Assembly: GCA_050013255.1 (NCBI GenBank)
Contig: JBEKFP010000001.1
Span: 1,312,001-1,376,000, forward strand
Length of the DNA stretch: 64,000 nucleotides
Source of the DNA: Candidatus Bathyarchaeia archaeon
GTDB taxonomy: Archaea > Thermoproteota > Bathyarchaeia > 40CM-2-53-6
Direction of reading: 5' to 3'
Part shown: in pieces, positions 1-64,000 of the stretch
Position numbering within the stretch: position 1 is the first letter of the stretch
How the letters are laid out: the number at the start of each line of letters is the position of its first letter
The notes under the pieces: model-generated
Seen by the model: only the letters and a program-made list of their open reading frames with translations
Databases searched by the model: none
What the model was told of the DNA's origin: nothing
Position numbers and translations under genes: made by a program

Positions 1-11
1 ATAATGTTACC

Positions 12-686
12 TTGAATATTCAAGGTAGCCCGAAGAGTAACCGCCTTTACCTGCAGAGTCTAACCGCCACAATCTACTACGCTGACGCAGCCGGGCTCCA
101 TCAGCTCGCAACCCAAAACCTTGTCAGCAACTCAGCAAACAGTTACGGGTACTACGAGTCTTACACGACTGGAAGTTTCAGCAAGAGCTTCACGGTGAAC
201 GTACCGCAGAATGCGCCGAGAACTTCACTGGTTGCAATATTCTCTGAGACCATCCAATCCAACAACTATTACTACTATGATTACTCGTCATACTTTGGTT
301 ATTCGTACTACGGAAACCCATTCTACGCCTACTACCCATCCTACAGCACTACGACCGATGAAGCAATAGCGCCTTTATCCTACATCAAAGCGACTACACC
401 TGAATATGTGGCTCTTCAGTCTGAGTATCAGATGCTTCAGCAGCAGCTGAACCAAACTCAAGCTCAGAACAAGCAACTACAAACCACGATTTCACAACAG
501 AGCACTATGAATAGCCAGCTTAACCAGCAACTAACATCAGCAAACGGCACAGCGCAGACTTACCAGACAGTCGCGGTAGCCTTCGTCATCATAGCGGTGG
601 CGTTGGCCGCATTCAGCATTTACCAGTTGAGAAGCAAAGGGAAAACGCAAAAGACGGGCGAAACTAAAGCATCCAAATCAGAATAA
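12..686 (+). CDS. Membrane-anchored surface protein (likely 5'-partial), Tyr-rich region, Gln-rich coiled coil, C-terminal TM helix
   Basis: 224-aa ORF at the window edge; C-terminal hydrophobic helix followed by a Lys-rich tail. Confidence 0.7.
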   Translation: MNIQGSPKSNRLYLQSLTATIYYADAAGLHQLATQNLVSNSANSYGYYESYTTGSFSKSFTVNVPQNAPRTSLVAIFSETIQSNNYYYYDYSSYFGYSYYGNPFYAYYPSYSTTTDEAIAPLSYIKATTPEYVALQSEYQMLQQQLNQTQAQNKQLQTTISQQSTMNSQLNQQLTSANGTAQTYQTVAVAFVIIAVALAAFSIYQLRSKGKTQKTGETKASKSE

Positions 687-861
687 TGATCCTCAAAGCG
701 TCAACCCCGTAACCATATTCGTCCACACGAAGCCCTGAAAGGGAAAACGCCCGCCGAAGCGGCTGGAATAACGGTCACGGAAGAAAACAAATGGCTGACA
801 CTGATTCAGAATGTGACGCAGATGTCCCGCTGGGCATTCAAGCTATGGCAGCTTACTCAGT

Positions 862-2154
862 TTACTTGTAGGTGGCAACGCCCCAAGTCTCAATCGCTCT
901 CCGGAGTTCCACGTGCTGGCGAGCATCTTCATCCAGACTCGATCCGCTCATGGCCACATCGATCGCCTGCCGAAGAGCCATGGCTCCAGCCCTCCCGCCA
1001 TCGGGGTGGCCCCATATACCTCCACCTGCTTGAATCACAACATCGTTCCCAACGAGTTTGACGAGTTCGGGGACTAGGCCCGGATGGAGGCCACCTGAGC
1101 ATACAGGGAAAACAGTTCTCTTTGTGCCCCAATCCTGTCCCAACCGGCCATTCCCTGAACTGACATTGTTTTGCTGGAGGTTGTCCCGGAGAGCGAGGAC
1201 CTCTTCCCTTGGAGATTCGAGTTTCCCGATGACAGTTCCAATGTGAAGTTGGTCCACGCCAATCAGGCGCGCGACATCTGAAACCGCAAGCATTGACATT
1301 CCATGAAGGGGGTTTCTTGTGAAGGCTGCGTGGAAAGCGCGGTGAGCGTGGATTGCGAGTTTTAGGTCTTCACATGCGTCGCGGAGCGTTTGGAGGGCTG
1401 CCCAGCCGCTCGTGATTATGTCGACCATAACGTACTCGCCCCCAGCTCTGGCGACGACTTTTGCTCGGCGAAGCATTTCGTTTGTTTCTGAGGTTACGTT
1501 GATGAGGTAACTCTTTCGTTCTCCAGTTTCATTTTCCGCTTTGTCCCGTAGCCTGAAGCATTCGTTCACTCTTTCCTTGAATTTGTTGAAGGGTTGCGAA
1601 GTGAGGTTCTCGTCATCCTTTAGGAGGTCTACGCCCCCCATCCAAGCCTCATAGCCGGCTTTCGCATGTTCTCTTGCTGTGAGGCCGAGTTTTGGCTTCG
1701 GTACTGTGGCAGTGAGAGGTCGCTTCTTCACCCCGAAGAGTTTACGGATTCCGCTCAAACCTAGTTTTGGACCTGAGAAACTGTTTAGGATCCTCTTAGG
1801 CCAATGTATGTTTTCCAATCTAAGGTTCTGAACGGTTTTCATCCCGAAGATATTGCCCGCTACTGAGCTGAGGATCTGGGGCATGTTTCCCGGCTCAAAA
1901 AGCTCTGGTGGGTAGGCAACCTTCACAAGGTTTCCTTCGATATCATACGCTTTAGCCATCAGTCGGCGGATTCGGTCTTTCATTGTGGTGAGTTCGGTCC
2001 ATGTTCCTACCGAGGACTCGGATGCAAGACGACCCGCGGCGTCTTCAATCGAAAAGCCAGCCGCAGGTTCGACACGAAACAAGCATATCAACTCGTCTGA
2101 TGTGGGCCTATGGCTAGCGTCTATGAAGTCTCGGTACCATTCTGTCATTACCAT
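862..2154 (-). CDS. rbcL: RuBisCO form III large subunit
   Basis: GVDLLKDDE carbamylation motif, HAHRAFH, SGG and QAGGG motifs; adjacent to R15P isomerase and AMP phosphorylase; start placed at ATG 2154 (MVMTEWY). Confidence 0.95.
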   Translation of the reverse strand: MVMTEWYRDFIDASHRPTSDELICLFRVEPAAGFSIEDAAGRLASESSVGTWTELTTMKDRIRRLMAKAYDIEGNLVKVAYPPELFEPGNMPQILSSVAGNIFGMKTVQNLRLENIHWPKRILNSFSGPKLGLSGIRKLFGVKKRPLTATVPKPKLGLTAREHAKAGYEAWMGGVDLLKDDENLTSQPFNKFKERVNECFRLRDKAENETGERKSYLINVTSETNEMLRRAKVVARAGGEYVMVDIITSGWAALQTLRDACEDLKLAIHAHRAFHAAFTRNPLHGMSMLAVSDVARLIGVDQLHIGTVIGKLESPREEVLALRDNLQQNNVSSGNGRLGQDWGTKRTVFPVCSGGLHPGLVPELVKLVGNDVVIQAGGGIWGHPDGGRAGAMALRQAIDVAMSGSSLDEDARQHVELRRAIETWGVATYK

Positions 2155-2186
2155 TCCCAACCTTCTGAGTAAGCAAGGAGGCGCCG

Positions 2187-2452
2187 TCAATAAAGAATCA
2201 CCCCGACGAAAGTGACTAGGTCTAAGCCTACTCCTGAAGAACATATGTCTAGTAATCTTGAAGTTCCTAAGACATCTTGCAAAATCAACATCGCTCCGAG
2301 CGGTGGAATTATTCCGCGCTCAGTGATTAATAGATCAATAAACTCAGGAGGCGTAACATCGAATGACGGGTTGCGAACGGCAACATGCCGGGTTGCTCAA
2401 GTTCGGTCTGAGAGATCACTTCAGTTCTGTCGCGTTCTTCTATTTTGATGAG
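2187..2452 (-). pseudogene. Frameshifted C-terminal fragment of a second ribose-1,5-bisphosphate isomerase
   Basis: Manual translation LIKIEERDRTEVISQTELEQ / frameshift / HVAVRNPSFDVTPPEFIDLLITERGIIPP matches the C-terminus of 2582-3568 (LIEIEERDASEIISPDEL...VRNPAFDITPPEYIDLIITEKGIVPP). Confidence 0.85.
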
Positions 2453-2575
2453 CCACTCGTCCTGCTGCTTCTCTGATTGAGAATCCCGTTGATGGCTGTA
2501 ATCTGAAAAGAACTATGAGGTTCTCTCGTGACGGGGAGTATGTGTTGTCAACGAACTCGTTGTAACAGTCGCCAT
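2451..2575 (-). pseudogene. N-terminal fragment of a second RuBisCO gene
   Basis: Manual translation DCYNEFVDNTYSPSRENLIVLFRLQPSTGFSIREAAGRVA aligns to RbcL EWYRDFIDASHRPTSDELICLFRVEPAAGFSIEDAAGRLA; the ATG at 2575 is out of frame. Confidence 0.85.
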
Positions 2576-2581
2576 TGTTGA

Positions 2582-3568
2582 TTAGTCCTGTTCCGAGATG
2601 CGGACTTTATGGTAGTCGCTGAGTTCCTCGGCTGTGAGCAGACCAAATTCTTGTTCAAGTATGAATATTGCTGCTTGTGGAGGAACTATTCCCTTCTCTG
2701 TTATGATCAGATCGATGTACTCGGGAGGGGTTATGTCGAAGGCCGGATTACGAACTGTCGCGTTGGGTATTTGGCTTAACTCATCTGGGCTAATAATTTC
2801 TGAAGCGTCTCGTTCTTCAATTTCTATAAGTTCTCCGATTAAGGTTTCGGGACTGAACTTGTAAGTCTCCGCTGCCACGAATACTCGAACCCTCGCCTCG
2901 TGTGCAGCTAGGGCTATCAACGATGTTCCAATCTTGTTGACTAATGCTCCATTGGCTGCAACCGCGTCGGCGCCTACAAATACCTTATCCATCTTGTTGA
3001 AAAAGAATCGCACAGCATCGTCGAGAATAAGCGTAACCGGGATTCCAATCGATCCAAGTTCTCGTGCCGTTAGACGCCCCTGGAACCTTGGTCTTGTTTC
3101 AGTAACGGTGACCTCGAATCGTTTTCCCTGTTTCCACGCCGTTCCTAAGATGGCGACGACCGCGGAACTATTGCAATGCGTCAGGATCTTGTCGCCGTCG
3201 GTGATCCGTTTCGCACCAATCTCTCCAATTCTCTGAATGGCCGACAACGAGTTCTGAATGAAATCTTCGGCCGCCTTTATGGCGACGGTTCGAATATCTA
3301 CCACCGTTCTAGCTTGGCCCAACACAGATGTGACGCGGTGCATTACGAACCGAACTGCGTTGGGAAGAGAGACCGCAGTGGGTCTTGTTGCAAGCAAAAG
3401 CTGTGAAGCGCCACGCAATTCCTCGACAAGTTCACTTGGAGAAGTCGCGGTTGATGATTCCGCCGTCAACTGTAGCGCTTGAGCCGCCGACCGTGCTATC
3501 TCTCCTGCTCCTCGTCTCTTCATGCTGCGAATCTCGTCAACAATACGTTGAACTTCGGAAGAAGTCAT
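2582..3568 (-). CDS. e2b2: Ribose-1,5-bisphosphate isomerase (eIF2B-like family)
   Basis: RGAG, RPTAVSL, LTHCNS, ETRP, GAD, NKIGT and NPAFD motifs; operon context. Confidence 0.92.
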   Translation of the reverse strand: MTSSEVQRIVDEIRSMKRRGAGEIARSAAQALQLTAESSTATSPSELVEELRGASQLLLATRPTAVSLPNAVRFVMHRVTSVLGQARTVVDIRTVAIKAAEDFIQNSLSAIQRIGEIGAKRITDGDKILTHCNSSAVVAILGTAWKQGKRFEVTVTETRPRFQGRLTARELGSIGIPVTLILDDAVRFFFNKMDKVFVGADAVAANGALVNKIGTSLIALAAHEARVRVFVAAETYKFSPETLIGELIEIEERDASEIISPDELSQIPNATVRNPAFDITPPEYIDLIITEKGIVPPQAAIFILEQEFGLLTAEELSDYHKVRISEQD

Positions 3569-3643
3569 CCGTAAACTTCCATGTCTTGTGCAGATCCGTA
3601 ATAGGTAATAGGTAATATGAAGGATTTCCAGCAGTATTTACGA

Positions 3644-5131
3644 TCACACTATTTCTATTCCCTGTGCGTGTTCTTCCCAGTATCTAACTGCAAAGAGCAG
3701 TGCCTCCTCGCTCTCTGAGTGGATACGCAGGAGTAGTTCTCCATCGTCGACGCTATCGCCAACATGTTTCATGAGATAGATTCCTGCTCCGGGATTGCGA
3801 GGCGCTCCAGCAAGTTTTGCTGTTCGCGCTATTATTCGGTTCCGAACCGCGTTCACTCGTCCGCTTCTCCGCGCACAAATTTCCTTGACATGCGTTCCTA
3901 GAGGAGTCAATTCCTTACGCCCTTGGAGGTTTCGAATTCGTTCAAATTTCTCGTAAGCCTCACCAGATTGTAGTAGATTCTCTGCGCGATCGTGTCCTCG
4001 ACCGTTTGGAGCCCGACCGGTGAACTCCAACAGTTCTCCAGATAGATAGAGAGATCTTTCTTTAAGGTCGGTTGGCGCATCAGGTTCGTTCCTTAAGACT
4101 TTGAGTAAGTCTTTAGCCTCCAAAACTGGACCGACGCCGTTGCCTATAGGTTGCGATCCATCGGTAATCACGACTTGAATATTCAAGCCTAGCCTAGCTC
4201 CGATTTGTCGAAAACGTTGCTCAAGACGAACAGCCCTTTCAGCCGTTTCTGCTTTGGAACCTGAACCCGTTGGAACATCCAGCAGCACATGCGTAGCTCC
4301 CGCAGCCTTCTTTTTCGCCAGGATGGAAGCGATCATGAAACTCTCTGAGTCTATGCTTAGTGGATGCTCCACCTGGATGATGAGGTCATCCGCTGGAGCA
4401 AGATTGAGGGCTCCTCCCCAGACAAGACAGCCTTTTTCACTCGCCGCTAATTCTTTGATGCGCTTGACCGGTAATTCGACGTTCATTAGTGTCTCCACAG
4501 TGTCCGCAGTACCTGAAGGTGACGTTACGGACCGCGATGACGTATTCGGAATAATCAAACCGGAAGCTGCGGCGATTGATACGACGATCGGAGTCGTTCG
4601 ATTTCCCGGAACTCCTCCGATCGAGTGCTTATCAGCGATTATTGAACCGTTGAAGTTTAACTGTTCACCACGATCGATCATCGCGCTAGTCAACGAATAC
4701 ACCTCATCATCGTTGAGAGGATTCATCGTTGCCGCCACGACGAACGCGGTTAACTCAACTGTTGAGTATCGTCCTTCCACAATGTCATCTACGATATTCA
4801 CAAAGTCTTGCGGCAACAGATGTGCTCCTGACATCTTGCGACGCAGTTGCTCCAACGATTTTGGCGGATCAGCGGGTCTCACGTCTACCGTTGCGCCGGA
4901 TTCCACTCCTAGCTTAGCGAACGCGGAATCGCTTAAACCGATAGAACCGGACGGTACGATTGTCCCTTCTGCCACGTTGAGCACAGCGAGAACTTTTCTA
5001 TCGTTCGCTGAGACTTCAACGCGATCCATCGGGTGTAATCCTACGGAGAATTTCTTCAGTTCATCGTGGTCTAGAAACGCAATGTTTTCTCTGTACGCGT
5101 CAATCCCAATCCGTTTCAAGGTCAGCTTCAT
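3644..5131 (-). CDS. deoA: AMP phosphorylase (thymidine phosphorylase family)
   Basis: DKHSIGGVPGN and SSRSVTSPSGTAD motifs; N-terminal extension typical of AMP phosphorylases; start placed at MKLTL (5131). Confidence 0.9.
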   Translation of the reverse strand: MKLTLKRIGIDAYRENIAFLDHDELKKFSVGLHPMDRVEVSANDRKVLAVLNVAEGTIVPSGSIGLSDSAFAKLGVESGATVDVRPADPPKSLEQLRRKMSGAHLLPQDFVNIVDDIVEGRYSTVELTAFVVAATMNPLNDDEVYSLTSAMIDRGEQLNFNGSIIADKHSIGGVPGNRTTPIVVSIAAASGLIIPNTSSRSVTSPSGTADTVETLMNVELPVKRIKELAASEKGCLVWGGALNLAPADDLIIQVEHPLSIDSESFMIASILAKKKAAGATHVLLDVPTGSGSKAETAERAVRLEQRFRQIGARLGLNIQVVITDGSQPIGNGVGPVLEAKDLLKVLRNEPDAPTDLKERSLYLSGELLEFTGRAPNGRGHDRAENLLQSGEAYEKFERIRNLQGRKELTPLGTHVKEICARRSGRVNAVRNRIIARTAKLAGAPRNPGAGIYLMKHVGDSVDDGELLLRIHSESEEALLFAVRYWEEHAQGIEIV

Positions 5132-5282
5132 GTGTGACGCTCCAAGAAATGACGAGGCGTCGGGACAGGGAGCCACTCCTGGCGGTTCATACGCCTAGAT
5201 TTAAGCATCTGATATTTCAGAATGTGCCCGTGTTATTTTCGATCCTCTGGGAAGCGTCGCTCAAGTTCTTGTGATTCTTCTG

Positions 5283-5406
5283 ACTGCACAGACATCAGAT
5301 GATGGCATTAGTCTTCGTCATTCTAGCGGTGGCTGCATTCAGCATTTACCAGCTGAGAGGCAAAAAGAAAACGCAAAAGACTGTTGAAACTCAAGCACTC
5401 AAATAG
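5283..5406 (+). repeat. Diverged direct-repeat copy of the 3' end of gene 12-686 (positions ~549-680)
   Basis: cttcgtcat..tagcggtgg..gcattcagcatttaccag.tgaga.gcaaa..gaaaacgcaaaagac is shared by both loci. Confidence 0.85.
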
Positions 5407-5461
5407 GGCCGTTTTCCCTGAGATACGACGGGCTGTTTCAGAAATAAGGTAGCGTGAAATA

Positions 5462-6070
5462 TTGAAGATGGCATGTGAGTTAGCAGGGCGATGCCAGTTG
5501 AGCGACCTGATTCTAAGCAAAGCGAAGACGGGCTTAGTAATCATCGACCTCCAAAAAGGAATCACGTCGATCTCGACTGAGCCATACGACACGAAGACTG
5601 TAATATCTAACGCTGCGAAACTGGCTAACGCTTTCAGAGAGAACAAGATGCCCGTATTCCTTGTACATGTCTCCTTTTCAAAGGAGACAGCTCTCCAACC
5701 CATCGCTGACCTTGCAATGCCTTCAAGAGGGACGATGCCTGCGGATTGGGCGGACATAGTGCCAGAGCTGGGGCCTGCTCCTTCTGATGTGGTAATTACC
5801 AAGAGGCAGTGGGGCGCGTTCTACGGCACCGACCTTGATCTTAGGCTTAGACGCGGAGGGATTGACACAATTGTGCTTGCAGGCATTGCAACGACTTACG
5901 GTGTGGAAAGCACCGCGAGGTTCGCGTATGAGTATGGCTACCAGCAAGTATTCGCTGAAGACGCCATGTCAGACCGTTCCACGGAAGCCCATAAGAATTC
6001 CATCGAGTTCGTCCTGAAGAGGATTGGAAGAGTCAGGAAGACAGCAGACATTCTGCAAGCGCTGAAATGA
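5462..6070 (+). CDS. Isochorismatase/cysteine hydrolase family protein (YecD-like)
   Basis: IIDLQKG, KRQWGAF and GIATTYGVEST motifs; true start may be slightly downstream. Confidence 0.9.
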   Translation: MKMACELAGRCQLSDLILSKAKTGLVIIDLQKGITSISTEPYDTKTVISNAAKLANAFRENKMPVFLVHVSFSKETALQPIADLAMPSRGTMPADWADIVPELGPAPSDVVITKRQWGAFYGTDLDLRLRRGGIDTIVLAGIATTYGVESTARFAYEYGYQQVFAEDAMSDRSTEAHKNSIEFVLKRIGRVRKTADILQALK

Positions 6071-6077
6071 TGGCACA

Positions 6078-7346
6078 TTACTCCAAAAGAAATGCCCGTA
6101 TCATATCCCAGTAATGAGAATGCTCAAGAGTACTGAAAACATCCTCGCATGAAGGTGGACTATCTGATGCATTTGGTGGGGTTAATGGCCCTCTACTCAT
6201 ATTCTTGGCTTGGATCGTTTCTGGCATGTCAGCGAGAAACCGTTTGTTCAAGGCATAGTATGCTGTGACTATGAAGATTCCGACGAAAGTGAGCAGCACA
6301 CCGACGACTGCGAACAAGGTAGTCCATGGAATTTGAGTATAAACGTTCATGAATATTGAAGGCCTGAGCCCTGAATTCCCCGATAGAACCAAGTAGGGGT
6401 ACCTGCCGCCATCATTCATGAATTCCCCAATCATCGCCACAACGATTGCTACTGGGCCGAGAACAAGCGCATACTTCGGCACAACCCCGTATCCTCGCTT
6501 AATCCTCTTCCAGACGTTGACGGATGCGAGGACGAGTAATGTGATTAGTGATAGTTTCAACGCGAAGAGTGGGGCTACATCAAATGTTGACCCTGCTTGG
6601 CCAAGGATATTGGAATATAGCAATGGTGCTCTGCTGTTTAGGTTGATTAGGTAGGATGGCCCCAAAACTCCCTGCACCGCAAGGAACAGTACACCGTGCC
6701 AGAGACCTATCCAAGCGAATTTCGGGTTCACGTTACCCTTAATCGTGAAGAAGGATGCGACAATGAAACCGCCTATCGATAAGGCGCCAAACCACGTATG
6801 CAATACCAACCAGGGATACAGCGGGTTGAAGAACACGGCTATCCGTGCAATATCTTTCATTCCTTGCATAGCCATTGCTAATGCGTAAGGGTAAGTTAGC
6901 TCAGCGAAAATGTACCTGAAACCGAAAGGAACGCCAAACCCCGAAACAGCCATCACGAACCCGACTAGAGTATGCAGCCCTGGCCGAATCTTCCCCCAAG
7001 TATACCAGAATAGGGCGATTGTTGGGATCCGAATCAGTATGGCTGAGAGAGCGATGAGGATGGGCAAGAAGATTATGTCCGTCGCTGTAGCCATCAGCGT
7101 AGGAAAGAAGCCGGCCAATACCACCGTTATGATCGTGCCCCAGACCCCGCTGAAAAGCTCGTGGATTATCAGAATCTTGAAGACTTTCCTCGACATGACC
7201 TCGAGGTCTGGCTTGTGTCGGAACCAGGCGAGGAACCTTGCCATGGCGGAGATCCAGCCTGTTCCAAGGGTGATGTTGACTAGTATGATGTGAACGATTA
7301 CGGCGACGCCGAGGATCGTGAAGCCGAGTATCTCGGTGCTCGCCAG
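6078..7346 (-). CDS. Cytochrome bd-family second subunit, CydA-like (CydA')
   Basis: Multi-TM protein with GEFMNDGGRYPY motif; the frame is open upstream of the ORF-track start to a CTG at 7346, adding a His-containing helix (VHIILV). Confidence 0.75.
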   Translation of the reverse strand: MASTEILGFTILGVAVIVHIILVNITLGTGWISAMARFLAWFRHKPDLEVMSRKVFKILIIHELFSGVWGTIITVVLAGFFPTLMATATDIIFLPILIALSAILIRIPTIALFWYTWGKIRPGLHTLVGFVMAVSGFGVPFGFRYIFAELTYPYALAMAMQGMKDIARIAVFFNPLYPWLVLHTWFGALSIGGFIVASFFTIKGNVNPKFAWIGLWHGVLFLAVQGVLGPSYLINLNSRAPLLYSNILGQAGSTFDVAPLFALKLSLITLLVLASVNVWKRIKRGYGVVPKYALVLGPVAIVVAMIGEFMNDGGRYPYLVLSGNSGLRPSIFMNVYTQIPWTTLFAVVGVLLTFVGIFIVTAYYALNKRFLADMPETIQAKNMSRGPLTPPNASDSPPSCEDVFSTLEHSHYWDMIRAFLLE

Positions 7347-7347
7347 C

Positions 7348-8895
7348 TTAGTCCACTCCTGCCCCTTTCTTCAGGAGTTCGGTGAACTTCAATCGTCTTG
7401 TTGAGACAATGTAGATGCCGTAGATTCCTACTATGGCGACGGCCACAAAGATTAGAGCAAAGGCTACGAAGACAAATGGGCTGATGGAAACAGGCGTTAT
7501 AAGTTCCTCTGGGTAAATCAACCCGTACACAGTCCAAGGCTTTCGGCCATCCTCACGTACGAACCAACCCAGACCACTCGCGAAAATCGACGCCGAGACA
7601 ACAAGCAGTGAAAGCAGGAACACAGACTTCTGTTCACCGAAACGATTGAGAATACGCTTCGTCAAACTTGACAGTGCACCGAGGTTGAAGTTCAGGGCAA
7701 CCAGCCCCACAATGGCCACCAAATCCAATATTCCGACGGCTATTTTCGCATAGTAGAGTGAATAGATTACAAGGAGGCGTGACTCGGACTTGGATAAGTC
7801 TGATAGGCAGACAGATTTTAGGGTCACCGAGGAAGCTGAACCCAACGTGATGTTAGGGGCAGCAGAAGCCGCGATGTTTCCGAGAGTTGTCTGCCCCAGT
7901 GAATCACATTGGCTTCTTAGCGTATCGAAACCAATTATTGGATGCTGCGGATCACCGTAGGCTAGGAAAGCTATCGGAGGATTTTGCGTTGTGTTGGCGG
8001 CGCCTTCCATCAGGGCGAATTTCGTAGGCTGCTGAACAGCAACAGCCTTACCCATCAGGTCGCCGAACACTGTTGGTTGAAGTATCAGCAGGACCAGAAG
8101 GATGGGCAGAAAAGCTTTCACAATCCTCACATACTTAGCCTGTCCAGTCTTCAAGAACCTGTAAGCGTACCCGACTAGGGCGAAGGACATCCCAACGATT
8201 ATTCCCGCGTTCACAGCGTGGAGTCCGCTTGCCAACGCGTAAGGAGAGGATAAAGCGACAAATGGGTCGCTCAACGTCAAACCAACAGCCCTTGCAAGGC
8301 CAGGGCTTTGCAAAACCTGCGACGCGGTTCCAGTAGCGAGTAGATTCTCAATGAGCTCCAACTTCAGCCTGACGAGGGCGGACGGGTCAGCTGCGCTCGG
8401 ACCGTATTGTGGTAGAAACGGGTACAGGTTTGACGCTAGATTGCCAGTTCCCCAGGGGACGTTCAGCCAACTGTTCACCGTCATTATCAAGACGCCGGAT
8501 AGAATGGCCATGGCACCATAGAAGATCATGATGCCTAAGCTTGCAAGCGGCCGAACCTTGCCCAATGTAACAATGAACATCACGAGCAGCACGATTTCGC
8601 CTATGAAGGCTACGAGTTCCAATGTTAGAGGCATCAGGCCGAAGGTTGCGATTACGAAGATTGAGCCAGGCCAAGCCTGAACAAGCCCAAATTCAACTAG
8701 GGTTCCAGTTATCGCGCCAAGCGCGAAGTTGAGGCCGAGGACAGCAGTAACGTTCCGTGCAGCATCATAGTATTCCTGATCTTTGGTTCTCCACCATTGG
8801 AACAGTAGTCCTCCGATCACCCATGGAAAGCCTAGGGAAATGGTTAGGAAGAAGGCGTGAATGAAGATTCCTAAAGCGCTGATTGGAAGCAACAT
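7348..8895 (-). CDS. cydA: Cytochrome bd ubiquinol oxidase subunit I
   Basis: HAFF heme ligand, NFALGAITG, QPTKFALMEG and GWFVREDGRKPW motifs. Confidence 0.9.
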   Translation of the reverse strand: MLLPISALGIFIHAFFLTISLGFPWVIGGLLFQWWRTKDQEYYDAARNVTAVLGLNFALGAITGTLVEFGLVQAWPGSIFVIATFGLMPLTLELVAFIGEIVLLVMFIVTLGKVRPLASLGIMIFYGAMAILSGVLIMTVNSWLNVPWGTGNLASNLYPFLPQYGPSAADPSALVRLKLELIENLLATGTASQVLQSPGLARAVGLTLSDPFVALSSPYALASGLHAVNAGIIVGMSFALVGYAYRFLKTGQAKYVRIVKAFLPILLVLLILQPTVFGDLMGKAVAVQQPTKFALMEGAANTTQNPPIAFLAYGDPQHPIIGFDTLRSQCDSLGQTTLGNIAASAAPNITLGSASSVTLKSVCLSDLSKSESRLLVIYSLYYAKIAVGILDLVAIVGLVALNFNLGALSSLTKRILNRFGEQKSVFLLSLLVVSASIFASGLGWFVREDGRKPWTVYGLIYPEELITPVSISPFVFVAFALIFVAVAIVGIYGIYIVSTRRLKFTELLKKGAGVD

Positions 8896-9138
8896 TGAAG
8901 TTGCAACCACGACCGTCAAGCCTCGATTACAGAAACACTGGACCAACAAACCGGTCTGCTGAATTTTAAGGAACGGTATGTAGAGTAATGCTGGCTGTCA
9001 AAAAAGACGAGCGTCGTAAAGAATTGAGCTGCGTTCCTGTCAGCTCAATAATGTGAACTCTCGCATGTTTTCAGCGGTGAAAACCCGTCGAGATAGCTTA
9101 TCACGATGTTCGATTGAGCAAGCACGCAAGGGTCTGCC

Positions 9139-10263
9139 GTGAACTTCTACATCACATTGACGACCAACTGCAACCTCAGATGCAGCTACTGCTACGGCAA
9201 GTCCTGCGAGGATTTTGGGTGCGACTTCCATGGGCTCGCAGTCGACTATTCGTTGCCCAGTGAAGTTGCCTATGACAGCGAGGTGCTGCGGAATTTTCTG
9301 CAGAAAGATCGAGAGGCCGCCCTGATTTTCTACGGAGGTGAGCCCCTGCTCCAGTTGAGCAAACTGCGAGAGATCATGAACACCGTCCAAGCTGACAAGT
9401 TCATCATCCAGACCAATGGCCTTTTGCTAGACAGGTTGGAGCCTGGGTACGTGAACAGATTCCGATCGATCTTCGTATCACTAGACGGCGAAGAAGCGTT
9501 GACGGACCATTATAGAGGGAAGGGGGTCTACAGGCGAGTTGCACGCAACCTGAGGCTGATCCGCGAGAACGGGTTTAAAGGCGAGGTAGTAGCGCGAATG
9601 ACCATCGGAGAAGAGACTGAGATCGATACACAAGTCCAGGCGTTACTTAACGGCGCAGAGCTGCCGATATCATCAGTCCATTGGCAGCTTGATGCGCTCT
9701 TTTGGCAGAATGACTATTCGAAGCGACAGTTCTCAGAGTGGGCTAGGACGAGTTACAACCCGCGCCTTAGGAGACTCATCGACCTTTGGGTGCAGCGCAT
9801 GAAGGATACCGGCGAGGTACTGCGGCTCTATCCGCTTCTCGGAGTCATGCAGTCTCTGCTTCTCGGCGAATCGAACCACCTACGTTGCGGCGCCGGTTGG
9901 ATTGTCTTCAACATCCAGACTGACGGGAACATAACACCCTGCCCCGTCATGGCGGGAATGAAAGACTTCTACCTAGGAAACATTCGCGAAACGCATCCCG
10001 AGAGTCTGAGAAACGCCGAGTTCGTATCCGAGCCTTGCACGCAATGCCAAGCACTTCCGATCTGCGGTGGGCGTTGCCTTTACGCGAATGTCACTAAACT
10101 TTGGGGGAACGAAGGATTCAGGCAAGTCTGCGCAACCGTCACCGACATGATAAACGCATTGCAGGAGGCACTACCCGAAGTAAGGTCCCTCATAGATAAT
10201 GGAAGAGTTCGGCTAGATTCTTTTGACTACATGAAATACAACGGATGCGAAATAATACCCTAA
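9139..10263 (+). CDS. Radical SAM/SPASM domain protein
   Basis: CNLRCSYC, YGGEP, SPASM cysteines CGAG...PC...CxxC..CGGRC. Confidence 0.92.
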   Translation: MNFYITLTTNCNLRCSYCYGKSCEDFGCDFHGLAVDYSLPSEVAYDSEVLRNFLQKDREAALIFYGGEPLLQLSKLREIMNTVQADKFIIQTNGLLLDRLEPGYVNRFRSIFVSLDGEEALTDHYRGKGVYRRVARNLRLIRENGFKGEVVARMTIGEETEIDTQVQALLNGAELPISSVHWQLDALFWQNDYSKRQFSEWARTSYNPRLRRLIDLWVQRMKDTGEVLRLYPLLGVMQSLLLGESNHLRCGAGWIVFNIQTDGNITPCPVMAGMKDFYLGNIRETHPESLRNAEFVSEPCTQCQALPICGGRCLYANVTKLWGNEGFRQVCATVTDMINALQEALPEVRSLIDNGRVRLDSFDYMKYNGCEIIP

Positions 10264-10503
10264 TTCCCACAGAATCATTCCTCAAGGGGCCTTAGCCAAT
10301 TCGAGTACCCAAAGACGAGTCGGAAATGAGGAAATCGGCTGCGCTGACCCTCGAAGCCATGTTAGAGTATTGCCGTCGACTGTGAAACCAGGCCAGGTTA
10401 ACGCGCTGATTCTCTTCTAAGGTAAGAGTAAAATCGAAGTCTTCGCTCTCTACTTTCCCACCGTGTCTGACTGTTTGAATGTGTTGTGTCCGGGGGTGAC
10501 TGT

Positions 10504-10668
10504 ATGAGTGAAGAAGATGAAGATGAAGAAGAACGACTTGTCGGTACTCCTTGCCCAGTTCCTAATTGCCAAGGATTCGTCAAGAACGTATCGAAAGATC
10601 CTAACCTCGAAGAATTTGAATGCGATTACGGCCACATACTTGAGTACGAGCAAGTCAAAAAGAGATAG
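10504..10668 (+). CDS. Small acidic zinc-ribbon-like protein
   Basis: MSEEDEDEEE...CPVPNC...CDYGH; GGGGGTGA RBS-like sequence upstream. Confidence 0.5.
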   Translation: MSEEDEDEEERLVGTPCPVPNCQGFVKNVSKDPNLEEFECDYGHILEYEQVKKR

Positions 10669-11319
10669 AACCCGCTAGCAGCTTGAAAGGTGCGTCTTCT
10701 CTCCCTTTCTCTTTCTTTCTCCAGCTCCAATTGAACATCTAGTCTCGGTAGTTGTCTAGCAACCACTTGATTTCGCTTGCACCAATCGGTAGCGGAGCAA
10801 TTGGAACAGTCAATGTCGGCACCGATGCGTAGTGAATGCGGATAATTTGTTTCTTGGACAGAATGCGTGAGAACTTGGCTACGTTCGAGAGGCAGCCGCC
10901 ACATCAGAGGCCGGAAGCTTTGAAGACGTGGTAGTTCAGTTCAATATGAATAAACGTAAGACGGGCATTCTTCGCTGATAGGTCGTGACTTGATATGAAT
11001 TATGTTAGACTTAGATTCCTGGGAAGATAGAAGCGGTCCTAACACAGAGCCAAACCCCCGACTCTTTATATTGACTAACCAAGGAACCTCGATCTTCTTA
11101 ACAATCTCAGTCTGCCCTAATCACATTGCAACGTATTGGACGTGTCTGAGTTTCTCGCCTTCGGGGCGCCAGCCAAGCTGTCTGTCCACGCGGAGCATAA
11201 CCGTCATGCTACTGGCACTTCTCGCTGTCTGGATAGCAAGGATTGGTGTAACTCGCAGGAAACATTTCCACACATGAAGGAACGCCTGTTCCAGTTAACC
11301 TCGTATCCGATGTGCCTGC

Positions 11320-11387
11320 GCTCAAATGATGCGGGCACCCGAATCTGAACAGGGTTATATGTACCGGTAAATTGGGTCAGAATCCCC
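11320..11387 (-). repeat. Degenerate target core plus leader-like repeat (copy 1)
   Basis: gctcaaatgatgcg + ggcacccgaatctgaacagggttatatgtaccggtaaattgggtcagaatcccc, similar to 34556-34624. Confidence 0.7.
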
Positions 11388-11462
11388 TTCACCATCTCTG
11401 AATTAGATATCTAGTTATTTGGATCCAGAGATGCCGTACGATGACTTGATTGTGTGGACGAC

Positions 11463-11837
11463 CTATTGGCCCCAGTCCATTAGAATGAGCTCTTTGATTT
11501 CGGAGAAGACTAGCGCCATAACCACGCCAGCCAGTATTGGGCCATACCAGAAGCGCCAGTAAAGGGCAATAAAAGTGAACGGCATGAGGCCCATCCCAAA
11601 CACAAAGTGATGAATATGCGTGTTCGGGACATCCTTCTGTCCGCCGATCGCCTGGGAGGCCTTGCCAAACACGGACTTGGGCTGAGACTTCAACGGCCTT
11701 CCGACCTTGATCTTCAAGTCCTTGAAATCTAAGTATAACCGGAGTTTGACGGAGTCGGCAAGACTGCGAACTAGTATGTAGGATACCCAACCTGACATAA
11801 GGAACAATTCGAGATCGGTAAACCTAGGAATATCCAA
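11463..11837 (-). CDS. Small membrane protein
   Basis: 124 aa with hydrophobic segments and a HIHH motif. Confidence 0.65.
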   Translation of the reverse strand: MDIPRFTDLELFLMSGWVSYILVRSLADSVKLRLYLDFKDLKIKVGRPLKSQPKSVFGKASQAIGGQKDVPNTHIHHFVFGMGLMPFTFIALYWRFWYGPILAGVVMALVFSEIKELILMDWGQ

Positions 11838-12013
11838 ACCAGTTCACCGTTCAACATCCATTTTGATGTGGGTTTGTTCATGAGTCAAATGGCGTATTAA
11901 GGCGTTGGATGAAAATTCCACCAAGTTGGTGATGTGGTATCCTTGGTGCGCACCACGGGTACCGCCCCAAAAAAAGGAAAAACCGTCTGTGGATTGTTGT
12001 TAGTTGGTTCGTA

Positions 12014-12047
12014 GTGTGTGTGGGTCTAATGGTGCGCGCACACACAC
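12014..12047 (-). repeat. Junction site: (TG)n - ggtctaatggtgcg (12023-12036) - (CA)n
   Basis: Core identical to 18259-18272 and 34556-34569. Confidence 0.95.
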
Positions 12048-12246
12048 GAAAACGACGCCCAACCTGACGGTTCAATTTCTCTTGTCCGCACGATCCTCCC
12101 CTTCCCGTTACGTCACCCGCCGAGTTGGAAAAGCTGCTTTCAAAACTGTTGCCAAGCAAACGATCACTCCTTCTTAGTTCCTCAATTCCAAATAGCGGAA
12201 GCAAGCCTGGGAATTGTTATAAAGACAGCGGGCTGTCTGCGTCTGC

Positions 12247-12732
12247 ATGACTCAACGAGTCGAACTCGAAAATTCGGACGACAACCTTTGCTTCGGATGT
12301 GGCCCACAGAATCCGATGGGGCTTAAGCTAAGATTCTTCATGGAAGGCGATCGTGTCATCACCGAATGCATCCCTACAAAGTGGTGGTCTGGTCAGCCCG
12401 GTGTCGTCAACCCTGGAATTGTATACGCAGTGCTCGTCGATCTGATCATCTGGACAGCCGGCGGAATTCTTCACCGAGTTCCCCTAATGCCTAAGACGAT
12501 TGACATGAAGCTTGGAGATGTCAGTACAAGACGCCCTATATCGGGAATAGGCTGGATCGTCAAGCGCGAGGGGCCCATGGCCCAGATCAGGGCTGAACTT
12601 AAGCAAGATGGGATGGTTAGGGCTTTGCTTGAAATGGAGACCAGGTCCGTAACTCGGGCGGAATATCAGAAGGCAAGGCCCATGGTGGAAATCCCAGCAT
12701 CACTCACAGGATTCTTTGAGGAAGAGTCGTAG
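12247..12732 (+). CDS. PaaI-family hotdog-fold thioesterase
   Basis: CFGCGPQNPMGL motif, G-x-PGVVNPG. Confidence 0.85.
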   Translation: MTQRVELENSDDNLCFGCGPQNPMGLKLRFFMEGDRVITECIPTKWWSGQPGVVNPGIVYAVLVDLIIWTAGGILHRVPLMPKTIDMKLGDVSTRRPISGIGWIVKREGPMAQIRAELKQDGMVRALLEMETRSVTRAEYQKARPMVEIPASLTGFFEEES

Positions 12733-12850
12733 AGTCTTCAACGTCACGAGCGATAACGATGCAAGCCCCCTAACTAAGTACGTTTTTCATTTTCTGTCAA
12801 CTACGTCTCCAAAAGGCAGTTTGCCTGAGCTTAGCACGTCTCTTTCATTT

Positions 12851-12884
12851 GTGTGTGTGGTATAGCTGGTGCGCACACACACAC
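12851..12884 (-). repeat. Junction site: (TG)n - gtatagctggtgcg (12860-12873) - (CA)n
   Basis: Read directly from the sequence. Confidence 0.9.
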
Positions 12885-12899
12885 AAAATGTTGCTAGGC

Positions 12900-13727
12900 T
12901 TAGTAGAATGGTCCAGTAACCCGTGGTCTAACCTGAGTCATCGCCAGGCAAACCAGGTATAACGCGAAGTTTGCGCTAAGACGAATAAAGAAAAATGCAG
13001 TATCAAAATTAGCAGACTGCACAAGCAAGAATGCGACCAAAGAGGTCATCAACGGGACCAACGCACTGTAAAATACGTAGGCCAACGCAAGCAAGACTAA
13101 GTTTCTCGCAGCATACCATCTCCCCAGAAACCGCAACAGCAGAATCGCTGAAGCCAGCTGAAGGAATGCTAAGATAGGAACAAGACCCACCCATAACACA
13201 GTGTCGGAAAAAGTCGTCTGACCGAAAACTGCATCCGCGAAAAGAAGGTTCGTTGAACTAACCACGAGAGCAAGCGCTAACGAGAATAAGACGACCAGCA
13301 ACGTTTTGTGATCATACCTATCCCAGAGAGACCATACACTCGCAACAAGAGCATAGGCGGAAAAGCAACCTGCCAGAACACCAATCCATGTGCTGGTTCC
13401 TGATGCCGAGAATAATGCGGGGGGTTGGAGGAGTTGCAGATCCCCAAGAGCAGTAACGGCGGTCGTGATTGTATAGCCGAATATCGCAAGAGAGAAGAAT
13501 ATCAAAACTCGACCAATGAAGTTCCTTCTTCCACCAAACATCCGAGACGCCCGCCACCCAACAATCCCCGCAACAACCGTTTCCAGTCCTGCTGGTAGTA
13601 GACGTAGGTCAGATAACGCGGGCGGCAAGACAAGAATCAGAACTAGTGTGAGTACGAATAAACCCGTAATCGCTATAGCGTATTTGTTGAATTCAAACTT
13701 CATTGGATTTCCTAACTTAGAGTTCAT
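12900..13727 (-). CDS. Multi-pass membrane protein, possibly a sensor partner of the adjacent KaiC-like ATPase
   Basis: About 7-8 hydrophobic helices; overlaps the stop codon of the upstream ATPase. Confidence 0.7.
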   Translation of the reverse strand: MNSKLGNPMKFEFNKYAIAITGLFVLTLVLILVLPPALSDLRLLPAGLETVVAGIVGWRASRMFGGRRNFIGRVLIFFSLAIFGYTITTAVTALGDLQLLQPPALFSASGTSTWIGVLAGCFSAYALVASVWSLWDRYDHKTLLVVLFSLALALVVSSTNLLFADAVFGQTTFSDTVLWVGLVPILAFLQLASAILLLRFLGRWYAARNLVLLALAYVFYSALVPLMTSLVAFLLVQSANFDTAFFFIRLSANFALYLVCLAMTQVRPRVTGPFY

Positions 13728-14470
13728 CCTTTCGTCACCTCAATCCCGGTATTCGTTACCGAATATGCAACCGTCGTTCTCGGCGTTCCCAGCATGCCCT
13801 CGACCACCAGCTTTCCTTCAGCGTGCAGATTGACGAGGTTGTCTACGCTGGCTTTGATGATGTTCTCTGATTGTGGGTCGATCGAACCCTGGACGAGGGT
13901 GACGAGGACCCCTACAGCCCCCGCCTTCTTCATCTTCGAGCTATATTCCCTGAGAATCTTCACCACAAGCATCGGAGGGTTGTAGATGAAGAGGGGTGTG
14001 AGTGAATCCCAGATTGCTCGAAATCTGACATTGTCCTTAGCGAAGGATGACAATACCTCATTGAGACTCAACATGAGATCGGTTGGATTTGCTAGAGATA
14101 CAATTTTGAGTGAAGCGTCCTTGATAGAGGATGACGACGTGACGGGCGTCATTGAAATGACTTGGATGCCTCCCTGCTTCAACGCCTCCTGGATAGACCA
14201 ATTGAACCCTGACATGGCGCGGGCAAGTTCCTCCGTTCCATAGTCTGTGGTTACCACGACACATGCTTCATTCGACCTGATGGACTCGGCGAGGAAGTGA
14301 TACGCAAAAACCGACTTCCCAGCCTTAGGAGGCCCGTACACCATCGTTACCGTGCTCTCAGGAATGCCTCCCGAGGTAACAGCGTCGAGGCTCCCGATTC
14401 CAGAGCTTATTCTCCTCAACGCTGAAGAAACCGTACTAATCAACCAGCAGTGGGACGAATTGTAGAGCAC
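13724..14470 (-). CDS. KaiC/RAD55-family RecA-like ATPase (intact Walker A)
   Basis: SSGIGSLD, GPPKAGKS, IWDS Walker B; true start probably downstream of 14470. Confidence 0.88.
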   Translation of the reverse strand: MLYNSSHCWLISTVSSALRRISSGIGSLDAVTSGGIPESTVTMVYGPPKAGKSVFAYHFLAESIRSNEACVVVTTDYGTEELARAMSGFNWSIQEALKQGGIQVISMTPVTSSSSIKDASLKIVSLANPTDLMLSLNEVLSSFAKDNVRFRAIWDSLTPLFIYNPPMLVVKILREYSSKMKKAGAVGVLVTLVQGSIDPQSENIIKASVDNLVNLHAEGKLVVEGMLGTPRTTVAYSVTNTGIEVTKG

Positions 14471-14710
14471 AAGCGCTATTATGACTTTTACCGTTGGTCT
14501 GAAAAACGATGTCGGGGGAGACGATCCCCGCGAAGATAATCGCGAGTGCGAATCAAACGCTATCCGAGTTCAGGAGTATCGAAACTGCTTGCGTCCACCT
14601 TGAGTTTGCGTGGCAACAAATCACAGTTACGACTGCCAAAGTGGCGCGCACACACATTATCGAAAAACTCTTGTCTAACCGTGCACGTATACTCACCTCA
14701 GTCTTCCTTC

Positions 14711-17305
14711 ATGAAGACTTCTCGGAAATGGACCGCTGCGCTAATCATAATTGTATTGATTGTGGGTATTGTAGTCGCGACCACGTATCTCACGCGTCGA
14801 CCAGCACCTTCAATTTCAGTTGCGCCAACAACCTTCGTCACTGAACAGGGAACAGCGATAACGTTCACCGTATTCGGAGTTGAGTCTAACGGAATGGCGA
14901 CAGTCTATTTTGGTGATGGCCACGAAGCGAACACAACCTCCACCGTATCCTACGCTTACCCTAATCCAGGTCGGTATCTGGTGGCGGCTCAGGAGTTCGT
15001 TAACGGTCAACCTGTGTCCTCAACGTTCAACGCCCTGCAAACCATTCAGGTCACACCGCGGGTCAGCGAATCCCTTGCCCCGTTGATTTCTGTGCCTGCA
15101 GTAGCCTTCGACATTGCCAGGAACCCTTCTGCTCCAGTTGTTCGGGTAGGTGATAACGTAATCCTGTACGGTGGCTTCCTTCAACCACCAACTGGAACCA
15201 ACATGACCATCACCCGGTACGAGTGGGACTTTGGTAACGGAGCCACCAAAACCGTTCCCGCGAACAGGACCTCATTCAACCCTGCCAATAACCCGACAAC
15301 AACGTACACTCAAGCCGGCCTATACCCGGTTACATTGACGCTGGTAACTGAAAATTCAACAAGCATGGCAACATACCGGACTTCGATCGAGCAGACAGTT
15401 GCGGTTGGTTCCGGATCTCAGCCTTATACTGTGTTCTTGTATGCAGGTATCGTGCCGAACCCATCCATCATAAACGTGGCTGAAAACTGGGCCGGCGGCC
15501 CATTCTCCTTCGACCCTCAGATAGATGCTGAGGCTAACGGCGTCGAAATTGAACTTAACATATTCAGCACTCTACTCATGTACAATGGTTCATCCACTAC
15601 CCAATTCATCCCAGTGGCTGCAGCTCAAGTTCCATCCGTGGCTAACGGAGGTATATCGTCGGACTACACGAGCTACAGGTTCCAAATCAGAACCGGCCTG
15701 AAATTCTCGAATGGTGACCCGCTTACAGCATACGATGTTTGGTTCTCGATGGTAAGGGACATGCTGTTCGTTGGCGGCAGTCCAACAACTCAAGGGTGGA
15801 TTCTGGCCCAATACCTCATTCCGGGAGCATCCGCAGGCGTACCCGTCATGACCGTTCCCAACGATACAGCCGACTTCAACGCAATCTTGAACGCGTTGAC
15901 CTACAGCAACTCATCAAACACAGTAACCTTCAGGCTTATGCGCCCAACAGCATCGCAACTGTTCTTTACGTCACTTGTTCTTTACGGCGCTAGCATCGTT
16001 GACGCCACTTGGTTGAATGGGGTAGGCGCTGGGATAACGTTCACGCCTGCCGGCTTCTACGCTTACCAGAACCAAGGCAATCAGGGAAGCTACAATTTGA
16101 AGGCTCAGTGGACTCCGGTCGCTTCAGGCCCCTACATGATTCAGAGCTACGCTCCAGGGCAGTCAGTTACACTCGTTTCGAATCCTGGATTCCCAGGAGT
16201 CCCAGGCATTCCCGTCGTGAACAACACGGTGGTGATTCAATGGGTCAACGATCCTGAAACGGCATATAACCTGTTCACGAGTGGGCAGGCCGACATAGTC
16301 TCAGGTCTACCGACGGACTACCTTGCACTCATACCAAAGCAAATTGCAAACGGAAAAGCGGCCATGTATCAAACGCCACCACTTAATTGCAACGCTTTCG
16401 ATTTCAATCTTGACATCAATGTAACCAACATGAAGACTGTTTTCGGACCGCAGTACCACGTTCCCCCGGACTATTTCGCTAACCTTGACGTGAGGGAGGC
16501 GTTCGCTTACGCCTTCAACTACACCAACTACGTTGACGAAATATTAGGAAACCGAAAGTACGGGATAGATTTCGGAAGCAGTTATGCAGGGGTCATTGTA
16601 CCGGGCCTACCAGACTACGTACCGCCAAGCCAATTGCAGAATGTTCCCACATACGACCTGGCAAAAGCCAAGCAACTCTTGCAGCAATCAGGCGAATACG
16701 GGACCTCGATCAACATTCCGGTAGGCAACTGGGCCGGTGACACTAACAGTTTCGCCGGAGCGCAGATGTGGGCTGCTGCCCTAAACTCGATTGACCCGAA
16801 CATAGTAATGACCCCTGTCTACATTAGAAACGGTAACATGGGCGTTCCCGGCCAGAATCCGATTCCAATCATGGAGGCAACGTGGGGGGCGGATTACCCT
16901 TATCCGTCGGACTTCGTCGATGCATTTTACAAACAGGGAGGCTATTACCCGGCTCCGAACAGCTGGGCTGTGAACCAATTCAATTTGACAGGCCATGCTC
17001 AGCAGGCTACGATGTTCGCCCAGATGAATTCATTAATCCAGATAGCAGACTCAACAACAAACGCCACCTTGGCAGCTCAGGATTACAAGGCGGCGGAGCA
17101 AATAGCGATCAACCTCTACATGTACGTTTACACAGTCGACCCCAACTATTTCTGGGTCGCTCAGCCATACATGAATGGGTACCAGGGGCAGATCTCGTAC
17201 GAAGAGAATCCGATGCTCGGAGGCTACCTATTGGGAGTGTACTTTTGGTGGGTTAAGACCTGCGGCTCCGTCCAAGCTTGTTCCGGCCGAAACGTAGGCC
17301 CCTAG
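14711..17305 (+). CDS. ABC transporter substrate-binding protein (family 5) with N-terminal PKD domains
   Basis: N-terminal TM anchor; YFGDG and WDFGNG PKD motifs; KFSNGDPLTAYDV and SGPY; start placed at ATG 14711. Confidence 0.88.
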   Translation: MKTSRKWTAALIIIVLIVGIVVATTYLTRRPAPSISVAPTTFVTEQGTAITFTVFGVESNGMATVYFGDGHEANTTSTVSYAYPNPGRYLVAAQEFVNGQPVSSTFNALQTIQVTPRVSESLAPLISVPAVAFDIARNPSAPVVRVGDNVILYGGFLQPPTGTNMTITRYEWDFGNGATKTVPANRTSFNPANNPTTTYTQAGLYPVTLTLVTENSTSMATYRTSIEQTVAVGSGSQPYTVFLYAGIVPNPSIINVAENWAGGPFSFDPQIDAEANGVEIELNIFSTLLMYNGSSTTQFIPVAAAQVPSVANGGISSDYTSYRFQIRTGLKFSNGDPLTAYDVWFSMVRDMLFVGGSPTTQGWILAQYLIPGASAGVPVMTVPNDTADFNAILNALTYSNSSNTVTFRLMRPTASQLFFTSLVLYGASIVDATWLNGVGAGITFTPAGFYAYQNQGNQGSYNLKAQWTPVASGPYMIQSYAPGQSVTLVSNPGFPGVPGIPVVNNTVVIQWVNDPETAYNLFTSGQADIVSGLPTDYLALIPKQIANGKAAMYQTPPLNCNAFDFNLDINVTNMKTVFGPQYHVPPDYFANLDVREAFAYAFNYTNYVDEILGNRKYGIDFGSSYAGVIVPGLPDYVPPSQLQNVPTYDLAKAKQLLQQSGEYGTSINIPVGNWAGDTNSFAGAQMWAAALNSIDPNIVMTPVYIRNGNMGVPGQNPIPIMEATWGADYPYPSDFVDAFYKQGGYYPAPNSWAVNQFNLTGHAQQATMFAQMNSLIQIADSTTNATLAAQDYKAAEQIAINLYMYVYTVDPNYFWVAQPYMNGYQGQISYEENPMLGGYLLGVYFWWVKTCGSVQACSGRNVGP

Positions 17306-17396
17306 TAAGAGAACTTATTGCTTGAGCGACTGATGAGTCGTTCATTCTTCGCTCAGACTTCGATTTTCGTGTGCGTATTCTATGGCGTCGTAGTGG

Positions 17397-17472
17397 GCGG
17401 GCGTCGTAATTTGAACCGTCGTACGTCGTCGTTTGGAAAAGTGTGTGTGCGCACCAGCCTACCCACACACAC
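17397..17472 (+). repeat. End/leader linker module plus junction (TG)n - cgcaccagcctacc (17450-17463) - (CA)n
   Basis: 17397-17449 is the exact reverse complement of 43412-43464 (53 bp). Confidence 0.92.
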
Positions 17473-17500
17473 AGAACGAAGGGAAAGATAGACAAACCGC

Positions 17501-18202
17501 CTACTCTTCGAGCGTGACTTCGAAATTGTCTCCGACTCTGAGTGCGTGCCAGTGTCCGTCGTAGTCCACGCCTCTCATACTCCTTATCCTGATCAGATTT
17601 CTAGCAGGGTTACTCGCTTCATCAAGTTTGACATCAATGATGCCGTCTACGGCGGCTTCAAAGTTCCTGTATACCCAATTGCTGTGAAGATTGGTGATGA
17701 TACCTTCGATTGTCGTCGATTGCGTCATCGGGCTACTGGCGAAACCTCTGGTGAGAGCGTACTCGACCCATGCTTTTTCATCATTGAACCTGGCCATATT
17801 TGAGAAATTATCCATTATTCTCAAGTATTCGGGTCGTGGAGGGCCTTCCATGAAAGACCGCATCATTTCAATGCTCATGTCGGCCACCTTCAACGAATCT
17901 ACGCTGAGTTTTTCTTTGGATTTCCTTCCTAAAGTACACGTGTACCAATCCCAGATTCTTAGCCTATCGTTCCGTTCGAGTTCCTCGACATTCAATCCAA
18001 GCCGTTTGAGATTGGAGCGTACCGAGACCGGCGGTTGACCACATATCGTGCAACTGGCAACCCCTCCTGACTTTATCCATCCCGCCGTGATCGTTAACAC
18101 GACACTGTACCACAATGATGCAGGATCATATTCCACCAGTATGTTATATCCGGGCGGTACAGGTCCCTTAGTCAAGTCTTCGATTAACGGAATCCTCGGC
18201 AA
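17501..18202 (-). CDS. KaiC/RAD55-like protein with degenerate Walker A
   Basis: EYDPAS at the P-loop position, DGII, RIRSMRG; paralog of 44401-45102. Confidence 0.8.
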   Translation of the reverse strand: MPRIPLIEDLTKGPVPPGYNILVEYDPASLWYSVVLTITAGWIKSGGVASCTICGQPPVSVRSNLKRLGLNVEELERNDRLRIWDWYTCTLGRKSKEKLSVDSLKVADMSIEMMRSFMEGPPRPEYLRIMDNFSNMARFNDEKAWVEYALTRGFASSPMTQSTTIEGIITNLHSNWVYRNFEAAVDGIIDVKLDEASNPARNLIRIRSMRGVDYDGHWHALRVGDNFEVTLEE

Positions 18203-18258
18203 TCAGAACACACGAGAGTCCTCTGTTCTAGCAGATTTGTAGTTTTCGTGTGTGTGTG

Positions 18259-18272
18259 GGTCTAATGGTGCG
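18259..18272 (-). repeat. Left target-site duplication of the Cas1 element (ggtctaatggtgcg)
   Basis: Identical 14-mer at 34556-34569 in the same orientation. Confidence 0.95.
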
Positions 18273-18405
18273 CACACACACACACACTTTGAAACGGTTG
18301 GAGTAGGTATTTGTGGTTAGGGGAAGTGTCGCCTAACAAGCCCTCCGGCCGGATGCACGGAATCCGACTCCCGAAAGATCCCTCTCCAGACCCGGCCGCA
18401 TGTGT
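18273..18405 (+). repeat. Left terminal inverted repeat
   Basis: cacac..tttgaaacggttgg..gttagggga..cctaacaa..cggaatccg..acccggccgcatgtgt; about 80% identical to the reverse complement of 34424-34555 by manual alignment. Confidence 0.92.
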
Positions 18406-18474
18406 CATTTGGCAGAAATCCAGCCGGAACCGGACTTTGCGCACTAATGGAACCAATAGGACGGAAGAATCTTC

Positions 18475-18545
18475 AGTTCAAATTTGGTCGTCCGCACCAT
18501 TGGTACCATCACACTAAACGAACGACAAACATTGGTTCGATTACT
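18475..18545 (+). repeat. Internal tRNA-3'-like target site plus degenerate end module
   Basis: agttcaaat-N10-gcacca, core cgcaccattggtac (18493-18506), followed by catcacactaaacgaacgac. Confidence 0.7.
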
Positions 18546-18553
18546 ACATCAAG

Positions 18554-19363
18554 TCAACGCTGTGTTTGCGCTCGCTTGCCCCTCCACCGGTGGTAAAGCG
18601 AGACGCATGCAGTGATGACGACTGAGTAACCGAGCAATTGTGAAACTGTTTTGCCAGTCGTGTTGTATAAGAAATAATGGCACGACAAGTAGATGGACTG
18701 CAAGTCAACGAAGTTTGTAGCATTAAGTGAAATATCATCGAAATACACTTTTCCACCTTCGGCGCTCTCCAACATAATGCGATTTATGTGAGGGTCAAAG
18801 AAATCTGGAAGATACCTTTCCATCAGTTTTGATATATCCACCGAAATATGTACCCATGAGTTCTCGGGCTCGCGATTGAACTGCAAGTAAATGCCGCCGA
18901 TATCTACGCCCGGATTTGGTTCGAAAACTGCTGCTAGGTCTTCAGTGTTATCGGGCGTAACAGTAATGTCGACATAATATGTTGGACCATTTGTAGTTGG
19001 CAGAAAATAGAGATGAAAAAGCGCCTGTGGTTCTTTCCCTCCTCCACTCGCATTCAAGAGAGTGTAGAAGCCTAACTGCATGCTAGGGAAAATGGATACG
19101 GGATCGAGTTTCTGAAGAAAGCCCACGCCTCCTCCTGTCAAACGTAGACTGTGCGACCCAGTTCTGGAAACTGTACGCACTATGTCAACTCCACCACGGG
19201 CTAAAGGAGGCGGCCCGAGTTCCCAGCCCTTCATTCCATCCTCAAAACCTCCGTTTACCACCAAGTCTGTAGTCGAGGTTTTGCTTGCATAAATCGTAAA
19301 GAATGTTCCCAATAGCAACAGAATGATCATGAAGATCAGTATCATTCTGCTATGCTGAGTCAT
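18554..19363 (-). CDS. Membrane-anchored protein with a carbohydrate-binding-module-like domain
   Basis: N- and C-terminal TM helices; LVVNGGFE and VYFDDISL motifs. Confidence 0.65.
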   Translation of the reverse strand: MTQHSRMILIFMIILLLLGTFFTIYASKTSTTDLVVNGGFEDGMKGWELGPPPLARGGVDIVRTVSRTGSHSLRLTGGGVGFLQKLDPVSIFPSMQLGFYTLLNASGGGKEPQALFHLYFLPTTNGPTYYVDITVTPDNTEDLAAVFEPNPGVDIGGIYLQFNREPENSWVHISVDISKLMERYLPDFFDPHINRIMLESAEGGKVYFDDISLNATNFVDLQSIYLSCHYFLYNTTGKTVSQLLGYSVVITACVSLYHRWRGKRAQTQR

Positions 19364-19655
19364 TTAGCAGACCTAGGTAAATGGAGGGCACAGACCCTTC
19401 CGTTTGCAACCGGCAGGCAACTACTGCCGTATGAAGTATGCCTAACGCTCGGTAATAATTCTGGTGCCAATTTCCATCGTAATTGTAGCCCCCACATAAA
19501 TCAAGGACGGTTCAAACCTGCCTTCCCGCACGAAGAGATTCACAGACACTGAAAATTGAACGAACGACGGCGGTTCATGTGAGTCTACTGCTGGAACGAA
19601 AAGAAAATCTAGTATCGCAAGTGATCCCCCCTTCACATTGAAAACGAGTGTGCAT

Positions 19656-21344
19656 CTATCTGTAGATCGCCATGAACGCGTCCTCCGGATGCCTTACGAG
19701 ACTTCTTCTATTGTCTGTTAGCAATCTTGTTGTAGTAGATTCGACGAAATCCGAACTCTTGAAGACATTTTTGTAATCAAAGAAGTTGTTGTGTGCCGTT
19801 GTGTACTCTTCGAAGTATGCATTGATTTCTGGAACCAACAGCAGCCACAATTTGGCTATCGCTGGCTTCAGCCGCAGACCTTGATCCTTGACACAGGCGA
19901 TTGGATCCCGCATAAATTTCATTCCCAATTCATCCTCGTTTAGGACCTTAGCAACGAGGTGAAGAAAGAAGAAATGAGCGAGACCGTAGTTCTGGATTTG
20001 CGGATTGTCAAGGCTCGACATATTGTACAGTATCGTCTTGTAGATTAGATAGGCGAAGTAAATCTTCGCAGCTGTTGTGTGCCTGGAAAAAATGTCGCTG
20101 TACCGTTCTCCGAAAAGTCTAGCCTTCAAGTGCGTATTTTGAGGATTCCCAAGATAAAATGCCTCGATCAGCTGTGCTGCCAAATCTAACTCAATGACGT
20201 CGGAATATCCTGCTTCGGATTCTCCTCTCTTTCTCTTGTAGAGCACATGGTTCCCTGTAAGTTCACTGAACTCGGTTTGGATTGCTTTGTGGACCCTGTC
20301 ATCCGCCTTGAGATCTTGCAACCTTATGGGATTCTGGTTGTTAGTGTAGTATGTAATCTCATTAACGAGCGAAGATGTCTGTTCTAGCCGGATTATTTTC
20401 GCAAGTAAATGCATGTTGTTCGTGATTTTGTTTCTGTTCTCGTAAAGTGCGAGCATTGACTGACAACCGTTGATAACAGAGTAGTTTCCCAAAATCAATG
20501 TTGAACCATTTTGTTCTAAGCTATCGCAGACCAATGTTATCCCATTGTGAAAGAGGAAGAATTTATCGTGCTTGGAGGTGTCTTCGATAGTTTTCTTGAT
20601 GTCTCTGTTCACACGGGTTCTGCCCAAGCCATATCTCACATTTCGGTAGAACAGAGTCTTGTCTTGTATCCCGTTCAGTTTCATAAGCTCGAGTGCGGGG
20701 ATGGCGTAAACCCTTGTGATCATGCCGCCAGGCAAATCATATTGGATCTTGGTGACATTTGTTAACTGTAAAGGAGTTGAACCTGTGGCAATTTCTGTAT
20801 CTGCGAAGTAGGTGTACTCTTTGAAAATATTGGGGAGATCGTGGCCTATCATTGCTCCCTCGTTTATCTTGAGAAATTCTTTAGCATCGATATTGAATAC
20901 TTTGTTCGTTACAAAGTGTGTGTATACAGGATACCCGTCGGAGATTCGTTCGAATACCTTTGTTGCCCTCACTAAGGCTTTCAGTTCCTCACTCGCTGTG
21001 CCACTTAGGAGGGCGTCGATAGTGGTTACGCTATTGAACCATTGCTTGGCTCCTACGAAATTTCTTAGGTCATTGTCGCCTTGGTCCCTTGCGTAATCGG
21101 GTGAAAATTTTGCCTGAAATAAGTGTACTTCTTCTTCATCTTCATCTGCATAGATGCCGTCAATTCCTTTGTCATTGGAGCTATCACACACTGCCGCAAT
21201 CGCATCCTCTTCTTCCAACCTGAAGAAGTTGCGTAGATACCACATAAGAAAAGATGCGCTCTCGGTTCTTCCTTCAGAATAATACCGCTCGACCTCAGTA
21301 CGCATTCTACTGTCAAAGCCTGGTTGGTCCAATCGACAACTCAT
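19656..21344 (-). CDS. AIPR family protein (abortive-infection/restriction-associated)
   Basis: NDKGIDGI..FQAKF nuclease-like motif; NVRYGLG, FFLFHNGITL, INGCQ and TNNQN motifs. Confidence 0.9.
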   Translation of the reverse strand: MSCRLDQPGFDSRMRTEVERYYSEGRTESASFLMWYLRNFFRLEEEDAIAAVCDSSNDKGIDGIYADEDEEEVHLFQAKFSPDYARDQGDNDLRNFVGAKQWFNSVTTIDALLSGTASEELKALVRATKVFERISDGYPVYTHFVTNKVFNIDAKEFLKINEGAMIGHDLPNIFKEYTYFADTEIATGSTPLQLTNVTKIQYDLPGGMITRVYAIPALELMKLNGIQDKTLFYRNVRYGLGRTRVNRDIKKTIEDTSKHDKFFLFHNGITLVCDSLEQNGSTLILGNYSVINGCQSMLALYENRNKITNNMHLLAKIIRLEQTSSLVNEITYYTNNQNPIRLQDLKADDRVHKAIQTEFSELTGNHVLYKRKRGESEAGYSDVIELDLAAQLIEAFYLGNPQNTHLKARLFGERYSDIFSRHTTAAKIYFAYLIYKTILYNMSSLDNPQIQNYGLAHFFFLHLVAKVLNEDELGMKFMRDPIACVKDQGLRLKPAIAKLWLLLVPEINAYFEEYTTAHNNFFDYKNVFKSSDFVESTTTRLLTDNRRSLVRHPEDAFMAIYR

Positions 21345-21416
21345 CTCAGGAAGACGCGGTCTGATGTTTCATTTAGTACTTATGGAGTCGAAAACCAAGG
21401 GCTCCTTGTCGATCCG

Positions 21417-22640
21417 CTAGCCAGTATCTAGATGACCTAACTTCTCTCTAACCTTACGGCGAATCGTAAAAGAACTCCTGCCTCTGGCGTTCTTACGGAG
21501 GTAATGAAGAGTGCTCTTACCAATACCTAGCTCTGTCGCTTCCTTTTGAGTCAGCGAGAGAATTCTACGCCTGACCCCTATACCGTCCGACCTACTCAAA
21601 TCAACAAACGGCTGCGTGAAGTCGAGCAAACTTGCTTTTCCCACCAAGTGCCTGCTTAGCTCTGTAGCTTTGTGCTCGATAATCGTATCCCATTTGAACA
21701 CCTGCCCGTTGTACTTGACGCCGGAATTGAAGCGCTCTCTCAAAACATCAACAAACCTGATTTTCGCCGCCACATCAAAGTGATATCGATAATCGTCCCC
21801 TGTGAAATAGAAGCTTGGCAGATCTAGTATTCCTGACTCGAAAGCTTCGAACACTGAAGTGTCAATAAGCCATCGGAAAGGCTCCTCCAGGTCATAAACA
21901 AGTGACTGTTTGGTCTGATATGCACTGAATTCGTGCAAGAAGCCCGCAGATGGTTCAAGTCCGACAGTATTGATCGCACGTCTGCATTCCCCCTCCAAGA
22001 ATCCATAGCCGTAGTTCAATGCCAAGTTAACTGGATCAGACGCATTGTTCTGGTGGCTGGTAGTCATACGTCCATGAAAATCCAATGATTCTGGCAAAAC
22101 TTTGGCATACGCAAACCAATACTTTGTTGCTACACGTCCCTCAACTGAACGCAAATCCGCAACTGTGCGGGCGATACCAATCCGTGCGATTTCCTTCTTG
22201 GCAAGTTGCATCTCCTTTTCGATGTCGTAACGTTGTGCAAGCCAATCTAGCACCTGAAGACTTCGCGCAATCTTGGCCTGCACAATGCATTTCGCGATTG
22301 CATACTTCTTTGCAGGGTCTGCGCAGGCCCGGAACTGAGCCGCACGCAAATCAGCCTTAATGGGCATTGGCGGGAGAATACTCGAAATCAGGCTTCCGTC
22401 AAAGTTCAGTACGAAAACCGGAATCCGGTTCCGCGACAACCAGTGGAAAGCCTGCAGGGAAACGTATCCGCTATGCCCGTCTATGATTATGCTACTATGC
22501 CGGAACCGGCGCGGCCGGAATATGTACACGGATCCCGTCCGTCCATCTTCCCGGCCATCCGTAACCTCAAGCTCAGACCGGGACCGTAAATTCCGCACCC
22601 GGATCTTCACGCCCCAACCGGATAGGTGGAGTGGATTCAT
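21417..22640 (-). CDS. cas1: Stand-alone Cas1 endonuclease/integrase (casposase-like) with C-terminal HTH
   Basis: VEGRVA (Glu), NASDPVNLALNYGYG, GFLH (His), SLVYDLEEPFR; HTH-like ELGIGKSTLHY; no cas2, other cas genes or CRISPR array nearby. Confidence 0.93.
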   Translation of the reverse strand: MNPLHLSGWGVKIRVRNLRSRSELEVTDGREDGRTGSVYIFRPRRFRHSSIIIDGHSGYVSLQAFHWLSRNRIPVFVLNFDGSLISSILPPMPIKADLRAAQFRACADPAKKYAIAKCIVQAKIARSLQVLDWLAQRYDIEKEMQLAKKEIARIGIARTVADLRSVEGRVATKYWFAYAKVLPESLDFHGRMTTSHQNNASDPVNLALNYGYGFLEGECRRAINTVGLEPSAGFLHEFSAYQTKQSLVYDLEEPFRWLIDTSVFEAFESGILDLPSFYFTGDDYRYHFDVAAKIRFVDVLRERFNSGVKYNGQVFKWDTIIEHKATELSRHLVGKASLLDFTQPFVDLSRSDGIGVRRRILSLTQKEATELGIGKSTLHYLRKNARGRSSFTIRRKVREKLGHLDTG

Positions 22641-23641
22641 CTTTGATCCTCCAGATCAAGAGCGGATAATAATGCGTAGCTGTCTTCGCGAAGCCATCCT
22701 CGGATCTCATTGAAGATGTCCCCGCGTTCTGACCACAGCTTCTCCAACCTATCCAAATCAGCCCAAGGCTTGGCCATATGATTGAACACAATCTTCCGCC
22801 CTACCCCTGTGAGTCGATTGATGTGCTTTGACGCCCCACGCGATAGTCTCCACCACACTTGGAAATCTGCAGATCGAAGGAAATCCAAAACCTCTACAAC
22901 CAACCGCATGTAACGTTTCGCCAGCTCGGGGTTCGACCAAGCCAAATCAATGAGCTCCAATATACTCTGCTTCGATTGCGCGCGAGCTTTGACTGTCGCC
23001 TCCGCGTGGAAGTCAACGAAGTGAGCAAAGGCCTTGAGAATAGCTTCGCGAACAGGTGTTCGAGAAATCATTTCGTCCGCTTCAAGCAAACGCTGCGCCA
23101 GATCGTCTTCAGAAGCCTGCTCAATGTTGAGACCCTTGTGAGATAATTCTCTTAACACTGCGAGAAGTCGATTCTTTCCATCAATTGGTTGCAGAAACAG
23201 GACCAACATTGTCTGCGCCAAGTTTGCGTGTAAGACACAAGTTCTGATCAGTGAGGGAAAGGTCTTCGATTGAAGGATCTTGGGAAAGGCTGCACAAAGA
23301 ATAACACCTTTGTCGGTGAGAGTATAGCTGAACCTTTTGACTCGCTTCTCACTGGTTTCCTGCCTTCGACGAAGTAATCCAAGGTCATGGAGGAGCGGGA
23401 GCACTCTTCGTCTGGTTTCTCCTCCGACCTGATAGTCCTTCACGAGGAGGTAATTGTTGACCTTGCCATTTTCAGCCGCAACCAAAACAACTGCAAGAGT
23501 TGCATGGAGACCCTTCTTGACCATAGGGTCGTAGGCTGGGCTCCTGAAGTTCAGGCTAGGAAACAGCATGAGTAACTCAGGATCTGCCCGAGCCGCATCC
23601 TTCTGCATTCTTCTAAAATCTAGCTGAGCCTTTGTTCCCAT
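22637..23641 (-). CDS. Winged-HTH protein translationally coupled to cas1
   Basis: LHDLGLL...YTLTDKG wHTH wing signature; 4-bp ATGA overlap with cas1. Confidence 0.7.
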   Translation of the reverse strand: MGTKAQLDFRRMQKDAARADPELLMLFPSLNFRSPAYDPMVKKGLHATLAVVLVAAENGKVNNYLLVKDYQVGGETRRRVLPLLHDLGLLRRRQETSEKRVKRFSYTLTDKGVILCAAFPKILQSKTFPSLIRTCVLHANLAQTMLVLFLQPIDGKNRLLAVLRELSHKGLNIEQASEDDLAQRLLEADEMISRTPVREAILKAFAHFVDFHAEATVKARAQSKQSILELIDLAWSNPELAKRYMRLVVEVLDFLRSADFQVWWRLSRGASKHINRLTGVGRKIVFNHMAKPWADLDRLEKLWSERGDIFNEIRGWLREDSYALLSALDLEDQR

Positions 23642-23682
23642 TATACTGTCAGTCTCCTATGCTGTCAGTTGACAGTATACTG
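23642..23682. promoter_or_regulatory. Candidate operator in the divergent promoter region
   Basis: tatactgtca (23642-51) / tgacagtata (23670-79) inverted pair; ctgtca-gt-tgacag and cagtatactg palindromes. Confidence 0.45.
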
Positions 23683-23741
23683 CCCGTACTTCATGACATA
23701 AACTTCGCCTTTTGCTAGACTTCACGTGAGGTCAAGAGTAA

Positions 23742-24110
23742 ATGAAGATGGTTCGATCGTATAGTATGACTGTCAGCAACACATGGTATGACAAAGAGGC
23801 GGGGGGAGCGAAAGAATACGAGTTGCACTTTACCGTCGCAAGACGAGGCAGCATCAAGACAGTTCGTCGAAGGTTAGCCCGTAGAGGAGTTCCATACTTT
23901 CAAAACTACGTCTACGGCCGCGTGAAAAAGTGGATTCCTAGGAAGAATGTCAAAGTCCGCTTCGAGCGCGAGGAACCCGCTGCGAAAAGTGAAGGGAAGA
24001 TCAGCATCGAGGGTCGGAACATGTTGTTCCGGGGGAGGCGATGGTGGGCGTACCCACTCGGCAAGTTGCAGTTGAGCTACGCGAAAAGGAGGCGAAAACG
24101 AGGTGCGTAA
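23742..24110 (+). CDS. Basic hypothetical protein
   Basis: 122 aa, Arg/Lys-rich; overlaps the next ORF. Confidence 0.6.
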   Translation: MKMVRSYSMTVSNTWYDKEAGGAKEYELHFTVARRGSIKTVRRRLARRGVPYFQNYVYGRVKKWIPRKNVKVRFEREEPAAKSEGKISIEGRNMLFRGRRWWAYPLGKLQLSYAKRRRKRGA

Positions 24111-24468
24111 CGTAAACGTCCTAAAGGTCGATAAGGACTGCGTGGTACCGGAGAACTGGATTCAGGATTACATATCGGTAGTTTTGACCGTCTGCAAGTG
24201 GTTCGGAGTTTCGGTCATATCGATCGGGGCTTGCAAGAGTCGCATGAAGGGCCTTCACTTCTACATCGAAATAGCACCATCTGTCGAACCGGAAGTTGCC
24301 AACCGTCTTCAATGGCTCATAGGCGACGACTGCCAGCGCGTGGACTTCAACCGGGCCCGCATAGAATCAGGACTTGATTGTTGGAATAAATTGTTTGAAG
24401 TCGCCGGCAGAAGGTTGCGAACAATCTACGGAACCCAACAGCATTCGCTGAGAAACACCGCGTATTGA
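24103..24468 (+). CDS. Putative minimal AEP-superfamily primase-polymerase catalytic domain
   Basis: hhDxD (LKVDKD), SxxxGhH (SRMKGLHFY) and a distal Asp (GDD) in AEP motif order. Confidence 0.5.
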   Translation: MRNVNVLKVDKDCVVPENWIQDYISVVLTVCKWFGVSVISIGACKSRMKGLHFYIEIAPSVEPEVANRLQWLIGDDCQRVDFNRARIESGLDCWNKLFEVAGRRLRTIYGTQQHSLRNTAY

Positions 24469-24489
24469 CTGACAGGACTAGCGAGTCGT

Positions 24490-25611
24490 ATGAAGACTTC
24501 GAAGTCTCGTAACTCTCGTAACCTTAATGTCAAACCATCTAGACCTGGTGTGAACTTCAAGTTACGCAAATTACATGCCCCTGCGTCCAAGAAAAATTAC
24601 GCCGTCAGGCTTGAAGAGTATTACAACAAGAAGTTCGGGCAGGTAGTAACACCCGTCGCAATTCTGAAAACCCTCGCTGTAATCAGCTCCACCTTCAAGG
24701 GTAACGTTAAACTCTGGATTTTGAACGTCGCTCCCTCCCGGCATCTGAAAACCCAGACCACCCAAGAACAGGCTCAAATCTTTCCGAAGGGCAAGGTCGT
24801 TTACCTCGGATCAGACTTCACGATTCACGGACTCATACGAGACTATGATTCAGGACGCGAGATCAACAACAAGTGCCTTCTCATAAATGACATGACCCTG
24901 TTGCTCGCGAGTAAAGCAAAGCAGACGAAAGCTAGGTTGATCGATGCTTTATCGGAGCTTGCGAGTGAAGGAAAATACATCTATTCAGATTTCCAACACA
25001 CCTATGAAGTCAAGGCCCGCTTTGGTTTCATCGCGAACATTACTCCTCACTCGTTTCTGGTGAACCGGAACAACATGCTCGGCAACACCTTCACTGAACG
25101 CTGCCTAGTAGTGTACCATTGGTTAACAGATGCAGAGATGAGTGAAGGAAATCTTTCGCGGGCAAACCGGACGAGCATGCGAATAGAACGGTTCAAGCAG
25201 ACGATTACGGAAGCTGAGGTCAAAGTGACAGATGAGGACCTAGTGCGATTCGACGAGTACGCAAAGCGATGGCGAATCTTGGGCAGTTACTCAAGTTCAA
25301 GCAGCCTCTTCGACATGATTAAGTCGATGGCAACTGCGCATGCCATTCTAAGCGGTCGCAAGAAAATCACTCACAGCGTGTACAGATTCCTCGATATGAT
25401 TGAGCCTTACTTGAGGAACCCGAGCGAGAATGTGAAGTTGAAGATTCTTGAGCTTGCGCATCAGGGAAGGTCCATTCGCGATATTTGTAATATCCTTGAC
25501 AAGAAGTACGAGAAGTACCGCCCATTCGTTTCAAAGGTAATCTGGCAGTACCGCAAGAGAGGCGTGTTGTCCCCAAACACCTTCGAGAAAAAGGAACTTT
25601 TCGATAGATAG
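24490..25611 (+). CDS. AAA+/MCM-like ATPase domain with C-terminal HTH (divergent P-loop)
   Basis: VAPSRHLKT Walker-A-like, CLLIND Walker-B-like, SEGK, ERCL Arg-finger-like, GRSIRDIC HTH. Confidence 0.5.
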   Translation: MKTSKSRNSRNLNVKPSRPGVNFKLRKLHAPASKKNYAVRLEEYYNKKFGQVVTPVAILKTLAVISSTFKGNVKLWILNVAPSRHLKTQTTQEQAQIFPKGKVVYLGSDFTIHGLIRDYDSGREINNKCLLINDMTLLLASKAKQTKARLIDALSELASEGKYIYSDFQHTYEVKARFGFIANITPHSFLVNRNNMLGNTFTERCLVVYHWLTDAEMSEGNLSRANRTSMRIERFKQTITEAEVKVTDEDLVRFDEYAKRWRILGSYSSSSSLFDMIKSMATAHAILSGRKKITHSVYRFLDMIEPYLRNPSENVKLKILELAHQGRSIRDICNILDKKYEKYRPFVSKVIWQYRKRGVLSPNTFEKKELFDR

Positions 25612-25781
25612 AAAGGCGATAAGGAACTGAACGAAAATGTAGATTGAAAGTACCGTTGCGCGATATCCAACCAAATTCTGCGTAGTTACCCAATTTTCGC
25701 GCAATGAAATTTAATGTATCATTAATAGGACATAAACTTAAAGCGTGCTTTAGCATAACGTATAAGGAGAATTAAACCGAT

Positions 25782-26825
25782 ATGCGATATGTTCTAGACG
25801 TTCCAACAACGCTCGCCGATGAAATCAACAGACTGGTCGCGGCTGGCAAATACAAGACTCCACAAGACTTCATGCTACTTGGCATTCAAAATCAAGTGTA
25901 TCTCGAAACACAGTCAATCGAGTCGGAATCCGTTTCCGCCCAATCTCTAAGAGTGCACCCAAAACCGATCATGGGACCAGTTGATGCTGATGAATTTCTG
26001 TCCATGAACATCGATGGTGTGAAAACTGTTGAACTTAGCGAGCTGAAAAGGCAAGACGTTCTTTGGGGTCAGTACAACAGATTCTTGCCTGTCAAGATCG
26101 TAGTAAGAGTCGCGGCAAACCTTCTCAGAAGAAATGCGTCAGAGTATGTGTTGCTCTCCGATGTTCATGAAATAGCTGCGGCGACGGCTCGTCGCCTTGG
26201 CAAAGAAACTGCTAGAAATGATAAGCTGCTCGGACACAAAAGGGGCACAATAATATCCGCAGGATTGCCAATGGGCAAGGAGGACAAGTCGGCATCTCGA
26301 TTCAAGTATCAATTCGTTGGCTATGCTACTGCAGATAAGATGGAAGGTGCCGCACCTGTCCTGAAGTTTGTCGATATCACAAAGAAGGAGGGCACGGTTC
26401 TTCTAGGAATCACGGATTACGGGTTGAAGTTTGCTTCGTTTAGCAATCCTGTCATCGACAACCATGACTTCTCCTCTCCTATGTCTGAAGAGGAAGTGAA
26501 TTTTCTCCTCAATCACATTGCTCTCCAGGTCCCGGGCGAAGCAAGGCTCATCCACTTCATTCTTGATAGCGTGAACAAAGGACGCAAGACTCCTGAAGCA
26601 TTGAACGATAATATTAGGGCTGAATACGGGACGGTCTGGAAGGGCAAGAATGAACAAGCAACGATGCGATCTGGTGCAGTGAGCCGAATGAGTGAACTTG
26701 GTCTTCTCAAACGCGAGAAGGACGGAGTCAAGGTCACATATCTATTGACAGAGCGTGGGCGACAGTATCTGAATCGTCTTAAGGAGACCGGAGCTCCGAA
26801 GGTGGAGATCAAGCAATGGCCGTAA
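25782..26825 (+). CDS. DNA-binding protein with N-terminal ribbon-helix-helix and C-terminal wHTH
   Basis: MRYVLDVP..LVAAGKYKT RHH-like start; SRMSELGLL...YLLTERG. Confidence 0.6.
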   Translation: MRYVLDVPTTLADEINRLVAAGKYKTPQDFMLLGIQNQVYLETQSIESESVSAQSLRVHPKPIMGPVDADEFLSMNIDGVKTVELSELKRQDVLWGQYNRFLPVKIVVRVAANLLRRNASEYVLLSDVHEIAAATARRLGKETARNDKLLGHKRGTIISAGLPMGKEDKSASRFKYQFVGYATADKMEGAAPVLKFVDITKKEGTVLLGITDYGLKFASFSNPVIDNHDFSSPMSEEEVNFLLNHIALQVPGEARLIHFILDSVNKGRKTPEALNDNIRAEYGTVWKGKNEQATMRSGAVSRMSELGLLKREKDGVKVTYLLTERGRQYLNRLKETGAPKVEIKQWP

Positions 26826-27928
26826 GCCTGACTGCTTGTTCTTGCTCGTCCTCCTTTGACCTGATGATTTGTGCAAAGTGTGGAGGAACGCTATCAACCA
26901 ACACAATGCTTTCGAGACTTGACGATGGAACGCTACAATGGTTTTCTGAACTCGATTCAGACGGGCGACTTTCCTTTGCGCTTGCGAATTATGCGTCAAT
27001 CGATCGGCAAATCCGTCGAGGAATCCCAGCGACTACCATGCTTCAGACTCTGAAGGATACTATTTCCGGGCCAGGTGGCTTAACGGAAGAGATCGAAAAC
27101 AAGATCACCAAGAGATTCGAGGAGCTGCGTTGCGAGAACGAGAACTCCACAAAGCTTCTCAGGGAAATAGTAGTGGAGCAAGTGGGCGCAATCGTTGGAG
27201 AAATCAAGGGGTTAGTCGAACAGGGCAAATCCATTACAGACATCGAATCAAGGGTCAGGGAGGCGACGGGAGCTCTTCAGACGTATCTGACAGCTATTCG
27301 CATTCCTGCGCTTAAGGGGGAGGAGGGAGAGGTAAATGCGATTCGAGACCTTCAAGAGGCATTCATCGGACAGACATGTTTCAAGGTGGAGCCGATCGGT
27401 GGAGCTGATGCAACTGATGCAATCATCCACTTTCACCAAGCAGGAATCGAAATCGGCAGCTGCCTCGTGGAAGTGAAGTCCAGAAATAGTTGGAGCAATG
27501 ATTTTGTCGAGCAAGTCAGAGCCGATATGAAACGTTACGACGTTGCGCTGGCGATACTCGCTACCAACAAACTCCCAAAGTCCGCGAAAGGTAGAGGTTT
27601 TCGAGTCGACGGTGATTTCGGCCTGGTGGTTATCGCAAGCTCCGAGATGATCGTCCCAACCGTGAGCATGTATTACGAGATCTCTCTATCTACTCACAAT
27701 ATCCACAAGCACAACCTCGATCTAAAGTCAATAGCCGCCAATCGAGACCTGAGCTTCTATCTTAATGACAACATGAAGATACTCGCGATCTGCAAGCAAA
27801 TCTCCGATGCAACAGATGACTCAGCCCGCATAATCAAAGGGCATTTAGTGGACATCAGTTCGAGGCTACGAGAAAACAACGGTAAGATCGCATGCATACT
27901 GTCGGCCTCTACACGGGAGAGTCACTGA
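26816..27928 (+). CDS. Coiled-coil plus PD-(D/E)xK nuclease-like protein (RmuC/DUF2130-like)
   Basis: KGEEGE, D, VEVK motifs following a coiled coil. Confidence 0.65.
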   Translation: MAVSLTACSCSSSFDLMICAKCGGTLSTNTMLSRLDDGTLQWFSELDSDGRLSFALANYASIDRQIRRGIPATTMLQTLKDTISGPGGLTEEIENKITKRFEELRCENENSTKLLREIVVEQVGAIVGEIKGLVEQGKSITDIESRVREATGALQTYLTAIRIPALKGEEGEVNAIRDLQEAFIGQTCFKVEPIGGADATDAIIHFHQAGIEIGSCLVEVKSRNSWSNDFVEQVRADMKRYDVALAILATNKLPKSAKGRGFRVDGDFGLVVIASSEMIVPTVSMYYEISLSTHNIHKHNLDLKSIAANRDLSFYLNDNMKILAICKQISDATDDSARIIKGHLVDISSRLRENNGKIACILSASTRESH

Positions 27929-27932
27929 TCAA

Positions 27933-28304
27933 ATGAATCGGAAAACAACAGTAACAGGCAACGTTCCTAATGGTAACCCCTTTGAAAAGGGCCGTAGATT
28001 CGAATACAGGACAAGAAGTCACCTTTCGCGCCTCGGATGGTTTGTTATCAGGCAACCTCGCTCTGCATCACCCGATCTACTCGCTTTGAGAAAGGGCATT
28101 ATCTTGTTAGTCGAATGCAAAATCCGCGGATACATACCTCCGAAACAGCGCCGACGCATGATGCGATTGACGAAGAGCAACCCCGGCGCTAAAGCAGTGC
28201 TCGCAATGAAAAGCGAAAACGGACTTCTTTTTCGGGAATTATCACGTCGGTCATCAAGATATGATAAGCCGTTTGACCCCGATCCGGGGAAAACGTTAGC
28301 GTAA
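27933..28304 (+). CDS. Archaeal Holliday-junction-resolvase-like (Hjc) PD-(D/E)xK nuclease
   Basis: KGRRFE, GWFVIR, SPDLLA, VECK. Confidence 0.8.
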   Translation: MNRKTTVTGNVPNGNPFEKGRRFEYRTRSHLSRLGWFVIRQPRSASPDLLALRKGIILLVECKIRGYIPPKQRRRMMRLTKSNPGAKAVLAMKSENGLLFRELSRRSSRYDKPFDPDPGKTLA

Positions 28305-28321
28305 CTAGATGTGAAAAGGAA

Positions 28322-28999
28322 TTGGGACAGGCACCACCAGAAAGATCCGTGGCTAAGGAAGCTGCGCTTCGAAAAGTCTGTAAGCCTTTCGGATGGGAGA
28401 AGTACCAAAATATCGATTTAAACAGGTTAGCAGCTTACGCAATTCATATGCTCGCACGCAAAAGCGTCCTTGTGACTTTCGAGAATGTTGTTGTCGCGCT
28501 CTTTATCATGTTCCCTAGGAAATTCTGTTTGCCAGTCTACGAACACTACCCAGACTCAAGTCGGGTAAACCGAGCTCTTCTGCAATTGCGTCCCAAGTAT
28601 CGAAATTGGGCAACCGGGTCCCCGGTGAGGGGATTCAAGCTCACATCAACTGGAATTGCTATAGCTGAGGATACAGCGAAAGCTCTAACGAATCCTGCTC
28701 CCTTATCTAAGGAACCTCCCCGCATGATAAAGCCCCGAACGTTCTCTCCACAACTTGAGATTGAAAATCGGGTGCTTAATCGTGAAATCTTTTCTAAGTA
28801 CGACAAGAATCAAGTAGACCAAATAGATGGTATGGAAGTTCTCGAGCTCCTTCGAGCGGTGCCTCACACACCTCCCAACATACTGAGAGGTCATCTCCGT
28901 GAACTTGAGAACATAGCCAAGGAAGCGCACAGCACAACAGCACTGGAGTTTCTCAGGTTCTTGCGACACCAATTCTCGTCTCTATTCGAGGAGAGTTGA
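28322..28999 (+). CDS. Hypothetical protein with wHTH-like region
   Basis: YPDSSRVNRAL...FKLTSTG; operonic spacing. Confidence 0.6.
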   Translation: MGQAPPERSVAKEAALRKVCKPFGWEKYQNIDLNRLAAYAIHMLARKSVLVTFENVVVALFIMFPRKFCLPVYEHYPDSSRVNRALLQLRPKYRNWATGSPVRGFKLTSTGIAIAEDTAKALTNPAPLSKEPPRMIKPRTFSPQLEIENRVLNREIFSKYDKNQVDQIDGMEVLELLRAVPHTPPNILRGHLRELENIAKEAHSTTALEFLRFLRHQFSSLFEES

Positions 29000-29002
29000 A
29001 AG

Positions 29003-31255
29003 ATGGTAGAAATTGAAGTTAAGGACAGTGCAAGATTCATTCGGAGGCACATGAACAAGGCTCTACGACGCAGCTATCTGAAGGCACTCACTGAACCCAT
29101 CACAAATAGTGACGACAGTTATGGAAGGATCGAGAAGTCATCCCCATCTGATTTGTCACCCAAAATCATTCGAGTATATGCCTCCCCGAGAAAGAAGCAA
29201 TTCGATGTTCTAGATCTCGCTGAGGGGATTTCAAACGAAGAAATGATCAATCTATTCAGAGAATACGGTGAAGAAAAAAGAACCCACGAAATGGGAGGAC
29301 GAGGTATCTTCGGACAAGGATTGTCTGATGTACTATTTAGTAGAGAAGAGGGGGGATGGGTTCACTCAGTTAAAGATGAAGTCTATTCGGTAGCTCAGTT
29401 CAAATGGAAGAAAAAGAAAGAGAACGGAGTTTTGAAAGAACGTCGCATAATAAGAGTGCCCGGGGCAACTCGCGCGGACAGAGGAGCTAGAGAGCGTTTG
29501 AGACTACCAGAGCATAGTGGTACAGTCGTGTCATTCAAGTTCACTGAGGCTCCCTTCCCAGCTAAGGAAATACTCATTCAACGCCTATCGCAGTTTCACA
29601 TGCTTCGACTGATAAACTCGAACTCGCGTCGCAAAATCATCGTGCATTATGCTGATGAAAATGAAGAGGAAGAGCATGAGATTCGATATGAGTTTCCGCA
29701 GGGGAAGCTCATCGGGAATCTTGCAACAACCATGAAATACGATGGCGTTGACATCTCAATTGGAGGGGAGCTGTATAGATCCGACGAGCCTCTCCTTCAA
29801 AGAGAAGCGGGTGAGGATAGGCAGGGAGGGTTACTTGTCTTTGATGAAGAAGCTAGCGTTCTCGACTTGACACTCTTTGGCTATGATGAAGACCCTTTGG
29901 CGGTGCGGTTCTGGGGAAGATTGAGCCTAAAGGGCGCCCGAACCCTAGTCAGAAAGAAACTCCAAGAGCAGGACGAAATCCTTACTGAGACTCGAGATGG
30001 CTTTGTTAAGACTCACGGATTCTACGCCAAGCTAAAGCCCATCGTAGATGAGTGGTTGAAACCCTTTATCGAAGCAGAGAGAGCGAGAATCAGTCAGCAA
30101 GAATCTGCCCTCACCGAGAAGACGCACCAGGAGCATCGCAAAGCGTTCCAGATGCTTAGCGAACTGAATAGAGAGATCAACCAAGATGTTACCATCTTGT
30201 CACCTGGCACAGGAGAGGGTGGCACTGAGGAGAAACCAAAAAACGGTATAGAATTCGCCAATGAAAATTTGACGCTGCGGAAAGGCGTGAGGTATTCTGT
30301 CCAACTTCGTGTTGATGCTCGTGTGATATCTCCTGGAACGATCATCAAAATAACATCTCAAAATCCGAGCCTAAAAGTCAAACCTCGTAAACATATCGTG
30401 ACTCCACTTGCTGCTTTGCCCGATGACGAAATTGACAGAAAACGCATCATACTCTCTTGCGACTCCGTTGGAGTCAATACAAAGGTCCAGGCCAAGGCAA
30501 AGAGCCATCGAGCGGAACTAACTGCCCTCGTGGTGGAAATACCACGTTCGGAGGAGTTACCTAAGATAGTCACATTGGAACAACCCTTGGAGTTTCGACC
30601 GAGCTCGGCTCGCAGAAAGCCAGGTGCGTCCGGAACACTGCATCTGTTCATTGATAGAGAGCGGATTCCCAAAGCATCTTCAGTTCTGTTCAGTTGCAGC
30701 AATGACCGGATCAGGTTGCAATCAACAACGGTCTCCGTTTCTGCAGGAAGTGTGATCTCTGATAAAGTATCAAGAATCGATATGAACTTCGTCGGTTACA
30801 GCGAGGGGCAGACTGGCGTTGTTAAAGCGGCATGCGGTGAATGCTTTGCTGAAGCAACTGTGAAGATTACCTCGGCAGAAGGATTTGGTGATCTGTTCGT
30901 CGATTGGGATTATAGAGAAATTCACGCTGTCTTCCAAGCATATTTCGAGAAAGAGACTGGACTTGTGATTCTTAACTCAACACATCCGGTCAACAAACAG
31001 TATTTCGGAACGGATAAACCACAGGCTCATCTTGCAGTGGAAAATCAGCCACATTGTCAAATGCTCCTAGCTACCTTGATCCTCGATGTGTGTCTATGGT
31101 ACATCTACAGCGAAGCTTACAAGAACAACAGACTCGAACTTACAGACTGGTGGGAAATACAAAGATACATCGAAGAGGGAAAGCACAGGCTTGGAAAGGA
31201 ATTCATGTCTAGGTTTCTGAAACAGCCAGTTTTTGCGCAGGCTCACGAAGCCTAA
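29003..31255 (+). CDS. GHKL (HATPase_c/MORC-like) ATPase with C-terminal beta-rich domains
   Basis: EPITNSDD (N box), DLAEGI (G1), GRGIFGQG (G2), SGT. Confidence 0.8.
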   Translation: MVEIEVKDSARFIRRHMNKALRRSYLKALTEPITNSDDSYGRIEKSSPSDLSPKIIRVYASPRKKQFDVLDLAEGISNEEMINLFREYGEEKRTHEMGGRGIFGQGLSDVLFSREEGGWVHSVKDEVYSVAQFKWKKKKENGVLKERRIIRVPGATRADRGARERLRLPEHSGTVVSFKFTEAPFPAKEILIQRLSQFHMLRLINSNSRRKIIVHYADENEEEEHEIRYEFPQGKLIGNLATTMKYDGVDISIGGELYRSDEPLLQREAGEDRQGGLLVFDEEASVLDLTLFGYDEDPLAVRFWGRLSLKGARTLVRKKLQEQDEILTETRDGFVKTHGFYAKLKPIVDEWLKPFIEAERARISQQESALTEKTHQEHRKAFQMLSELNREINQDVTILSPGTGEGGTEEKPKNGIEFANENLTLRKGVRYSVQLRVDARVISPGTIIKITSQNPSLKVKPRKHIVTPLAALPDDEIDRKRIILSCDSVGVNTKVQAKAKSHRAELTALVVEIPRSEELPKIVTLEQPLEFRPSSARRKPGASGTLHLFIDRERIPKASSVLFSCSNDRIRLQSTTVSVSAGSVISDKVSRIDMNFVGYSEGQTGVVKAACGECFAEATVKITSAEGFGDLFVDWDYREIHAVFQAYFEKETGLVILNSTHPVNKQYFGTDKPQAHLAVENQPHCQMLLATLILDVCLWYIYSEAYKNNRLELTDWWEIQRYIEEGKHRLGKEFMSRFLKQPVFAQAHEA

Positions 31256-32588
31256 TTGTCGAAACTATTACCGGGTAAGACAGTTTCTTCTCTCGCTGCA
31301 ACCAGTTTTGCTCTGAAAACATGTCAGTAACGGCTATCTTGCGATCGTAGGAGATGTTTCTCTTTGAGTAGATCCACATTGTACGACTTTCTCCCTTCAA
31401 GATTGATCTGAGTTCACGGAGTGTAACGACCTTCACCAGCGTTTCAATACCATATTTCGACAGGGGGGGTTTACTCAGTTGTTTTCTAGCTTTAGTCTCC
31501 ATCAACCTTCTGCTTCTTTTCGAGGATTCGCTCCCTACTATCAAGTGGATGTCCTCTGCAGTTATCTTGTAACCTGGTGCCTTTGGCGAGAGGGGGCGCT
31601 CAACAGCTACCGCGAATCTGGTATTCGACATCGCATATTTGCCCATTGATCTCACCAGCATACGCGGTAACTTGATCAACCTGAGTTTTCGTATGTTTGA
31701 TTCGAAATTCGCGGTTTCCTTTGCGTCTATTTGTCGGAGTTCAGATCTTACTTCTCGTCTAATTGTCTTGTAGAAATTTCTGACGTACTTCCTTTGGACC
31801 TCGAATCCAGTAGACATACGACCCATACACTCCGCAGTTGCAAGAACTATCCCGGAACCGGCAAATGGATCTAGAACGATGTCATCAGGATCCGTGGTAA
31901 GTAGCAGCATTCTGCGAACCAACTCTACGGGAAATGGACAGAGATGGTAATGATTCAGCTTATTGTGGCGCCAGGATCCTTGAACTGGAATGCCGATTTT
32001 CCACACATCTGTGGGAGCAACTCCTTTTGGTGAATATCGCTCAGGATACTTCACCCACCAGCTACGAAAGTTGTCCGGGTCGGAGTCCCTAACCGCATCA
32101 GTTCGGAGTTCAAGATGGTTTTTTGCAAAAAGAAGAACATACTCGAATACATTTCTAAGTCCCGCCGTCGACCAAGGCAAATTCTTGTCTTTTTGCCAAA
32201 TGACAATATCCTTCAGTTTCCACCCTACATCTTTCATTCTACGAGCCAAGTCGAATGGCAGAGGGACGACTTCGCTATCTACCATGAACGTATTGCAAAC
32301 TAGCCAAAACGATCCACTCTCAGAAGTGAGGGAATATACTAGCTTGAAAATTCCGGTTAAAGTGTCCAGATATTTCTCGTACGTTTTCTCGTGTCCAATT
32401 TGGCGGTCGGCTTCATAATCCTTGAGCTTGTAGTATGGTGGAGAGGTTATGGTTGTGGACAGTCCAGGCCATTCAGGATCATTCAAGGCACGTTGAGCGA
32501 TAGCTTGGAGACCGTGTCTCGCATCCTGATGATGAAAGCCGAAAACTGTCCGGAATTTCGAATGAAGAGCCGATGTCCCGGCTCTCAT
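31209..32588 (-). CDS. Site-specific DNA methyltransferase (N4-C/N6-A, beta-type motif order)
   Basis: TSPPY precedes DPFAGSG; HLCPFP. Confidence 0.92.
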   Translation of the reverse strand: MRAGTSALHSKFRTVFGFHHQDARHGLQAIAQRALNDPEWPGLSTTITSPPYYKLKDYEADRQIGHEKTYEKYLDTLTGIFKLVYSLTSESGSFWLVCNTFMVDSEVVPLPFDLARRMKDVGWKLKDIVIWQKDKNLPWSTAGLRNVFEYVLLFAKNHLELRTDAVRDSDPDNFRSWWVKYPERYSPKGVAPTDVWKIGIPVQGSWRHNKLNHYHLCPFPVELVRRMLLLTTDPDDIVLDPFAGSGIVLATAECMGRMSTGFEVQRKYVRNFYKTIRREVRSELRQIDAKETANFESNIRKLRLIKLPRMLVRSMGKYAMSNTRFAVAVERPLSPKAPGYKITAEDIHLIVGSESSKRSRRLMETKARKQLSKPPLSKYGIETLVKVVTLRELRSILKGESRTMWIYSKRNISYDRKIAVTDMFSEQNWLQREKKLSYPVIVSTIRLREPAQKLAVSET

Positions 32589-34291
32589 TTCTTCTTGCCG
32601 CCTGATAAGTGTGCGAGTTTGATTTTATTGTGCTGGTTTAGTACATCGATGATCCTGTTAGCCAATCCTCTGAACGCTTGCCATCCGGTGCCGTACTTCG
32701 CGATCATGGAACTTGTGAATGACAGTGATGCGACGGGTTTCAAGTATTTCTCTAGGTCACTTAGGATCTTCTCCCTGTCTTCTTTTGATGATCCTAAGAT
32801 CTGCGTTAAGACCAAGAGCAACGCGTTTACTGCAACACTTTTCGTCACTCCGTATTTCTTCGAATCATCCCACGCGCCAGGTCTAGCATCTTCCAAGTGT
32901 TGTCTTACCAGAGTAAAATAATGCGAAAGCAGATTGACTTGCTTTTGTAGGCTCTTCACATTCGATGGATCGTCCACTGACTTGTTTACGTCGAACTTCG
33001 CATAGGTATAGAGCGGCCCAACATAGTGTATTTCGCCCGTCGTTTTGTCAACATGATTTTTCAAGAGTTCAACAGCCAAGGCGAACTTGGCAAATCCCGC
33101 CAAGGTAATCGGTCTGTCTTTTTCAATTTCAAGTACTCTGATCTTATTTTTCCACGGATCGCGAGAACTCAATGACTTAACCACAAGCGAAGGCCAAGTC
33201 AGATAGTGTTTGAGATCCTTAGTCAGACTCAGTAGGTCACAGAGGAGGGTTGGATCTATTCCCACTTGATTGTAGTTAATATCGATGAATGATTTCGCTT
33301 GGCTTTCACGACCGATGTTCTTCAATCCCACTACGATAAGATCGAATTTCTCTTGGGGCTGCGGCGAGTCAGGTGGTGGTTCCGAGAACTTCGTTCGTGT
33401 GAAGCCATATAGTCGATGCTGACCATCTACGATCCATGCAGAACAATATTTCTTCGGAATTTGGAGGATGCCTTCGAGTGGATTTGAGGCGCTCTTTGTG
33501 AATATGACTTCGCTGGCGATTTCGTCATCAAAAGCGATGAGTATTGCATTTGGGATGAGTGCACGACCAGCTAGAAAACGCCCAATCTCTTCTATGCGAC
33601 GCTCTCGAATCATTCTTTGATATGCAAATTCTGGCTTGAAACTTCGTCGAAAAACATAGGAAATAGGCAAAAGCTGATGAGGCGCAAGAGTAAATATGTA
33701 CATTTCTTGGTTGTTACCGATTCCGGGCTGTCTAACCATTATCGCCGGCCTGGGAACTGAGCCCCCCTCTTCCTCTCTTTCGATTTCGAAGTCTTTGAAG
33801 ACGGCATACTTAGTCCACTTACCGAGAGCTTTCACGATGTGACCATAGTAATCGAGCGCTGGTCCATTCAGAACTTGTACTTCACGATCCGCGGCATATT
33901 TCATCATTTCCTCATTAGGTGCATAGTTGTCTAGTGCGATAACCATCTTCACCCTCGTTGTCTTATCAAGGACGGTGGCGGTGAACCTCCCGTCTAGACT
34001 GGTTTTGATCGTAAGTGTTCCCTTTTCTCTGACGATTTCATCACGCCAATGACACCATTTGTCCACCAGGTTTTGGAACTTGACGTTGGCCGCTGTTGTG
34101 CAGTACGTGATCACAAGAACCTCTTGATGCCAAGCACAGACGTCCAGGTCAGTTTCTGAACTGGTCGTTGTCAAAATCTTGACTGCTCTGTCAGTGAGGA
34201 AGTCAGATCTCTCAAAAATTGATTTGACTCTATTTATGAGGGGAAGATCTTTCTGTCTGTCGCCGTGTGAGTCAGCAGGCATATCTTCCAT
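32585..34291 (-). CDS. DGQHR-domain (DndB-like) protein with N-terminal nuclease-like domain
   Basis: YQRM, IPNAILI, IVDGQHRL, FIDIN; start uncertain (34282-34372). Confidence 0.85.
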   Translation of the reverse strand: MEDMPADSHGDRQKDLPLINRVKSIFERSDFLTDRAVKILTTTSSETDLDVCAWHQEVLVITYCTTAANVKFQNLVDKWCHWRDEIVREKGTLTIKTSLDGRFTATVLDKTTRVKMVIALDNYAPNEEMMKYAADREVQVLNGPALDYYGHIVKALGKWTKYAVFKDFEIEREEEGGSVPRPAIMVRQPGIGNNQEMYIFTLAPHQLLPISYVFRRSFKPEFAYQRMIRERRIEEIGRFLAGRALIPNAILIAFDDEIASEVIFTKSASNPLEGILQIPKKYCSAWIVDGQHRLYGFTRTKFSEPPPDSPQPQEKFDLIVVGLKNIGRESQAKSFIDINYNQVGIDPTLLCDLLSLTKDLKHYLTWPSLVVKSLSSRDPWKNKIRVLEIEKDRPITLAGFAKFALAVELLKNHVDKTTGEIHYVGPLYTYAKFDVNKSVDDPSNVKSLQKQVNLLSHYFTLVRQHLEDARPGAWDDSKKYGVTKSVAVNALLLVLTQILGSSKEDREKILSDLEKYLKPVASLSFTSSMIAKYGTGWQAFRGLANRIIDVLNQHNKIKLAHLSGGKKK

Positions 34292-34423
34292 CCGCCAAGT
34301 GCCCTCTATTTGATTCTTATTGTTATGCGACTGTGGCCTGATTAGGGGTTGCGCAACGCGTATTCTTCGCATCTGTGGAACAAATAAGATTCAGAACTGA
34401 AACAGCTTCCTTCCGATCATCCA

Positions 34424-34555
34424 ACACATGCGGCCGGGTGAGGACAGTGATCCTTGATGGGCCGGATTCCGGGAGTCCGGCTGGATGGATTTGTTAGGGG
34501 GCACCTCCCCTAACAGCAAACACCTACACCAACCGTTTCAAAGTGTGTGTGTGTG
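34424..34555 (-). repeat. Right terminal inverted repeat
   Basis: Reverse complement matches 18273-18405; the 27 bp (CA run + tttgaaacggttgg) match perfectly. Confidence 0.92.
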
Positions 34556-34624
34556 GGTCTAATGGTGCGAGCGCTCGAATTTGAACCGGTTCATATATAC
34601 CGGTAAATTGGGGTCAGAATCCCC
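34556..34624 (-). repeat. Right TSD (34556-34569) plus tRNA-3'-like leader repeat (copy 2)
   Basis: Minus strand reads ggttcaaat-tcgagcgctc-gcacca-ttagacc. Confidence 0.92.
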
Positions 34625-34719
34625 TGCCCCGCACCACGTACGAATCCCAGACATTTCAGAAGTTTTGAGTAGTATCAGTCTTGGTCTCTATTCTTTGATC
34701 ATCCGCTGGGGTCTTGATT

Positions 34720-35457
34720 TTATGGTTCTTGAAGCATATGTTGTTTATTGCCAAACCGGTTATGGTGCATGAAGTCCTTTACGTCGCGGCGCACTCGCAG
34801 ATAGTCAGCTAGCGCAGAGCGGGGGTAGCCCACTCGGGCGGCAAAGGCAATCTTCATGTATTCAGGAATATTGAGAATCTTTTTCACCTCTTTCTCGACG
34901 GGGATTCCGCTGAAGACGCTCAGTATATGAAAGCCAATCCCCAGGGATTGAGCCATGAGCCACATGTTCTCCATAACGCAGCCGAGACTCATAATCCCCA
35001 AGACATCTCCCTCCGAAGCAGGCGCCCTTTTCCTGGAGTCATAGATCACTATCAAAAGCGTTGGGCTGCCCTGAATGCGTTCCTGCAGGGGCCACGGGCC
35101 CTCACGAACAGCTTCATCCAACCTAGCAGGATCACTCCATGACGGGGGGAACATGGCGGCGAGAATTCCAACCTTCTTTTGGAGGAACTCCTTCTTCGAG
35201 AACGAGAGTTGTTCATAGTTTTCCCTGATGAACTCCTCTGATACCTGAGACTTTATGTGCCCTATTTCTTTCAGAATTTCCTCGTCGTCGATGACGAGAA
35301 CTTCGAAGTTCTGCATGTTGTGGGCCGTGGGCGCCCAGCGCCCGGCTTCAAGAATTTGCCTCAAATCCTTTTTGGTCACAGAACGCTCCCGATCAAAGAG
35401 TCCCCTCGACGAGTGCCTTTCCTCGATGAGCTTCAGGAGATTAGTCATGATGACCAT
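34720..35457 (-). CDS. Nitroreductase family protein
   Basis: ERHSSR, APTAHNMQ, ENMWLMAQSLGIG, VGYP. Confidence 0.92.
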   Translation of the reverse strand: MVIMTNLLKLIEERHSSRGLFDRERSVTKKDLRQILEAGRWAPTAHNMQNFEVLVIDDEEILKEIGHIKSQVSEEFIRENYEQLSFSKKEFLQKKVGILAAMFPPSWSDPARLDEAVREGPWPLQERIQGSPTLLIVIYDSRKRAPASEGDVLGIMSLGCVMENMWLMAQSLGIGFHILSVFSGIPVEKEVKKILNIPEYMKIAFAARVGYPRSALADYLRVRRDVKDFMHHNRFGNKQHMLQEP

Positions 35458-35588
35458 CCCACCTTCAGAACCGCCAGAAAATGAACGTTTCCGACAAGTA
35501 TCACAGGTCCTTCAAGCGCTAGAATCCGGAGAGACTGTACCTACAATAATACCGTCTACTAGGAATTCTTACACCAACAATGGGAGCC

Positions 35589-35630
35589 TATATGTACCGG
35601 TAAATTGGGGTCGGCTGGTGCACACACGAA
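35589..35630 (-). repeat. Hybrid site: truncated leader repeat fused to a target core and (CA)n
   Basis: tatatgtaccggtaaattgg-ggtcggctggtgca-cacac. Confidence 0.7.
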
Positions 35631-35660
35631 ATGACATCCATGTCTTGATTTTGGGTTAAG

Positions 35661-36974
35661 TTACATCGCAACGTAATGGACTCGCCTTAGCTTCTCACCT
35701 TCTGGGCGCCACGTAAGCTGCTTGTCTACGCGCAACTGCATGAAGTTAACGACATTATCAACGACCTTGTTCAGCCTGCTTATGGCTAGGGAGTTGTTCC
35801 TAAGCTTCTTCAAATCTTCTTTCGTGTTCTCGCTGAGGCTTGAGAGGTTGTACCAGATCCCGAAGGGCGGGAGGATGTAACCCAAGTTCTGTAGGACCAC
35901 GAACACGTCCCAGGCCACTTTGTAAGCGCCGTCCTCGTGGCCATTCACGAATATGCCGACGGGCCGGCCCGCCCAGTCAACATGTTCAACTTTCAGCCCA
36001 ATATCCTGCAGGTTCGTCAACCGATCCAAGAATACCTTAAGCCGGCTGTTCATCCCCTCCCAATTGATCGGCGTAACCACAATCAACGAGCGGGCACGAA
36101 CGAGTTTCGGGTAGATCTTACGCATGTCATCATGCATATTGTTGCAGGGAAACCTGCAGAAATCATCTTCCAGGGAATAGCAAGCCCAGTTATGCTCAAT
36201 CTTATGTTTCGCCAAGTCCACCCAATCATACGTCACCGCCGGGTGCGCCTCTCTAAGCCTCTCGATGATTCTTGGGGCTATGAAGCCGCTGACAATATGT
36301 TGCGGGTGGGCGCTGGCGCTTATGATGAGCACGTCGATAGGAGGCTGCGCGGCGATGTCACGCCAGAACTCAATTCGCCGATCAAGAAACTCGCTCTTCT
36401 GCACGCTTTTCGTTAAGTATTCAGTTACTGCGTCTTCCTCAATCGGGTACGTCGCCTTATGGGTCAAGAGTTGGGCCGCGAGCTTCTCTTTGGATTTGAT
36501 TAATTCCCAAGGCGCCTTACACTTTGCACATAACTTGGGCGGCAACCGGCCGGTGTACTCATCCATGCAGATCAAGCATTTCCAAACAGAATTGTCATTC
36601 GCCTGTTCCTCCGGCGGTTCCAGCTTGAACGCAAATTCGTCCGCTACGGGTTTGCGTGGGGAGGTTGCTTGTCGGGAGATTAGTATTTCGTCGCCTTCCA
36701 CTTTCACCGCGTAACTTTCCACTTGCTCAGGCGCACCCTTAGGAGCCTTCCCTGTCTTCGGGTCGTACCTGTACCCATGCCAGGGGCAAACAACGTTTCC
36801 ATCCTTGTCGAAGGCACCGTCGATTAACGGCCCACCCATATGCGCGCAAACGTTCGAAATAGCAAAGTAACCATTATCAATCTGAAAAACCGCAACCGAC
36901 TTTCCTTCAACCTGGCCTAGGTATCGGTTATTTGAGAAATCCTTCTTCGAACAAACACGGACAAACGATTCCAT
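35661..36974 (-). CDS. Rieske [2Fe-2S] + rubredoxin-like + flavodoxin-like FMN reductase fusion
   Basis: CAH...CPWH; CLIC...CAKC; TPINWEGMNSRLKVFLDRL. Confidence 0.85.
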   Translation of the reverse strand: MESFVRVCSKKDFSNNRYLGQVEGKSVAVFQIDNGYFAISNVCAHMGGPLIDGAFDKDGNVVCPWHGYRYDPKTGKAPKGAPEQVESYAVKVEGDEILISRQATSPRKPVADEFAFKLEPPEEQANDNSVWKCLICMDEYTGRLPPKLCAKCKAPWELIKSKEKLAAQLLTHKATYPIEEDAVTEYLTKSVQKSEFLDRRIEFWRDIAAQPPIDVLIISASAHPQHIVSGFIAPRIIERLREAHPAVTYDWVDLAKHKIEHNWACYSLEDDFCRFPCNNMHDDMRKIYPKLVRARSLIVVTPINWEGMNSRLKVFLDRLTNLQDIGLKVEHVDWAGRPVGIFVNGHEDGAYKVAWDVFVVLQNLGYILPPFGIWYNLSSLSENTKEDLKKLRNNSLAISRLNKVVDNVVNFMQLRVDKQLTWRPEGEKLRRVHYVAM

Positions 36975-37075
36975 AACATTCCATGAGCGTGAGACGTATG
37001 AAAACCTAGGCCTACTCAGCCTCAATCAACGGAGAGTAAATAAGAGAAATTCGCCATCGAGACAAATGAACAAAC

Positions 37076-37471
37076 ATGACAACCGATGAGGAGATCTTAG
37101 AAGAATTAAGGAAGATTCGAGAAGCACTTTCACCGAAACCTACTCCGCCGCCGCCAAAGCCCAAAGGTATGTGGGCCGAGTTCATAGAATTCATCGGCAA
37201 AGCGGGGGTAATCGGGTTGGCTGTAGGCTTCATAATGGGTACTTACATTGGCAAAGTGGTCTCGGCACTTGTTCAGGACATTATAATGCCCATCCCCGGC
37301 GCGCTGTTGCCGGGAGGCGATTGGAGAAAGGCGGTATTCACCATCCCAATCGGACAGGGGATGAATTTTGCTGTGGGTGACTTTGTGGGCGTTATGTTTG
37401 ACTTTCTCATTGTCGCGGTTGTCATCTTCTTCATCGCCAGATACGCTATGAGAGCTATGGAAAAAAAGTAA
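37076..37471 (+). CDS. mscL: Large-conductance mechanosensitive channel
   Basis: EFIEFI..VIGLAVGFIMG..VSALVQDIIMP, GDF..DFLIVA. Confidence 0.9.
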   Translation: MTTDEEILEELRKIREALSPKPTPPPPKPKGMWAEFIEFIGKAGVIGLAVGFIMGTYIGKVVSALVQDIIMPIPGALLPGGDWRKAVFTIPIGQGMNFAVGDFVGVMFDFLIVAVVIFFIARYAMRAMEKK

Positions 37472-37509
37472 CCCAGGAACAGCCTCGAACCGCCAGCTGC
37501 CTGCGAGGT

Positions 37510-38715
37510 TTACTGTATTTCTTCTTCTCCTTCAGTCACGGTTATCCCACGTTTTCCAGACGCCAGTTCCTTCAAGAACTCGCTGGGCTCGACGCAAAGC
37601 TCAGGGGGCAGGGTGCCTCGTTTAGTTATTCTTCCCGATGCAAGCCACTGTGCGATTACGGAAGGGGGTGTTCCTGTGCCGACCGTCCCGCCGCCAATGT
37701 TCCACCGTTCGTTTGGAACGCTGACAGCGTCTACCCAAATCCTGACCCGCTTTCCATCACGCTTACCGAATCCCTCAACCCTTTGGCAGTCAACATCTAA
37801 TTCTACACTCGTGGGTTTCGGGAGGGAGTCAATGACCGAAGTTAACACGTCGTAGGGGACGATGTCTTGGCCCCTAACCTTGACGGGCGTCTTCTTAGTC
37901 AAACCCAGCTGGGTTAGGAGGACGATTGATTTTGTGAATTCGGGTGGGTATGCGACTATGAAATCCATTTCCTTGATCCCTTTTCCTATGTTGAACGGCA
38001 TCGTGGCTAGCTCAGAATGAATGGTGTAATACCCCTCCATCCTGCCGATGGGGTCGGGTAGTGTGAAAGATTCCTTTCCAGAAAGCGCCGGAATCTCTTG
38101 AATCCTCCCGTCGCGAAGTATGATCGGTGGGATTGTAAACTCATCCAGGACAGTTCGTATCGCGTAAGGGACCTGGAATCCTCCGCCTCCTTTGACGACC
38201 GTGGAGCCGCTGCGCAGTTTCATCACCTCCACCTCATCCAACTTTTCAGCGACGTAGGCTCCCATCACATTCATTGTTCCAGGCGTACTGCCCATTCCCA
38301 AAACGCAAGTAACATTCGCGTCATTCGCAGCCTTGTCCAACTCCAGCTGCTTCTTCGTCATGTGGTATAGTCCACCGAGGTCGAGGTAGTGTATGCCCGC
38401 TGAGATGGCTGCTTGCATGACCTGCAGGTTCAACTCGTACCAGGTCGAGTTAACAACCGCATCCCAGTCTCTCATAATCCCGGTTAACTGTGCGTTTTCA
38501 CGAGCGTCCGCGGACAGTGGGACGGCGCGTTCGTCTCCTAAACTTCGCGCCGCTGCTTCGGCTCGTTCAAGGCGCAGGTCCGCAACCCCTACTTTCTCTA
38601 CTTTGCTGTTCCCTAGCATGTTCCTGATTGTGACCTGAGCCATAGCTCCGGCTCCGCCAAGCACTAAGATTCGCAAATGAAATCGCCCCTCGTATGTCCT
38701 AACGGCATATTCCAC
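37510..38715 (-). CDS. Saccharopine dehydrogenase family oxidoreductase
   Basis: VLGGAGAM Rossmann motif, HYLDL, GMGSTPG, HSE; start may be slightly downstream. Confidence 0.88.
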   Translation of the reverse strand: MEYAVRTYEGRFHLRILVLGGAGAMAQVTIRNMLGNSKVEKVGVADLRLERAEAAARSLGDERAVPLSADARENAQLTGIMRDWDAVVNSTWYELNLQVMQAAISAGIHYLDLGGLYHMTKKQLELDKAANDANVTCVLGMGSTPGTMNVMGAYVAEKLDEVEVMKLRSGSTVVKGGGGFQVPYAIRTVLDEFTIPPIILRDGRIQEIPALSGKESFTLPDPIGRMEGYYTIHSELATMPFNIGKGIKEMDFIVAYPPEFTKSIVLLTQLGLTKKTPVKVRGQDIVPYDVLTSVIDSLPKPTSVELDVDCQRVEGFGKRDGKRVRIWVDAVSVPNERWNIGGGTVGTGTPPSVIAQWLASGRITKRGTLPPELCVEPSEFLKELASGKRGITVTEGEEEIQ

Positions 38716-38770
38716 CAGGTGGAAATAGCCTTATCAGACTTTATCCCGTAGAGCTAAAGGTTGATGAATA

Positions 38771-39370
38771 ATGGGCCTCCTTCGTTCTATCCTTGTCGGC
38801 CTGCTCGTTCTTGTCGCCGTTGTTTCAGTTGCTTTCATAGGATACAGTGGCCTGAACCCTCACGTAGTAACTGTGACACAACAGCAACTTCTAACAAACA
38901 CTCAGAGCCTTTTCAGCACACAAACGGTGACCAGCCTTAGTATGGTAACGAGTTTTCAAACGGTCACAAGCGCAACAACCGCTGGGTTTGGAAATGTTTA
39001 CACTGGGCCTGGGTACGGGTACAATCCGAATTACCCGAACTGTTCGTATTATGGATGCTACTACACACCACCCGCCTACGCTTCTATCTCTGATCTCTGC
39101 AAGACGACAGGCCAGAATAGTACGGTTCAATGCTCCGGCTACCTTCACGAAGCCTCGAGCGCGTGCACAGAACTTGCAATTCCCTACTACAACCCGGACA
39201 TTTTGGAGTCAACGGCCTACCTGTACTTGACGTTGTACAATCTGCCGTCAAACCATCCTGCAAGCGGCGCATGGGTGACGGTGACCGGGGAGCTCAACCA
39301 AGGCTACTCTCCAGGGTCCTATGGCGTACTTTGCACAAGTAACTACATCAACGTGGCTTCAATATCATAA
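38771..39370 (+). CDS. Secreted/membrane-anchored Thr/Tyr-rich hypothetical protein
   Basis: N-terminal TM helix, Thr-rich linker. Confidence 0.65.
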   Translation: MGLLRSILVGLLVLVAVVSVAFIGYSGLNPHVVTVTQQQLLTNTQSLFSTQTVTSLSMVTSFQTVTSATTAGFGNVYTGPGYGYNPNYPNCSYYGCYYTPPAYASISDLCKTTGQNSTVQCSGYLHEASSACTELAIPYYNPDILESTAYLYLTLYNLPSNHPASGAWVTVTGELNQGYSPGSYGVLCTSNYINVASIS

Positions 39371-39492
39371 AGAAAAAAGAGTCAGCTGGCCAACTAACAA
39401 TTATATTCAAGCCATGCTAGGCTGCGCCTACGACTCACCTAAAGTGGCTTCATTTTATATTAAACCTCAGCTAATGAAGGGATGATGTCACT

Positions 39493-39870
39493 TTGTTTGA
39501 AGGTATCGTCGGCCTAATTATCCAACTAATAATCGCCGGTATCATCGGCGGCATCTTCGTTTGGTTGGCAGGGAAAGCTCTAGGAGCACCAAGGGCCACC
39601 TATTGGCATGGGATTCTAATCGTTGTTTCAGCGATAATCCTCAGTGACATCATAGGTTACTTCCTGGGCGGTCTCGGCTGGATTAAGACCATCATAGAAA
39701 TTATCGTAATCCTTCTGCTGATCAAACACTTCTTCGCGGTCGGATGGATAAAGGCAATTGTAATTGCAATCTTGGCTGTGATCATAGCGATCATAGTCAC
39801 CTTTGTCCTTGCCCTGCTCGGGCTTGCCTTCGCCGCCACAGCACTGAAGGGCCTAATCCCAGGACTATAA
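39493..39870 (+). CDS. Small integral membrane protein
   Basis: Four hydrophobic helices. Confidence 0.7.
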   Translation: MFEGIVGLIIQLIIAGIIGGIFVWLAGKALGAPRATYWHGILIVVSAIILSDIIGYFLGGLGWIKTIIEIIVILLLIKHFFAVGWIKAIVIAILAVIIAIIVTFVLALLGLAFAATALKGLIPGL

Positions 39871-40680
39871 TCGTCTCGCCTTACAGGGCGAGACTACGTC
39901 CTTATGCTTCGCAGGGGGGACTGATTTGGTAGATTTCTTATCATTCGGTCTTTTCTTACTCAAGAGCAGTGCGCCGATAAGGCACGTCACCAATGTGACG
40001 GGAACAACCTGCGGCAGGATCTCCGGAGTAGGAATGGCGGGGGCGTAAACTAGGCCCAACACCCCGTTACCCTGCACAGTCACGTCGGTAATGTATGAAG
40101 TCTGATTATCCACGGTGATCTGACCTTGAGTGAACCATTTTACGAAGGAATCGGACGCGTTACGGGGCGCTGCTTCAGCAACGTAGCTTCCCACTGGCAA
40201 AGTGGCATTCTGTCCATCCGTCAAGCAGATGGGGCCGGAGGCGTTTGCGTAATTTAGGAAGCAAACAAAGCCCCGGGTACCGGTGAAGGTGACGATTCCT
40301 TCAGTTTGAGTTGCCGGCAGGAAGACGGCAGCCAGGTTGCCGTCCCCGTTCACCTCGAGCAGCGTATTATTGCCTTGAATGTCCCTTACTGTGACATTGC
40401 CCTGGGTGATCCAGTGGCTGAACGTCGCGGAGCTGGCATTGTAAAGGAAGGCTGCGAGCGTATAGTTTCCGAAGTCTAAGGTGAAGTTCTGGCTTTCCGC
40501 CAAGCAATAAAGCTTGGTGCTGTTGGAGTCGAATATGCATGCATACCCTAAGTTGCCGCCTGTGTATCTTATGTTCGCGGCCGTCTGTGAATGCACCGGT
40601 GCTACCGATACCATAAAAATCAGAAGCGCTACAATCGAGAGGGTAAGGAAGAGTTTGTTCAAAGTCTTGAAGCTCCGCAC
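39865..40680 (-). CDS. Surface glycoprotein with internal repeat and PEF-CTERM-like anchor
   Basis: Signal peptide; duplicated FxxWxTQG...GxGxL repeat; many N-x-S/T sequons; TPE + TM + basic tail. Confidence 0.7.
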   Translation of the reverse strand: MRSFKTLNKLFLTLSIVALLIFMVSVAPVHSQTAANIRYTGGNLGYACIFDSNSTKLYCLAESQNFTLDFGNYTLAAFLYNASSATFSHWITQGNVTVRDIQGNNTLLEVNGDGNLAAVFLPATQTEGIVTFTGTRGFVCFLNYANASGPICLTDGQNATLPVGSYVAEAAPRNASDSFVKWFTQGQITVDNQTSYITDVTVQGNGVLGLVYAPAIPTPEILPQVVPVTLVTCLIGALLLSKKRPNDKKSTKSVPPAKHKDVVSPCKARRL

Positions 40681-40914
40681 AAAGTTGTTTTTCGCAATTT
40701 ATGGTAACCATGACCATGTGAACTGAACTAAGCGAGTTAGAGGAAATTGAAAGGAGAGCTCAATTTTAAGGTCGCGATGAATGGATGGCGCAATTAACCA
40801 TGCCGTCCATACAGAACCATCGGCCCATCAGTTGCCAGTTCGATCAAATGGCTAACTGCTAACTGGGTGTGGGCTCTTCGAGATTGCCCTCAGGCCTTTT
40901 ACAAGTTTGAATAT

Positions 40915-40990
40915 GGGTTCTGACCCCAATTTACCGGTACATATAACTCGGTTCAAATTTGCTTGCCCGCACCAGCTGACCCACACACAC
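40915..40990 (+). repeat. Leader repeat (copy 3, inverted) + core cgcaccagctgacc (40968-40981) + (CA)n
   Basis: ttctgaccccaatttaccggtacatataactc-ggttcaaat-ttgcttgccc-gcacca. Confidence 0.92.
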
Positions 40991-43396
40991 ATCAAACGAA
41001 CGACGTTCCGATTTTGAACGGCCGCGCCAGTGATATTACAGACTAAGCGAGGCTTCTATTTTGTTAGGCCACACTGTTTCCTGAGCTTCTTCACCAGTTC
41101 CAGGTATCGGGGGTCGGCCCTTGCCCTGGCGAAGAGGGGCGAGTACGTCACCGCTGAAACAACTAATGCACGGGCTTCGAGGGCCGTGTTCAAGTACTCG
41201 AAGAAGGAGTCGAGGTCTCCGAGAGCATGGTAGACGTACGCGATGAAGTTGAAGCCTACTGGACCCGGTTTGGCGTCCTCAATCTTCTTGATCGCGAGGA
41301 GCGCCTTCTCGCTGTCGCCCTCCATGGCCGCGATGAACCCGCCCATCCAGGTGACCCGAGGATTGGTGGGATCGAGCTTCTCCAATTTCGCAAGGAGCTC
41401 CTTAGCCTTCTCTAGGTCCCCTTTGGCTAGGTAGTACTCCGTCATACCCCTGTACGCGAACGCCGGCGCCAGCTGCTCACCCTTCTTCCAGAACTCCAAC
41501 GCCTCCTGCTCCCTCCCAGTCCAGAGATATGCCTCCCCGACACGGTAGATGAAGTCGGGTCTGATGGGGTCCAGTCGGTAGGCTGTCTCGATCTGTCCAA
41601 CCATCTCCCCCGGATCTCCTTTGAGTGCCGCCAGCTCGAACAGGTTCCAGTAGGGGTCTGGAAGGTTAGGGTTGAGTTCCAGCGCCCTTCTGGCCTCCGC
41701 CTCTGAACCGACGACGTCGTCCTCGTTGAAGAGCATGGTCGAGAGCGACGAGTGGGCCTCCGGAAGGTTCGGGTCGAGGTTGAGGGCGCGCTCCAGTAGT
41801 CGCCTCACAGTCGCGACGGAGATGTCAACGGGCTCACTTCCTTTGTCAGAAAGTAATTGGTGACATTCTGCCTCGCCCACGTACGCTCTCGCGAATCTGG
41901 GATCCAGCTCGATGGCCTTCTCGAAGAGAGCTATGGCCTGCCTAAGTGAAGCCTCGGTCTGCTCCCTCAACAGTTCCCTGCCCCGCAGGAAGCAGGTGTA
42001 CGCCTCAGTGTTCTCGGTAGGCTTCTTCTCCAGGGTTCTCTTCTCAGAGTCGAGGAGCTGGGTCTTGAGTTCTCCGGCGACCTTCTCAGCTATCTCGCTT
42101 TGGACGGCGAAGATGTCGTCCAGATTCTTGTCGTAGTGGGAAGACCAGAGGTGTTCTTCTGTTCCGGCGTTGATCAGCTGGACTGTGACCCTGATTCGGT
42201 TGCCTGCTTTCCTCACGCTGCCTTCTATCAGAGCCCCGATATTCAGTTCCTTTCCTACTTCCGAGGCTCCCTTCTGAGAGCCCTTGTACTTCATCACCGA
42301 CGTTCGAGCTATGACCCTCAGACTCTTCACTTGGGCAAGCCTGTCAATCAGCTCCTCAGTCATGCCGTCCGCGAAGTACCCATCTTCAGGGTTGGAACTC
42401 AGGTTTGCAAAAGGCAGAACTGCAATCCGCCTCTTGTCCAGGCCCAATCCGGTAGCCTCCTGTCTCTCGGCGGCTAACCCTTCAAGTGGAAACTCTTTCT
42501 CCGCGGTTTCGATTCCATGCATCCACTTGATTCGTAGGTACTTCCGCGTTCCGCCTTCAGATTCCTTCTCGAAGATCTCAACGTTGCCGTCGAAAAGGTC
42601 CACGACTGCCTGAACGTCCTCGGCTGAATGCATGTACGGGTTGAGGACGGATAGGGTTGTGATACTCTTCGACCGCAGCCGTTCAAGAAGTTCCGTAAGC
42701 CATTTCCGTGTCTGCAACGCCTTATGGCGAAGCAGAATGTCCGAGAGGATGTTGATAACCAAACGTTTCGGTTGAGTTGAAGCGATAACTTCATTGATTT
42801 GTAGGTTTACGTCCGTTAGGTTCTCGATTCCCTTCCCTGGGATGATGTTTCTTGCTGGTGAGACGGGTTTATCGCTGCAAACCAACGACCTGACATTCTT
42901 ACCCATATTTTGCGTAATCGTTTCGGCTGAGGAAATCGTGCGGCATATCAGTAGGGCCTCTTCCTTTGAGGCTCTGAGGAAGTTTGCAACGAGAAGCGGA
43001 ACCTCATCACTTGCAGCGGCATTCAAAACGATGGAAGAAGCTGCGAGAAAGCCGCCTTGAAGCGCTTCATCCAGCCTACCGTAACCAGTCGAAACCTTCG
43101 TGCTCACAGAACTGGCTGAGACGCCTTCAGAAGTCATATAACTCGCCATCAGTCACGACCTGCCAGATATACTAACTCCCGATAAGAGTTCTGCTTCACA
43201 TCCGCCTCCGCATTCTACACCTTGACGAAGCTTCCCCAGATAGTTACACAAGGATTGATGTTTGCTGGTGCTTTGGAAACGGCGGTCCTATCACAGACGG
43301 ACTGTCGATTCTAACCATTGTTCTCTTGTGTGTGGTATCACTGGTGCGTCCGTTCAAAATCGGAACGTCGTTCGTCTAGTTGTGTGTGTGTGTGCG
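40982..43396. mobile_element. Non-autonomous single-gene cassette (2.4 kb)
   Basis: ~55-bp inverted ends (acgaacgacgttccgattttgaacgg at 40996-41021 and its reverse complement at 43350-43375); identical 14-bp flanking direct repeats. Confidence 0.8.
41056..43149 (-). CDS. Fusion of degenerate KaiC-like domain, TolB-N-like domain (as in adenylate-cyclase/kinase fusions) and TPR repeats
   Basis: STGYGRLD..GGF; IAVLPFANLS...YFADGMTEELI, EGSVRKAGNRIRVTVQLI; TPR repeats. Confidence 0.85.
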   Translation of the reverse strand: MASYMTSEGVSASSVSTKVSTGYGRLDEALQGGFLAASSIVLNAAASDEVPLLVANFLRASKEEALLICRTISSAETITQNMGKNVRSLVCSDKPVSPARNIIPGKGIENLTDVNLQINEVIASTQPKRLVINILSDILLRHKALQTRKWLTELLERLRSKSITTLSVLNPYMHSAEDVQAVVDLFDGNVEIFEKESEGGTRKYLRIKWMHGIETAEKEFPLEGLAAERQEATGLGLDKRRIAVLPFANLSSNPEDGYFADGMTEELIDRLAQVKSLRVIARTSVMKYKGSQKGASEVGKELNIGALIEGSVRKAGNRIRVTVQLINAGTEEHLWSSHYDKNLDDIFAVQSEIAEKVAGELKTQLLDSEKRTLEKKPTENTEAYTCFLRGRELLREQTEASLRQAIALFEKAIELDPRFARAYVGEAECHQLLSDKGSEPVDISVATVRRLLERALNLDPNLPEAHSSLSTMLFNEDDVVGSEAEARRALELNPNLPDPYWNLFELAALKGDPGEMVGQIETAYRLDPIRPDFIYRVGEAYLWTGREQEALEFWKKGEQLAPAFAYRGMTEYYLAKGDLEKAKELLAKLEKLDPTNPRVTWMGGFIAAMEGDSEKALLAIKKIEDAKPGPVGFNFIAYVYHALGDLDSFFEYLNTALEARALVVSAVTYSPLFARARADPRYLELVKKLRKQCGLTK

Positions 43397-43483
43397 CGCA
43401 CCAGCTGACCACACACACACTTTTCCAAACGACGACGTACGACGGTTCAAATTACGACGCCCGCACCACCAGTACCACACACA
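43327..43483. repeat. Cluster of three junction/target cores (43335-48 minus, 43397-410 plus, 43462-75 plus) joined by two linker modules
   Basis: Read directly from the sequence. Confidence 0.92.
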
Positions 43484-43486
43484 TTT

Positions 43487-44224
43487 CTACTGAACTATCG
43501 TTACTTCGCCGGTCTCTGAAACGTTCAGTCGTTGCCATCGTGAGTCGAATTTCTTACCGCGCATTCTTCTGATCCGCACAAGTTGCGTGATCTCTCCCTC
43601 TTTATCTTCACATTTGAAGTCGATAATTCCATCGTTAATCGTCTCAAACTGAGAGCGAAACGTTTCCGACACTGTTCCCTTCAGGATTGAATAAATGGTT
43701 ACGTTCTGAAGGGGTCTTGAGAAAGGAATATGTCTCGTTCGCCAAAAATCCAGCACATTAATCTCGGCATTGTATCTTGTCATAATGGCAGTGTTATCAT
43801 CGACATGTACCCACCACTTTTCGCCCTCAGGAATTCCCTTCTCTCTTCCCTTCTTGACGAATTGGGCGTGGTTGATGCTTAGGTCAGGAATCTTCAGTGA
43901 TTTGGCGACCGGATCCTCCTGCTCAACGGGATTTAGTCCCCCCATCTGCACAGTAAGACTGTCCACGATCCGGAACAAACCGTCATCTTGAAGCTTGGCA
44001 AGGTCTAATCCGAATTTTCTCAGATCGTGTTCTATATCGGCCGGAGGGTGCTGGAATGTATGGTACAATGCCTTGTGGTCGTTCCTTAGTGCCTGGGCTG
44101 TAATCGTTAGCGAAGCTTCGTACCATGCGGAGTCTGGCTCGAATTCTACCAGTAAATTGCTGCCAAATTCAACGCCATCTGGAAGAAGTCGTTCAAAGAT
44201 GGGAATGAACAGATTTGTTAGCAA
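43487..44224 (-). CDS. KaiC/RAD55-like protein with degenerate Walker A
   Basis: EFEPDSAW, DGIIDF, RIRRMRG; start placed at TTG 44224 because the ORF-track extension runs through the repeats. Confidence 0.8.
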   Translation of the reverse strand: MLTNLFIPIFERLLPDGVEFGSNLLVEFEPDSAWYEASLTITAQALRNDHKALYHTFQHPPADIEHDLRKFGLDLAKLQDDGLFRIVDSLTVQMGGLNPVEQEDPVAKSLKIPDLSINHAQFVKKGREKGIPEGEKWWVHVDDNTAIMTRYNAEINVLDFWRTRHIPFSRPLQNVTIYSILKGTVSETFRSQFETINDGIIDFKCEDKEGEITQLVRIRRMRGKKFDSRWQRLNVSETGEVTIVQ

Positions 44225-44292
44225 ATCCCTTGTCCAATATCTGATAACTCCGAATAGCTTGAATTTCTGTCTTCCGATTACGCGCCCCAGTT

Positions 44293-44383
44293 GTGTGTGC
44301 CTACAATGGTGCGAGCATCGAAATTTGAACCGTCGTCCGTCGTCTTTAGAAAGTGTGTGTGGTATGCTGGTGCGCACACACAC
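44293..44383 (-). repeat. Two cores (44300-13, 44361-74) joined by a linker module
   Basis: gtgtgtg-cctacaatggtgcg-agcatcgaaatttgaaccgtcgtccgtcgtctttagaaa-gtgtgtgt-ggtatgctggtgcg-cacacacac. Confidence 0.92.
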
Positions 44384-44400
44384 AGAAAATCCTGAGGCCT

Positions 44401-45102
44401 CTACTTGTCGAGGGTGACTTCGAAATTGTCACCGATCTTGACTTGATGCCAGTGTGAATCGAAGTGCGCGTCCCTCATGCTCCTTATTCGAATCATGGTT
44501 CTTGTCTCTTCGGCTACTTCTTCGAGTTTGAAATCTATGATCCCGTCAGCAGCTGCTTCCAACTGCTTGTAGACAGAGTCGCTGTGAAAGCCCCTAATCA
44601 ACCCCGCTAAGTTCGTCGATTTACGCAACTTCTGGGCTGGAAAGTTTCTTGTGAGCAGATACTCAACCCATGACCGCTCATCGTTGAACCTAGCGAATGT
44701 TGAGATGTTGTCGGCGATTCTCAACCAGTTAGGATCAGGTGGCTCGCGCATGACCTGTCTCGAAAAGACTATGTTTAGATCGGCAGCCTTCAACGATTCC
44801 TGCGAATACTTCTCACTTGATTTGAGACCCAGCGTAGCCGTGTACCAATCCTGAATACGAAGTTTGTCTTCCTTTTCGAGGCTTTCGACACTAACCCCGA
44901 GTCTGCTAAGTTTGGAACGAATGTCATCCGGTGTTTGGGTGAATAAGTTGTAACTGACTTTCCCTCCCTGCTTGAGCCATCCTGCCGCGATCGTCAGAGA
45001 CGCATTGATCCATTGCGACGCAGGATCAAACTCCACTAACAGCATGGAACCGCCCGGGACGGGGTCGGTAGTCAAATCCTCTATCATAGGAATCTTGGGC
45101 AA
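44401..45102 (-). CDS. KaiC/RAD55-like protein with degenerate Walker A
   Basis: Paralog of 17501-18202, same length (233 aa). Confidence 0.8.
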   Translation of the reverse strand: MPKIPMIEDLTTDPVPGGSMLLVEFDPASQWINASLTIAAGWLKQGGKVSYNLFTQTPDDIRSKLSRLGVSVESLEKEDKLRIQDWYTATLGLKSSEKYSQESLKAADLNIVFSRQVMREPPDPNWLRIADNISTFARFNDERSWVEYLLTRNFPAQKLRKSTNLAGLIRGFHSDSVYKQLEAAADGIIDFKLEEVAEETRTMIRIRSMRDAHFDSHWHQVKIGDNFEVTLDK

Positions 45103-45153
45103 GTTCGGAGCACACAGTGGTCATGTGTCGAGTTTACAGATTTGGCGTTTTCT

Positions 45154-45185
45154 GTGTGTGTGCGCACCAGCTGACCCACACACAC
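45154..45185 (+). repeat. Junction site (TG)n - cgcaccagctgacc (45163-76) - (CA)n
   Basis: Core identical to 40968-81 and 43397-410. Confidence 0.95.
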
Positions 45186-45239
45186 AGATCCCTCCGTTTG
45201 GAGCCAAGAGTTATCATCTAGAGTTAGAGGCTCACACGA

Positions 45240-46001
45240 CTAAAGTGCTGAAAAAGTGAGGTAGGCTCCGACTGTAATCAGAACAAGGCCGATAGTTCGC
45301 TTCACGTTTGTCTGACTCAGCCTTTGAGACCCAAAATAGCTTCCCAGCTGAGCTGACACAAGTAAAACTGGGATAGTCGGAAGGAATACCGGCGACGAGA
45401 AGATCAAGCCACCCAGCCGCGGTATTCTAGCCACTATGCCTGACACGGAATTGAGAAGAATAAACACTGTCGTAGTTGCCGCCGTCGTCTTAGGCTTAGC
45501 CATCCCCGCCAAGATCAGGACAGGGGCCAAATACACACCGCCACCAATCCCAGTCAGCCCAGCAACAGCTCCGATGACCATGCCGATCATTATCTTGAAC
45601 GGCCATTTCAGATCAAAGTGACCTAACGGGAATGTAATGAGAATCAAACTAGCTCCACCACAAGTAATCGCCAACCCCATGACGATTTTCAGCAAGACGT
45701 CAGGCAGAACAAATAAGCCTGCAAGGAACGCTGCTGGAACAGAGCCGACAATAAACCACGCGAGGTCGCGTGAGAAATGCACGCGCCATCGAAATATCGA
45801 ACTGGAGGCAGACACGACATTAAACAACAAACCGCCAAAAGAGGACTGTGCGGCTGACAATCCGATTAGGAGCAAGATCGCGGTAAACGTCGAGCCACCC
45901 GCAAACCCAGCTAACGTGTAGAACAAACTAGCCAACCCTAACAGAACTACGATAATGACCGCGCCGAAGGCTTCCAATTGAAATCCAGACAGCCAGTTCA
46001 C
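45240..46001 (-). CDS. TauE/SafE family sulfite exporter
   Basis: GFAGG and GLTGIGGG duplicated motifs, multi-TM. Confidence 0.88.
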   Translation of the reverse strand: MNWLSGFQLEAFGAVIIVVLLGLASLFYTLAGFAGGSTFTAILLLIGLSAAQSSFGGLLFNVVSASSSIFRWRVHFSRDLAWFIVGSVPAAFLAGLFVLPDVLLKIVMGLAITCGGASLILITFPLGHFDLKWPFKIMIGMVIGAVAGLTGIGGGVYLAPVLILAGMAKPKTTAATTTVFILLNSVSGIVARIPRLGGLIFSSPVFLPTIPVLLVSAQLGSYFGSQRLSQTNVKRTIGLVLITVGAYLTFSAL

Positions 46002-46070
46002 GGCGTCGGCATAAGCCTTGGTAAGCAGAAACGATTACATTCGAGCAGAGTTTTGTGCTTATGAAAGTGT

Positions 46071-46490
46071 TTGACTAAGTTCAAGCCGCCAAGCACAATA
46101 TTGACCCAGAGACAATGGCAAGTCATACGGCTTAGAGCAACAGGCCTTACGCAAATGCAAGTTGCAAAACGCCTTCACACAAGTCGAGAGAACATCAGCA
46201 TCATCGAACATCGTGCCTACGAAAACGTGAGGGCGGCGAAGGCTACCCTTGAGGCACTAGAACAGGTCTCAGACTCCAGAGAATTGATCATACCAAGTGG
46301 AACGAGCATCTTCGACGCCACATCCACGGTTCTACGTAAGGGAGACATGTTGCGAACAAAGCTGAAAATGAACGCTGATTCAATTCTAGCCATGTTACGA
46401 TCCCGATGTAAACACAAGATACGTGGGCATCATTTGACATCAGCAATCCGAATTGAGATCACCGAAGACGGCACTGTCAGAATGAGGTAA
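46071..46490 (+). CDS. Tfx-family DNA-binding protein
   Basis: LTQRQ..GLTQ..VAKRLHTSRENISIIE.RA. Confidence 0.85.
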   Translation: MTKFKPPSTILTQRQWQVIRLRATGLTQMQVAKRLHTSRENISIIEHRAYENVRAAKATLEALEQVSDSRELIIPSGTSIFDATSTVLRKGDMLRTKLKMNADSILAMLRSRCKHKIRGHHLTSAIRIEITEDGTVRMR

Positions 46491-46531
46491 AATTATTTCG
46501 ACTCATAACTGGATGTTTCAACGCCGGTTTT

Positions 46532-46563
46532 GTGTGTGTGCGCACCATTAGACCCACCACCAC
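46532..46563 (+). repeat. Terminal junction (TG)n - cgcaccattagacc (46541-54) - caccaccac
   Basis: Core is the exact reverse complement of the TSD of the Cas1 element. Confidence 0.92.
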
Positions 46564-46569
46564 GAAGAA

Positions 46570-46854
46570 CTAGATCTCTAAGTCACGGATGGTGAAGGGG
46601 ACGGCCGCCGCACCCTCGTCGGCAAAGGCTACCCCACATTTTTCGCACTTGAATGACTGTGGAAGGGGCGCAGGCGGTCCAGACGGTTGGGCGATTTCTG
46701 CTGCAGGCTCCAGGCTCGTTTCCGTTGTCGGTTCGGCGTTGGGGGTACCCGTATTCTCATCTCCACGATCTTTCCATCCAAATCCGTGAAATTCTAGTCA
46801 TTCGTCATTCGTTCGGCTTGAGGGCTGGTTGTACGGTCTTTCGGGGTTCGCCAT
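46570..46854 (-). pseudogene. Probable pseudogene of a small zinc-finger protein
   Basis: MANPERPYNQPSSRTNDE*LEFHGFGW...FKCEKCGVAF; in-frame TGA at codon 19; the His pair of a C2H2 finger is absent. Confidence 0.5.
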
Positions 46855-47302
46855 ATCGAGAATCACCCTAATTCCTTATATGTTGAAATGTACTACACAA
46901 CTACAGGTGCCATGAATTGAACTACGACTATGATGGTTTGAATGAATTGTTCGACAAAGGCGCATATCACAAGGCCGGACCGTTTGGACTGAAGGGCATC
47001 ATGGCCGCTTTCAGACGACACAATCTCGAGGCGCACATACCGCTCATAATCGGATTTCTCTATGCGCTCTCTGGCGATTACATATCCCTACTCCGCCACC
47101 TAAGAATGGTCATCTAGACCCTTAGGCCACTAGACTGGCATCTAGGTTCGTCTAACGGGACACCATTCCAGCCCCGTGGGCTCGTACCCTCGGCTTTCGG
47201 TTGCATCAATCACGTGTGGTGACTAGAAGTTTTAGACCAACTCTCTGTCTAACCCGGCACGTTTCTTAGTTGTGGTTTTCCCGGCGTCGTAAGAATTACA
47301 GT

Positions 47303-48427
47303 TCATCGTTTGTCGATGGGCACGACTTTCCGGTCCCGCGGCCCAGTGTACTCAGTTTCCGGCCGAATAAGCCGGTTGTTGGCCACTTGTTCGAGGACGT
47401 TGGCGGACCATCCGACGCTTCGGCTAGCAGCGAAAGTTGCCGTGAAAAGGTCCGGTGGTAAGCCAACGGAATCCATCACAACTGCGGAATAGAATTCCAC
47501 GTTCGTATACAGCTTCTTGCGAGACTTTTCCGTCTGCAGGATGCGAATGGCTGTTTCCTCAACGCGGCGGGCCAACTCGAAGAATTTCTTGTCCGCTGTT
47601 TTGCTTGCTACGTCGCGGAGTATCTCAGCACGTGGATCCGTGGTCCTGTATACTCTGTGCCCGAAACCCATCAGCCTTCTCCCGGCCTTCAATTCGTCTC
47701 TGATCCAAGGTTCGGCTCGGTCGGGGCTTCCAATGTCCTTCAGCATTTGCAGAGCCGGTGCTGGAGCGCCACCATGAAGTGGTCCCTTTAGGGCTCCGAT
47801 GGCGGCCGTTATGGCCGAGTACATATCAGACCATGTGGACGCCACAATCCTCGCAGTGAAGGTTGAGGAATTCATACCATGGTCCGCGAGAAGAATCAGG
47901 TATTTGTTGAGTGCGTCTACCTTGGCCGCTTCAGGTTCTTTTCCGGTGAGCATGTAAATGTAATTCGCAGCGTGCCCAAGCCCAGGTAGTGGATCCACGG
48001 GTTCCTGGCCGCGGCGAAGACGGTCAAACGCAGCGTTGATAGTCGGCATCTTCGCAGTTATTGCAATTGCGTCCGAGATTTCCGGTTTCTTTAGCGGAAT
48101 GCCCGTCCCGAGCGTTGAGATGGCGGTTCGAAGCACATCCAGGGTGTTCGAGGTGCGGGGTAGGTTACGAATCGTTGCCTTCAGGTCCGCAGGAATCGAT
48201 CGTTCCATGCTTAGCCGCTTAGTCAGGTCGCCGAGCTGCGTCCTAGTCGGTAGGTCGTCATTCCAAAGCAGGTAGGCGACTTCTTCGAAGGCGAGGTTCG
48301 CGGCTAGGTCGTGAATATCATAACCCCGGTAAATCAGGCGCCCCGCGTTTCCATCAATCATGCAGATACTGCTATCGTCAATGATTACCCCTTCAAGTCC
48401 CTTCGCGATCGCCTTGGCAGCCGTCAA
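47303..48427 (-). CDS. gltA: Citrate synthase
   Basis: KGLEGV, DHGMNSSTF, GPLHGGA, GFGHRVY, NVEFY. Confidence 0.93.
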   Translation of the reverse strand: MTAAKAIAKGLEGVIIDDSSICMIDGNAGRLIYRGYDIHDLAANLAFEEVAYLLWNDDLPTRTQLGDLTKRLSMERSIPADLKATIRNLPRTSNTLDVLRTAISTLGTGIPLKKPEISDAIAITAKMPTINAAFDRLRRGQEPVDPLPGLGHAANYIYMLTGKEPEAAKVDALNKYLILLADHGMNSSTFTARIVASTWSDMYSAITAAIGALKGPLHGGAPAPALQMLKDIGSPDRAEPWIRDELKAGRRLMGFGHRVYRTTDPRAEILRDVASKTADKKFFELARRVEETAIRILQTEKSRKKLYTNVEFYSAVVMDSVGLPPDLFTATFAASRSVGWSANVLEQVANNRLIRPETEYTGPRDRKVVPIDKR

Positions 48428-48492
48428 GTGTTAAGTCTCGCCCACAGCCACGTTCATCTTACTTATTATTCAATCTCGTAACCGTTCGTACC

Positions 48493-49683
48493 CTAGTGGC
48501 GTGGGCGTTTCAGCTTGAACAGAACGGCGAGGGCGACTGAAATCCCTGCATATACCGGGCTGAGTAGCCAGGGTAGGTATGCGTTCCCGGTAAGCTGCCA
48601 GATCGTCCCTCCCAGTAGGGGCGACAGGTTCCCTCCGATGTTTAGGAAAAGGTTGAAGGCGCCAACGTACATTCCACGTTCGGCTTCAGGTGCGATTTCG
48701 GTTACAAGCGTTTGCGCGATCGGGAAGAACATGTTCTCCCCCAGCGTCATCACGACCACTGCCAGAAGAAGCCAGTAAAAGGTCGGTGCCAGAGCCAAAC
48801 CTGTAATACCGGCTGCTAAAATTACCACACCTAGAATGTAGCCGGTCTGTTTGGGAATTCTCTCCAGCCAACTCGAAGTGGGAAACTGAAGCGCGACGAC
48901 TGTCGCCCCCGATATGGAAAATAGTGCTCCAACCTGCAGAGAGTCCAGGCCCTTCACCTGTGTTGCAAAAATCGGCAGCAGCGAGTAGAACTGTGTGTAG
49001 AATAGCATCGTGAACAGCGAGGCAACGCATAGAACCAGAAGGTCTCGATCACGAAATATCCCGACATTTGGGAGCTTGGGCCTCTCCAAACCTGCTTTGC
49101 GTGATTCGGGTACCAGGCCGACGAACGCTAGAAGGCCAATTAGGCCGATGATAGCAGAGGCTGCGAAGAGCGGCAGAAAGTTTCCCTGCCCCGCCAATAT
49201 TGCTCCCCCAATGAGGGGGGCAATGATCCATGCGGCATTGCCGACTATTCGGCTCACCCCGTATGCCGTATTCCTCTTGCTGTCCTCCACTTGGTCCGCG
49301 ATGATGGTTGTTTGCGAGGCCCGACTGGCTGAATCCATAACGCCTGAGATCGTGAGGATGGGGAAGGCTTGGGTTAGAGTAGTAGTTGTGGCCAACGCAG
49401 CGGGAATTAAGACTGCGCTTGAGTTGCCGAAGGCGTATATTTTCTTCCGTCCCACCCTGTCGACAAGCCAACCTATCAATAACACTGTCAAGGTTCCTGC
49501 TAGGCCGTTTGCGAAGTACAGGAATGAGACGGCTCCCACAGAGATGCCGAGCTGCTTGTAAAGGAACACGGGCAGAAACGGGCCGAGCATCGTGGTAGCT
49601 ACGCCGGTGACGGCGACATTCAGCATGAGGAACCAGAAATACCTCCCCCTCGGAACGTTGGAAATGTATTTTCTGATACTCAT
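48493..49683 (-). CDS. MFS transporter
   Basis: GWLVDRVGRKK motif A, about 12 TM helices. Confidence 0.92.
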   Translation of the reverse strand: MSIRKYISNVPRGRYFWFLMLNVAVTGVATTMLGPFLPVFLYKQLGISVGAVSFLYFANGLAGTLTVLLIGWLVDRVGRKKIYAFGNSSAVLIPAALATTTTLTQAFPILTISGVMDSASRASQTTIIADQVEDSKRNTAYGVSRIVGNAAWIIAPLIGGAILAGQGNFLPLFAASAIIGLIGLLAFVGLVPESRKAGLERPKLPNVGIFRDRDLLVLCVASLFTMLFYTQFYSLLPIFATQVKGLDSLQVGALFSISGATVVALQFPTSSWLERIPKQTGYILGVVILAAGITGLALAPTFYWLLLAVVVMTLGENMFFPIAQTLVTEIAPEAERGMYVGAFNLFLNIGGNLSPLLGGTIWQLTGNAYLPWLLSPVYAGISVALAVLFKLKRPRH

Positions 49684-49815
49684 CGTCGAACCCGTTTCGT
49701 AGCCTCAGGCCGCGTGATAAATAGCTTGCAGCGTCAAACGATAATCGCGGTGCCCTCCAGAACTGTGCAAGATTTCTTAAGGGAATCCGCCTAACGTTAT
49801 CCTGAGGTTAGGGAC

Positions 49816-50841
49816 TTGACGTATGAGACTGGTGGACGTGAGTCGGGGGTTGTTGCGTTTAAGGAAAACGATGAGGTAAGGGTGAACGACGACGCTGTCC
49901 TCGCACCGGAAGCTATCCGCGGAGAAGTCGGGACGATTGTGACGATCAACCGCTTCTTGAGTGAGCCGACACAACTCTCTGAAAGCATTATAGCAGTCGA
50001 CCGTTACCAGCAGCTGGTCAAACAGCCACGCGAGACTGAAATACTCGGCTTCGCCCTACAAGTCTTCTTTCCCAAGATTGGTGACTCGCTCCTCGTAGCT
50101 TCAAACGAAGTAACCCTACTTTCGAAATTCAGAGAAAGGATCGACAAACTCGAAGGCAGGCTCATCGCTCACCTAACCGACCCACAACAATTCACTGTGC
50201 TAGGCGACGGCGGGCTGGATGTTCCATTCATCAATCAGAACTTTGATGCGCAATTCTTCGGCGACTTGGTACGATACGTGCTCAGGCCGAAGCTTGGCAG
50301 AAATTCAACCAAGGTCCTATCGCCAGAAGCCTCCGGCCCACCTTTGGCGGCCGTGTACGCTAGTATGGCCGGCCTCAGCTTTGTGCGCGCGGTGAAAGTG
50401 TATGATAAGGCGAGGCCGCAAGTGCCTGGGACTTGGCGGGGGACTGTGTTGGGGGATGTTAAGGTCCCTTCCGCTACGAAGAAGACCGAGCACTACTTCG
50501 CCATACCTGAAGGCTCCATATTCGCCGGGGACCGTGTGGTCATCTTCGACGACGTCGGTTTCACCGGCCGAACCCGCAACGCCTGCATACAACTAATCGA
50601 AAAAGCAGGTGCAAAGGTCTCGGCAATCGTAAATGTCGTCGAGAAGTTGTACGGTGAGCCTCGAAACCTAACCGTGAACTCAAGAGCTATCCTCGGAATA
50701 ACCGGCTTCGAACCTGAAACGGATAAGACTTGTAGGCTGAAGATTAACGAGCTTCTCTTGGAACCTCTGAAAACTCCTCGCATAGTCGGCGGCGTGAATT
50801 ACGCTCCTAAGAGGTCTCTCTCAACTCTCCGTGAGCAATAG
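49816..50841 (+). CDS. Purine phosphoribosyltransferase-like protein with N-terminal extension
   Basis: PEASG and VVIFDDVGFTGRT PRPP-binding loop. Confidence 0.8.
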   Translation: MTYETGGRESGVVAFKENDEVRVNDDAVLAPEAIRGEVGTIVTINRFLSEPTQLSESIIAVDRYQQLVKQPRETEILGFALQVFFPKIGDSLLVASNEVTLLSKFRERIDKLEGRLIAHLTDPQQFTVLGDGGLDVPFINQNFDAQFFGDLVRYVLRPKLGRNSTKVLSPEASGPPLAAVYASMAGLSFVRAVKVYDKARPQVPGTWRGTVLGDVKVPSATKKTEHYFAIPEGSIFAGDRVVIFDDVGFTGRTRNACIQLIEKAGAKVSAIVNVVEKLYGEPRNLTVNSRAILGITGFEPETDKTCRLKINELLLEPLKTPRIVGGVNYAPKRSLSTLREQ

Positions 50842-51529
50842 TGCGCCTCAAGGAAGGTGCAAGTTGCAAATAGATCACTGCGATTTTCCGGAAGACGCAC
50901 TCTACGACATCGACAACAGAGTTTGGGTTAGGCTACAGAAAGAGAAGATTGCTACAATTGGCATAACTAGCGTTCACTCTGCGCTAGCTGGAAGGCTGAA
51001 CAAGGTCAACTTCAAGCCCGTCGGCACCTTCTTGCAGAAAGGGAAGAGCGTCGCAACCATTGAGAGTGTGAAATATTTCGGAGTAGTCCGAACTCCGCTC
51101 TCGGGCACACTTATCGAAAGCAACCCTGTTCTAACCAAACAACCGAAGTTGGCAAATGATTCACCCTATGAATTAGGTTGGTTTGTGAAAGTTGAAGCCG
51201 CTTTTCTCTCCGAAGAATTGAAGTCCCTAAGTGATCTTTCGAGCGCTCGTGAGTCACTGAAATTGCAGATTAGTCAGCTTCGGGTTAGGTGTTTCAAGGC
51301 TTATCCGGATTATGAAACGTGGGAGATAGGGGTGGAATGCGCCGCCGTTTTGGTTAGATTGAATGAGCTTATCGAGCGGTGCGCCTTGAATGATGTGATT
51401 CACGTTGTTTCCGACGATCCAACCGCTGATATCGAAATGGAGCGGTGGTCTGATGAAACAGGTCAGTTGGTGCTCGAGTCGAGGAAGGAAGGGAAGCTGA
51501 TTCACTTTATCGTCAAGAAGGTGAAGTGA
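50831..51529 (+). CDS. GcvH-like lipoyl domain fused to a TusA-like sulfur-carrier domain
   Basis: TIGIT, IESVK (lipoyl Lys), NDSPY..GW; C-terminal GVEC...VSDDPTADIE..W. Confidence 0.8.
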   Translation: MSNSAPQGRCKLQIDHCDFPEDALYDIDNRVWVRLQKEKIATIGITSVHSALAGRLNKVNFKPVGTFLQKGKSVATIESVKYFGVVRTPLSGTLIESNPVLTKQPKLANDSPYELGWFVKVEAAFLSEELKSLSDLSSARESLKLQISQLRVRCFKAYPDYETWEIGVECAAVLVRLNELIERCALNDVIHVVSDDPTADIEMERWSDETGQLVLESRKEGKLIHFIVKKVK

Positions 51530-51556
51530 GAAAGTAGGGGGTTTTTTCCGAAGGTC

Positions 51557-52402
51557 TTACGGTTTCTGGATTGGGTTGCGGACCATGTTTCCCCACTCAG
51601 TCCAAGACCCGTCGTAGTTCCTAACCTTCGGGTAGCCAAGGAGGTATTTCAGAACGAACCATGAAAATGACGACCTCTCTCCGATTCTGCAGTATGTTAT
51701 GATTTCCTTATCGGGTGTGATGCCTTTGCTTTGGTATAGGCTAGCCAGGTCTTCTGCGGTTTTGAAGGTTCCATCCTCCTTCACAGCCTGAGACCAGGGT
51801 ATGCTTACGGCGCCAGGGATGTGCCCTCCCCGTTGCGCGTGTTCGTTCGGGTATTCGGGTGGGGCCGTTATTTCTCCAGTAAATTCAGCTGGGCTGCGAA
51901 CATCGACAAGCGCTTTGTCCTTTTTGCCAAGTGACTTCTTTACGCCGTCTAGATAGGTCCTGATTTCTTCGTTCGGGCCTGTGGCTTTGTAGACTGCTCG
52001 GCTATGTGCTAGTATTTCCTTTGTTACTTCCCCGTCCTCGGCGAGCCATTTCTTTCGGCCGCCGTTCATCAAAACCACTTTCTCAAAGCCATAGTACTTG
52101 AGTATCCAGAAGGCGAAAGCTGCAAACCAGTTGTTGAAGTCGCCGTAGAGAACAAGGGTCGTGTCTTTGTTTACGCCGGACTTTGAGAGTAAGTCTTCGA
52201 GCTGTTTTTGGTTGACTATGTCTCGGGATAGGGGGTCGTTCATGTCTGCTTTCCAGTCGAAGAGTACTGCGCCGGGTACGTGGCCGAGGTTGTAGTTCGC
52301 GATCGGGTCGTAGTCGACTTCGGCTATGCGAACATTGCTATCTTTGAGGTGTTGGCTTACCCAGTTGCTTTCAACAAGAACTTCAGGATGTTTGTATGAC
52401 AA
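51557..52402 (-). CDS. Tandem-domain rhodanese/thiosulfate sulfurtransferase
   Basis: GHVPGA, GHIPGA, YCRIGERS, YDGSWTEW. Confidence 0.93.
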   Translation of the reverse strand: MSYKHPEVLVESNWVSQHLKDSNVRIAEVDYDPIANYNLGHVPGAVLFDWKADMNDPLSRDIVNQKQLEDLLSKSGVNKDTTLVLYGDFNNWFAAFAFWILKYYGFEKVVLMNGGRKKWLAEDGEVTKEILAHSRAVYKATGPNEEIRTYLDGVKKSLGKKDKALVDVRSPAEFTGEITAPPEYPNEHAQRGGHIPGAVSIPWSQAVKEDGTFKTAEDLASLYQSKGITPDKEIITYCRIGERSSFSWFVLKYLLGYPKVRNYDGSWTEWGNMVRNPIQKP

Positions 52403-52629
52403 TTTGTTGCACGGCTGAAAACATGACGTACGGCATATTTAACCTCATCCTAACGACACCTAAGCATCCGCGAGAACTTGTGAAGGCCCAGCTAAAGTTT
52501 AAATTCGAACGCGAAACTCCGGACCATTAACGGGCACATTATTGACGCCCGGTGAATCAGGGATTTTTCCAAGGGTTACTTGGCGGTTCAAGACGCTGCT
52601 CGGTCCCGGTTCGATAAATGGGTGAATGA

Positions 52630-54084
52630 ATGTTGACAGAGAAGATTATTGACGGCTTGACCTTCGACGACGTCCTCCTAATCCCGAAGAAGTCCACTGT
52701 TCGTTCCCGAAAGGACGTGCACACCAGGACGCGCCTCTCACGAAATATCGAGTTACGCATCCCGATGGTGAGCGCTCCTATGGACACTGTGACTGAACAT
52801 TCGATGGCGGCCACAATGGCGCGCGCTGGCGGCATCGGCATCATACATCGTTTCATGACAATACACCAACAAGTGGATGAAGTTCTGAAAGTGAAGCGCT
52901 CCGAGAGCATCGTCATAGAGCAACCCTACAGCCTAACGGCTGGTCTGAAGCTCAAGGACGCGAAACGCTTGATGTCCCAGAAAGGAGTATCCGGCCTGCT
53001 CGTCCTTGACGAGCGGGGGCACCTGCAGGGGATCCTGACGACGCGAGACATTCAATTTGAACGCGACCCGGAGAAAAAAGTCAGTGAAATGATGACTGGA
53101 ATCAAAGACATGGTCACAGCCTCTGCCGGGATAACACTTGAAGAGGCGGAGCGCATTCTGCACAAAAACAAGCTCGAAAAACTTCCATTGACCGACAAGG
53201 ACGGAAAACTGCGCGGCCTCATAACAAGCCGCGACATGCTCAGCCTCGAACAGTATCCCGACGCTTCGAAGGACCAGAAAGGCCGCTTAATGGTCGGCGC
53301 AGCCGTTGGTGTGAAGGCAGGTTACCTGGAGAGAGGTAGGGAGTTGTGTGAAGCTGGTGTTGACGTGCTCGTCCTCGACGTGGCCCACGCCCACTCCGAC
53401 ATCACACTGGAAGCCGTTCGCAACATCAAGAAGTCACTGCCAAAAGCTGAGTTGATTGTGGGCAATGTTGCGACCAAGGAGGGAACCGAGGATCTTATCG
53501 CGGCTGGAGCGGACGCCGTGAAGGTGGGAATTGGTTCCGGTTCGATATGTATCACCAGGATCGTGACAGGGGCAGGAGTTCCTCAGCTTACGGCTATCAT
53601 CGAATGTACCAAGGTGGCCGACGAGAATGGTGTACCAATAATTGCTGATGGGGGAATACGCAACTCGGGCGATATTACAAAGGCCATCGCAGCGGGCGCT
53701 TCAACCGTGATGGTTGGAAGCCTCCTCGCAGGGGCGGAGGAGAGCCCGGGGATGACCGTGATGAGGGAGGGCAGGAAATTCAAACTCGTGCGCGGAATGG
53801 CTTCAGTAGCTGCCTCCTACGACCGGACAACACGAGAATCCGAACAGGCAGAAGAGGACGCGGCAGTCGACCTCTTGGACTACGTACCAGAAGGTGTGGA
53901 GGCGTTCGTAGCCTACAAGGGCAACGCCTCAGAGTTAATCAGCCAACTGGTCGGGGGACTGCGTTCTGGGATGAGTTACTGCGGAGCAACAGAAATCTCG
54001 CAATTCCGCGGTAAAGGTAACTTCGTCAAAATCTCACAAGCAGGTTTGAAGGAAAGCTACCCACACGACGTAGAAGTAATGTAA
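52630..54084 (+). CDS. guaB: IMP dehydrogenase with CBS pair
   Basis: [35 protein letters not shown]. Confidence 0.95.
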
Positions 54085-54125
54085 ACAGAACAAGCCCTGC
54101 TCCTTCAACTAATCGGCGCGGCTCT

Positions 54126-54638
54126 TTGAAAATCTTCACAATCGGCCATTCAACCAGAACCTTCCACGAACTCGTACGCTCATTATCGGCTCATGGAGTT
54201 AACATCTTAGCTGACGTGCGAGGTTTCCCCCGTTCCTTCAAAAATCCCCAATTCAACACCGAGGTAATGGAAACCGAACTCCCCGAACACAGCATTCGCT
54301 ACGTCTGGTTGCAGAAGCTCGGCGGCCGGAGGAAAGGGTTAGGGCAAGAATCGAAGAACACCTGTTGGAAGAGCAAGTCGTTCAGGAATTATGCGGATTA
54401 CATGGAGACCTCCGCTTTCACCGATGGCGCCGAGGAACTCATCAGGTTGACAGGTGAGGGGATCGTTGCCATAATGTGTGCTGAGGCCGTTTATTGGAGG
54501 TGCCACCGGTCAATGATATCCGATTTCCTGAAATCAAATGGGCTGCAGGTCACACACATCTCCGATGAGACGCACAGCCGGGAGCATGAATATACTCAAT
54601 GCGCGAAGGTTGTAGACGGAAAACTAACCTACCATTGA
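54126..54638 (+). CDS. DUF488 family protein
   Basis: TIGHS, DVRGFP, LGGRR, MCAE..WRCHR. Confidence 0.88.
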   Translation: MKIFTIGHSTRTFHELVRSLSAHGVNILADVRGFPRSFKNPQFNTEVMETELPEHSIRYVWLQKLGGRRKGLGQESKNTCWKSKSFRNYADYMETSAFTDGAEELIRLTGEGIVAIMCAEAVYWRCHRSMISDFLKSNGLQVTHISDETHSREHEYTQCAKVVDGKLTYH

Positions 54639-54684
54639 ATAGAACTAAATCCTGAACCGCAACCTTCCGTCTTTCGCGAGTTTC

Positions 54685-55023
54685 TTACTGTATGTCGACC
54701 ATTACGTCGTTTCCTTGAATCATGACCTTGTACGATTTTTCCGGCGGGATGCTATCCGCTGGTTCTTGGTCGGGCCCGATGAGAACTTTACCAGTCGTGA
54801 TATCGAACTGGGCCCCGTGCTCTGGGCAGGTGACCACATTATTCCTCAGTGCGCCCTCTGAGAGGTTCCCTTGCTCATGCGTACACCAATTATCCATCGC
54901 GTAGAAGTTTCCGCTGATATTAGCAAGAACAATGTTCTTTCCACCAGCGTTGACGAATTTGAGGCGGCCAGGGGGCACGTCGGATTTGCTGCAGGCCTTA
55001 ACTAGTGGCATTGGCGCATCCAA
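54685..55023 (-). CDS. Rieske-type ferredoxin
   Basis: CTH...CPEH. Confidence 0.9.
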   Translation of the reverse strand: MDAPMPLVKACSKSDVPPGRLKFVNAGGKNIVLANISGNFYAMDNWCTHEQGNLSEGALRNNVVTCPEHGAQFDITTGKVLIGPDQEPADSIPPEKSYKVMIQGNDVMVDIQ

Positions 55024-55059
55024 ATTTCTGAGGATGTTCTTCCGGTTTTAAGTCCTTCG

Positions 55060-56907
55060 TCATAGCGGTTTAGGGTTCGCTTTTAATCGGTGCAGCTCCG
55101 CGGTCAATAATGGGACGGCAGCAGCGTAGTCGGCTGCAATGCCATAATCGCAATTGTTGAAGATTAGTGCATTTGGATCTTTGTTGATCGCTACAACTAT
55201 TCTCGCCCGGCCGATTCCGACCATGTGGTTAAATGCACCTCTCACGCCGATCGCTAGATACAGCTTCGGCCCCACGGATCTACCTGTTAGCCCAACCTGA
55301 AGCTGCCTGGGCAGCCAGCCCAAGTCCACAACCTTCCTAGTGGTCGCTATCGGCGCATCCAAGACCTCAGCCAATTCATTGATTACTTTCATATTACTGG
55401 GTCCGCCAACGCCAAATCCTACAGATACAACGACGTCCGCATTGTCTAATCTCAACGCGTCCCGATCTGACTCGAACCTTTCCTCGACCACCCGGCCCAT
55501 TGCCTTCAGACCCGTTGGGTGTACTTCAACTACACTACCCCGTCTGGAAGGGTTTGCTTCGGTTGCGGTCAGCATTCCGGGCCGAACCGTTGCCATCTGT
55601 GGAAGCGTACGGCTGATAATGGGTGCTACAATGTTTCCGCCAAATGCCGGCTTCAATTGAACCAGTTGCCCTTGGTCGTTCACCTCTAGTCCTATGCAGT
55701 CGCTTGTCATACCTAGGCCAAGCCGAGCAGCTACCCTCGGCATGAAATCCCGGCCGAGGGAAGTAGCAGCCGCCACAACGGCGAAGGGCTGGTATCGTAG
55801 AATTGTTTCAGCTAGGGCAGCGGCGTAAGCGTCGCTCGAGTAACCCGACAACTGCTCATGCTTGACCAAGTAGACTCTGTCAGCTCCATGGGCGATGAAA
55901 TTCTGGACATGCTCCTTGGGGCTATCTCCTAGTACGACGACGCACAGTTCGCTCTCCAATTTGGACGCGAGTTCGAGTCCCCGCCCAATTAGTTCGTAGG
56001 TTGCGCTCCTCACGCGGCCTTGCACAAGCTCAGCGAAAACCCAAAAGGGCTTGTTCATTCCTACGGCGCGGGAAACGGGAGGCATAACTTTCTTTTCCTC
56101 AACCTCCTTCCATCCCGAGAACAGGCCGCTTGCGGCTAGGTTCTCTGCAAGTTTCTTCACTTTCTCTTCCAGCGTTGAGCCGTCGACGATTTCGCATTTC
56201 CTCTTGGTTTCAATGGAGTAAATCTCGGAAACAGACGTTGGTGAGCCTTTGGATCCGAACAGTGATGCGTCTTGGCTAAGTTCCGACGCCGTAATGGCCG
56301 TGTAGGGTTTTGATTTCGCAGCTTCCCGTTCTTCCTGGGTTGGGGAGTAGGGTTTGATTAATCGTTCAGCGGACGTTAGGAGGAGTGGTAATGGTGCTTC
56401 TATTCGTTGGAACCCGTAGTCCGTTTCGGCTTCGACTGTAGCTTGATCGTGGCTGGCTGAGAGGTCGACTTTGGTTGCACCGCTCACGTGCGGAATCCCA
56501 AGAAGTTCTGCGACCTCAGGGCCGACGTGGCCGGTTTCCGCGTCCACGCTGTACTTTCCGCAGAGGATGATGTCGAAGGGTTTCTCTCTCTTAATCGCCA
56601 TTGAGAGGGCACGTGAAGTAGCTAGGGTGTCCGACCCAGCAAACGCCCTATCTAACAGGTGTAGGGCACGGTCGGCGCCCATCGCCATAGCCTCAGTTAG
56701 GGCTTCTTTAGCTTGGGGTGGCCCCATCGTCATAACAACCACCTCGCCACCGAACTCTCTCTTAGCGTTGGCAGCGAAGGTTATGGCTCGTCTATCAAAC
56801 GGGTTAATCTCGTTGTGAACTCCTTCCCGGATAAGCGTCTTCTTCACGCTGTCAAACTTGAGCTCTGAAACCGCCGGAACTTGCTTGATGCACACAATAA
56901 ACTTCAT
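55060..56907 (-). CDS. Fused electron transfer flavoprotein beta-alpha
   Basis: CIKQVP, GSDTLAT, QVGLTG, GVRGAFNH. Confidence 0.92.
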   Translation of the reverse strand: MKFIVCIKQVPAVSELKFDSVKKTLIREGVHNEINPFDRRAITFAANAKREFGGEVVVMTMGPPQAKEALTEAMAMGADRALHLLDRAFAGSDTLATSRALSMAIKREKPFDIILCGKYSVDAETGHVGPEVAELLGIPHVSGATKVDLSASHDQATVEAETDYGFQRIEAPLPLLLTSAERLIKPYSPTQEEREAAKSKPYTAITASELSQDASLFGSKGSPTSVSEIYSIETKRKCEIVDGSTLEEKVKKLAENLAASGLFSGWKEVEEKKVMPPVSRAVGMNKPFWVFAELVQGRVRSATYELIGRGLELASKLESELCVVVLGDSPKEHVQNFIAHGADRVYLVKHEQLSGYSSDAYAAALAETILRYQPFAVVAAATSLGRDFMPRVAARLGLGMTSDCIGLEVNDQGQLVQLKPAFGGNIVAPIISRTLPQMATVRPGMLTATEANPSRRGSVVEVHPTGLKAMGRVVEERFESDRDALRLDNADVVVSVGFGVGGPSNMKVINELAEVLDAPIATTRKVVDLGWLPRQLQVGLTGRSVGPKLYLAIGVRGAFNHMVGIGRARIVVAINKDPNALIFNNCDYGIAADYAAAVPLLTAELHRLKANPKPL

Positions 56908-57046
56908 TGCAGAACCACTCTAACCCAGTCGCTTGGCGTCACATGGCATTTGGGTGGAAAAGTGGAATCTTCTCCAAATCTAACTATTCTTCCAAACCAT
57001 GATAAATACCTTGGGTTACCAGAGGCTGCTATCGTTGGCTTTCGAG

Positions 57047-57208
57047 ATGGGCGTGTACTTCGTTGGCGGTTCACAGGCTGTCCAGCAGCTACCACGTCGT
57101 TGCCTATACTGCGAGCAACCATTCAGTGATAGGCGCGCACTCAACGAACATTACCTATCAGTCCATACGGAAGCATTTTCGGAAGAGGAATTGAACTCGG
57201 CCCGCTAA
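57047..57208 (+). CDS. Small C2H2 zinc-finger protein
   Basis: CLYC...F.....L..HYLSVH. Confidence 0.6.
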   Translation: MGVYFVGGSQAVQQLPRRCLYCEQPFSDRRALNEHYLSVHTEAFSEEELNSAR

Positions 57209-57240
57209 GACGTGCACGCGCAGGGAGATAGCGGGAACGG

Positions 57241-57657
57241 TCAGGCTATCTTCTTACCAGTATTAGCACTGAACGCTAAGGATTGTACTTCATCGAGTTT
57301 GATGCTTATGATTGCTTTCGGTTTGAAGCCCAGGATCTCCAAACGGTCAGCGGCTTGTTGAAAGAGTGGGCCGAAGGTTTCCATAATCGCTTTTCCCTTC
57401 ATCCTGAACCCGATGATGGCTTGGAGGTCGAAGAAAACCACCGTAACGTCTGGGGTTTTCTTGATGACATCGCTCAGGGTAGTTGAAAACACGTCCGTGA
57501 ACTCTAGGTGTTCATCATCCCTTATGCGGAAGTGTTTTGGTGAGGCGTTTGGCGTCCCATCGCTTCTCAGTGAGGATAGGACTCCGACGCATCCGTTGTA
57601 TTCTTTATCGAATCGGTCTTCTATGAATTTCTTTACAGCGTCTGGTAGCATAACCAT
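57241..57657 (-). CDS. Pyridoxamine-5'-phosphate-oxidase-like FMN-binding protein
   Basis: DGTPNASPK, GFRMKG. Confidence 0.8.
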   Translation of the reverse strand: MVMLPDAVKKFIEDRFDKEYNGCVGVLSSLRSDGTPNASPKHFRIRDDEHLEFTDVFSTTLSDVIKKTPDVTVVFFDLQAIIGFRMKGKAIMETFGPLFQQAADRLEILGFKPKAIISIKLDEVQSLAFSANTGKKIA

Positions 57658-57893
57658 TAACCTTCAAGCCCTTTCGTGATGGAAGCTGAGAATTGAAGAG
57701 CGGTCATGCTATTTCAATATTTAACGTAGCACGAGGCCCTAGGATTGAACCGAACGACATTGACCTTTTCCGGATGTCCCTATACTTCATGTTCAGTGCC
57801 GGTAACTCGCCACCTTCTATAGGAACTACGTGGCGAACGGTTAACTCGAATTTCTTCATATCAAGCTCCTACCGGTGAAAGTGAGGTGAAAGA

Positions 57894-58181
57894 ATGAGAA
57901 AAGCGAGAATGTTCCCGATGATATTCCTTATCATGGTTCTAGTCGCAGTGCTCGCATTACCACAAGGATTTGCAGCGACCAAGGCTATCACCAAGAATTT
58001 TGGGAATAGGCCGACACCGATCGTCCGTCCCGTCCATCAGCAATCACCAACCACACCTCACCAATCAGGCAACGGCTTACTGGTACTAAGTAACAGCCTG
58101 CCCAGCAATTACCAAGATGTGCTAGAATTCACGGACGGCTCTGGCAACGTGGCATTCGCAAGACCACTTCTGAACATGTAG
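57894..58181 (+). CDS. Small secreted hypothetical protein
   Basis: GAGGTGA RBS, signal-peptide-like N-terminus. Confidence 0.5.
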   Translation: MRKARMFPMIFLIMVLVAVLALPQGFAATKAITKNFGNRPTPIVRPVHQQSPTTPHQSGNGLLVLSNSLPSNYQDVLEFTDGSGNVAFARPLLNM

Positions 58182-58446
58182 GCTCTTCGGCCAACAGCCG
58201 CGGAGGTCTCCCTTTATTTTCATCGCTTACGACCGAAAAAATCCTTGGGTTGATGATCTTCGCACCTTTCCGAGCCCCCAGCGCGTCTTCGGGTTAGCGG
58301 TACGCGTCAACGCTGATACCGAACCCGAACTTGAAGGCCCAGGGTGACGGCTTCGAGAAGCTCGCAAGCGTGCAACTCTGAAAACGATTTCACACACTTC
58401 TCCCAGAGTTTAATTACGTCCAGCCGTCAATTCTTCTTCGAGGCCG

Positions 58447-59001
58447 ATGCAATCGCTCTCTTCCCTTGAATCAAAACTCGGAACCGTAGTGGGTGATTTC
58501 CGAAAGAAGTACCCTTCGTTCGATGAGTCTTTCAGCACGTACACAGGGCAGTACGGCGAGGGTGCTGTGAAGGTCTATGAGCCCTTCAAGGTCAGCGACA
58601 CCATCGATCCCGTCGTAATGATTCTCGGTCGAACTACGTCCCTTTTCTACAAAGATTCGCGTCGGCTCCTGTCCGGTAGCGTCAACTCGGTCCTTATTGA
58701 GAGTGGCAATGTCTATGTGATGGGTAGACGCGAACCTCCCGATTCGAAACTAATCGTCTGGTCAGCGAAGGAGGAGACCGAGGTTGAACAGTATGACAGT
58801 CGCATCCGAATAATTCCTTCGCGAATTCACGCCGCGATCTTTGCCTTAGAAGACGGCGCTGTCTTGTTCGCTGATCTGGGCAGCTCCTCGGGGTCGATTT
58901 TGGCTGGTGAAACTTCAAAGCCGGAACCATTCATCACACTGTACGCGGCGCCTAGGGTGGACGTTCATAGAGTCCCGATTGAAACAAAGTACGCGCGCTA
59001 G
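58447..59001 (+). CDS. FHA-domain protein
   Basis: MGR...SRIHA...DLGSSSG. Confidence 0.75.
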   Translation: MQSLSSLESKLGTVVGDFRKKYPSFDESFSTYTGQYGEGAVKVYEPFKVSDTIDPVVMILGRTTSLFYKDSRRLLSGSVNSVLIESGNVYVMGRREPPDSKLIVWSAKEETEVEQYDSRIRIIPSRIHAAIFALEDGAVLFADLGSSSGSILAGETSKPEPFITLYAAPRVDVHRVPIETKYAR

Positions 59002-59221
59002 GGCCCGGGATTAGATCCATGAGGTGACTAACGGGTAGAACTTTGCTATCATCAATCAACCGCCTCATTCTATATGCTACGGCGCAGACGAAGCTAGTTT
59101 GAAAGTCAGCCTCAATCAATTCCGGTAGCCTATCTAGCTGTAGTTCGCCCCCGAACCTTGGTACGGGATTCGCTAATCGAGAGTTAACCCTAAATTTCCG
59201 ATTCCTCTGTGCTCGAATGAA

Positions 59222-59320
59222 GGTACCGGGGGAGCTGGGAAAATCCCGGCTGAGAGGACGGCTCACGTCGCCGTCGACCCCGTGAACCTGATCCGGGTAA
59301 TGCCGGCGTAGGGAGTGTGC
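59222..59320 (+). ncRNA. TPP riboswitch (THI element)
   Basis: GGGGAGC..GCTGAGA..GACCC.GTGAACCTGATCCGGGTAATGCCGGCGTAGGGA consensus directly upstream of thiT. Confidence 0.95.
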
Positions 59321-59421
59321 TAAGTGAACGCTAGTCGTGCAACTTTCCGCAATCCATCTAGAGCGTTCCATATCGCTGTCCTCGGTAACCTTCAACCAAA
59401 ACGTGGAGGTGAAATTGGACA

Positions 59422-59940
59422 GTGAAAATTCAAACAAAGATACTAACAGAAATCATTGCTATGGTCGCTCTGGCGGGAGTCCTTGAGTACGTTTCCGGAT
59501 TTCTCCCGTTGCAGATGCCAGAAGGTGGCAGGGTGACCCTTGCCGCGATGGTCCCAATCTTCTTCGTTGCCGCACGAAGGGGTCCGCGTATTGGAATCTT
59601 GGCGGGGATTGCTTTCGGTTTGGTGGTGCTCGTGGAAGAACCTTTCATCTACCATCCAGTTCAAGTTCTGCTTGATTATCCACTGGCTTTCGGCGCACTC
59701 GGGTTAGCAGGTTTCTTCCGAGACTCACCTTTGCTCGGCGTCGCGGTCGGCATAGGGGGAAGGTTCCTCTGCCATTTCACTTCAGGGCTCGTTTTCTTCG
59801 CAACGTATGCGCCAGCAGGAATGAATCCAGCGCTTTATTCCGCAATATACAACGCGTGGTATCTTATTCCAGAACTCATCGTTAGCTCTGTGTTCATGTT
59901 CATACTGCAAAAAAGGCATGTACTAGAAATCTACCTCTGA
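59422..59940 (+). CDS. thiT: ECF-type thiamine transporter S component
   Basis: MPEGGRVT, HPVQVLLDYPLAF, HFTSG.VFFATYAP; TPP riboswitch upstream. Confidence 0.92.
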   Translation: MKIQTKILTEIIAMVALAGVLEYVSGFLPLQMPEGGRVTLAAMVPIFFVAARRGPRIGILAGIAFGLVVLVEEPFIYHPVQVLLDYPLAFGALGLAGFFRDSPLLGVAVGIGGRFLCHFTSGLVFFATYAPAGMNPALYSAIYNAWYLIPELIVSSVFMFILQKRHVLEIYL

Positions 59941-59998
59941 TCCGCCACGTAGAAACGCGAAATAAAGCGATCCTCCCTTTCTTACCGTTGTTCAACCT

Positions 59999-61078
59999 TT
60001 GAAGAGAATGGTCAGGCGAAACAGATTGACTGGCTACCTTGGAAAAGTCAACCGAAACTACTTGGACAGAGTTATCTATCCTAGGCTCGGTGCCGCACGC
60101 CGAGAAATAATCGTTGGCCCAAAATTCGGCGTTGACAATGCAGTCGTCAGAGTTGGGGGCGGGAGAGTACTGGTGGCAACAACCGACCCGCTATCCTTCA
60201 TCCCGAGCCTGCGCCCATCTGAATCGGCATGGCTCTCAGTCAACCTGCTAGCATCCGATCTGACCACCTGCAGTTGCGCCCCCCAGTACGGAATCTTCGA
60301 CTTCAATCTGCCACCACAGATGGGTAATCACCAATTTGCCGAGTACTGGAAAGCTTTCCATGCTGAATGCAAGGAGCTTGGGCTGGCAATCGTGGGGGGC
60401 CACACGGGAAAGTACCAAGGTTGCGGCTACTCGATAATCGGGGGCGGCGTGATGTATACGGTCTGCCGTGAGGACCGGTACTTGACATCTGAGATGGCCG
60501 GCAGTGGAGATGACGTTATTCTCACGAAAGGCGCAGCTGTCGAAACGACCGCAATTCTTACACGAGCATTCCCACGAAAAATCAAAAGAGTGCTAGGGAG
60601 CAGGCTGTTCGAGAAGGCTCGGCGTTACTTGTTCAAAGTGTCGACTGTAAGAGACGCTCTCACAGCGGCTTCTGTTGGAATTCACCAGAATGGCGTAACA
60701 GCCATGCATGACGCAACAGAGGGCGGCGTCATTGCCGCTGTCTTGGAACTTTCAAACGCATCGGGCCTCGGAGTGGAAATCGACCTCGACATGATTCCGA
60801 TATCCGAAGAGACCCGGGAGATTTGCAAGTTCTTTCGAATCAACCCTTTGACATCCCTTAGCGAAGGGACTCTCATAATCGCGTCCCGTCCCAATAAAAC
60901 TGGAAGAGTCTTGAGGCAACTGAAATCCAAGGGAATCTCGTCGCACGTGATCGGCCGGTTGACAAAGACCCGATCAGCGCGAGCAACAACACAGGGAGGG
61001 CGGGTTCGCCTTACGTATCCTAGTTTTGACCCGTACTGGAGGGCTTACCGGAAGGGAACAACGAAACGCTGGCAATGA
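59999..61078 (+). CDS. AIR synthase/HypE/ThiL-like family protein
   Basis: GVDNA, TDP, GGHT, HDATEGG. Confidence 0.85.
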   Translation: MKRMVRRNRLTGYLGKVNRNYLDRVIYPRLGAARREIIVGPKFGVDNAVVRVGGGRVLVATTDPLSFIPSLRPSESAWLSVNLLASDLTTCSCAPQYGIFDFNLPPQMGNHQFAEYWKAFHAECKELGLAIVGGHTGKYQGCGYSIIGGGVMYTVCREDRYLTSEMAGSGDDVILTKGAAVETTAILTRAFPRKIKRVLGSRLFEKARRYLFKVSTVRDALTAASVGIHQNGVTAMHDATEGGVIAAVLELSNASGLGVEIDLDMIPISEETREICKFFRINPLTSLSEGTLIIASRPNKTGRVLRQLKSKGISSHVIGRLTKTRSARATTQGGRVRLTYPSFDPYWRAYRKGTTKRWQ

Positions 61079-61086
61079 ACTTCGGG

Positions 61087-61380
61087 TCAGGTTGCGGACC
61101 TAAACTTGAGGTAGCCGACCTTCTCGATGCAGTTCCTACACCAGAACTGGTTACGCTCCAGGGAATACTCAGCGTAAGCGTCCACAACAACCGTTCCGCA
61201 GTTCCAGCATCGGAGAAGGAGCATCCGCTTAATCTTATGGAACTTCATTTCCATCTGGTGTTCCAGCCAGATAGGGTCGCCATACTCGCAGACGGCGTTG
61301 CAAACCTCGCAGAAGAAGAAATTGCCAACCACGGCTAACTCCCGTGAATCAAAGCTCGTACGCTCCGTAGTCTGGCTCAT
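61087..61380 (-). CDS. Small Cys-rich zinc-binding protein
   Basis: Three CxxC pairs. Confidence 0.6.
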   Translation of the reverse strand: MSQTTERTSFDSRELAVVGNFFFCEVCNAVCEYGDPIWLEHQMEMKFHKIKRMLLLRCWNCGTVVVDAYAEYSLERNQFWCRNCIEKVGYLKFRSAT

Positions 61381-61457
61381 GGCCTTTCAGATCCCGTCAG
61401 TTTTCCCACCAGAACCAATTGGACCGTACATATGCCTTTGGTTTAACCTGCCAAGAA

Positions 61458-62360
61458 TTAGAACGAAGTCGGTTTCCAAAAATCGAGAAGGTATTCGAAC
61501 GTTGTGCCCATGGTTATGTAGTTGGACGGCCAGCCGAAGATTCCTACTCTGTTGACTATGTTGGTTCTGTCCCAGATGATTGTGTTCCGAAGCTCGTAAC
61601 CGGCTTCAACCAGGGCGTGGTACACATGCACATGAAGCGGGACTCTCATTCCGTGATTATCATTCTTCCACCACATATCTGGCACGTTGATGACCGCATG
61701 ACCCTTAGGTTTCAGGATTGGAAGAAGGCCTCTGAAAATGACTCCCATTTGTTCCGTGTATTTTTCGAAGGCTAGTGTTCCGAGGTCCCTGTCGTCTTGG
61801 CTGTATTGTTCTACCTTGAGGTACTGTTTGTTCCGCCTAAGTTCGCCTCTTCTGCTCTTGTTCGACCTCGGCCTGTTGAGGAGGTTCGCGTAGGGAGGGG
61901 AGGTGAAAATCAAACTGACTGTGCCTTCTTCAAGATATGCGGGTGTTCTTCGCGCATCGTCGCAGAGTACGATCTGCTGTGTTTCACGTTTCCGACCGGC
62001 TATCTCCAGCCTCTGCCTCGCAGCATCGCAATATTGGGGGTTGATGTCAAAGCCCACCGCATTCCTCTCAATGTCCTGGCAAGCGAGTAGTGTCGTGCCG
62101 ATTCCATTGAAAGGGTCTAGCACAACCTCGCCCTTGTGCGTGAATAGCTCCACCACCCTCTTGGCTAGGGCGATGGGCATCACTGCCGGATGTACTTCTT
62201 TGTCTCTGATGTCACGTTTCTCATAGAAGCATTTCCATACCCCGATCTGTGCTTTGATCCATTCCTTAGCCGACATACAGTTGAGGTGGTTCTCGGGGCA
62301 GTTGCATAGTCTAGCTGACGAGATTGAGAGTTTGGCCGGCGTCTCTAGCATAGTGTTCAA
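61458..62360 (-). CDS. Orphan N4-C/N6-A DNA methyltransferase
   Basis: HPAVMP, DPFNGIG, TSPPY. Confidence 0.88.
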   Translation of the reverse strand: MNTMLETPAKLSISSARLCNCPENHLNCMSAKEWIKAQIGVWKCFYEKRDIRDKEVHPAVMPIALAKRVVELFTHKGEVVLDPFNGIGTTLLACQDIERNAVGFDINPQYCDAARQRLEIAGRKRETQQIVLCDDARRTPAYLEEGTVSLIFTSPPYANLLNRPRSNKSRRGELRRNKQYLKVEQYSQDDRDLGTLAFEKYTEQMGVIFRGLLPILKPKGHAVINVPDMWWKNDNHGMRVPLHVHVYHALVEAGYELRNTIIWDRTNIVNRVGIFGWPSNYITMGTTFEYLLDFWKPTSF

Positions 62361-62405
62361 CCTAGGATGGTCGGCTGAAGTAAAAAGCGCTCCTGAAGCT
62401 CGCCC

Positions 62406-62834
62406 CTAGATGCCACGCGCACTCCAAGCGACTACGCTAATCGGTTTGATTTTGATTAACGGCCTGTCTTCAAGTTTCATCTGACGATACTGTTTGTATT
62501 TTTCCCGTAGGAGCATAACTGCTCGCTCATGAGCTTCTCCTTTGTGAACAATTTCTGCGGAGCCACGCACTATTACGTACTTCAGCTCGCTCCAATCTTC
62601 TTCGTAATGATCCACGACCAAGCACACGTTGGCGTTCTCAGCAATATTCAGGACCCGCCGTAACTGAGTTGGCTTTCTTCGCTTGGGCTTCTCGTCGATT
62701 GGGGTGTAGAGCGAGGCTCCATCGAGCACGTAACATATAGGAACAACGTGTGGTTTACCACGCTTCGTTGAAGTAGCCAAATGTCCTAAGCGGGATTCGA
62801 TAAGAAGTTCGCGTGCCCAGCCTTCTACTCTCAT
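62406..62834 (-). CDS. PPOX-class (F420/FMN) oxidoreductase
   Basis: LAT...PHVVP, DEKPK, VDHYEEDW. Confidence 0.85.
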   Translation of the reverse strand: MRVEGWARELLIESRLGHLATSTKRGKPHVVPICYVLDGASLYTPIDEKPKRRKPTQLRRVLNIAENANVCLVVDHYEEDWSELKYVIVRGSAEIVHKGEAHERAVMLLREKYKQYRQMKLEDRPLIKIKPISVVAWSARGI

Positions 62835-62853
62835 GCCCGACTCCTTCTCATAG

Positions 62854-63300
62854 ATGGAAAGCTCTTATTCTTCATACGGAGATGTTGGAGGAGAATCAAC
62901 TTTGCCCATCTTCTTCACTCCTAAGCAGGCTAATGAGTTCTTACCTCAAGTGAAGGAGACGGTTGAACGATCCATCGCGATCAAGAAGGAAGCTGATGCG
63001 TTAAAGGATGAGGCGGAGATGGCGGACGCCATGGAACGGCTTGGCGGGGAAATTCAGAAGCTTGAGGAACTCGGCTGCGTCCTAAAGGACCTGAACATCG
63101 GGCTACTTGATTTCCCAGCAGTAAGGCTTGGCACACGCGTTTGGCTCTGCTGGAAATTAGGCGAGGAGAATGTTGCCTTCTGGCATGACCTGCATGAGGG
63201 CTACGCCGGAAGGAAAATGGTTAATGAGAAAGAGTTCTACGAGGACGACCTTGCGATAAAATCGCTAACGGGCGAGGTCATCTCGAAACCGAACACTTAG
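62854..63300 (+). CDS. DUF2203 family protein
   Basis: FTPKQANEFLP, GLLDFP, LCWKLGE, WH...GYAGRK. Confidence 0.85.
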   Translation: MESSYSSYGDVGGESTLPIFFTPKQANEFLPQVKETVERSIAIKKEADALKDEAEMADAMERLGGEIQKLEELGCVLKDLNIGLLDFPAVRLGTRVWLCWKLGEENVAFWHDLHEGYAGRKMVNEKEFYEDDLAIKSLTGEVISKPNT

Positions 63301-63879
63301 CACCTGGAGTTCCTCAAAGAATAGTGAACGTTTCGCCGTTACCTCATATTGAAACTCAGGGATTCCCGCAGAGAATAGGGAAGCTGAATCATTCAAACTG
63401 CTGACCAATAACAAAGCGGTTCCATCCCTTTCAAGGTGGCCTGCCAGGCTTCTCAAGAATCGCTTTGACAAGGCCGTGCCATCGGGCCCACCATCAACGG
63501 TCCTATCCTCAACTGTTGAACTGGGCAGGTACGGGGGGTTGAAAATGATTACATTGAACTGCTCTCGAACATTCGAGAACATGTCTGACAATATTGATCG
63601 AATGCTCAGCCCCAGCGCTCCAGCAGCCATCTGTGCAGTTTGTAAGCATAACTCGTTAACATCCGTAGCCGTGACATGTGCTCCACGAGCTGCGCAAAAT
63701 AGGCTTAGGATACCTGAACCAGTCCCGACATCGAGAACTTTCTTTCCTTCGATCGGTATCTTTGCGAGGGCGTCTAGCATTAGGAAAGTGTCGTCGCTCG
63801 GGGAATAGACGTTCTTCGGCACATCTCCTATGGCACGAAGGATTTTTCTGAGAATTTCTTCGTTCTCGGCTTTTTGCAC
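63265..63879 (-). CDS. HemK2/N6AMT1-like protein methyltransferase
   Basis: VYSPSDDTFL, DVGTGSG, FNPPY. Confidence 0.88.
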   Translation of the reverse strand: MQKAENEEILRKILRAIGDVPKNVYSPSDDTFLMLDALAKIPIEGKKVLDVGTGSGILSLFCAARGAHVTATDVNELCLQTAQMAAGALGLSIRSILSDMFSNVREQFNVIIFNPPYLPSSTVEDRTVDGGPDGTALSKRFLRSLAGHLERDGTALLLVSSLNDSASLFSAGIPEFQYEVTAKRSLFFEELQVLSVRFRDDLAR

Positions 63880-64000
63880 GAGTCTGTTCTCTGCGCCTTT
63901 GGGCTTATGGTTCAGCCATGAACTTGATGAATTCTTCCCGTGTGCGTGTTTTCAATGTGTAATTGTTTTTGCGCTCGAACCCAATAGTTGAGGATGTTGT

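Follow-up and report, generated by a model that had tools for sequence, protein, structure and literature searches.

Short repeats with the core CGCACCA-N5-MC, set beside (TG)n or (CA)n arms, divide part of the window (the whole 64-kb stretch of DNA that was analysed) into gene-carrying units, which raises the question of what inserted these units and how they have moved. The exact core occurs 15 times in the window, against 0.68 ± 0.82 times expected from shuffled sequences, and the roughly 20 related cores beside TG or CA arms reported in an earlier note are borne out. All exact cores are located within 11937–46554 and next to an arm, apart from the arm-free pair at 11937 and 11949, the latter being an additional exact core that overlaps the former head to head. 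The degenerate cores (at 11320, 14635, 17386, 35609, 41023 and 44300) each retain a recognisable repeat context, and one-mismatch matches elsewhere in the window, beyond 11937–46554, have no arms. When the likely start codons are used (probably TTG 44224 for the KaiC gene and ATG 14711 for the solute-binding protein), all junctions in the window are intergenic, as had been claimed. The proposed confinement to 11.3–46.6 kb describes the armed cores of the window; in the genome as a whole, about 57–83 armed cores are spread over all three contigs in roughly 10 hotspots, and 60 of the 138 CA/TG runs of at least 8 nt (43%) directly adjoin a core. The arm-core-arm junctions are about 30–35 bp long, and (TG)n-loop-(CA)n can fold as a hairpin.

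One of the units contains the solo Cas1 gene; no other integrase-like gene was found in the window, as the earlier note had stated:

18273–34555: polymerase-less casposon of 16.3 kb, with terminal inverted repeats (TIRs) and a target-site duplication (TSD)
21417–22640, reverse strand: casposase (Cas1) gene, 407 amino acids, with a C-terminal HTH; PF01867 match, E = 7e-49

The TIRs, at 18273 and 34555, are about 115 bp long, start with CACACAC and are roughly 82% identical; on both sides they are flanked by a perfect 14-bp TSD, CGCACCATTAGACC, so that the CACAC ends and the core as TSD are as first described. The position 18493, proposed as a unit boundary, is wrong, lying about 220 bp inside the casposon. 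The Cas1 protein matches the structure of the M. mazei casposase (PDB entry 6OPM) over its full length (residues 4–402, HTH included, E = 4e-74), and the alignment pairs VEG with VEG and GFLHE with GFLHE, which we take to be the catalytic-site motifs. The cargo, assigned with Pfam and PADLOC, includes an AbiU/AIPR-like gene, a Hjc-like nuclease, a HATPase protein, an N6/N4 methylase and a DpdB/DndB-like gene. With a Cas1-family integrase, TIRs, a TSD in the 14–15-bp range and a leader-motif target, the element is a family-2-like casposon. The family B DNA polymerase of self-synthesizing casposons is absent from it, no ORF of 18273–34555 containing a PolB domain; the three PolB genes of the genome (PF00136) are all on contig C2. 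The genome contains two Cas1 genes, both within transposon-like elements.

The casposon is part of the left array, which has the order leader-R-unit-R-unit-R, with three identical direct repeats:

34650–35622, reverse strand: nitroreductase segment, ending in a degenerate core TGCACCAGCCGACC at 35609–35622
34570–34649, reverse strand: left-array leader, a tRNA 3′-end mimic, with TCAAAT at 34579–34584
34556–34569, reverse strand: repeat R, leader-proximal copy
18259–18272, reverse strand: repeat R CGCACCATTAGACC, middle copy
12037–18258: Cas1-less composite unit, 6.2 kb between two identical R copies
17464–18258: cassette with a KaiC-like gene (Pfam)
14649–17449: cassette with a PKD/SBP_bac_5 protein (Pfam) and an end module at 17386–17449
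12874–14634: cassette with a 275-residue ORF and a KaiC-like gene (Pfam)
12037–12859: cassette with a 161-residue ORF
12023–12036, reverse strand: repeat R CGCACCATTAGACC, the copy farthest from the leader; TG arm on the left, CA arm on the right
11937–11962: pair of exact cores in head-to-head orientation that share 2 bases, arms absent
11320–11388, reverse strand: degenerate core CGCATCATTTGAGC and decayed leader copy, at the far end of the left array region

The four cassettes of the composite unit are delimited by hairpin junctions at 12860–12873 and 17450–17463 and a weak junction at 14635–14648. CA arms are missing from the nitroreductase segment, which includes a tRNA-Gly fragment. The right array has the same order, again with three identical direct repeats (R2):

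40915–40967, forward strand: right-array leader, with TCAAAT, 9 nt and then the core
40968–40981, forward strand: repeat R2 CGCACCAGCTGACC, leader-proximal copy
40982–43396: Cas1-less element of 2.4 kb with a KaiC-TPR gene
43397–43410, forward strand: repeat R2, second copy
43411–45162: 1.75-kb unit made up of an element, a junction and a cassette
45163–45176, forward strand: repeat R2, third copy
45177–46540: unit of 1.36 kb, ends CACAC...GTGTG, with TauE/SafE and TFX genes
46541–46554, forward strand: terminal core CGCACCATTAGACC, with 3 differences from R2 and a decayed arm after it

The element at 40982–43396 has composite TIRs of about 70 bp, in which a CA arm, a linker and an inner core follow one another. 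In the 1.75-kb unit, an element with composite TIRs of about 75 bp (43411–44360) and a cassette (44375–45162), each with a KaiC-like gene, are separated by a junction at 44361–44374. The terminal unit has two different flanking cores, which counts against a casposon origin. A single inversion between the 98%-identical modules 17393–17449 and 43412–43469 was considered as the cause of the inverted cores and rejected, the arrays still not being collinear once it had been undone on paper.

The putative landing sites, judged by their letters, are mimics of a tRNA-Gly 3′ end. No tRNA was found when the window was scanned, so the leaders are mimics rather than genes; in the accompanying Rfam scan the junctions matched no RNA family. 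The TCAAAT box is exact in 16 of 31 leader-type cores and in all 16 has the same offset, its end lying 9 nt upstream of the core (TCAAATN plus 8 nt). This geometry matches the need of the A. boonei casposase, which depends on a TCAAATC placed 8 bp upstream of the TSD and, on the side of the element, on only the five 3′-terminal nucleotides (PMC6614799). Leader modules are also located inside element ends. The decayed copy at 11320–11388 is 84–85% identical to the leaders at 34558–34625 and 40915–40974, and beyond the left-array mimic lies a 27-bp piece of a true tRNA-Gly 3′ end.

The cores behave as target-site duplications, which is supported by counts over the whole genome: identical cores in the same orientation surround CA...TG units nine times, against 1.5 expected, a result reached by 1 permutation in 5000. 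In eight of these pairs the enclosed DNA is Cas1-free; three of the eight are in the window and several are beside leaders. Pairs outside the window are:

C1:257.9–259.5k: MFS transporter
C2:285.2–287.2k: MarR and epimerase
C2:746.1–746.7k: 611 bp
C3:222.4–228.1k: identical-core pair

The Cas1-less units match the Cas1 element in ends, target and TSD length. Those at 40982–43396, 43411–45162 and 12037–18258, and three outside the window, have no transposase of their own and carry the termini of the autonomous element (CACAC/GTGTG ends, identical 14-bp flanks), as non-autonomous derivatives do; their cargo consists of KaiC-like, MFS, MarR plus epimerase and similar genes. Most array units are without Cas1 and carry KaiC-like ATPases, a solute-binding protein or the TauE and TFX pair. 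(CA)n ends are found with Cas1 clade A (7 loci) and CCGCC-rich ends with clade B (2 loci), the target being common to both. Two observations count against a casposon origin: in 31 of the 35 nearest junction pairs the two cores do not form an identical TSD, with many cores inverted relative to their neighbours, and a third end type, GGGGATATTAC..., has the same target and TSD and no cognate Cas1 in this genome. Ends of this type were not found near the clade C Cas1 genes of genome G017. A tyrosine recombinase was rejected as builder of the arrays, the genome's three other integrases (PF00589; C3:28.8k, C3:131.5k and C2:259.2k) being located beside other tRNAs and away from the arrays; a DDE/IS origin of the CA-ended units was likewise rejected, the repeated IS-type elements forming a separate family.

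Junctions are present in 21 of the 22 other genomes of the genus. Array layouts around Cas1, read from junction maps, include leader-R-unit-R-unit-R with Cas1 elements inside in G014 (C3) and G017 (C1), and up to eight consecutive junctions are found in G019 (C10); searching the relatives with BLAST for long inverted repeats on either side of Cas1 homologues gave almost nothing. Cassettes recur in sister genomes between other cores, at 84–97% identity, against about 70–90% in flanking core genes. The cassette 17464–18258 is 83.5% identical to its counterpart on C10 of G019, and the homology stops exactly at both junctions, where the cores differ. The segment 12876–14506 is 91% identical to one on C86 of G021, where its order relative to the solute-binding protein cassette is permuted. 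Cassettes homologous to 40982–43396 are located at C3:237122, in G021 and in G011, with the same left end and different outer cores and contexts. The nitroreductase segment is 96% identical to one on C42 of G004, where a real tRNA-Gly adjoins it; the core genes flanking it are 75–84% identical to those of G004, one 94% block excepted. The TauE-TFX gene pair is 93% identical on C13 of G004, flanked there by repeats that match an IS-type transposase gene on C2, presumably IS6-like to judge from its protein sequence.

The co-occurrence of junctions and Cas1 expected in relatives was found in part: the Cas1 clade covaries with the end type, but junctions are also present in G016 (96% complete, 3 contigs; 21 matches) and G018 (98% complete, 5 contigs; 29 matches), near-complete genomes without any PF01867 match, which counts against a casposon reading. 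The expectation that cassette breakpoints fall at cores fared similarly. Cassettes recur exactly between junctions, but the block 39864–46600 is missing as a whole in G021 and G018, homology resuming at about 46601–46616, and neither core nor leader is present at this locus; this too counts against a casposon reading, neither genome showing a clean empty site.

A casposon insertion hotspot, occupied by polymerase-less casposons and by non-autonomous cassette derivatives moved in trans, is probably the best explanation of what was observed: the repeats with their ends, the statistics of the TSDs, the geometry of the leaders, homology between genomes that is limited to cassettes, and Cas1 clades that covary with end type. 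A family-2-like casposase would recognise the tRNA-Gly 3′-end mimic, with TCAAAT at a fixed distance upstream of CGCACCA-N7, and integration would duplicate these 14 bp. The leader-side duplicate would restore the target for later insertions, giving leader-R-unit-R-unit-R. In this scheme 18273–34555 would be the autonomous unit and the others derivatives keeping only its CACAC...GTGTG termini, some also with composite TIRs of 60–75 bp holding a leader and core module, and bearing between one and three accessory genes of ordinary kinds. The units may then have been shuffled, and some junctions inverted, by later recombination and by composite transposition. We infer that the casposase itself integrated the Cas1-less units, leader-proximally; mobilisation in trans is supported indirectly by the covariation of Cas1 clade with end type. 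The earlier idea of a Cas1 repeatedly inserting CACAC-ended units at a fixed site therefore survives in its first half, through the cores as TSDs (9 against 1.5), the arrays and the casposase motif and spacing in the leader, but the site is not fixed, with about 10 hotspots and leader modules inside element ends, and most nearest pairs are not identical TSDs. Capture of naive whole genes as cassettes is not supported, the units looking like transposons with their own ends, and what had been seen as a new architecture between casposons, CRISPR and integrons is rather casposon biology extended to many non-autonomous, gene-carrying derivatives.

A wider version, possible rather than probable, is that the casposases of this Bathyarchaeia genus maintain a pool of gene cassettes shared across it. 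DNA of any kind would be integrated at tRNA-mimic leaders as long as its few terminal nucleotides were right, portable leader and target modules in element ends would seed arrays away from tRNA genes, and the 14-bp cores would travel with the elements; this would be a natural casposon-CRISPR intermediate still in operation, integron-like in its working but built by Cas1.

A narrower reading holds that only Cas1-bearing elements ever transposed, the Cas1-less units being ordinary DNA of host or horizontal origin, caught between the relics of casposons and shuffled at the 30–35-bp junctions by homologous recombination and not by the casposase. It accommodates the majority of junction pairs, which are not TSDs, the inverted cores, the persistence of arrays in genomes without Cas1, the travel of TauE-TFX between IS-type repeats too, in G004, and the armless nitroreductase segment with its tRNA-Gly fragment. 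It is nonetheless unlikely, as eight identical-core pairs surround Cas1-free CA...TG DNA, several next to leaders, intergenome homology stops exactly at CA/TG arms between differing cores, and 40982–43396 and 43411–44360 possess their own TIRs of 70–75 bp. That an unrecognised recombinase makes the junctions, whether encoded by an unannotated ORF or belonging to the host and acting at (TG)n-loop-(CA)n sites that form hairpins, like integron attC, is very improbable: the 14-bp TSD, the TCAAAT box at the published distance and the tRNA 3′-end target are a specific family-2 casposase signature (PMC6614799), the Cas1 clade covaries with end type and no unannotated ORF recurs across the arrays examined, even if junctions in Cas1-less genomes, their ability to fold, the many array ORFs without a family and the third end type would fit such an enzyme. 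Selection of the hairpins as functional RNA or DNA signals (terminators or regulatory stem-loops) beside accessory genes, spread by gene duplication, is scarcely credible, for although they are all intergenic, flank genes that include several KaiC-like paralogues and have a perfect stem, the flanked genes are unrelated, the loop is found in both orientations, identical cores form direct-repeat pairs around units, the casposon TSD is the same core and no Rfam family matches.

The CRISPR adaptation machinery is proposed to descend from casposons, and to our knowledge the step from a single transposon to a leader-grown array has so far been based on two-element Methanosarcina tandems and laboratory mini-casposons. 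The natural arrays described here reuse a Cas1-type target several times, most units having no Cas1 or polymerase and carrying accessory genes, which pass between genomes with identities above those of most of the core genes beside them. Should the units be moved in trans by the casposase, accessory-gene flow in Bathyarchaeia would have in Cas1 enzymes a driver that has gone unrecognised so far, and the origin-of-CRISPR scenario would become testable with natural substrates (leader box, 14-bp repeat, 5-nt ends).

Family 2 casposons (MetMaz-C1 of Methanosarcina mazei and AciBoo-C1 of Aciduliprofundum boonei) share with the element described here the casposase with C-terminal HTH (the 6OPM match), TIRs, the 14-bp TSD and a target at a tRNA 3′ end or mimic with a TCAAAT leader box that derives from the T-loop and keeps the published distance (PMC6614799); the M. 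mazei target sites also begin with CGCA (PMC10359463). In contrast, our element is without the family B polymerase, its cargo is defence-like, and alongside it there are portable leader modules and dozens of derivatives that carry genes but no Cas1. Tandem insertion into a regenerated target, with solo TIRs, is known from Methanosarcina (Krupovic et al. 2016, PMC4779613) and has been documented in vivo for mini-casposons (PMC10359463); there, too, target reuse gives element-TSD-element arrays sharing one TSD, with casposon-derived remnants beside targets. However, the published natural cases are two full casposons, while here up to three units lie between identical repeats, most of them 0.6–6 kb long and Cas1-less, with ordinary genes. 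The "family 5" hot-spring casposases (PMC9755687) likewise belong to Cas1 transposon-like elements, mostly without PolB, but by their published description (no C-terminal HTH, branching near subtype I-A Cas1) appear to differ from the window Cas1, with its HTH and full-length family-2 structure match. In the literature searched, with incomplete coverage, no description of such arrays was found for non-autonomous or MITE-like casposons or for Bathyarchaeota casposons.

CRISPR arrays, built by Cas1-Cas2 adaptation, resemble ours in the leader, the repeat duplicated at each insertion, the Cas1 chemistry and the repeat-insert-repeat layout. Instead of 24–48-bp repeats, spacers of about 25–50 bp and cas2 and effector genes, 14-bp repeats and 0.6–16-kb inserts with their own inverted ends and genes are present here; the window ORFs scanned contain no other cas domains, cas2 and effector genes included, and there is no sign of crRNA use. 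Integrons, too, are arrays whose cassettes hold one or two genes and vary from one related genome to another, but the IntI-type tyrosine recombinase that goes with attI and attC sites is absent from our arrays, as is attC, the three PF00589 matches lying outside the CGCACCA arrays, and their units have transposon-type ends and TSDs. The cassettes are found in both orientations, so a single promoter common to the whole array does not appear to drive their expression.

The window contains 15 exact matches to the 14-bp core CGCACCA-N5-MC, all of them within 11937–46554, against 0.68 ± 0.82 expected from dinucleotide-preserving shuffles, which confirms the earlier note's observation of related cores abutting TG and CA arms. 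The cores at 11320, 14635, 17386, 35609, 41023 and 44300 are degenerate, with a recognisable repeat context at each. Read from their flanks, the composite junctions consist of a (TG)n arm, the core and a (CA)n arm, and the cores without a TG arm have a GGTTCAAAT box upstream at a fixed distance. As had been claimed, all junctions fall between genes if realistic start codons are assumed. In the whole 2.46-Mb genome, CA/TG runs of at least 8 nt adjoining a core number 60 of 138; the reversed control pattern is present in none of the 41 genomes searched. The whole-genome scan proposed earlier shows that the motif is not peculiar to the window: there are about ten hotspots of armed cores, spread over all three contigs (C1 to C3).

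The region is best read as a polymerase-less, family-2-like casposon (a Cas1-encoding transposon) accompanied by many non-autonomous derivatives that carry genes and by relics, all additionally shuffled by recombination. Its main features are the following, where R and R2 are the repeat cores of the left and right arrays and the leader is a mimic of a tRNA 3' end:

18273–34555: casposon, with terminal inverted repeats (TIRs) of about 115 bp starting CACACAC; its 14-bp duplication, CGCACCATTAGACC, is perfect
21417–22640, minus strand: Cas1 open reading frame (PF01867)
Left array, minus strand: leader (34570–34649), R, the 16.3-kb casposon, R, a 6.2-kb Cas1-less composite, R
Right array, plus strand: leader (40915–40967), R2, a 2.4-kb KaiC-TPR element, R2, a unit of 1.75 kb that holds two KaiC-like genes, R2
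Right array, continued, plus strand: from the third R2 through a 1.36-kb TauE+TFX unit to a differing core at 46541

The Cas1 protein aligns over its full length, including the carboxy-terminal helix-turn-helix, with the M. mazei casposase structure (PDB entry 6OPM; E = 4e-74). The element lacks a family B polymerase, and its recognisable cargo comprises AbiU/AIPR-like and Hjc-like proteins, a methyltransferase and a DpdB/DndB-like protein. Just one other Cas1 gene is present in the genome, on C3, and the three tyrosine integrases each lie beside other tRNAs, away from the core arrays. A complete leader and core (TTCAAAT...CGCACCATTGGTAC) is located inside the casposon at 18475–18506, about 220 bp from its left end, and this stretch is kept in a related casposon end at C1:39192–39415.

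CA-armed cores without a TG arm follow a tRNA 3'-end mimic. Of 31 such sites, 16 have an exact TCAAAT, in every case with its end 9 nt upstream of the core; in several further leader-type sites, a box with one mismatch takes this position. Genuine tRNA genes in the genome terminate in ...GCACCA; the tRNA-Gly at C1:310420, for instance, ends in CCCCGCACCA. For efficient integration, the A. boonei family-2 casposase needs TCAAATC 8 bp upstream of the target-site duplication plus the first bases of the latter, and on the element side nothing beyond its five 3'-terminal nucleotides is important (PMC6614799). CGCA is also the start of M. mazei target sites (PMC10359463). Judged against this literature, the TCAAAT offset and the CGCA start match, so that the sites in our genome can be taken to carry the published recognition geometry of a family-2 casposase. 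With intron search off, aragorn called an anticodon for only three intron-less tRNAs in the whole genome; most tRNA genes appear to contain introns, and their CCA end is encoded.

The three R cores, at 34556, 18259 and 12023, are identical. Genome-wide, nine CA...TG-bounded intervals lie between identical cores of like orientation, against a mean of 1.5 under label permutation, where nine is reached in 1 of 5000 permutations. Eight of these nine pairs enclose Cas1-less DNA, and the cargo outside the window, where examined, includes an MFS transporter, a MarR and epimerase pair and a 91-aa SCO4226-like protein (611-bp unit). The leader-R-unit-R-unit-R form recurs in two relatives, with Cas1 elements within it (G014:C3) and including two tandem casposons (G017:C1). 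Methanosarcina casposons, and mini-casposons in vivo, are known to insert in tandem into a regenerated target (PMC4779613, PMC10359463). Cas1-type integration chemistry explains the repeats, and the proposed repeat-unit-repeat layout beside a leader stands, but the term "new system" overreaches. The literature searched yielded no account of natural cassette arrays of this kind.

Several observations do not fit the casposon reading. The nearest CA...TG junction pairs are identical in only 4 of 35 cases, and many cores are inverted with respect to their neighbours. At least 13 copies of a 45–50-bp module (a CA arm, a T-run, ACGACG repeats and GGTTCAAATT) lie between two cores, forming parts of composite TIRs. 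Among the other 22 genomes of this genus, 21 have junctions and only 13 have a Cas1 match (E ≤ 1e-10). The junctions are not absent from relatives without cas1: PF01867 has no match in G016 (96% complete, 3 contigs) or G018 (98% complete, 5 contigs), despite 21 and 29 junction matches, respectively (overlapping matches inflate these counts). Hence the arrays outlive a resident casposase or do without one. Neither a core nor a leader is present at this locus in relatives that lack the whole block 39864–46600. The nitroreductase segment (34610–35612) has no CA arms; it is 96% identical to a segment of G004:C42 (locus L015) located directly downstream of a genuine tRNA-Gly, and the window copy contains 27 bp of the 3' end of that tRNA. 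It probably moved as flanking DNA, apparently by horizontal transfer of sequence next to a target site.

Two further similarities were noted within the window. An 85-bp copy (approximately) of the 3' end of the Rieske/FMN-reductase gene (35646–35781) is found at 11112–11196, about 24 kb off on the far side of the left array, which suggests a larger rearrangement accompanying array growth. The 58-bp end modules at 17393–17449 and 43412–43469, inverted and 26 kb apart, are 98% identical; as other copies share about 83–88%, recent gene conversion or inversion is suggested.

Cas1-less cassettes are also found across genomes. The elements 40982–43396 and 43411–44360 have their own TIRs of 70–75 bp. 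The KaiC cassette 17464–18258 is present in G019:C10 (83.5% identity), where eight hairpin junctions follow each other at 0.65–1.5 kb; the CA and TG arms are the exact limits of homology, and the cores on either side differ. The KaiC-TPR cassette recurs at C3:237122, in G021 and in G011 with the same left end, while outer cores and upstream contexts differ. The segment 12876–14506 is 91% identical to one in G021:C86, on the opposite side there of a solute-binding-protein cassette. Several cassettes are 84–97% identical between genomes, versus mostly about 70–90% for flanking core genes in the same comparisons. An orthologous leader at C2:746.7k is common to our genome, G018 and G021, with differing N5 cores and first cassettes; the cassette shared with G018 lies about 2.3 kb from the leader in our genome, and the corresponding homology blocks are 475 bp apart in G018. 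Basal transcription factor paralogues occur in array cassettes at C2:743500–746900 (locus L041): a 189-aa TBP and a TFS/RPB9-like zinc ribbon of 107 aa. Across the genus, the cassette with TBP has multiple copies (73–97% identity).

Clade A Cas1 proteins (seven loci including the window, 64–81% identical) belong to elements or composites with (CA)n ends, and the two clade B proteins, on C3 and G004:C45, share 76% identity and go with ends rich in CCGCC. Targets of the form CGCACCA-N7 serve both clades. Given the small sample of related genomes, this link between clade and end type is suggestive. A third, GGGGATATTAC-type end starts GGGGATATTACAT... and forms a TIR that is perfect over at least 43 bp:

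C1:716105–721298 (5.2 kb; with flanks C1:716091–721312, locus L048): third-end-type element with a TCAAAT leader

This element has a 13/14 target-site duplication, (C/T)GCACCACCATACC, and carries genes for a 1134-aa protein of no known family and a MauJ-like protein. Ends of this family are also located at C1:254391 and C2:744667; a cognate Cas1 was found neither in this genome nor near the clade C Cas1 genes of G017.

In G004, repeats of a multi-copy insertion sequence flank the TauE-TFX gene pair, so these accessory genes travel on more than one kind of vehicle. The insertion sequence encodes a 379-aa protein and is represented at 6921–7549 and 8925–9802 of G004:C13 (locus L017) and at C2:560124–561245 of our genome; by eye, the protein looks like an IS6-like transposase with a zinc finger and a DDE domain. 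Outside the arrays, a further feature was noted in the window of this archaeal genome:

59218–59332, plus strand: TPP riboswitch (RF00059, 71 bits)

Follow-up and report, generated by a model that had tools for sequence, protein, structure and literature searches.

Organization of the insertion array

The window, the whole 64,000-nucleotide stretch of a Bathyarchaeia genome that we analysed, holds exact plus-strand copies of the 14-bp core GGTCTAATGGTGCG at 12023–12036, 18259–18272 and 34556–34569. These three direct copies had been reported in an earlier note on this DNA; our search of the window recovered them and added a fourth exact copy that had been missed, inverted on the minus strand at 46541–46554. 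Four matches were thus found where 0.27 are expected, and none of 100 shuffles reached four. The spacings between the direct copies, 6,236 and 16,297 bp, delimit a unit of 6,222 bp (12037–18258, the 6.2-kb unit) and one of 16,283 bp (18273–34555, the Cas1 element). Core copy 1 is distal and has element tips on both sides (type LR), copy 2 is common to the Cas1 element and its Cas1-less neighbour, as had been claimed, and copy 3 adjoins the leader (type L-P), whose reported position at 34570 was borne out. The locus has a 14-bp direct duplication (12023, 18259 and 34556) at a site-specific core with an adjacent leader. Copy 4 is followed by a flank that belongs to no element (CACCACCACGAAG...), and the same flank closes the array at the 34570 leader in L062, a metagenome contig 96–98% identical. 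To the left of copy 1, positions 11936–12022 hold a head-to-head double core (GGTATCCTTGGTGCG / CGCACCACGGGTACC) and then 72 bp from the right end of another CA-tipped element, terminating in GTGTGTGTG; the cassette G000:C1:257887–259489 has a homologous right end. Given these remains, the array extends left past 12023.

In the 2.46-Mb genome there are 13 exact copies of GGTCTAATGGTGCG, and 35 with at most one mismatch, making it the commonest of 88 related cores (13/88). The 14-mer is not confined to this array.

The Cas1 element has (CA)n tips, as the cassettes described below do, with an identical core on both sides and inverted repeats of about 130 bp (18273–18405 and 34424–34555). Its cas1 gene lies on the minus strand (21417–22640; Pfam E 7e-49), and the closest solved relative of the product is the casposase 6opm_A, matched over its full length (E 3.9e-74). 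Its cargo includes an AIPR protein and an N6/N4 methylase as well as DndB-like and GHKL-ATPase-like proteins, and a Pfam search of its ten largest ORFs detected no PolB. Its mean G+C is about 0.47, versus about 0.50 for both the 6.2-kb unit and the genome. No other full-length casposase in G000, the genome of the window, belongs to an element with CA tips, so that an autonomous CA-tipped partner is present in the same genome as the 6.2-kb unit; a second casposase, on C3, is 60% identical and has CCG tips. The CA-tip casposases are at least 64% identical to the Cas1 of the window, and two CCG-tip ones are 57–60% identical.

Independent contigs bridge several of the junctions: that at 12023 is bridged by the JGI contig L069, which is 99.9% identical, and those at 12860 and 17450 by Logan contigs. 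The junction of cassette C, core and Cas1 element rests on the assembly itself and is bridged by none of the contigs listed.

The 6.2-kb unit comprises at least three cassettes

The 6.2-kb unit consists of at least three cassettes, A (12037–12859), B (12874–17449) and C (17464–18258), each with (CA)n/(GT)n tips, that meet at inner junctions at 12860 and 17450, where they had previously been placed. No Cas1 was detected in 12037–18258 by Pfam or tblastn and no PolB domain by Pfam, in agreement with the claim that the unit has no transposase of its own.

Cassette A (823 bp, plus strand) opens with the left tip CGCACACACACGAAAAC, followed by a degenerate inward-facing pad (about 12053–12100), and closes with the right tip ...CATTTGTGTGTGTG. 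Its ORF (12247–12732, plus strand) encodes a protein of 161 aa with one weak PDB match, to the thioesterase-superfamily structure 2prx (E 1.7e-4), and with a CFGCGxxNPxGL-type motif that we take to be thioesterase-like. Cassette B (4,576 bp) is made of two modules, B1 (12874 to about 14506) and B2 (about 14507–17449). B1 carries, on the minus strand, genes for a membrane or hydrophobic protein of 275 aa (12900–13727) and a KaiC protein (13724–14470; PF06745, E 6e-27), and B2 carries, on the plus strand, a gene for a 919-aa protein with PKD and SBP_bac_5 solute-binding domains (14546–17305; E 2e-46). The right end of B is an unoccupied pad (17383–17449) that ends in GTGTGTGTG, and its positions 17397–17449 are 100% complementary to 43412–43464. 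Cassette C (795 bp, minus strand) has the right tip CACACACACACGAAAACTAC, read inward, and one ORF (17501–18202, minus strand) whose 233-aa product is weakly KaiC-like (E 5e-6, just below the Pfam cut-off); a paralogue of this cassette lies at 44375–45162.

The outer ends of the 6.2-kb unit are inverted copies of each other, as had been noted: CGCACACACACGAAAAC (12037–12053) and the reverse complement of 18242–18258, CACACACACACGAAAAC, agree at 16 of 17 positions. This (CA)n-GAAAA(C) end is a family-wide type, with GAAAA in 11 and GAAAAC in 5 of 83 tips in the genome.

The inner junctions read GTGTGTGTG-GTATAGCTGGTGCG-CACACACACAC (12851–12884) and GTGTGTGTG-CGCACCAGCCTACC-CACACACACAG (17441–17474), the latter with its core inverted. 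The inner core GTATAGCTGGTGCG (12860–12873, plus strand) is the sole copy in the genome and an orphan, there being no pad with that core; the junction sequence is also present in several congeners. The inner core CGCACCAGCCTACC (17450–17463, minus strand; GGTAGGCTGGTGCG when read on that strand) is likewise the sole copy in the genome, and it acts as a duplication in G004:C45. As both inner 14-mers differ from the three identical outer copies and one is inverted, the cores are not identical and direct throughout the array. Under simple polar stacking the cores would be identical and direct at all junctions; two of the four depart from this.

The leader belongs to a family of tRNA-end-like landing pads

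The leader (34570–34609, plus strand; AGCGCTCGAATTTGAACCGG...) is the T-loop-like half of a landing pad, and about 45 sites in the genome carry, as it does, the motif ...AATTTGAACC... after TGGTGCG. Next to it, at 34610–34638 on the plus strand, lies a 3' piece of a real tRNA gene, comprising T arm, acceptor and CCA and oriented opposite to the pad. An intact multi-intron tRNA in G004:C42 matches this fragment at 91% identity with its 3' end and the flank downstream, and an intact copy of that tRNA is found in the genome of the window at C1:310117–310427. The pads themselves were rejected as tRNA genes, as no tRNA was called in the window by ARAGORN, also with introns allowed, or by Rfam at the gathering threshold and at E up to 5. 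They are look-alikes of tRNA ends, and 34610–34638 alone is a real tRNA fragment.

Clean single insertions, in which a flank and a core are followed by CACAC...GTGTG, a second core and a leader, occur elsewhere in the genome at C2:746093/746718 (611 bp), C2:285240/287247 and C1:257873/259490. These insertions and the one in L062 described below uphold the proposal that the 14-mers are target duplications of a casposon-type system, and we conclude that the array was built at one pad, formed by the 14-bp core and the T-loop-like leader.

Cassettes occur singly and in other company in related genomes

Sequence comparison with related genomes places each of the cassettes on its own, in other company. 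In L062, A alone lies next to the same leader, and B, C and the Cas1 element are missing. The order there is leader, CGCACCACTGGACC, A only, CGCACCACTGGACC, another cassette, flank, so that A has a perfect 14-bp duplication of its own (CGCACCACTGGACC) and the leader found at 34570 in the window is occupied there by other cassettes. The gene body of A (12183–12792) is 98.2% identical in L062; A has the opposite orientation to the leader and different end modules there, and differences also affect the core and the leader's first 8 nt. The platform at 34547–40990 is inverted between G000 and L062. A single inversion linking the two was rejected, as the orientation and end modules of A fit no one event. 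The region has undergone more than one rearrangement, and the order of units is not necessarily a measure of age.

Cassette C occurs alone in G019:C10, where it has exactly matching limits, 84% identity and other cores on both sides. In G021:C86 the halves of B are swapped, B2 (80% identical) preceding B1 (91%) and joined to it by a degenerate CACGCACGCAAAATG. Among 10 metagenome loci holding A, the further homologues of A never adjoin B. In the genome itself, 22 congeners and these 10 loci, neither the 6.2-kb block as a whole nor a second copy of any A-B or B-C junction was found; recurrence at other addresses was seen singly, for A (L062) and for C (G019). The earlier note had described the 6.2 kb as one non-autonomous element. 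This did not hold up, with A and C each found alone, the halves of B swapped, the inner 14-mers foreign and one of them inverted, and the block whole nowhere that was searched. The note had also pointed to relatives in which the 6.2-kb unit would directly adjoin the leader without the Cas1 element; this was partly borne out, as L062 does lack the Cas1 element at this leader but has A there and not the 6.2-kb unit.

More widely, cassettes are 91–96% identical between species whose core flanks are 70–82% identical. The presence or absence of flanked genes varies among strains and species, and empty sites exist in relatives; a second array of the window (about 40916–46601) is absent from G018, G004 and G021. 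On the left flank, no match was found beyond about 9010–9126 in G016, G018, G019, G014 and G021, so no orthologous empty site can be defined for the array under study, array 1, as a whole.

The Cas1 element adjoins the leader

The earlier note had the Cas1 unit next to the leader, an order that fits the published polar model (PMC5137440) and recurs in three other arrays. An intact Cas1 unit adjoins the leader in all four arrays that have a Cas1 unit, namely those in the window, G000:C3 (222447/228065/239044), G014:C3 (135132/143141/151770) and G004:C45. The distal unit of G014:C3 contains only part of a Cas1, and this part has a stop codon. Judged from its position, the Cas1 element would be the newest arrival, in agreement with the published model, the three other arrays and its low G+C. 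Its absence at this leader in L062 is consistent with this as well; precise excision and an element never present are indistinguishable there, and precise casposon excision is on record (PMC10359463).

At least 94% of sampled words of 11900–18400 are present in each of 20 peat or wetland sequencing runs, four of which were compared with 15000–34999 as Logan contigs, which hide rare variants and break at junction repeats. In these four metagenomes, sequencing depth is equal for B, C and the Cas1 element (58.6, 57.8 and 56.5 in X4; 21.3, 25.5 and 21.7 in X16). In their contigs, no allele without either unit and no credible empty-site joint was seen. The joints listed have sides shorter than 31 nt or the depths of other organisms and were counted as cross-matches of other pads.

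How the array may have been assembled

Taken together, these data make it likely that 12037–18258, which lacks Cas1, forms the leader-distal part of an array of casposon-type insertions in this Bathyarchaeia genome, a stack of cassettes rather than one element. The cassettes would be moved in trans, by the casposase of the adjacent element or by one related to it. This enzyme would join the 3' CA tips of a cassette to the two strands of the core beside the leader, after which gap repair would duplicate the core. The working target would be the core plus the leader, and since such a target needs both, a newcomer would land between the leader and the previous arrival. With newcomers landing at the leader, the Cas1 element would be the latest arrival and A, B and C older. 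Only the CA run is common to the cassettes and the 130-bp repeats of the Cas1 element, and recognition in trans is therefore assumed from work on another casposase. In A. boonei, the last five residues at the 3' end suffice (PMC6614799).

The inner cores are foreign, with one of them inverted, which implies that the three cassettes did not accumulate at this pad by simple successive insertion. We see about an even chance that the mosaic arose or was reshuffled at this pad, through recombination among the numerous near-identical junctions. It is also quite conceivable that the mosaic was assembled elsewhere and arrived once, using the left tip of A and the right tip of C.

A related alternative, which we regard as rather unlikely, is that the whole 6.2 kb is one composite non-autonomous transposon, which a casposase excised and inserted whole by these same two tips before the Cas1 element came in. 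It would account for outer 14-mers that are identical and direct, and for outer tips that share (CA)n-GAAAAC at 16 of 17 positions although this type is found in only 5 of 83 tips in the genome. The inner cores, orphan in the genome and one of them inverted, were on this evidence not made at this pad, and foreign inner junctions within a unit whose outer cores match are seen again at C1:37900/42250, C3:222447/228065 and G014:C3 135132/143141. A mobile composite should, however, be set against the lack of a second block, A-B junction or B-C junction in the genome itself, the 22 congeners and the 10 loci with A, and a near relative, L062, has A alone at this leader. The match of the outer cores is also less telling than it seems, as GGTCTAATGGTGCG is the commonest core (13/88) and we estimate the chance that one of the four junctions to the left would match it at about one in four.

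We think it very unlikely that an older autonomous casposon decayed at this pad and left the 6.2 kb as its shell, in which the outer tips and duplication would be original and cas1 and the remaining genes would have been lost and replaced by cassettes. The outer duplication with its matching tips would suit such a shell, and there are precedents in the distal unit of G014:C3, with its broken cas1, and in the Methanosarcina tandems, in which one copy is inactivated (PMC4779613). Tblastn searches with all ORFs of 70 aa or longer from the two casposons of the genome nevertheless found no remnant of a casposon gene in 11301–18272, the sole match being a KaiC-like stretch of 51 aa (E 4e-4), and A and C are each complete two-tip cassettes that occur alone elsewhere.

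That the (GT)n-14-mer-(CA)n hairpins are ordinary intergenic palindromes (REP-like sequences or terminators) between resident genes, with a 14-mer unrelated to transposition, is hardly credible: the junctions are near-palindromic and lie in every gap between gene units, the motif is dispersed over 88 sites and the 6.2 kb does not differ from the genome in G+C, but perfect 14-bp direct duplications bracket single cassettes that lie between a leader and a flank belonging to no element, relatives show presence or absence of cassettes as well as empty sites, left-flank synteny stops at about 9010–9126 in every relative, and the Cas1 element ends in the same tips and cores.

Relation to known systems

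Casposons are thought to be ancestral to the spacer-acquisition machinery of CRISPR. The missing link is a natural Cas1 integrase that repeatedly adds unrelated DNA at a leader and duplicates a short repeat each time. This locus shows how CRISPR-like repeat–insert–repeat arrays can build up in nature, in an archaeon from peat. The analogy with CRISPR is limited, as the cores change, flip and recombine, so that order is no clean record.

Tandem casposons with one common duplication are known from Methanosarcina sp. 2.H.T.1A and 2.H.A.1B.4 (family 2; Krupovic et al. 2016, PMC4779613). As in the present array, two elements adjoin at one site-specific target with a single common duplication, one partner is non-autonomous and the target is related to a tRNA 3' end. 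In the Methanosarcina tandems, however, each partner is a full casposon, with PolB broken in one of them, whereas here one partner is without any casposon gene, is a mosaic of three or four cargo cassettes and has only a (CA)n tip in common with the Cas1 element, and the Cas1 element itself is without PolB by Pfam.

The trans movement proposed for the cassettes resembles that of the mini-casposon of M. mazei Go1, an engineered Cas1-less unit bounded by casposon ends, which was moved in trans by a chromosomal casposon and landed in the duplication of that resident element, forming a tandem (PMC10359463). The mini-casposon was artificial and had the full 31-bp inverted repeats of its helper, whereas the cassettes are natural, numerous (88 related sites) and have minimal ends. 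We found no paper in the literature describing natural Cas1-less cassettes moved by a casposase.

The target resembles that of AciBoo-C1 in Aciduliprofundum boonei (PMC5137440, PMC6614799), with a duplicated segment of 14–15 bp, a T-loop-like leader and a predicted polar tandem; there, too, the target is the leader plus the duplicated segment, and newcomers are predicted to adjoin the leader (PMC5137440). In A. boonei it is one real tRNA-Pro gene, whereas here there are dozens of look-alike pads, many of them on cassette ends and none called as a tRNA by ARAGORN or Rfam.

Like integron arrays and Tn7-type islands at attTn7, the array stacks promoter-poor accessory genes in order at one site and exchanges them between species. 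Integrons and Tn7 use a tyrosine recombinase or TnsABC, in contrast to the predicted Cas1-type integrase of this locus, the 14-bp duplication at each insertion and the inverted CA tips in place of attC. A more far-reaching reading, to which we give only a small chance, is that a Cas1-type integrase runs a natural integron-like cassette system. Its cassettes would need only (CA)n tips, many would carry a pad of their own, they would stack in polar order at mimics of tRNA ends, and composites would be movable. The inner 14-mers at 12860 and 17450 would then be former addresses, carried along on a target-bearing intermediate of the kind proposed for MetMaz-C1 (PMC10359463), and the array would preserve where each cassette came from in addition to the order of arrival. 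Together with L062, the locus offers a testable pair of states at one leader, a single cassette in the one and, in the other, the Cas1 element with a stack of three cassettes behind it.

Stacked cassettes without Cas1 in the 6.2-kb stretch

The 14-bp core GGTCTAATGGTGCG occurs on the + strand at 12023, 18259 and 34556, bracketing units of 6,222 bp and 16,283 bp; at 46541 there is one more exact copy, in inverted orientation. The copies at 12023 and 18259 lie between a (GT)n and a (CA)n run, while the one at 34556 has AGCGCTCGAATTTGAACCGG... after it in place of a tip run. The 6.2-kb unit has outer ends, CGCACACACACGAAAAC and CACACACACACGAAAAC, that match at 16 of 17 positions, and its interior holds two further junctions built like the outer ones, at 12860 (GTGTGTGTG / GTATAGCTGGTGCG / CACACACACAC) and at 17450 (GTGTGTGTG / CGCACCAGCCTACC / CACACACACAG, core inverted). 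The repeats, spacings, inverted ends and inner junctions described in the earlier note were all found again. Between the junctions lie cassette A (12037-12859; thioesterase-like gene, weak match), cassette B (12874-17449; membrane protein, KaiC, PKD plus solute-binding protein) and cassette C (17464-18258; KaiC-like gene, weak match).

The repeat is a family-wide feature and not a mark private to this array (array 1). The window's own genome (2.46 Mb in three contigs, C1-C3; 50% G+C; intron-rich tRNAs) contains 13 exact copies of GGTCTAATGGTGCG, 35 with at most one mismatch, and 88 sites of the type NNNNNNN-TGGTGCG beside a CA/GT tip and/or a ...AATTTGAACC... leader. At C2:746093/746718, a single insertion reads non-element flank, core, CACAC...611 bp...GTGTG, identical core and leader, and the single insertions at C2:285240/287247 and C1:257873/259490 follow the same order. 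Since clean single insertions occur at such sites, the 14-mers are target duplications, with core and leader together forming the landing pad; a two-part target of this kind was demonstrated for the casposase of A. boonei (PMC5137440). ARAGORN and Rfam called none of the pads as tRNA genes. At C1:39198-40099, a GGTCTAATGGTGCG core precedes ~200 bp with 83% identity to the Cas1 element's inverted repeat, but the unit lacks cas1 and closes 0.9 kb further with another type of right end, all within a 4.3-kb composite bracketed by GCTCTAATGGTGCG. It is either a solo end or a truncated relative of the Cas1 element.

The earlier note had taken 12023-18272 for one non-autonomous element and had looked to relatives carrying it at the leader without the Cas1 element. 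The metagenome contig Ga0208321_1000179 (L062), which is 96-98% identical to the window over >14 kb and has the leader of array 1, indeed lacks the Cas1 element there, but of the three cassettes it carries only A. After the leader come CGCACCACTGGACC, the A gene by itself (~667 bp, with 98.2% identity to 12183-12792) and a second CGCACCACTGGACC, so that A has its own perfect duplication at the array 1 pad; beyond lie the window's 45177-46540 cassette, CGCACCATTAGACC and the flank 46555-53072, with no B, C or Cas1 element in the array. C stands by itself in one congener (G019:C10; 84% identical), with limits exactly as at 17464-18258 and two other cores as flanks, and in another (G021:C86) the halves of B are in reverse order and unequally diverged (B1 91%, B2 80%). 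B adjoins A in none of four other loci with full-length A relatives (75-89% DNA identity to the window), and the whole block was not found elsewhere in its own genome or in 22 congeners. The cassettes are far closer between species than the surrounding chromosome: in G004, 11420-11906 and 34610-35612 are 95-96% identical, whereas core flanks are 76-82% identical, which points to exchange of single cassettes between species. These comparisons show A, B1/B2 and C to be distinct units; rather than one 6.2-kb transposon, the stretch comprises Cas1-less cassettes stacked within a casposon array.

That the 6.2 kb entered as a single composite insertion is an account we consider unlikely, while taking it seriously. 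The outer cores are direct and identical and the outer tips are of the minority GAAAAC type (5/83 tips); the shared core, however, is the commonest one (13/88 sites), and L062 has differing cores in a single array even where the cassette is simple. For neither inner core does this genome have a matching pad, and they were therefore not made here by insertion beside the array 1 leader, and matching outer cores with foreign inner junctions recur at C1:37900/42250, C3:222447/228065 and G014:C3 135132/143141. Yet the ~35-bp junctions, nearly palindromic and present in dozens of copies, are ideally suited to recombination and to inversion of their 14-nt loop.

Polarity of the array and the Cas1 element

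According to a published model, a working target requires the leader and newcomers insert beside it (PMC5137440). In array 1 the Cas1 unit adjoins the leader. On C3, three GGTATGCTGGTGCG copies delimit a distal 5.6-kb Cas1-less composite and a proximal 11-kb Cas1 unit adjoining the leader; at G014:C3, three GGTATAGTGGTGCG copies delimit a distal unit with a stop-carrying Cas1 fragment and a proximal one whose Cas1 is intact; and at G004:C45 a CA-tipped cassette takes the distal position and the Cas1 element the proximal one. No counter-example was seen; the comparison covers four arrays from related genomes and is no statistical test. The G+C of the Cas1 element (~0.47, whereas the 6.2 kb and the whole genome both have 0.50) and its absence from the array 1 leader in L062 are hints that fit the polar model. 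Other results weigh against certainty: in contigs of four metagenomes, B, C and the Cas1 element had equal depths, and no allele lacking either the 6.2-kb unit or the Cas1 element was seen. In L062, A and the leader point in opposite directions, and the core and the leader's first 8 nt differ from the window. The 6.4-kb platform 34547-40990, between the outward-facing leaders at 34570 and 40967, is inverted there (1059-7924) relative to the flank 46555-53072, and the 34570 leader heads the array ending at 46541, which explains why the 46541 core equals that of array 1. The region has been rearranged repeatedly. The proposed polarised tandem with the Cas1 element newest is partly supported: the leader-proximal placement held in all four arrays, and the position behind the Cas1 element probably, though not provably, reflects earlier arrival of the 6.2-kb stack.

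The Cas1 element (18273-34555) has 130-bp inverted repeats starting with a CA run. Its 407-aa Cas1 has as best solved relative chain 6opm_A (full length, E 3.9e-74), which we take to be the Methanosarcina mazei casposase, and its closest public relatives are in MAGs labelled Candidatus Bathyarchaeia. The genome's only other full-length casposase (C3:231179-232381; 60% identical) belongs to an element ending in CCGCCCCCGCC, not CA. In congeners, CA tips go with casposases that share at least 64% identity with the window's enzyme, while one in G004 (57%) has (CCG)n tips; among the resident enzymes, therefore, only the window Cas1 matches the CA-tipped cassettes, and it would move them in trans. 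Such mobilisation is supported by the A. boonei casposase, which requires only five terminal 3' residues (PMC6614799), and by an engineered Cas1-less mini-casposon of M. mazei, which was mobilised in trans and inserted into the resident casposon's duplication, forming a tandem (PMC10359463). At G014:C8:20065-22890, a full-length casposase (67% identical) lies in a ~2.8-kb CA-tipped unit between inverted, non-identical cores and may represent a minimal casposon.

Tandem casposons with a common duplication (PMC4779613), the leader-plus-repeat target and the artificial mini-casposon were already known; the cassettes here are natural, without any casposon gene and with minimal CA tips. Our literature search found no paper on such cassettes stacked behind an autonomous element. 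New here are the contig of a near relative in which A stands by itself at the array 1 leader, the demonstrated separateness of A, B1/B2 and C, the three parallel arrays with a proximal Cas1 unit, and a real tRNA fragment beside the leader.

Neighbouring features

This fragment (34610-34638), directly after the leader, is the 3' part (T arm, acceptor, CCA) of a multi-intron tRNA that we read as Leu-like. The tRNA is intact in G004 (G004:C42), immediately upstream of a nitroreductase gene shared with the window (96% identical), and the window genome's intact copy (C1:310117-310427) lies 1 Mb from the fragment. The nitroreductase unit (34610-35612) has direct repeats of ATATRTACCGGTAAATTGGGGTC at 34593-34615 and 35590-35612, and the contig with its 96% identical G004 counterpart shows no relation to the flanks of the window.

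Comparison with three congeners (loci including G018:C2 8465-8534 and G004:C28) shows array 2 and its leader (40916-46601) to be inserted DNA. Its ends, GGTTCTGACCCC... and ...GGTGAAGGGGA, when joined restore the unbroken sequence seen at 11370-11400, as though a pad-bearing circle had been opened within a T-loop-like hairpin; if so, the pad itself would be mobile, in a second way.

Synteny with all relatives stops at ~9010-9126. The radical SAM/SPASM gene at 9131-10296, with no CA/GT junction visible at its borders, is 90-95% identical in G019, G014 and G010, on contigs other than those with the conserved left flank. Short stretches at 10898-11015 and 6000-6086 have several further copies, 86-99% identical, in this genome and its congeners, and a TPP riboswitch lies at 59218-59332 on the + strand (Rfam RF00059, 71 bits).

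Follow-up and report, generated by a model that had tools for sequence, protein, structure and literature searches.

The integrase that inserts spacers into CRISPR arrays presumably descends from casposases. Casposons, as defined by Krupovic et al. 2014, reportedly combine a Cas1 integrase, terminal inverted repeats, a target duplication of 14-15 bp, and a family B polymerase. To our knowledge, no more than two or three casposases have had their target determinants mapped by mutagenesis. As to the organisms considered here, the literature searched contained no paper treating casposons in Bathyarchaeia, with one general review of archaeal dark matter naming casposon and Bathyarchaeota in passing.

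The A. boonei casposase needs TCAAATC at positions -15 to -9 along with two border bases, with most of the duplicated segment being dispensable (PMC6614799). In M. mazei, duplications are 14 bp in length and start with CGCA, i.e., the last four bases of tRNA-Leu, and integration is crippled by mutations in the four bases that precede CGCA, as it is by those in a block further upstream (PMC6977970, PMC4779613). The casposon sites of M. mazei consist of tRNA-Leu, the intergenic IR1, and the partial, tRNA-Leu-like tLEU2 (PMC4779613, PMC6977970, PMC10359463). Tandem casposons, as well, are known from Methanosarcina (PMC4779613, PMC10359463).

The DNA analyzed here, referred to as ‘the window’, is a stretch of 64,000 nucleotides (contig 1, 1312001-1376000) from the 2.46-Mb genome of a Candidatus Bathyarchaeia archaeon. 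Found repeatedly within it is a short motif, the ‘box’, which precedes GCACCA at a fixed distance, that is, GGTTCAAAT-N10-GCACCA. We view this box, with a probability of roughly 0.8, as a landing site for casposon-type, Cas1-driven transposons, one which imitates the 3' end of tRNA-Gly but keeps only those positions that a casposase reads. That it is a target looking like a tRNA end is well supported, both by the anatomy of the site and by the agreement of that anatomy with the published biochemistry.

The box as an observation is confirmed. With up to two mismatches allowed, the pattern occurs seven times in the window versus 0.15 times expected from shuffles, none of which gave seven. All six copies located by the original prediction were found at their places, with four being exact (25-nt spans at 34563-34587 (-), 40950-40974 (+), 43444-43468 (+), and 44307-44331 (-)), one possessing a single mismatch (AGTTCAAAT; 18475-18499 (+)), and one degenerate (TGTTCAGAT...GCATCA; 11327-11351 (-)). 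Additional, decayed copies are seen at 12069-12093 (+), 17393-17417 (-), and 19509-19533 (+). Genome-wide there are 52 matches at no more than one mismatch, as compared with none for a reversed control, and once real tRNA ends are subtracted the box family consists of about 43 copies. Across the genus the box is present in 19 of 22 genomes (reversed control, zero), and the Cas1 family of the window in 10 of those 22. Among 18 more distant relatives searched, only four have matches to the box pattern (10 matches, with the one shown being a real tRNA 3' end), and the Cas1 was not found in the 18 at E<=1e-30. Box family and Cas1 family are, that is, essentially confined to one genus. Several box-rich genomes show no intact Cas1 of the window family.

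All 43 copies have C as the base immediately preceding GCACCA, and the unit thus consists of an 18-bp ‘leader’, comprising the box and nine further bases, and then a 14-bp ‘core’ starting with CGCACCA. The box correspondingly is exactly 18 bp upstream of the duplicated 14-bp segment, which begins with CGCA. As profiled over these 43 copies, positions -19 to -9 read C-G-G-T-T-C-A-A-A-T-T, -8 to -5 are almost without information, -4 to -1 read Y-G-C-Y, +1 to +7 read CGCACCA, and +8 to +14 are only weakly conserved, with conservation within the two search boxes partly reflecting how the copies were retrieved. Both of the resulting blocks (-19 to -9 and -4 to +7) persist in 34 sites which were picked by core plus (CA)n with the box ignored. 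The ten bases separating the two boxes had originally been described as varying, which is the case for -8 to -5, but not for -9, which is T in 36 of the 43 copies, nor for -4 to -1.

In the box family, TCAAAT falls at -15 to -10 and CGCA at +1 to +4, and it is with these positions that the published work can be compared. They match determinants mapped for casposases (PMC6614799, PMC6977970, PMC4779613), which by analogy supports viewing the two boxes as Cas1-recognition boxes, and the Cas1 encoded in the window, by the same analogy, probably recognizes them. The further proposal, that selection retained only two Cas1 boxes, holds to the extent that two blocks are found at mapped casposase determinants. 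It misses, however, a third conserved block, at -4 to -1. Going by the conservation profile, what is conserved may well be under selection for recognition.

It had also been claimed that cores not preceded by a (TG)n arm instead follow a box at fixed spacing. This holds for about 26 of the 34 arm-less sites of this genome, sites chosen by core plus (CA)n alone, with the box ignored. For nine other species, 150 listed sites were selected solely by CGCACCA-N7-CACACAC and their classes counted by hand: 63 of the 150 have an element end upstream ((TG)n, G-run, GGC, or CGT types), 66 have the box at exact spacing (66 of 87 arm-less sites) with three more shifted or decayed, 5-6 have a tRNA-Gly-like end, three have a reversed box variant, and nine are other. 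From these counts, about 86% of arm-less cores are preceded by a T-loop-like box. A second conserved type of leader before core plus (CA)n was seen in two species, a shortened tRNA-Gly-like end (TGAATCATGGTTCT.GGCGGCC), at genome contig 2, 287309 (-), and in a relative at G007:C53:20428-20469.

One element of the window is 16.3 kb in length and spans 18273-34555. It possesses (CA)n ends, and its terminal inverted repeats, 18273-18405 versus 34424-34555, align over about 131 bp at about 80% identity. On both sides it is bordered by the 14-bp core, repeated perfectly and in direct orientation, with the box found on the right only, outside of this repeat. The element encodes a casposase-like, Cas1-family integrase of 407 aa with a C-terminal extension (21417-22640 (-); PF01867, E=7e-49). 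The best solved relative of this protein is the casposase of M. mazei, 6OPM (E=4e-74; residues 4-402, C-terminal region included), versus E=6e-24 for the nearest CRISPR Cas1, and the two align with identical residues at the Cas1 motifs surrounding E, H, and E. Close relatives of the window Cas1 are from Bathyarchaeia genomes of peat and soil.

A Cas1 gene, terminal inverted repeats, and a 14-15 bp target duplication are thus all to be found, as in casposons, but a family B polymerase is not. No PolB domain was seen among 17 ORFs of at least 120 aa scanned in this element, nor among seven such ORFs in a second Cas1 element, on contig 3, and the three PF00136 matches of the genome all are on contig 2, away from both. 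Absent a family B polymerase among the scanned ORFs, these elements lack one defining feature of casposons. Both Cas1 elements have defense-like cargo in place of a polymerase. In the window element (19656-34372), cargo includes an AIPR protein, an N6/N4 DNA methylase, and a DndB-like protein along with a 750-aa HATPase_c_3 protein and an Hjc-like resolvase, and in the contig 3 element a TIR-domain protein is encoded beside Cas1 (about 232400-233160; L020:11896-12660).

However much they resemble tRNA 3' ends, the boxes are not parts of tRNA genes. ARAGORN calls no tRNA in the window and neither does Rfam at gathering score, which is the outcome that had been expected of a tRNA finder, and across 11000-47000 the Rfam tRNA model has no match even at E<=10. 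T-stem pairs number 1-4 of 5 in the box family, or approximately chance, whereas genuine tRNA 3' ends from this genome have all five, and after the loop those genuine ends read ATCC versus ATT for the box family. The T-stem pairing and the rest of the cloverleaf consequently are missing, just as originally claimed. For half of the copies, moreover, a (CA)n element end is found 20-45 nt upstream, which leaves no space for a tRNA body. The best 7-nt acceptor complement within the upstream 60 nt matches at 4-6 of 7 positions, a measure which fails to separate real, intron-bearing tRNAs from the box family. Host tRNA genes are intron-rich and encode their CCA end. Over the whole genome ARAGORN calls only seven tRNAs without its intron mode and 30 with it, several of the calls having 1-2-kb ‘introns’ with one common 3' half, as if the tRNA genes were split or interrupted more than once. 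As a separate matter, the window also contains a TPP riboswitch (59218-59332 (+); Rfam RF00059, 71 bits).

Might the boxes instead be tRNA genes which have decayed, or att-site remnants left behind by tyrosine-integrase elements, which duplicate tRNA 3' ends? There are indeed tRNA remains in the vicinity of boxes: a partial tRNA-Gly 3' end just upstream of the contig 3 box and, at 34609-34635 (+), the decayed 3' fragment of another tRNA, as read from the sequence, with its T-stem GGGG/CCCC kept and lying back to back with a leader of the window. Such an origin nonetheless is very improbable given the failure of the tRNA model, the chance-level T-stem pairing, and the element ends which stand where tRNA bodies should be. 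In addition, no tyrosine recombinase was found among the element genes scanned, and the copies have in common various features that are not those of tRNAs (T at -9, C at -19, and an ACGAC-rich linker), which makes of them one repeat family rather than a series of independent decays. The decayed fragment just mentioned overlaps a further observation. A nitroreductase gene at 34593-35612 of the window is flanked by 23-nt direct repeats (ATAT[A/G]TACCGGTAAATTGGGGTC), and this segment is 96% identical in a relative (G004), where it is next to an intact tRNA 3' end, the window counterpart of which is the fragment at 34609-34635.

Though the box family is not located at the 3' ends of functional tRNAs, one locus of this genome is so located and also is occupied. 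Three tRNA-Gly genes (anticodons GCC, UCC, and CCC, as read by eye) end in CGGCCGCACCA, and that for tRNA-Gly(GCC) has in addition a TTCAAAT loop. The latter gene (contig 1, 1132371-1132501) is occupied by a relic of a Cas1-element terminal repeat. That is, 14 bp past its CGCA is a stretch which is about 75% identical to the start of the terminal repeat of the Cas1 element. Its 14-mer has no second copy in the genome, and the insertion thus is a one-ended relic. The question of whether a host tRNA ending in GCACCA carries such inserts, as raised with the original prediction, hence has a positive answer. Similarly, this tRNA-Gly-type end, with core plus (CA)n after it, is found in at least three relatives (G011, G019, G021, and G022, with one base differing in G022). 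A further candidate family of elements at real tRNA ends, GTATAACATATGCTAGAC, follows two such ends but is found also at five non-tRNA places, and was not counted.

Three elements with unrelated ends adjoin a box in this genome. Each has a perfect or near-perfect 14-bp duplication starting from CGCA, each has the box on one side only and outside of the duplication, and two of the three encode Cas1. Besides the Cas1 element of the window, there is a second Cas1 element of about 11 kb (contig 3, ~228079-239043) with CGCCCCCGCC ends, a perfect 14-bp duplication, a box at the same distance, and a Cas1 which is 60% identical to that of the window. A 5.2-kb element (contig 1, 716105-721311; L019:4106-9312) has inverted ends of about 70 bp (GGGGATATTACATA), a 13/14 duplication, and a box. 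This third element possesses no Cas1, instead encoding a MauJ-like protein along with a 1134-aa protein without Pfam match, and a second copy of a GGGGATATTACATA-type end adjoins a box at contig 1, 254421. A fourth type of end, CACCCCCCC, is found in another Bathyarchaeia genome (L014), there with a Cas1 fragment and the same arrangement of the box. As four unrelated end types meet the same box at the same spacing, the box should be a target rather than a part of any one element.

From a different perspective, the box could belong, in a subterminal position, to the terminal repeats of the elements themselves, e.g., as a transposase binding site, rather than being a target, with likeness to a T-loop reflecting merely what the protein binds. 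Of the 43 boxes, 22 in fact are found 20-45 nt inside of a (CA)n end, and so these could double as transposase end-binding sites. Furthermore, the 98-bp inverted repeats of the unit 43386-44384 take in both box and core, and the element 40982-43396 has a related but reversed box (GATTTTGAAC) beside a core-like segment at both of its ends. The three duplication-bounded elements, however, have their box on only one side and outside of the duplication, four unrelated kinds of ends share both box and spacing, and a real tRNA-Gly end serves in the same manner. It is unlikely, then, that the boxes are solely parts of terminal repeats, though being a target and being part of a terminal repeat are not mutually exclusive. 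At the ends of the unit 40982-43396 (40982-41036 and 43327-43394), a reversed box-like motif (CCGATTTTGAACGG) is seen directly before the core-like segment, and this is found also in a relative (G019).

That the box might be a regulatory or RNA element unrelated to transposition (be it a TTCAAATT box resembling an archaeal promoter, a small RNA, or a terminator) we consider to be exceedingly improbable. The box is intergenic, and a T-run often comes after the (CA)n stretch, as such a role could imply. The orientation of neighboring genes relative to the box is inconsistent, though, no Rfam family matches, and neither exact 14-bp duplications nor arrays are to be expected of a regulatory element.

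Arrays, by contrast with what a regulatory role would predict, are seen in the window, with two boxes each heading an array of three identical 14-bp cores. Array 1 is found on the minus strand and consists of a leader, a core, the Cas1 element, a core, a 6.2-kb composite unit, and a core. Its leader (34570-34587 (-)) is an exact match which is outside of the Cas1 element and directly upstream of the duplicated core. The first core (CGCACCATTAGACC; 34556-34569 (-)) is identical to the second (18259-18272 (-)) and to the third (12023-12036 (-)), with these latter two bounding the composite, non-autonomous unit (12037-18258), which has junctions at 12850-12885 and 17442-17473. Array 2, on the plus strand, has an exactly matching leader at 40950-40967 (+), after which come a core and the (CA)n end of an element. 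Its three identical cores (CGCACCAGCTGACC; 40968-40981 (+), 43397-43410, and 45163-45176) separate three units, and a variant core (46541-46554) closes the array. Identical cores are as expected from repeated insertion at the leader-proximal side.

Additional leaders are found within the inserted units themselves. One leader with core (43444-43475 (+)), part of the unit 43411-45162, starts 24 nt inward of a (CA)n end and has an inverted partner at 44300-44331 (-), which is part of the 98-bp composite inverted repeat. Another, with one mismatch (18475-18506 (+)), is in the Cas1 element, just inside of its left terminal repeat. Within the 6.2-kb unit 12037-18258 are both a leader with a decayed core (17386-17417 (-)) and a decayed leader plus core (GGTTCAATT ... 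GCACGA; 12069-12100 (+)), and there is a decayed leader plus core as well at 11320-11351 (-). Five of eight window copies consequently lie inside units that are bounded by identical cores, and a module in which a 24-nt linker joins (CA)n to the box is shared, without a difference over 53 bp, between 43412-43464 and the reverse complement of 17397-17449, 26 kb apart. The original description of these sites as portable is thereby supported, as boxes inside of units are landing sites that travel with mobile units. Judging from these sequences, the sites would be spreading along with the elements.

Not everything in the window is so simply arranged. Cores flanking some units are inverted rather than direct (17450-17463; 43462-43475 versus 44300-44313), and the 98-bp composite inverted repeats of the unit 43386-44384 (43386-43483 and 44292-44384) comprise junction, linker, box, and core. 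Neither the inverted cores nor the composite repeat are explained by simple cut-and-paste with duplication. Tandem modules of 60-65 bp were considered as possible mini-insertions, i.e., miniature elements, but this was ruled out as their flanking cores differ at +8 to +14. Five KaiC-family ATPase paralogues (13724-14470, 17501-18202, 41056-43149, 43487-44383, and 44401-45102), one of them fused to TPR repeats, are distributed one to a unit, with cores and (CA)n/(TG)n ends bordering these units.

Comparison with relatives and with public reads supplied no example of a site both with and without its element. For the 5.2-kb element of contig 1, an empty site was sought using its unique left flank (L019:2900-4106), for which none of the genus's 22 other genomes offers a homologue at the DNA level, and by DNA similarity no empty/filled pair was found for any pseudo-site. 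The right flank of the Cas1 element (34500-37100, as searched in relatives) is itself a mosaic, with the nitroreductase segment found in other contexts in G004 and G011, and this flank therefore is unusable as a fixed chromosomal anchor. In public reads, the region is present in 24 peat or wetland runs, and in four peat/wetland runs the element consists of one identical, 16,293-base unitig of approximately the same depth as its flanks. Public contigs break at the (CA)n ends, and where joints span the element, their sides all amount to no more than 20-31 bases and are within repeats.

How insertion at a box would proceed can be outlined by reference to the A. boonei and M. mazei enzymes. The sequence GGTTCAAAT(T), eight bases, and then CGCACCA would mimic, in order, the T-loop, 3' acceptor strand, discriminator A, and CCA of tRNA-Gly. 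The integrase would bind to TCAAAT of the leader (-15 to -10) as well as to CGCA (+1 to +4), following which the border between leader and core would receive one element end and a position 14 bp downstream the other, with the 14-bp core then being duplicated through gap repair. Both the leader and the leader-proximal core would thereby be restored, leaving the site reusable, and from reuse would follow arrays of leader, core, element, core, element, core in which the cores are identical. As many boxes are tens of bases inside of element ends, each insertion could also bring new landing sites along with it, which would explain the approximately 40 copies per genome as well as the nested mosaics.

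If so, then these dozens of diverged copies amount to a natural experiment, one in which the tRNA has been lost but for its T-loop box, the four bases that precede the cut, and CGCA(CCA). The resulting in vivo specificity profile agrees with casposase biochemistry. It may be seen here, too, how a site-specific transposon can escape reliance on a single tRNA locus, that is, by copying a stripped-down target into its own ends. Arrays of leader, repeat, and insert, in turn, bear directly on the possible origin of leader and repeats prior to CRISPR. More tentatively, and we would sooner bet against this than for it, the genus may run a form of Cas1-driven gene capture which employs minimal leaders resembling tRNA-Gly, arrays of identical 14-bp repeats, and, between these repeats, kilobase cassettes that themselves carry new leaders. 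Cassettes would include defense genes, KaiC-like ATPases, and transporters, with landing pads multiplying along with this cargo. Were that true, then the system would be a still-extant form, intermediate between casposon insertion sites and CRISPR arrays, that works in the manner of an integron.

Among the described systems, what is seen here may be compared with the casposon of A. boonei. In both cases the leader motif TCAAAT(C) corresponds to the tRNA T-loop at -15 to -9, the duplicated segment is 14-15 bp and starts in the last bases of the tRNA, and specificity resides in the leader and first duplicated bases, with the rest of the duplication only loosely constrained. Unlike with A. boonei, most sites here are outside of tRNA genes, and in place of a single site a genome has about 40. 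At -9 there is mostly T instead of the C of the A. boonei motif, the border is CG rather than CC, and the elements are without PolB.

With M. mazei are shared a 14-bp duplication starting from CGCA, bases just upstream of CGCA (conserved here and which matter there), tandem elements with common cores, and use of a partly tRNA-like site, and it is to that enzyme that the Cas1 here is closest among solved structures. M. mazei, though, has few sites, none of which are reported inside of element ends, as compared with the dispersed family here, and its elements have PolB whereas those here do not. Here, in addition, CCA is encoded and is within the duplication.

There is also a likeness, if by analogy, to the leader-repeat arrays of CRISPR, i.e., a leader followed by identical direct repeats, with a Cas1-family integrase which would renew the leader-proximal side, and array 2, like many arrays of CRISPR, ends in a variant repeat. 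Repeats here nevertheless are 14 bp, and the inserts are elements of 0.8-16 kb with their own inverted ends and genes. With no tandem arrays of the CRISPR sort in the window, no Cas2 among the neighbors, and no short spacers, these are not CRISPR arrays. Integron cassette arrays similarly have accessory genes that are parted by short recombination sites and are inserted beside a fixed entry site. They differ in using a tyrosine recombinase in place of a Cas1-type enzyme, and from what is seen here, where cassettes have inverted ends and target duplications and there is no attC-like structure. Partially tRNA-like casposon sites thus have precedent, in tLEU2 and IR1 of M. mazei, with what is new here being the scale on which such sites occur, their stripped-down form, and their carriage within the ends of elements.

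Follow-up and report, generated by a model that had tools for sequence, protein, structure and literature searches.

Why do the ends of many small gene cassettes in this archaeal locus carry what looks like a further copy of the site at which such cassettes land? The locus lies in a stretch of 64,000 nucleotides (the window; G000:C1:1312001-1376000) from a 2.46-Mb archaeal genome in three contigs, and positions without a contig prefix refer to this window. It was compared with the remainder of the genome and with 61 relatives; of the genus, 22 genomes were covered in the search for target motifs and 23 in that for linkers and cargo. Casposons are proposed ancestors of the CRISPR adaptation machinery, and one of the units in the window encodes a Cas1-type casposase. 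An earlier note on this DNA had proposed that each insertion delivers fresh landing pads, such that the island grows by nesting. We propose, with moderate confidence, that the cassettes are non-autonomous derivatives of a family-2 casposon that have no Cas1, and that the linkers at their ends are landing-pad modules.

The units of the island start with (CA)n and finish with (TG)n, and abutting units are separated by a 14-nt core, CGCACCA-N7, in either orientation. A linker comprises an outer tip, a spacer of 8-27 nt that is often ACGACG-rich, a T-loop-like box (T-box), a 14-nt core and the next tip. The earlier reading, in which cassette ends bring with them a target copy that faces inwards (termed here a pad), is supported. 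Pads in this genome read GTTCAAaTT-N5-GCc-CGCACCA-N7. CACACACAC occurs 27 times in the window compared with 0.41 expected, and T-box-N5-GCY-CGCACCA-N7-CACAC occurs 23 times in the genome, with no occurrence of the reversed control. The repeats are therefore far beyond chance. The features of the two arrays are listed in Table 1.

Table 1. Mobile units, linkers, pads and cores of the island, by position in the window
Feature	Position	Strand	Remarks
Linker, left end of cassette 12039-12859	12039..12100	+	Pad degenerate, unoccupied (CGCACGATCCTCCC); host cargo directly after
Linker-1 copy	17397..17449	-	Right end of unit 12874-17449; pad core degenerate (17374-17396)
Junction core CGCACCAGCCTACC	17450..17463	.	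Between (TG)n tip and (CA)n tip
KaiC-like 233-aa cassette, without linker	17464..18258	-	
Cas1 element, candidate PolB-less casposon	18273..34555		Inverted repeats of ~130 nt and 14-nt duplication
Pad-like site inside Cas1 element	18476..18537	+	T-box, CGCACCATTGGTAC (~18476-18513), then CATCACAC; degenerate linker after
Putative family-2-type casposase (Cas1 with C-terminal HTH domain)	21417..22640	-	Pfam Cas_Cas1 7.3e-49
Chromosomal leader-A pad, copy b	34570..34640	-	Serves array on its left
Chromosomal leader-A pad, copy c	40915..40981	+	Leader 40915-40967; core CGCACCAGCTGACC 40968-40981
KaiC-TPR cassette	40982..43396	-	Linker-2 inverted repeats of 60-70 nt, 40982-41043 / 43328-43396; perfect 14-nt duplication flanking
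Outer (CA)n tip	43410..43420	+	Left end of unit 43410-44361 and of composite 43410-45162
Linker family 1	43421..43461	+	ACGACG-rich spacer, T-loop-like box GTTCAAATT 43445-43453, GCC
Linker-borne 14-nt pad core CGCACCACCAGTAC	43462..43475	+	
KaiC-like ATPase cargo cassette	43476..44299	-	Pfam KaiC 4.3e-10; inner tips CACACACA ... TGTGTGTG
Inverted linker-1 copy	44300..44361	-	Core CCTACAATGGTGCG, T-box 44322-44330, spacer, outer (TG)n tip 44353-44361
Junction core GGTATGCTGGTGCG	44361..44374	.	Flipped counterpart of 17450-17463
KaiC-like 233-aa cassette, without linker	44375..45162	-	Paralogue of 17464-18258

Family-2 elements of M. mazei produce a 14 bp duplication that starts with CGCA and overlaps the 3' end of a tRNA, and their target requires ~30 bp of upstream tRNA sequence (PMC6977970, PMC4779613). 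The pad anatomy matches this published family-2 target. A real tRNA of this genome that is recognised by the tRNA model (C1:1132371-1132499; C1:1132371-1132510 with the tip) ends in ...GGGTTCAAATCCCGGCGGCCGCA-CCA with the same spacing as in the pads and is followed by a degenerate tip. The linker appears to mimic the casposase target, a tRNA 3' end with a CGCA-type duplication. The linker box is tRNA-like by motif and spacing only, and a whole tRNA gene or tRNA-like RNA was rejected, as ARAGORN called no tRNA gene in the window and the linkers gave no match to the Rfam tRNA covariance model at E<=1.

The T-loop motif of these sites, together with the occurrence of one gene per cassette and a repeated site between genes, could also point to integron-like or tyrosine-recombinase sites, or to regulatory, UTR or tRNA-like RNA elements of the adjacent genes. 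We consider such an origin very improbable. Contig C1 has no match to PF00589, and folding of the linkers is no better than that of shuffled sequences (z of 0.18 and 0.09), so that structured attC-like sites and an integron attC or tyrosine-recombinase cassette site were both discarded. Moreover, linkers lie at both ends of genes, in both orientations and independently of cargo, the tRNA model does not match them, and the 14-nt CGCA duplications fit a casposase.

Two further sets of sites were noted in the genome. Sequences at C1:254452, C1:716074 and C2:744711 are like pads and continue with GGGGATATTACATA(A/G)GGCTCATTT in place of CACAC; they seem to mark a second family of element ends that uses the same target. 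Four identical copies of a tRNA 3' half (GGGGTTCGAATCCCC..CCCCCGCACCA; C1:211613, 310403, 525004 and 1244148) are matched by the models in the T-arm and acceptor portion alone, and none of the four is followed by a CACAC tip. ARAGORN pairs three of the copies with 5' parts at a distance of 1.6-2.1 kb, and they may represent split or long-intron tRNA genes.

The Cas1 element holds one of only two Cas1 genes in the genome. The alignment of its casposase with that of M. mazei (6OPM; E 3.9e-74) covers residues 4-402 of 407, HTH domain included. As in known casposons, a Cas1-type casposase with a C-terminal HTH is accompanied by terminal inverted repeats (TIRs) and by a duplication of fixed length (14 bp, 5'-CGCA): GGTCTAATGGTGCG, the reverse complement of CGCACCATTAGACC, abuts the element on both sides (18259-18272 and 34556-34569), with a third copy at 12023-12036. 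No PolB domain was found among the ORFs of the element. The three PF00136 (PolB) matches in the genome are all on contig C2, and a search with the PF03175 profile gave no match, although its control likewise gave none. The cargo includes AbiU/AIPR-like, methyltransferase, DpdB/DndB-like and Hjc-like genes. The element lies at a T-loop-like box with tRNA spacing, yet there is no tRNA gene there. From its sequence, the element would thus work like a family-2 casposon, but it has no PolB. The target-like site that the earlier note placed inside the element is indeed present from ~18476, and its core (18500) has no duplication partner within 45 kb.

The closest known counterparts are the M. mazei casposons MetMaz-C1 and MetMaz1FA1A3-C2 (casposase 6OPM), which resemble the present system in their HTH casposase, 14-bp CGCA duplication, need for an upstream leader, terminal inverted repeats and tandem elements on one common duplication. 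Here, however, the Cas1 element lacks PolB, the tips are (CA)n and there are dozens of Cas1-less gene cassettes. The targets are mostly mimics of tRNA ends, many of them inside element ends, a situation not reported in the papers searched.

The insertions in the window that are proven by duplications use two chromosomal leader pads, copies b and c of leader A (about 65-77 nt, inverted), which flank a 6.3-kb segment and face away from it. Each is followed by three identical cores in series. On the right, CGCACCAGCTGACC is present at 40968-40981, 43397-43410 and 45163-45176, thereby bracketing the KaiC-TPR cassette 40982-43396 and the composite 43410-45162; on the left, GGTCTAATGGTGCG at 34556, 18259 and 12023 brackets the Cas1 element and the composite 12039-18258. 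Three-core series are the stacking that would be expected if newcomers land at the leader-proximal copy. The right-hand units 40982-43396 and 43410-45162 have (CA)n tips in common with the Cas1 element and are flanked by CGCACCAGCTGACC. They have the make-up of mini-casposons, namely casposon tips and a duplication of the same length and motif, with no casposase gene. In M. mazei, mini-casposons moved in trans and stacked into a resident duplication (PMC10359463); like the present cassettes they consist of Cas1-less DNA between casposon ends, and the M. mazei solo-TIRs are likewise short, end-only remnants adjoining CGCA sites (PMC10359463; PMC4779613). Those mini-casposons are laboratory constructs, however, and the solo-TIRs carry no target copy, whereas here the units are natural gene cassettes, many of which have a complete leader-plus-core pad.

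The genes of segment 34556-40981 are ordinary-looking (nitroreductase, Rieske/FMN reductase, MscL and saccharopine dehydrogenase). A third, degenerate and unoccupied leader-A copy lies at 11322-11419, and an inverted repeat of 37 nt (86% complementary; 11383-11419 / 46565-46601) brackets the whole 35-kb island. Its left copy runs on into leader-A sequence and the right copy does not, which suggests an old inversion or a recombination within the leader.

The linker relationships reported in the earlier note were reproduced. The 53 nt of 43412-43464 are 100% complementary to 17397-17449, and the diverged copy noted at 44314-44360 was recovered as an 84% inverted copy of 43414-43468 (44307-44361) and an 82% direct copy of 17397-17447 (44311-44361). 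The second linker family, placed near 40982-41036 and 43335-43396, comprises 48 nt that are 90% complementary (40996-41043 / 43328-43375). Among 210 pairwise comparisons of 21 linkers in the genome, the 100% pair is an outlier, the next best value being 0.90 and the median 0.62.

The pads on the two sides of cassette 43476-44299 are convergent, their N7 are unrelated (CCAGTAC / TTGTAGG), and the cassette has no direct duplication. In another reading, everything from the tip through spacer, T-box and core to the second (CA)n would form a single casposase-binding terminal inverted repeat of 60-75 nt, in which the inner core is not a target and the inner CA run not an element end. The ends of 40982-43396 are 90% complementary with the inner N7 included, and the inner cores of flanked cassettes are inverted rather than direct, as such a repeat would have them. 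However, a unit may bear two linkers that are unrelated to each other, as at C2:284207-287296, and in 43410-44361 the linker on the left matches one from another unit perfectly but its own partner at just 84% identity. Linkers are absent altogether from the Cas1 element and from several cassettes, and unique duplications, described below, fall exactly at inner cores. The most direct evidence comes from a relative, G011, where the region homologous to the KaiC cassette begins exactly at the inner tip; column identity is 83% across the full aligned stretch, and BLAST identity of the cargo is 82-83%. There the cassette is preceded by a linker that is shorter and unrelated and has a different N7, and this linker in turn lies behind a leader-A pad. 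Since the cassette follows a different linker and core, the inner tip is a real element end. The compound repeat is accordingly quite unlikely, and as sole explanation it was ruled out by the G011 cassette, the unique duplications and the CACACCTATGAAAAGTC family of elements, which is found behind three different linker pads and at one plain junction.

Linkers also differ from their cargo in distribution. They occur in 21 of 23 genus genomes, in dozens of copies each, compared with two or three of the 23 for the KaiC cargo of 43476-44299. Linkers are evidently not part of the cassette that they flank, linker and cargo being independent of each other, and 43476-44299 itself is a discrete mobile unit. 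Two other readings of these arrangements were set aside. If a palindromic double pad had been the target and 7, 14 or 28 nt had been duplicated, the flanks would differ from those seen at 43476-44299 and at C2:284260-285239, and a linker cannot be a mini-insert with its own duplication, as the flanking cores differ in every case of tandem linkers. KaiC/RecA-like ATPase genes are present in five cassettes (13724-14470, 17501-18202, 41056-43149, 43487-44280 and 44401-45102; one is fused to TPR repeats), a striking enrichment of one cargo type.

Direct evidence that linker pads receive insertions comes from outside the window. Three 14-mers occur exactly twice each in the 2.46 Mb, CGCACCATTAGAGC at C1:37900 and 42250, CGCACCATTGATAC at C2:287260 and 285253, and CGCACCATTAGAGG at C1:679354 and 682802. 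In each case one copy stands after a linker T-box, and its partner, in the same orientation, stands after a (TG)n tip that lies 2.0-4.3 kb downstream. In a fourth pair (C1:259503 / 257886) the 14-mer is commoner in the genome. At the level of sequence, these duplications demonstrate that linker pads of this genome are used as insertion targets. CACAC follows within 2 nt after 15 of 21 linker pads, two further pads have variant tips (one with a unique duplication) and two are unoccupied.

The core of the earlier proposal, ends that carry usable inward-facing targets, is thus supported for the genome and the genus. Nesting in place is not supported for the linkers flagged in the window, as the cores at 43462, 44300, 41023/43335 and 18500 have no direct duplication partner within 45 kb. 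The claim that each insertion delivers a fresh pad was contradicted: units 17464-18258, 44375-45162 and 45177-46540 have none, and the Cas1 element carries none in its inverted repeats of 130 nt. Nested linker cores were also to account for the mixture of core sequences, and they do so in part. The two leader pads give uniform three-core series, and the odd cores lie inside multi-cassette units that apparently moved whole. The mixture also calls for such joint movement of stacks and for cores that were carried along or flipped.

Three such composites (12039-18258, 43410-45162 and C1:37915-42249) have one flanking duplication each and unpaired internal cores, a pattern that would fit movement by any pair of outward-facing tips. 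The two in the window have a common paralogous module, consisting of linker-1, the junction and the KaiC-233 cassette (mean column identity 80% when the full alignment, with its non-homologous flanks, is counted), and the pad of this module has different occupants in its two copies. The 14-nt junction core of the module is flipped, CGCACCAGCCTACC in one and the reverse complement of CGCACCAGCATACC in the other, and the tips beside it can form a 9-bp hairpin stem. The flip could result from inversion of a hairpin loop, or from a target core carried along with the element. The 100% identical linkers part inside the core, after CGC(A)CCAC, a divergence that fits exchange within the core.

These observations bear on a rival that is still live, although we judge it unlikely, in which the linkers are a passive by-product. 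They would be fossil fragments of leader plus duplication, dragged along by moving stacks or by circular intermediates with their own duplication, and their pads would be hit now and then, neither driving nor explaining growth of the island. The divergence of identical linkers inside the core, the flipped junction core, the unpaired internal cores of the three composites and the degeneracy of several pads can all be read in this way, and work on M. mazei in vivo gives hints of a circular intermediate with its own target site and of a target replaced by the duplication of the element (PMC10359463). However, in linkers of 21 of the 23 genus genomes the T-box, CGCACCA and their exact spacing are kept while the spacers vary freely, which argues for constraint, and the three insertions with unique duplications in one genome show that pads are used.

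We return to the landing-pad reading. A family-2 casposase would join (CA)n-ended DNA into a target composed of a leader of ~17-30 bp that resembles a tRNA 3' end (GTTCAAATT-N5-GCC), followed by a 14-bp segment beginning CGCA(CCA) that is duplicated on insertion. A linker would place an inward-facing copy of this target just inside the outer tip of its element, such that an incoming cassette lands between the pad core and the host interior, leaving the host tip and linker outermost. If any pair of outward-facing tips can be used, neighbouring units and their linkers could move together as composites. Host tip, linker, pad and guest might then leave as one unit with a linker on one side, as in 12874-17449, and a one-sided unit that landed in an opposite-facing linker pad would become a double-linker unit. 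Composites of this type would give rise to cassettes enclosed by a pair of convergent, unrelated linkers (for instance 43410-44361), to tandem linkers, and to identical linkers on unrelated cargo such as those with the 53-nt identity. Simple insertion does not predict the convergent unrelated pads of 43476-44299, and these proposed steps of composite mobilisation are needed to account for them. We infer mobilisation in trans by the resident casposase, movement as composites and any selective, self-propagating role of the linkers from these arrangements.

The pad-plus-tip motif is present in 27 of the 61 relatives and in 18 of the 22 same-genus genomes (reversed control, 0), and casposase homologues in 19 of the 61; 14 relatives have both and 13 have pads only, all of these counts being descriptive since the genomes are akin to one another. 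As 13 of the 27 pad-bearing relatives have no casposase detected with this query, many arrays may be fossils. The near-complete genomes G016, G018, G021 and G011 have up to 26 pad-plus-tip motifs and, with this query, no casposase or only a fragment, and their arrays may be fossil or may depend on a divergent enzyme.

Four convergent double pads without cargo were found in relatives (L011-L014; G017:C1:294931, G017:C4:655824, G029:C10:37995 and G034:C31:3523). Their two pads are separated only by a run of 8-10 nt, (TG)4-5 or (CA)3-4, or of ~5-6 nt (CACACA) at G017:C4. That at G029:C10 (L012) has outer tips and forms a complete MITE-like unit of ~125 nt, and the three in G017 and G034 are tip-less. 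Linkers standing alone as MITE-like units, for which the earlier note proposed a test, are absent from the window, and the unit of G029 is a candidate for one; mini elements in the genome under study comprise one of 72 nt and one of 78 nt. The landing-pad model does not explain the cargo-less double pads, which could be excision footprints or primordial units.

The arrays share features with two other kinds of stacked DNA. As in CRISPR arrays, a Cas1-family integrase would insert beside a leader, a target of fixed length is duplicated per insertion and identical cores form series, here of three copies per leader pad. Unlike CRISPR spacers, the inserts are gene- or linker-sized mobile units with their own tips and in mixed orientations, and they bring along copies of the leader-like box. 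Integron arrays and the accretion of islands at tRNA genes are similar in that units, mostly of a single gene, accumulate at one specific site, where every new arrival provides a site that a later one can use. They differ from the present case, in which there is no tyrosine recombinase on contig C1, no folded attC-like site, and ends that are transposon tips with target duplications.

It is possible, and we suggest it tentatively, that in this lineage of Bathyarchaeia the casposase runs a natural gene-cassette system in which mobile units carry and spread copies of a leader-plus-repeat-like target, so that arrays seed new arrays. If so, the system would stand, as a living intermediate, between site-specific transposons, integrons and CRISPR arrays, and would provide natural evidence of casposon-type elements moving as composites and carrying target cores. 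Should the pads work as proposed, a Cas1 integrase would be building and seeding leader-plus-core arrays, a step that scenarios for the origin of CRISPR need. The tip, T-box and CGCA core would then be defined substrates for tests of target recognition by the casposase, and an abundant, uncultured archaeal group would possess a platform for gene capture. In the literature searched we found no natural non-autonomous casposon cassettes, cassette stacks or target-bearing element ends and nothing relevant on casposons of Bathyarchaeia.

Two other features of the window were noted. A direct repeat of 100 nt (78% identical; 579-678 / 5305-5404) has its copies 4.7 kb apart, within or adjoining coding regions, and a TPP riboswitch is predicted at 59218-59332 on the plus strand (71.1 bits compared with a gathering score of 54.3).
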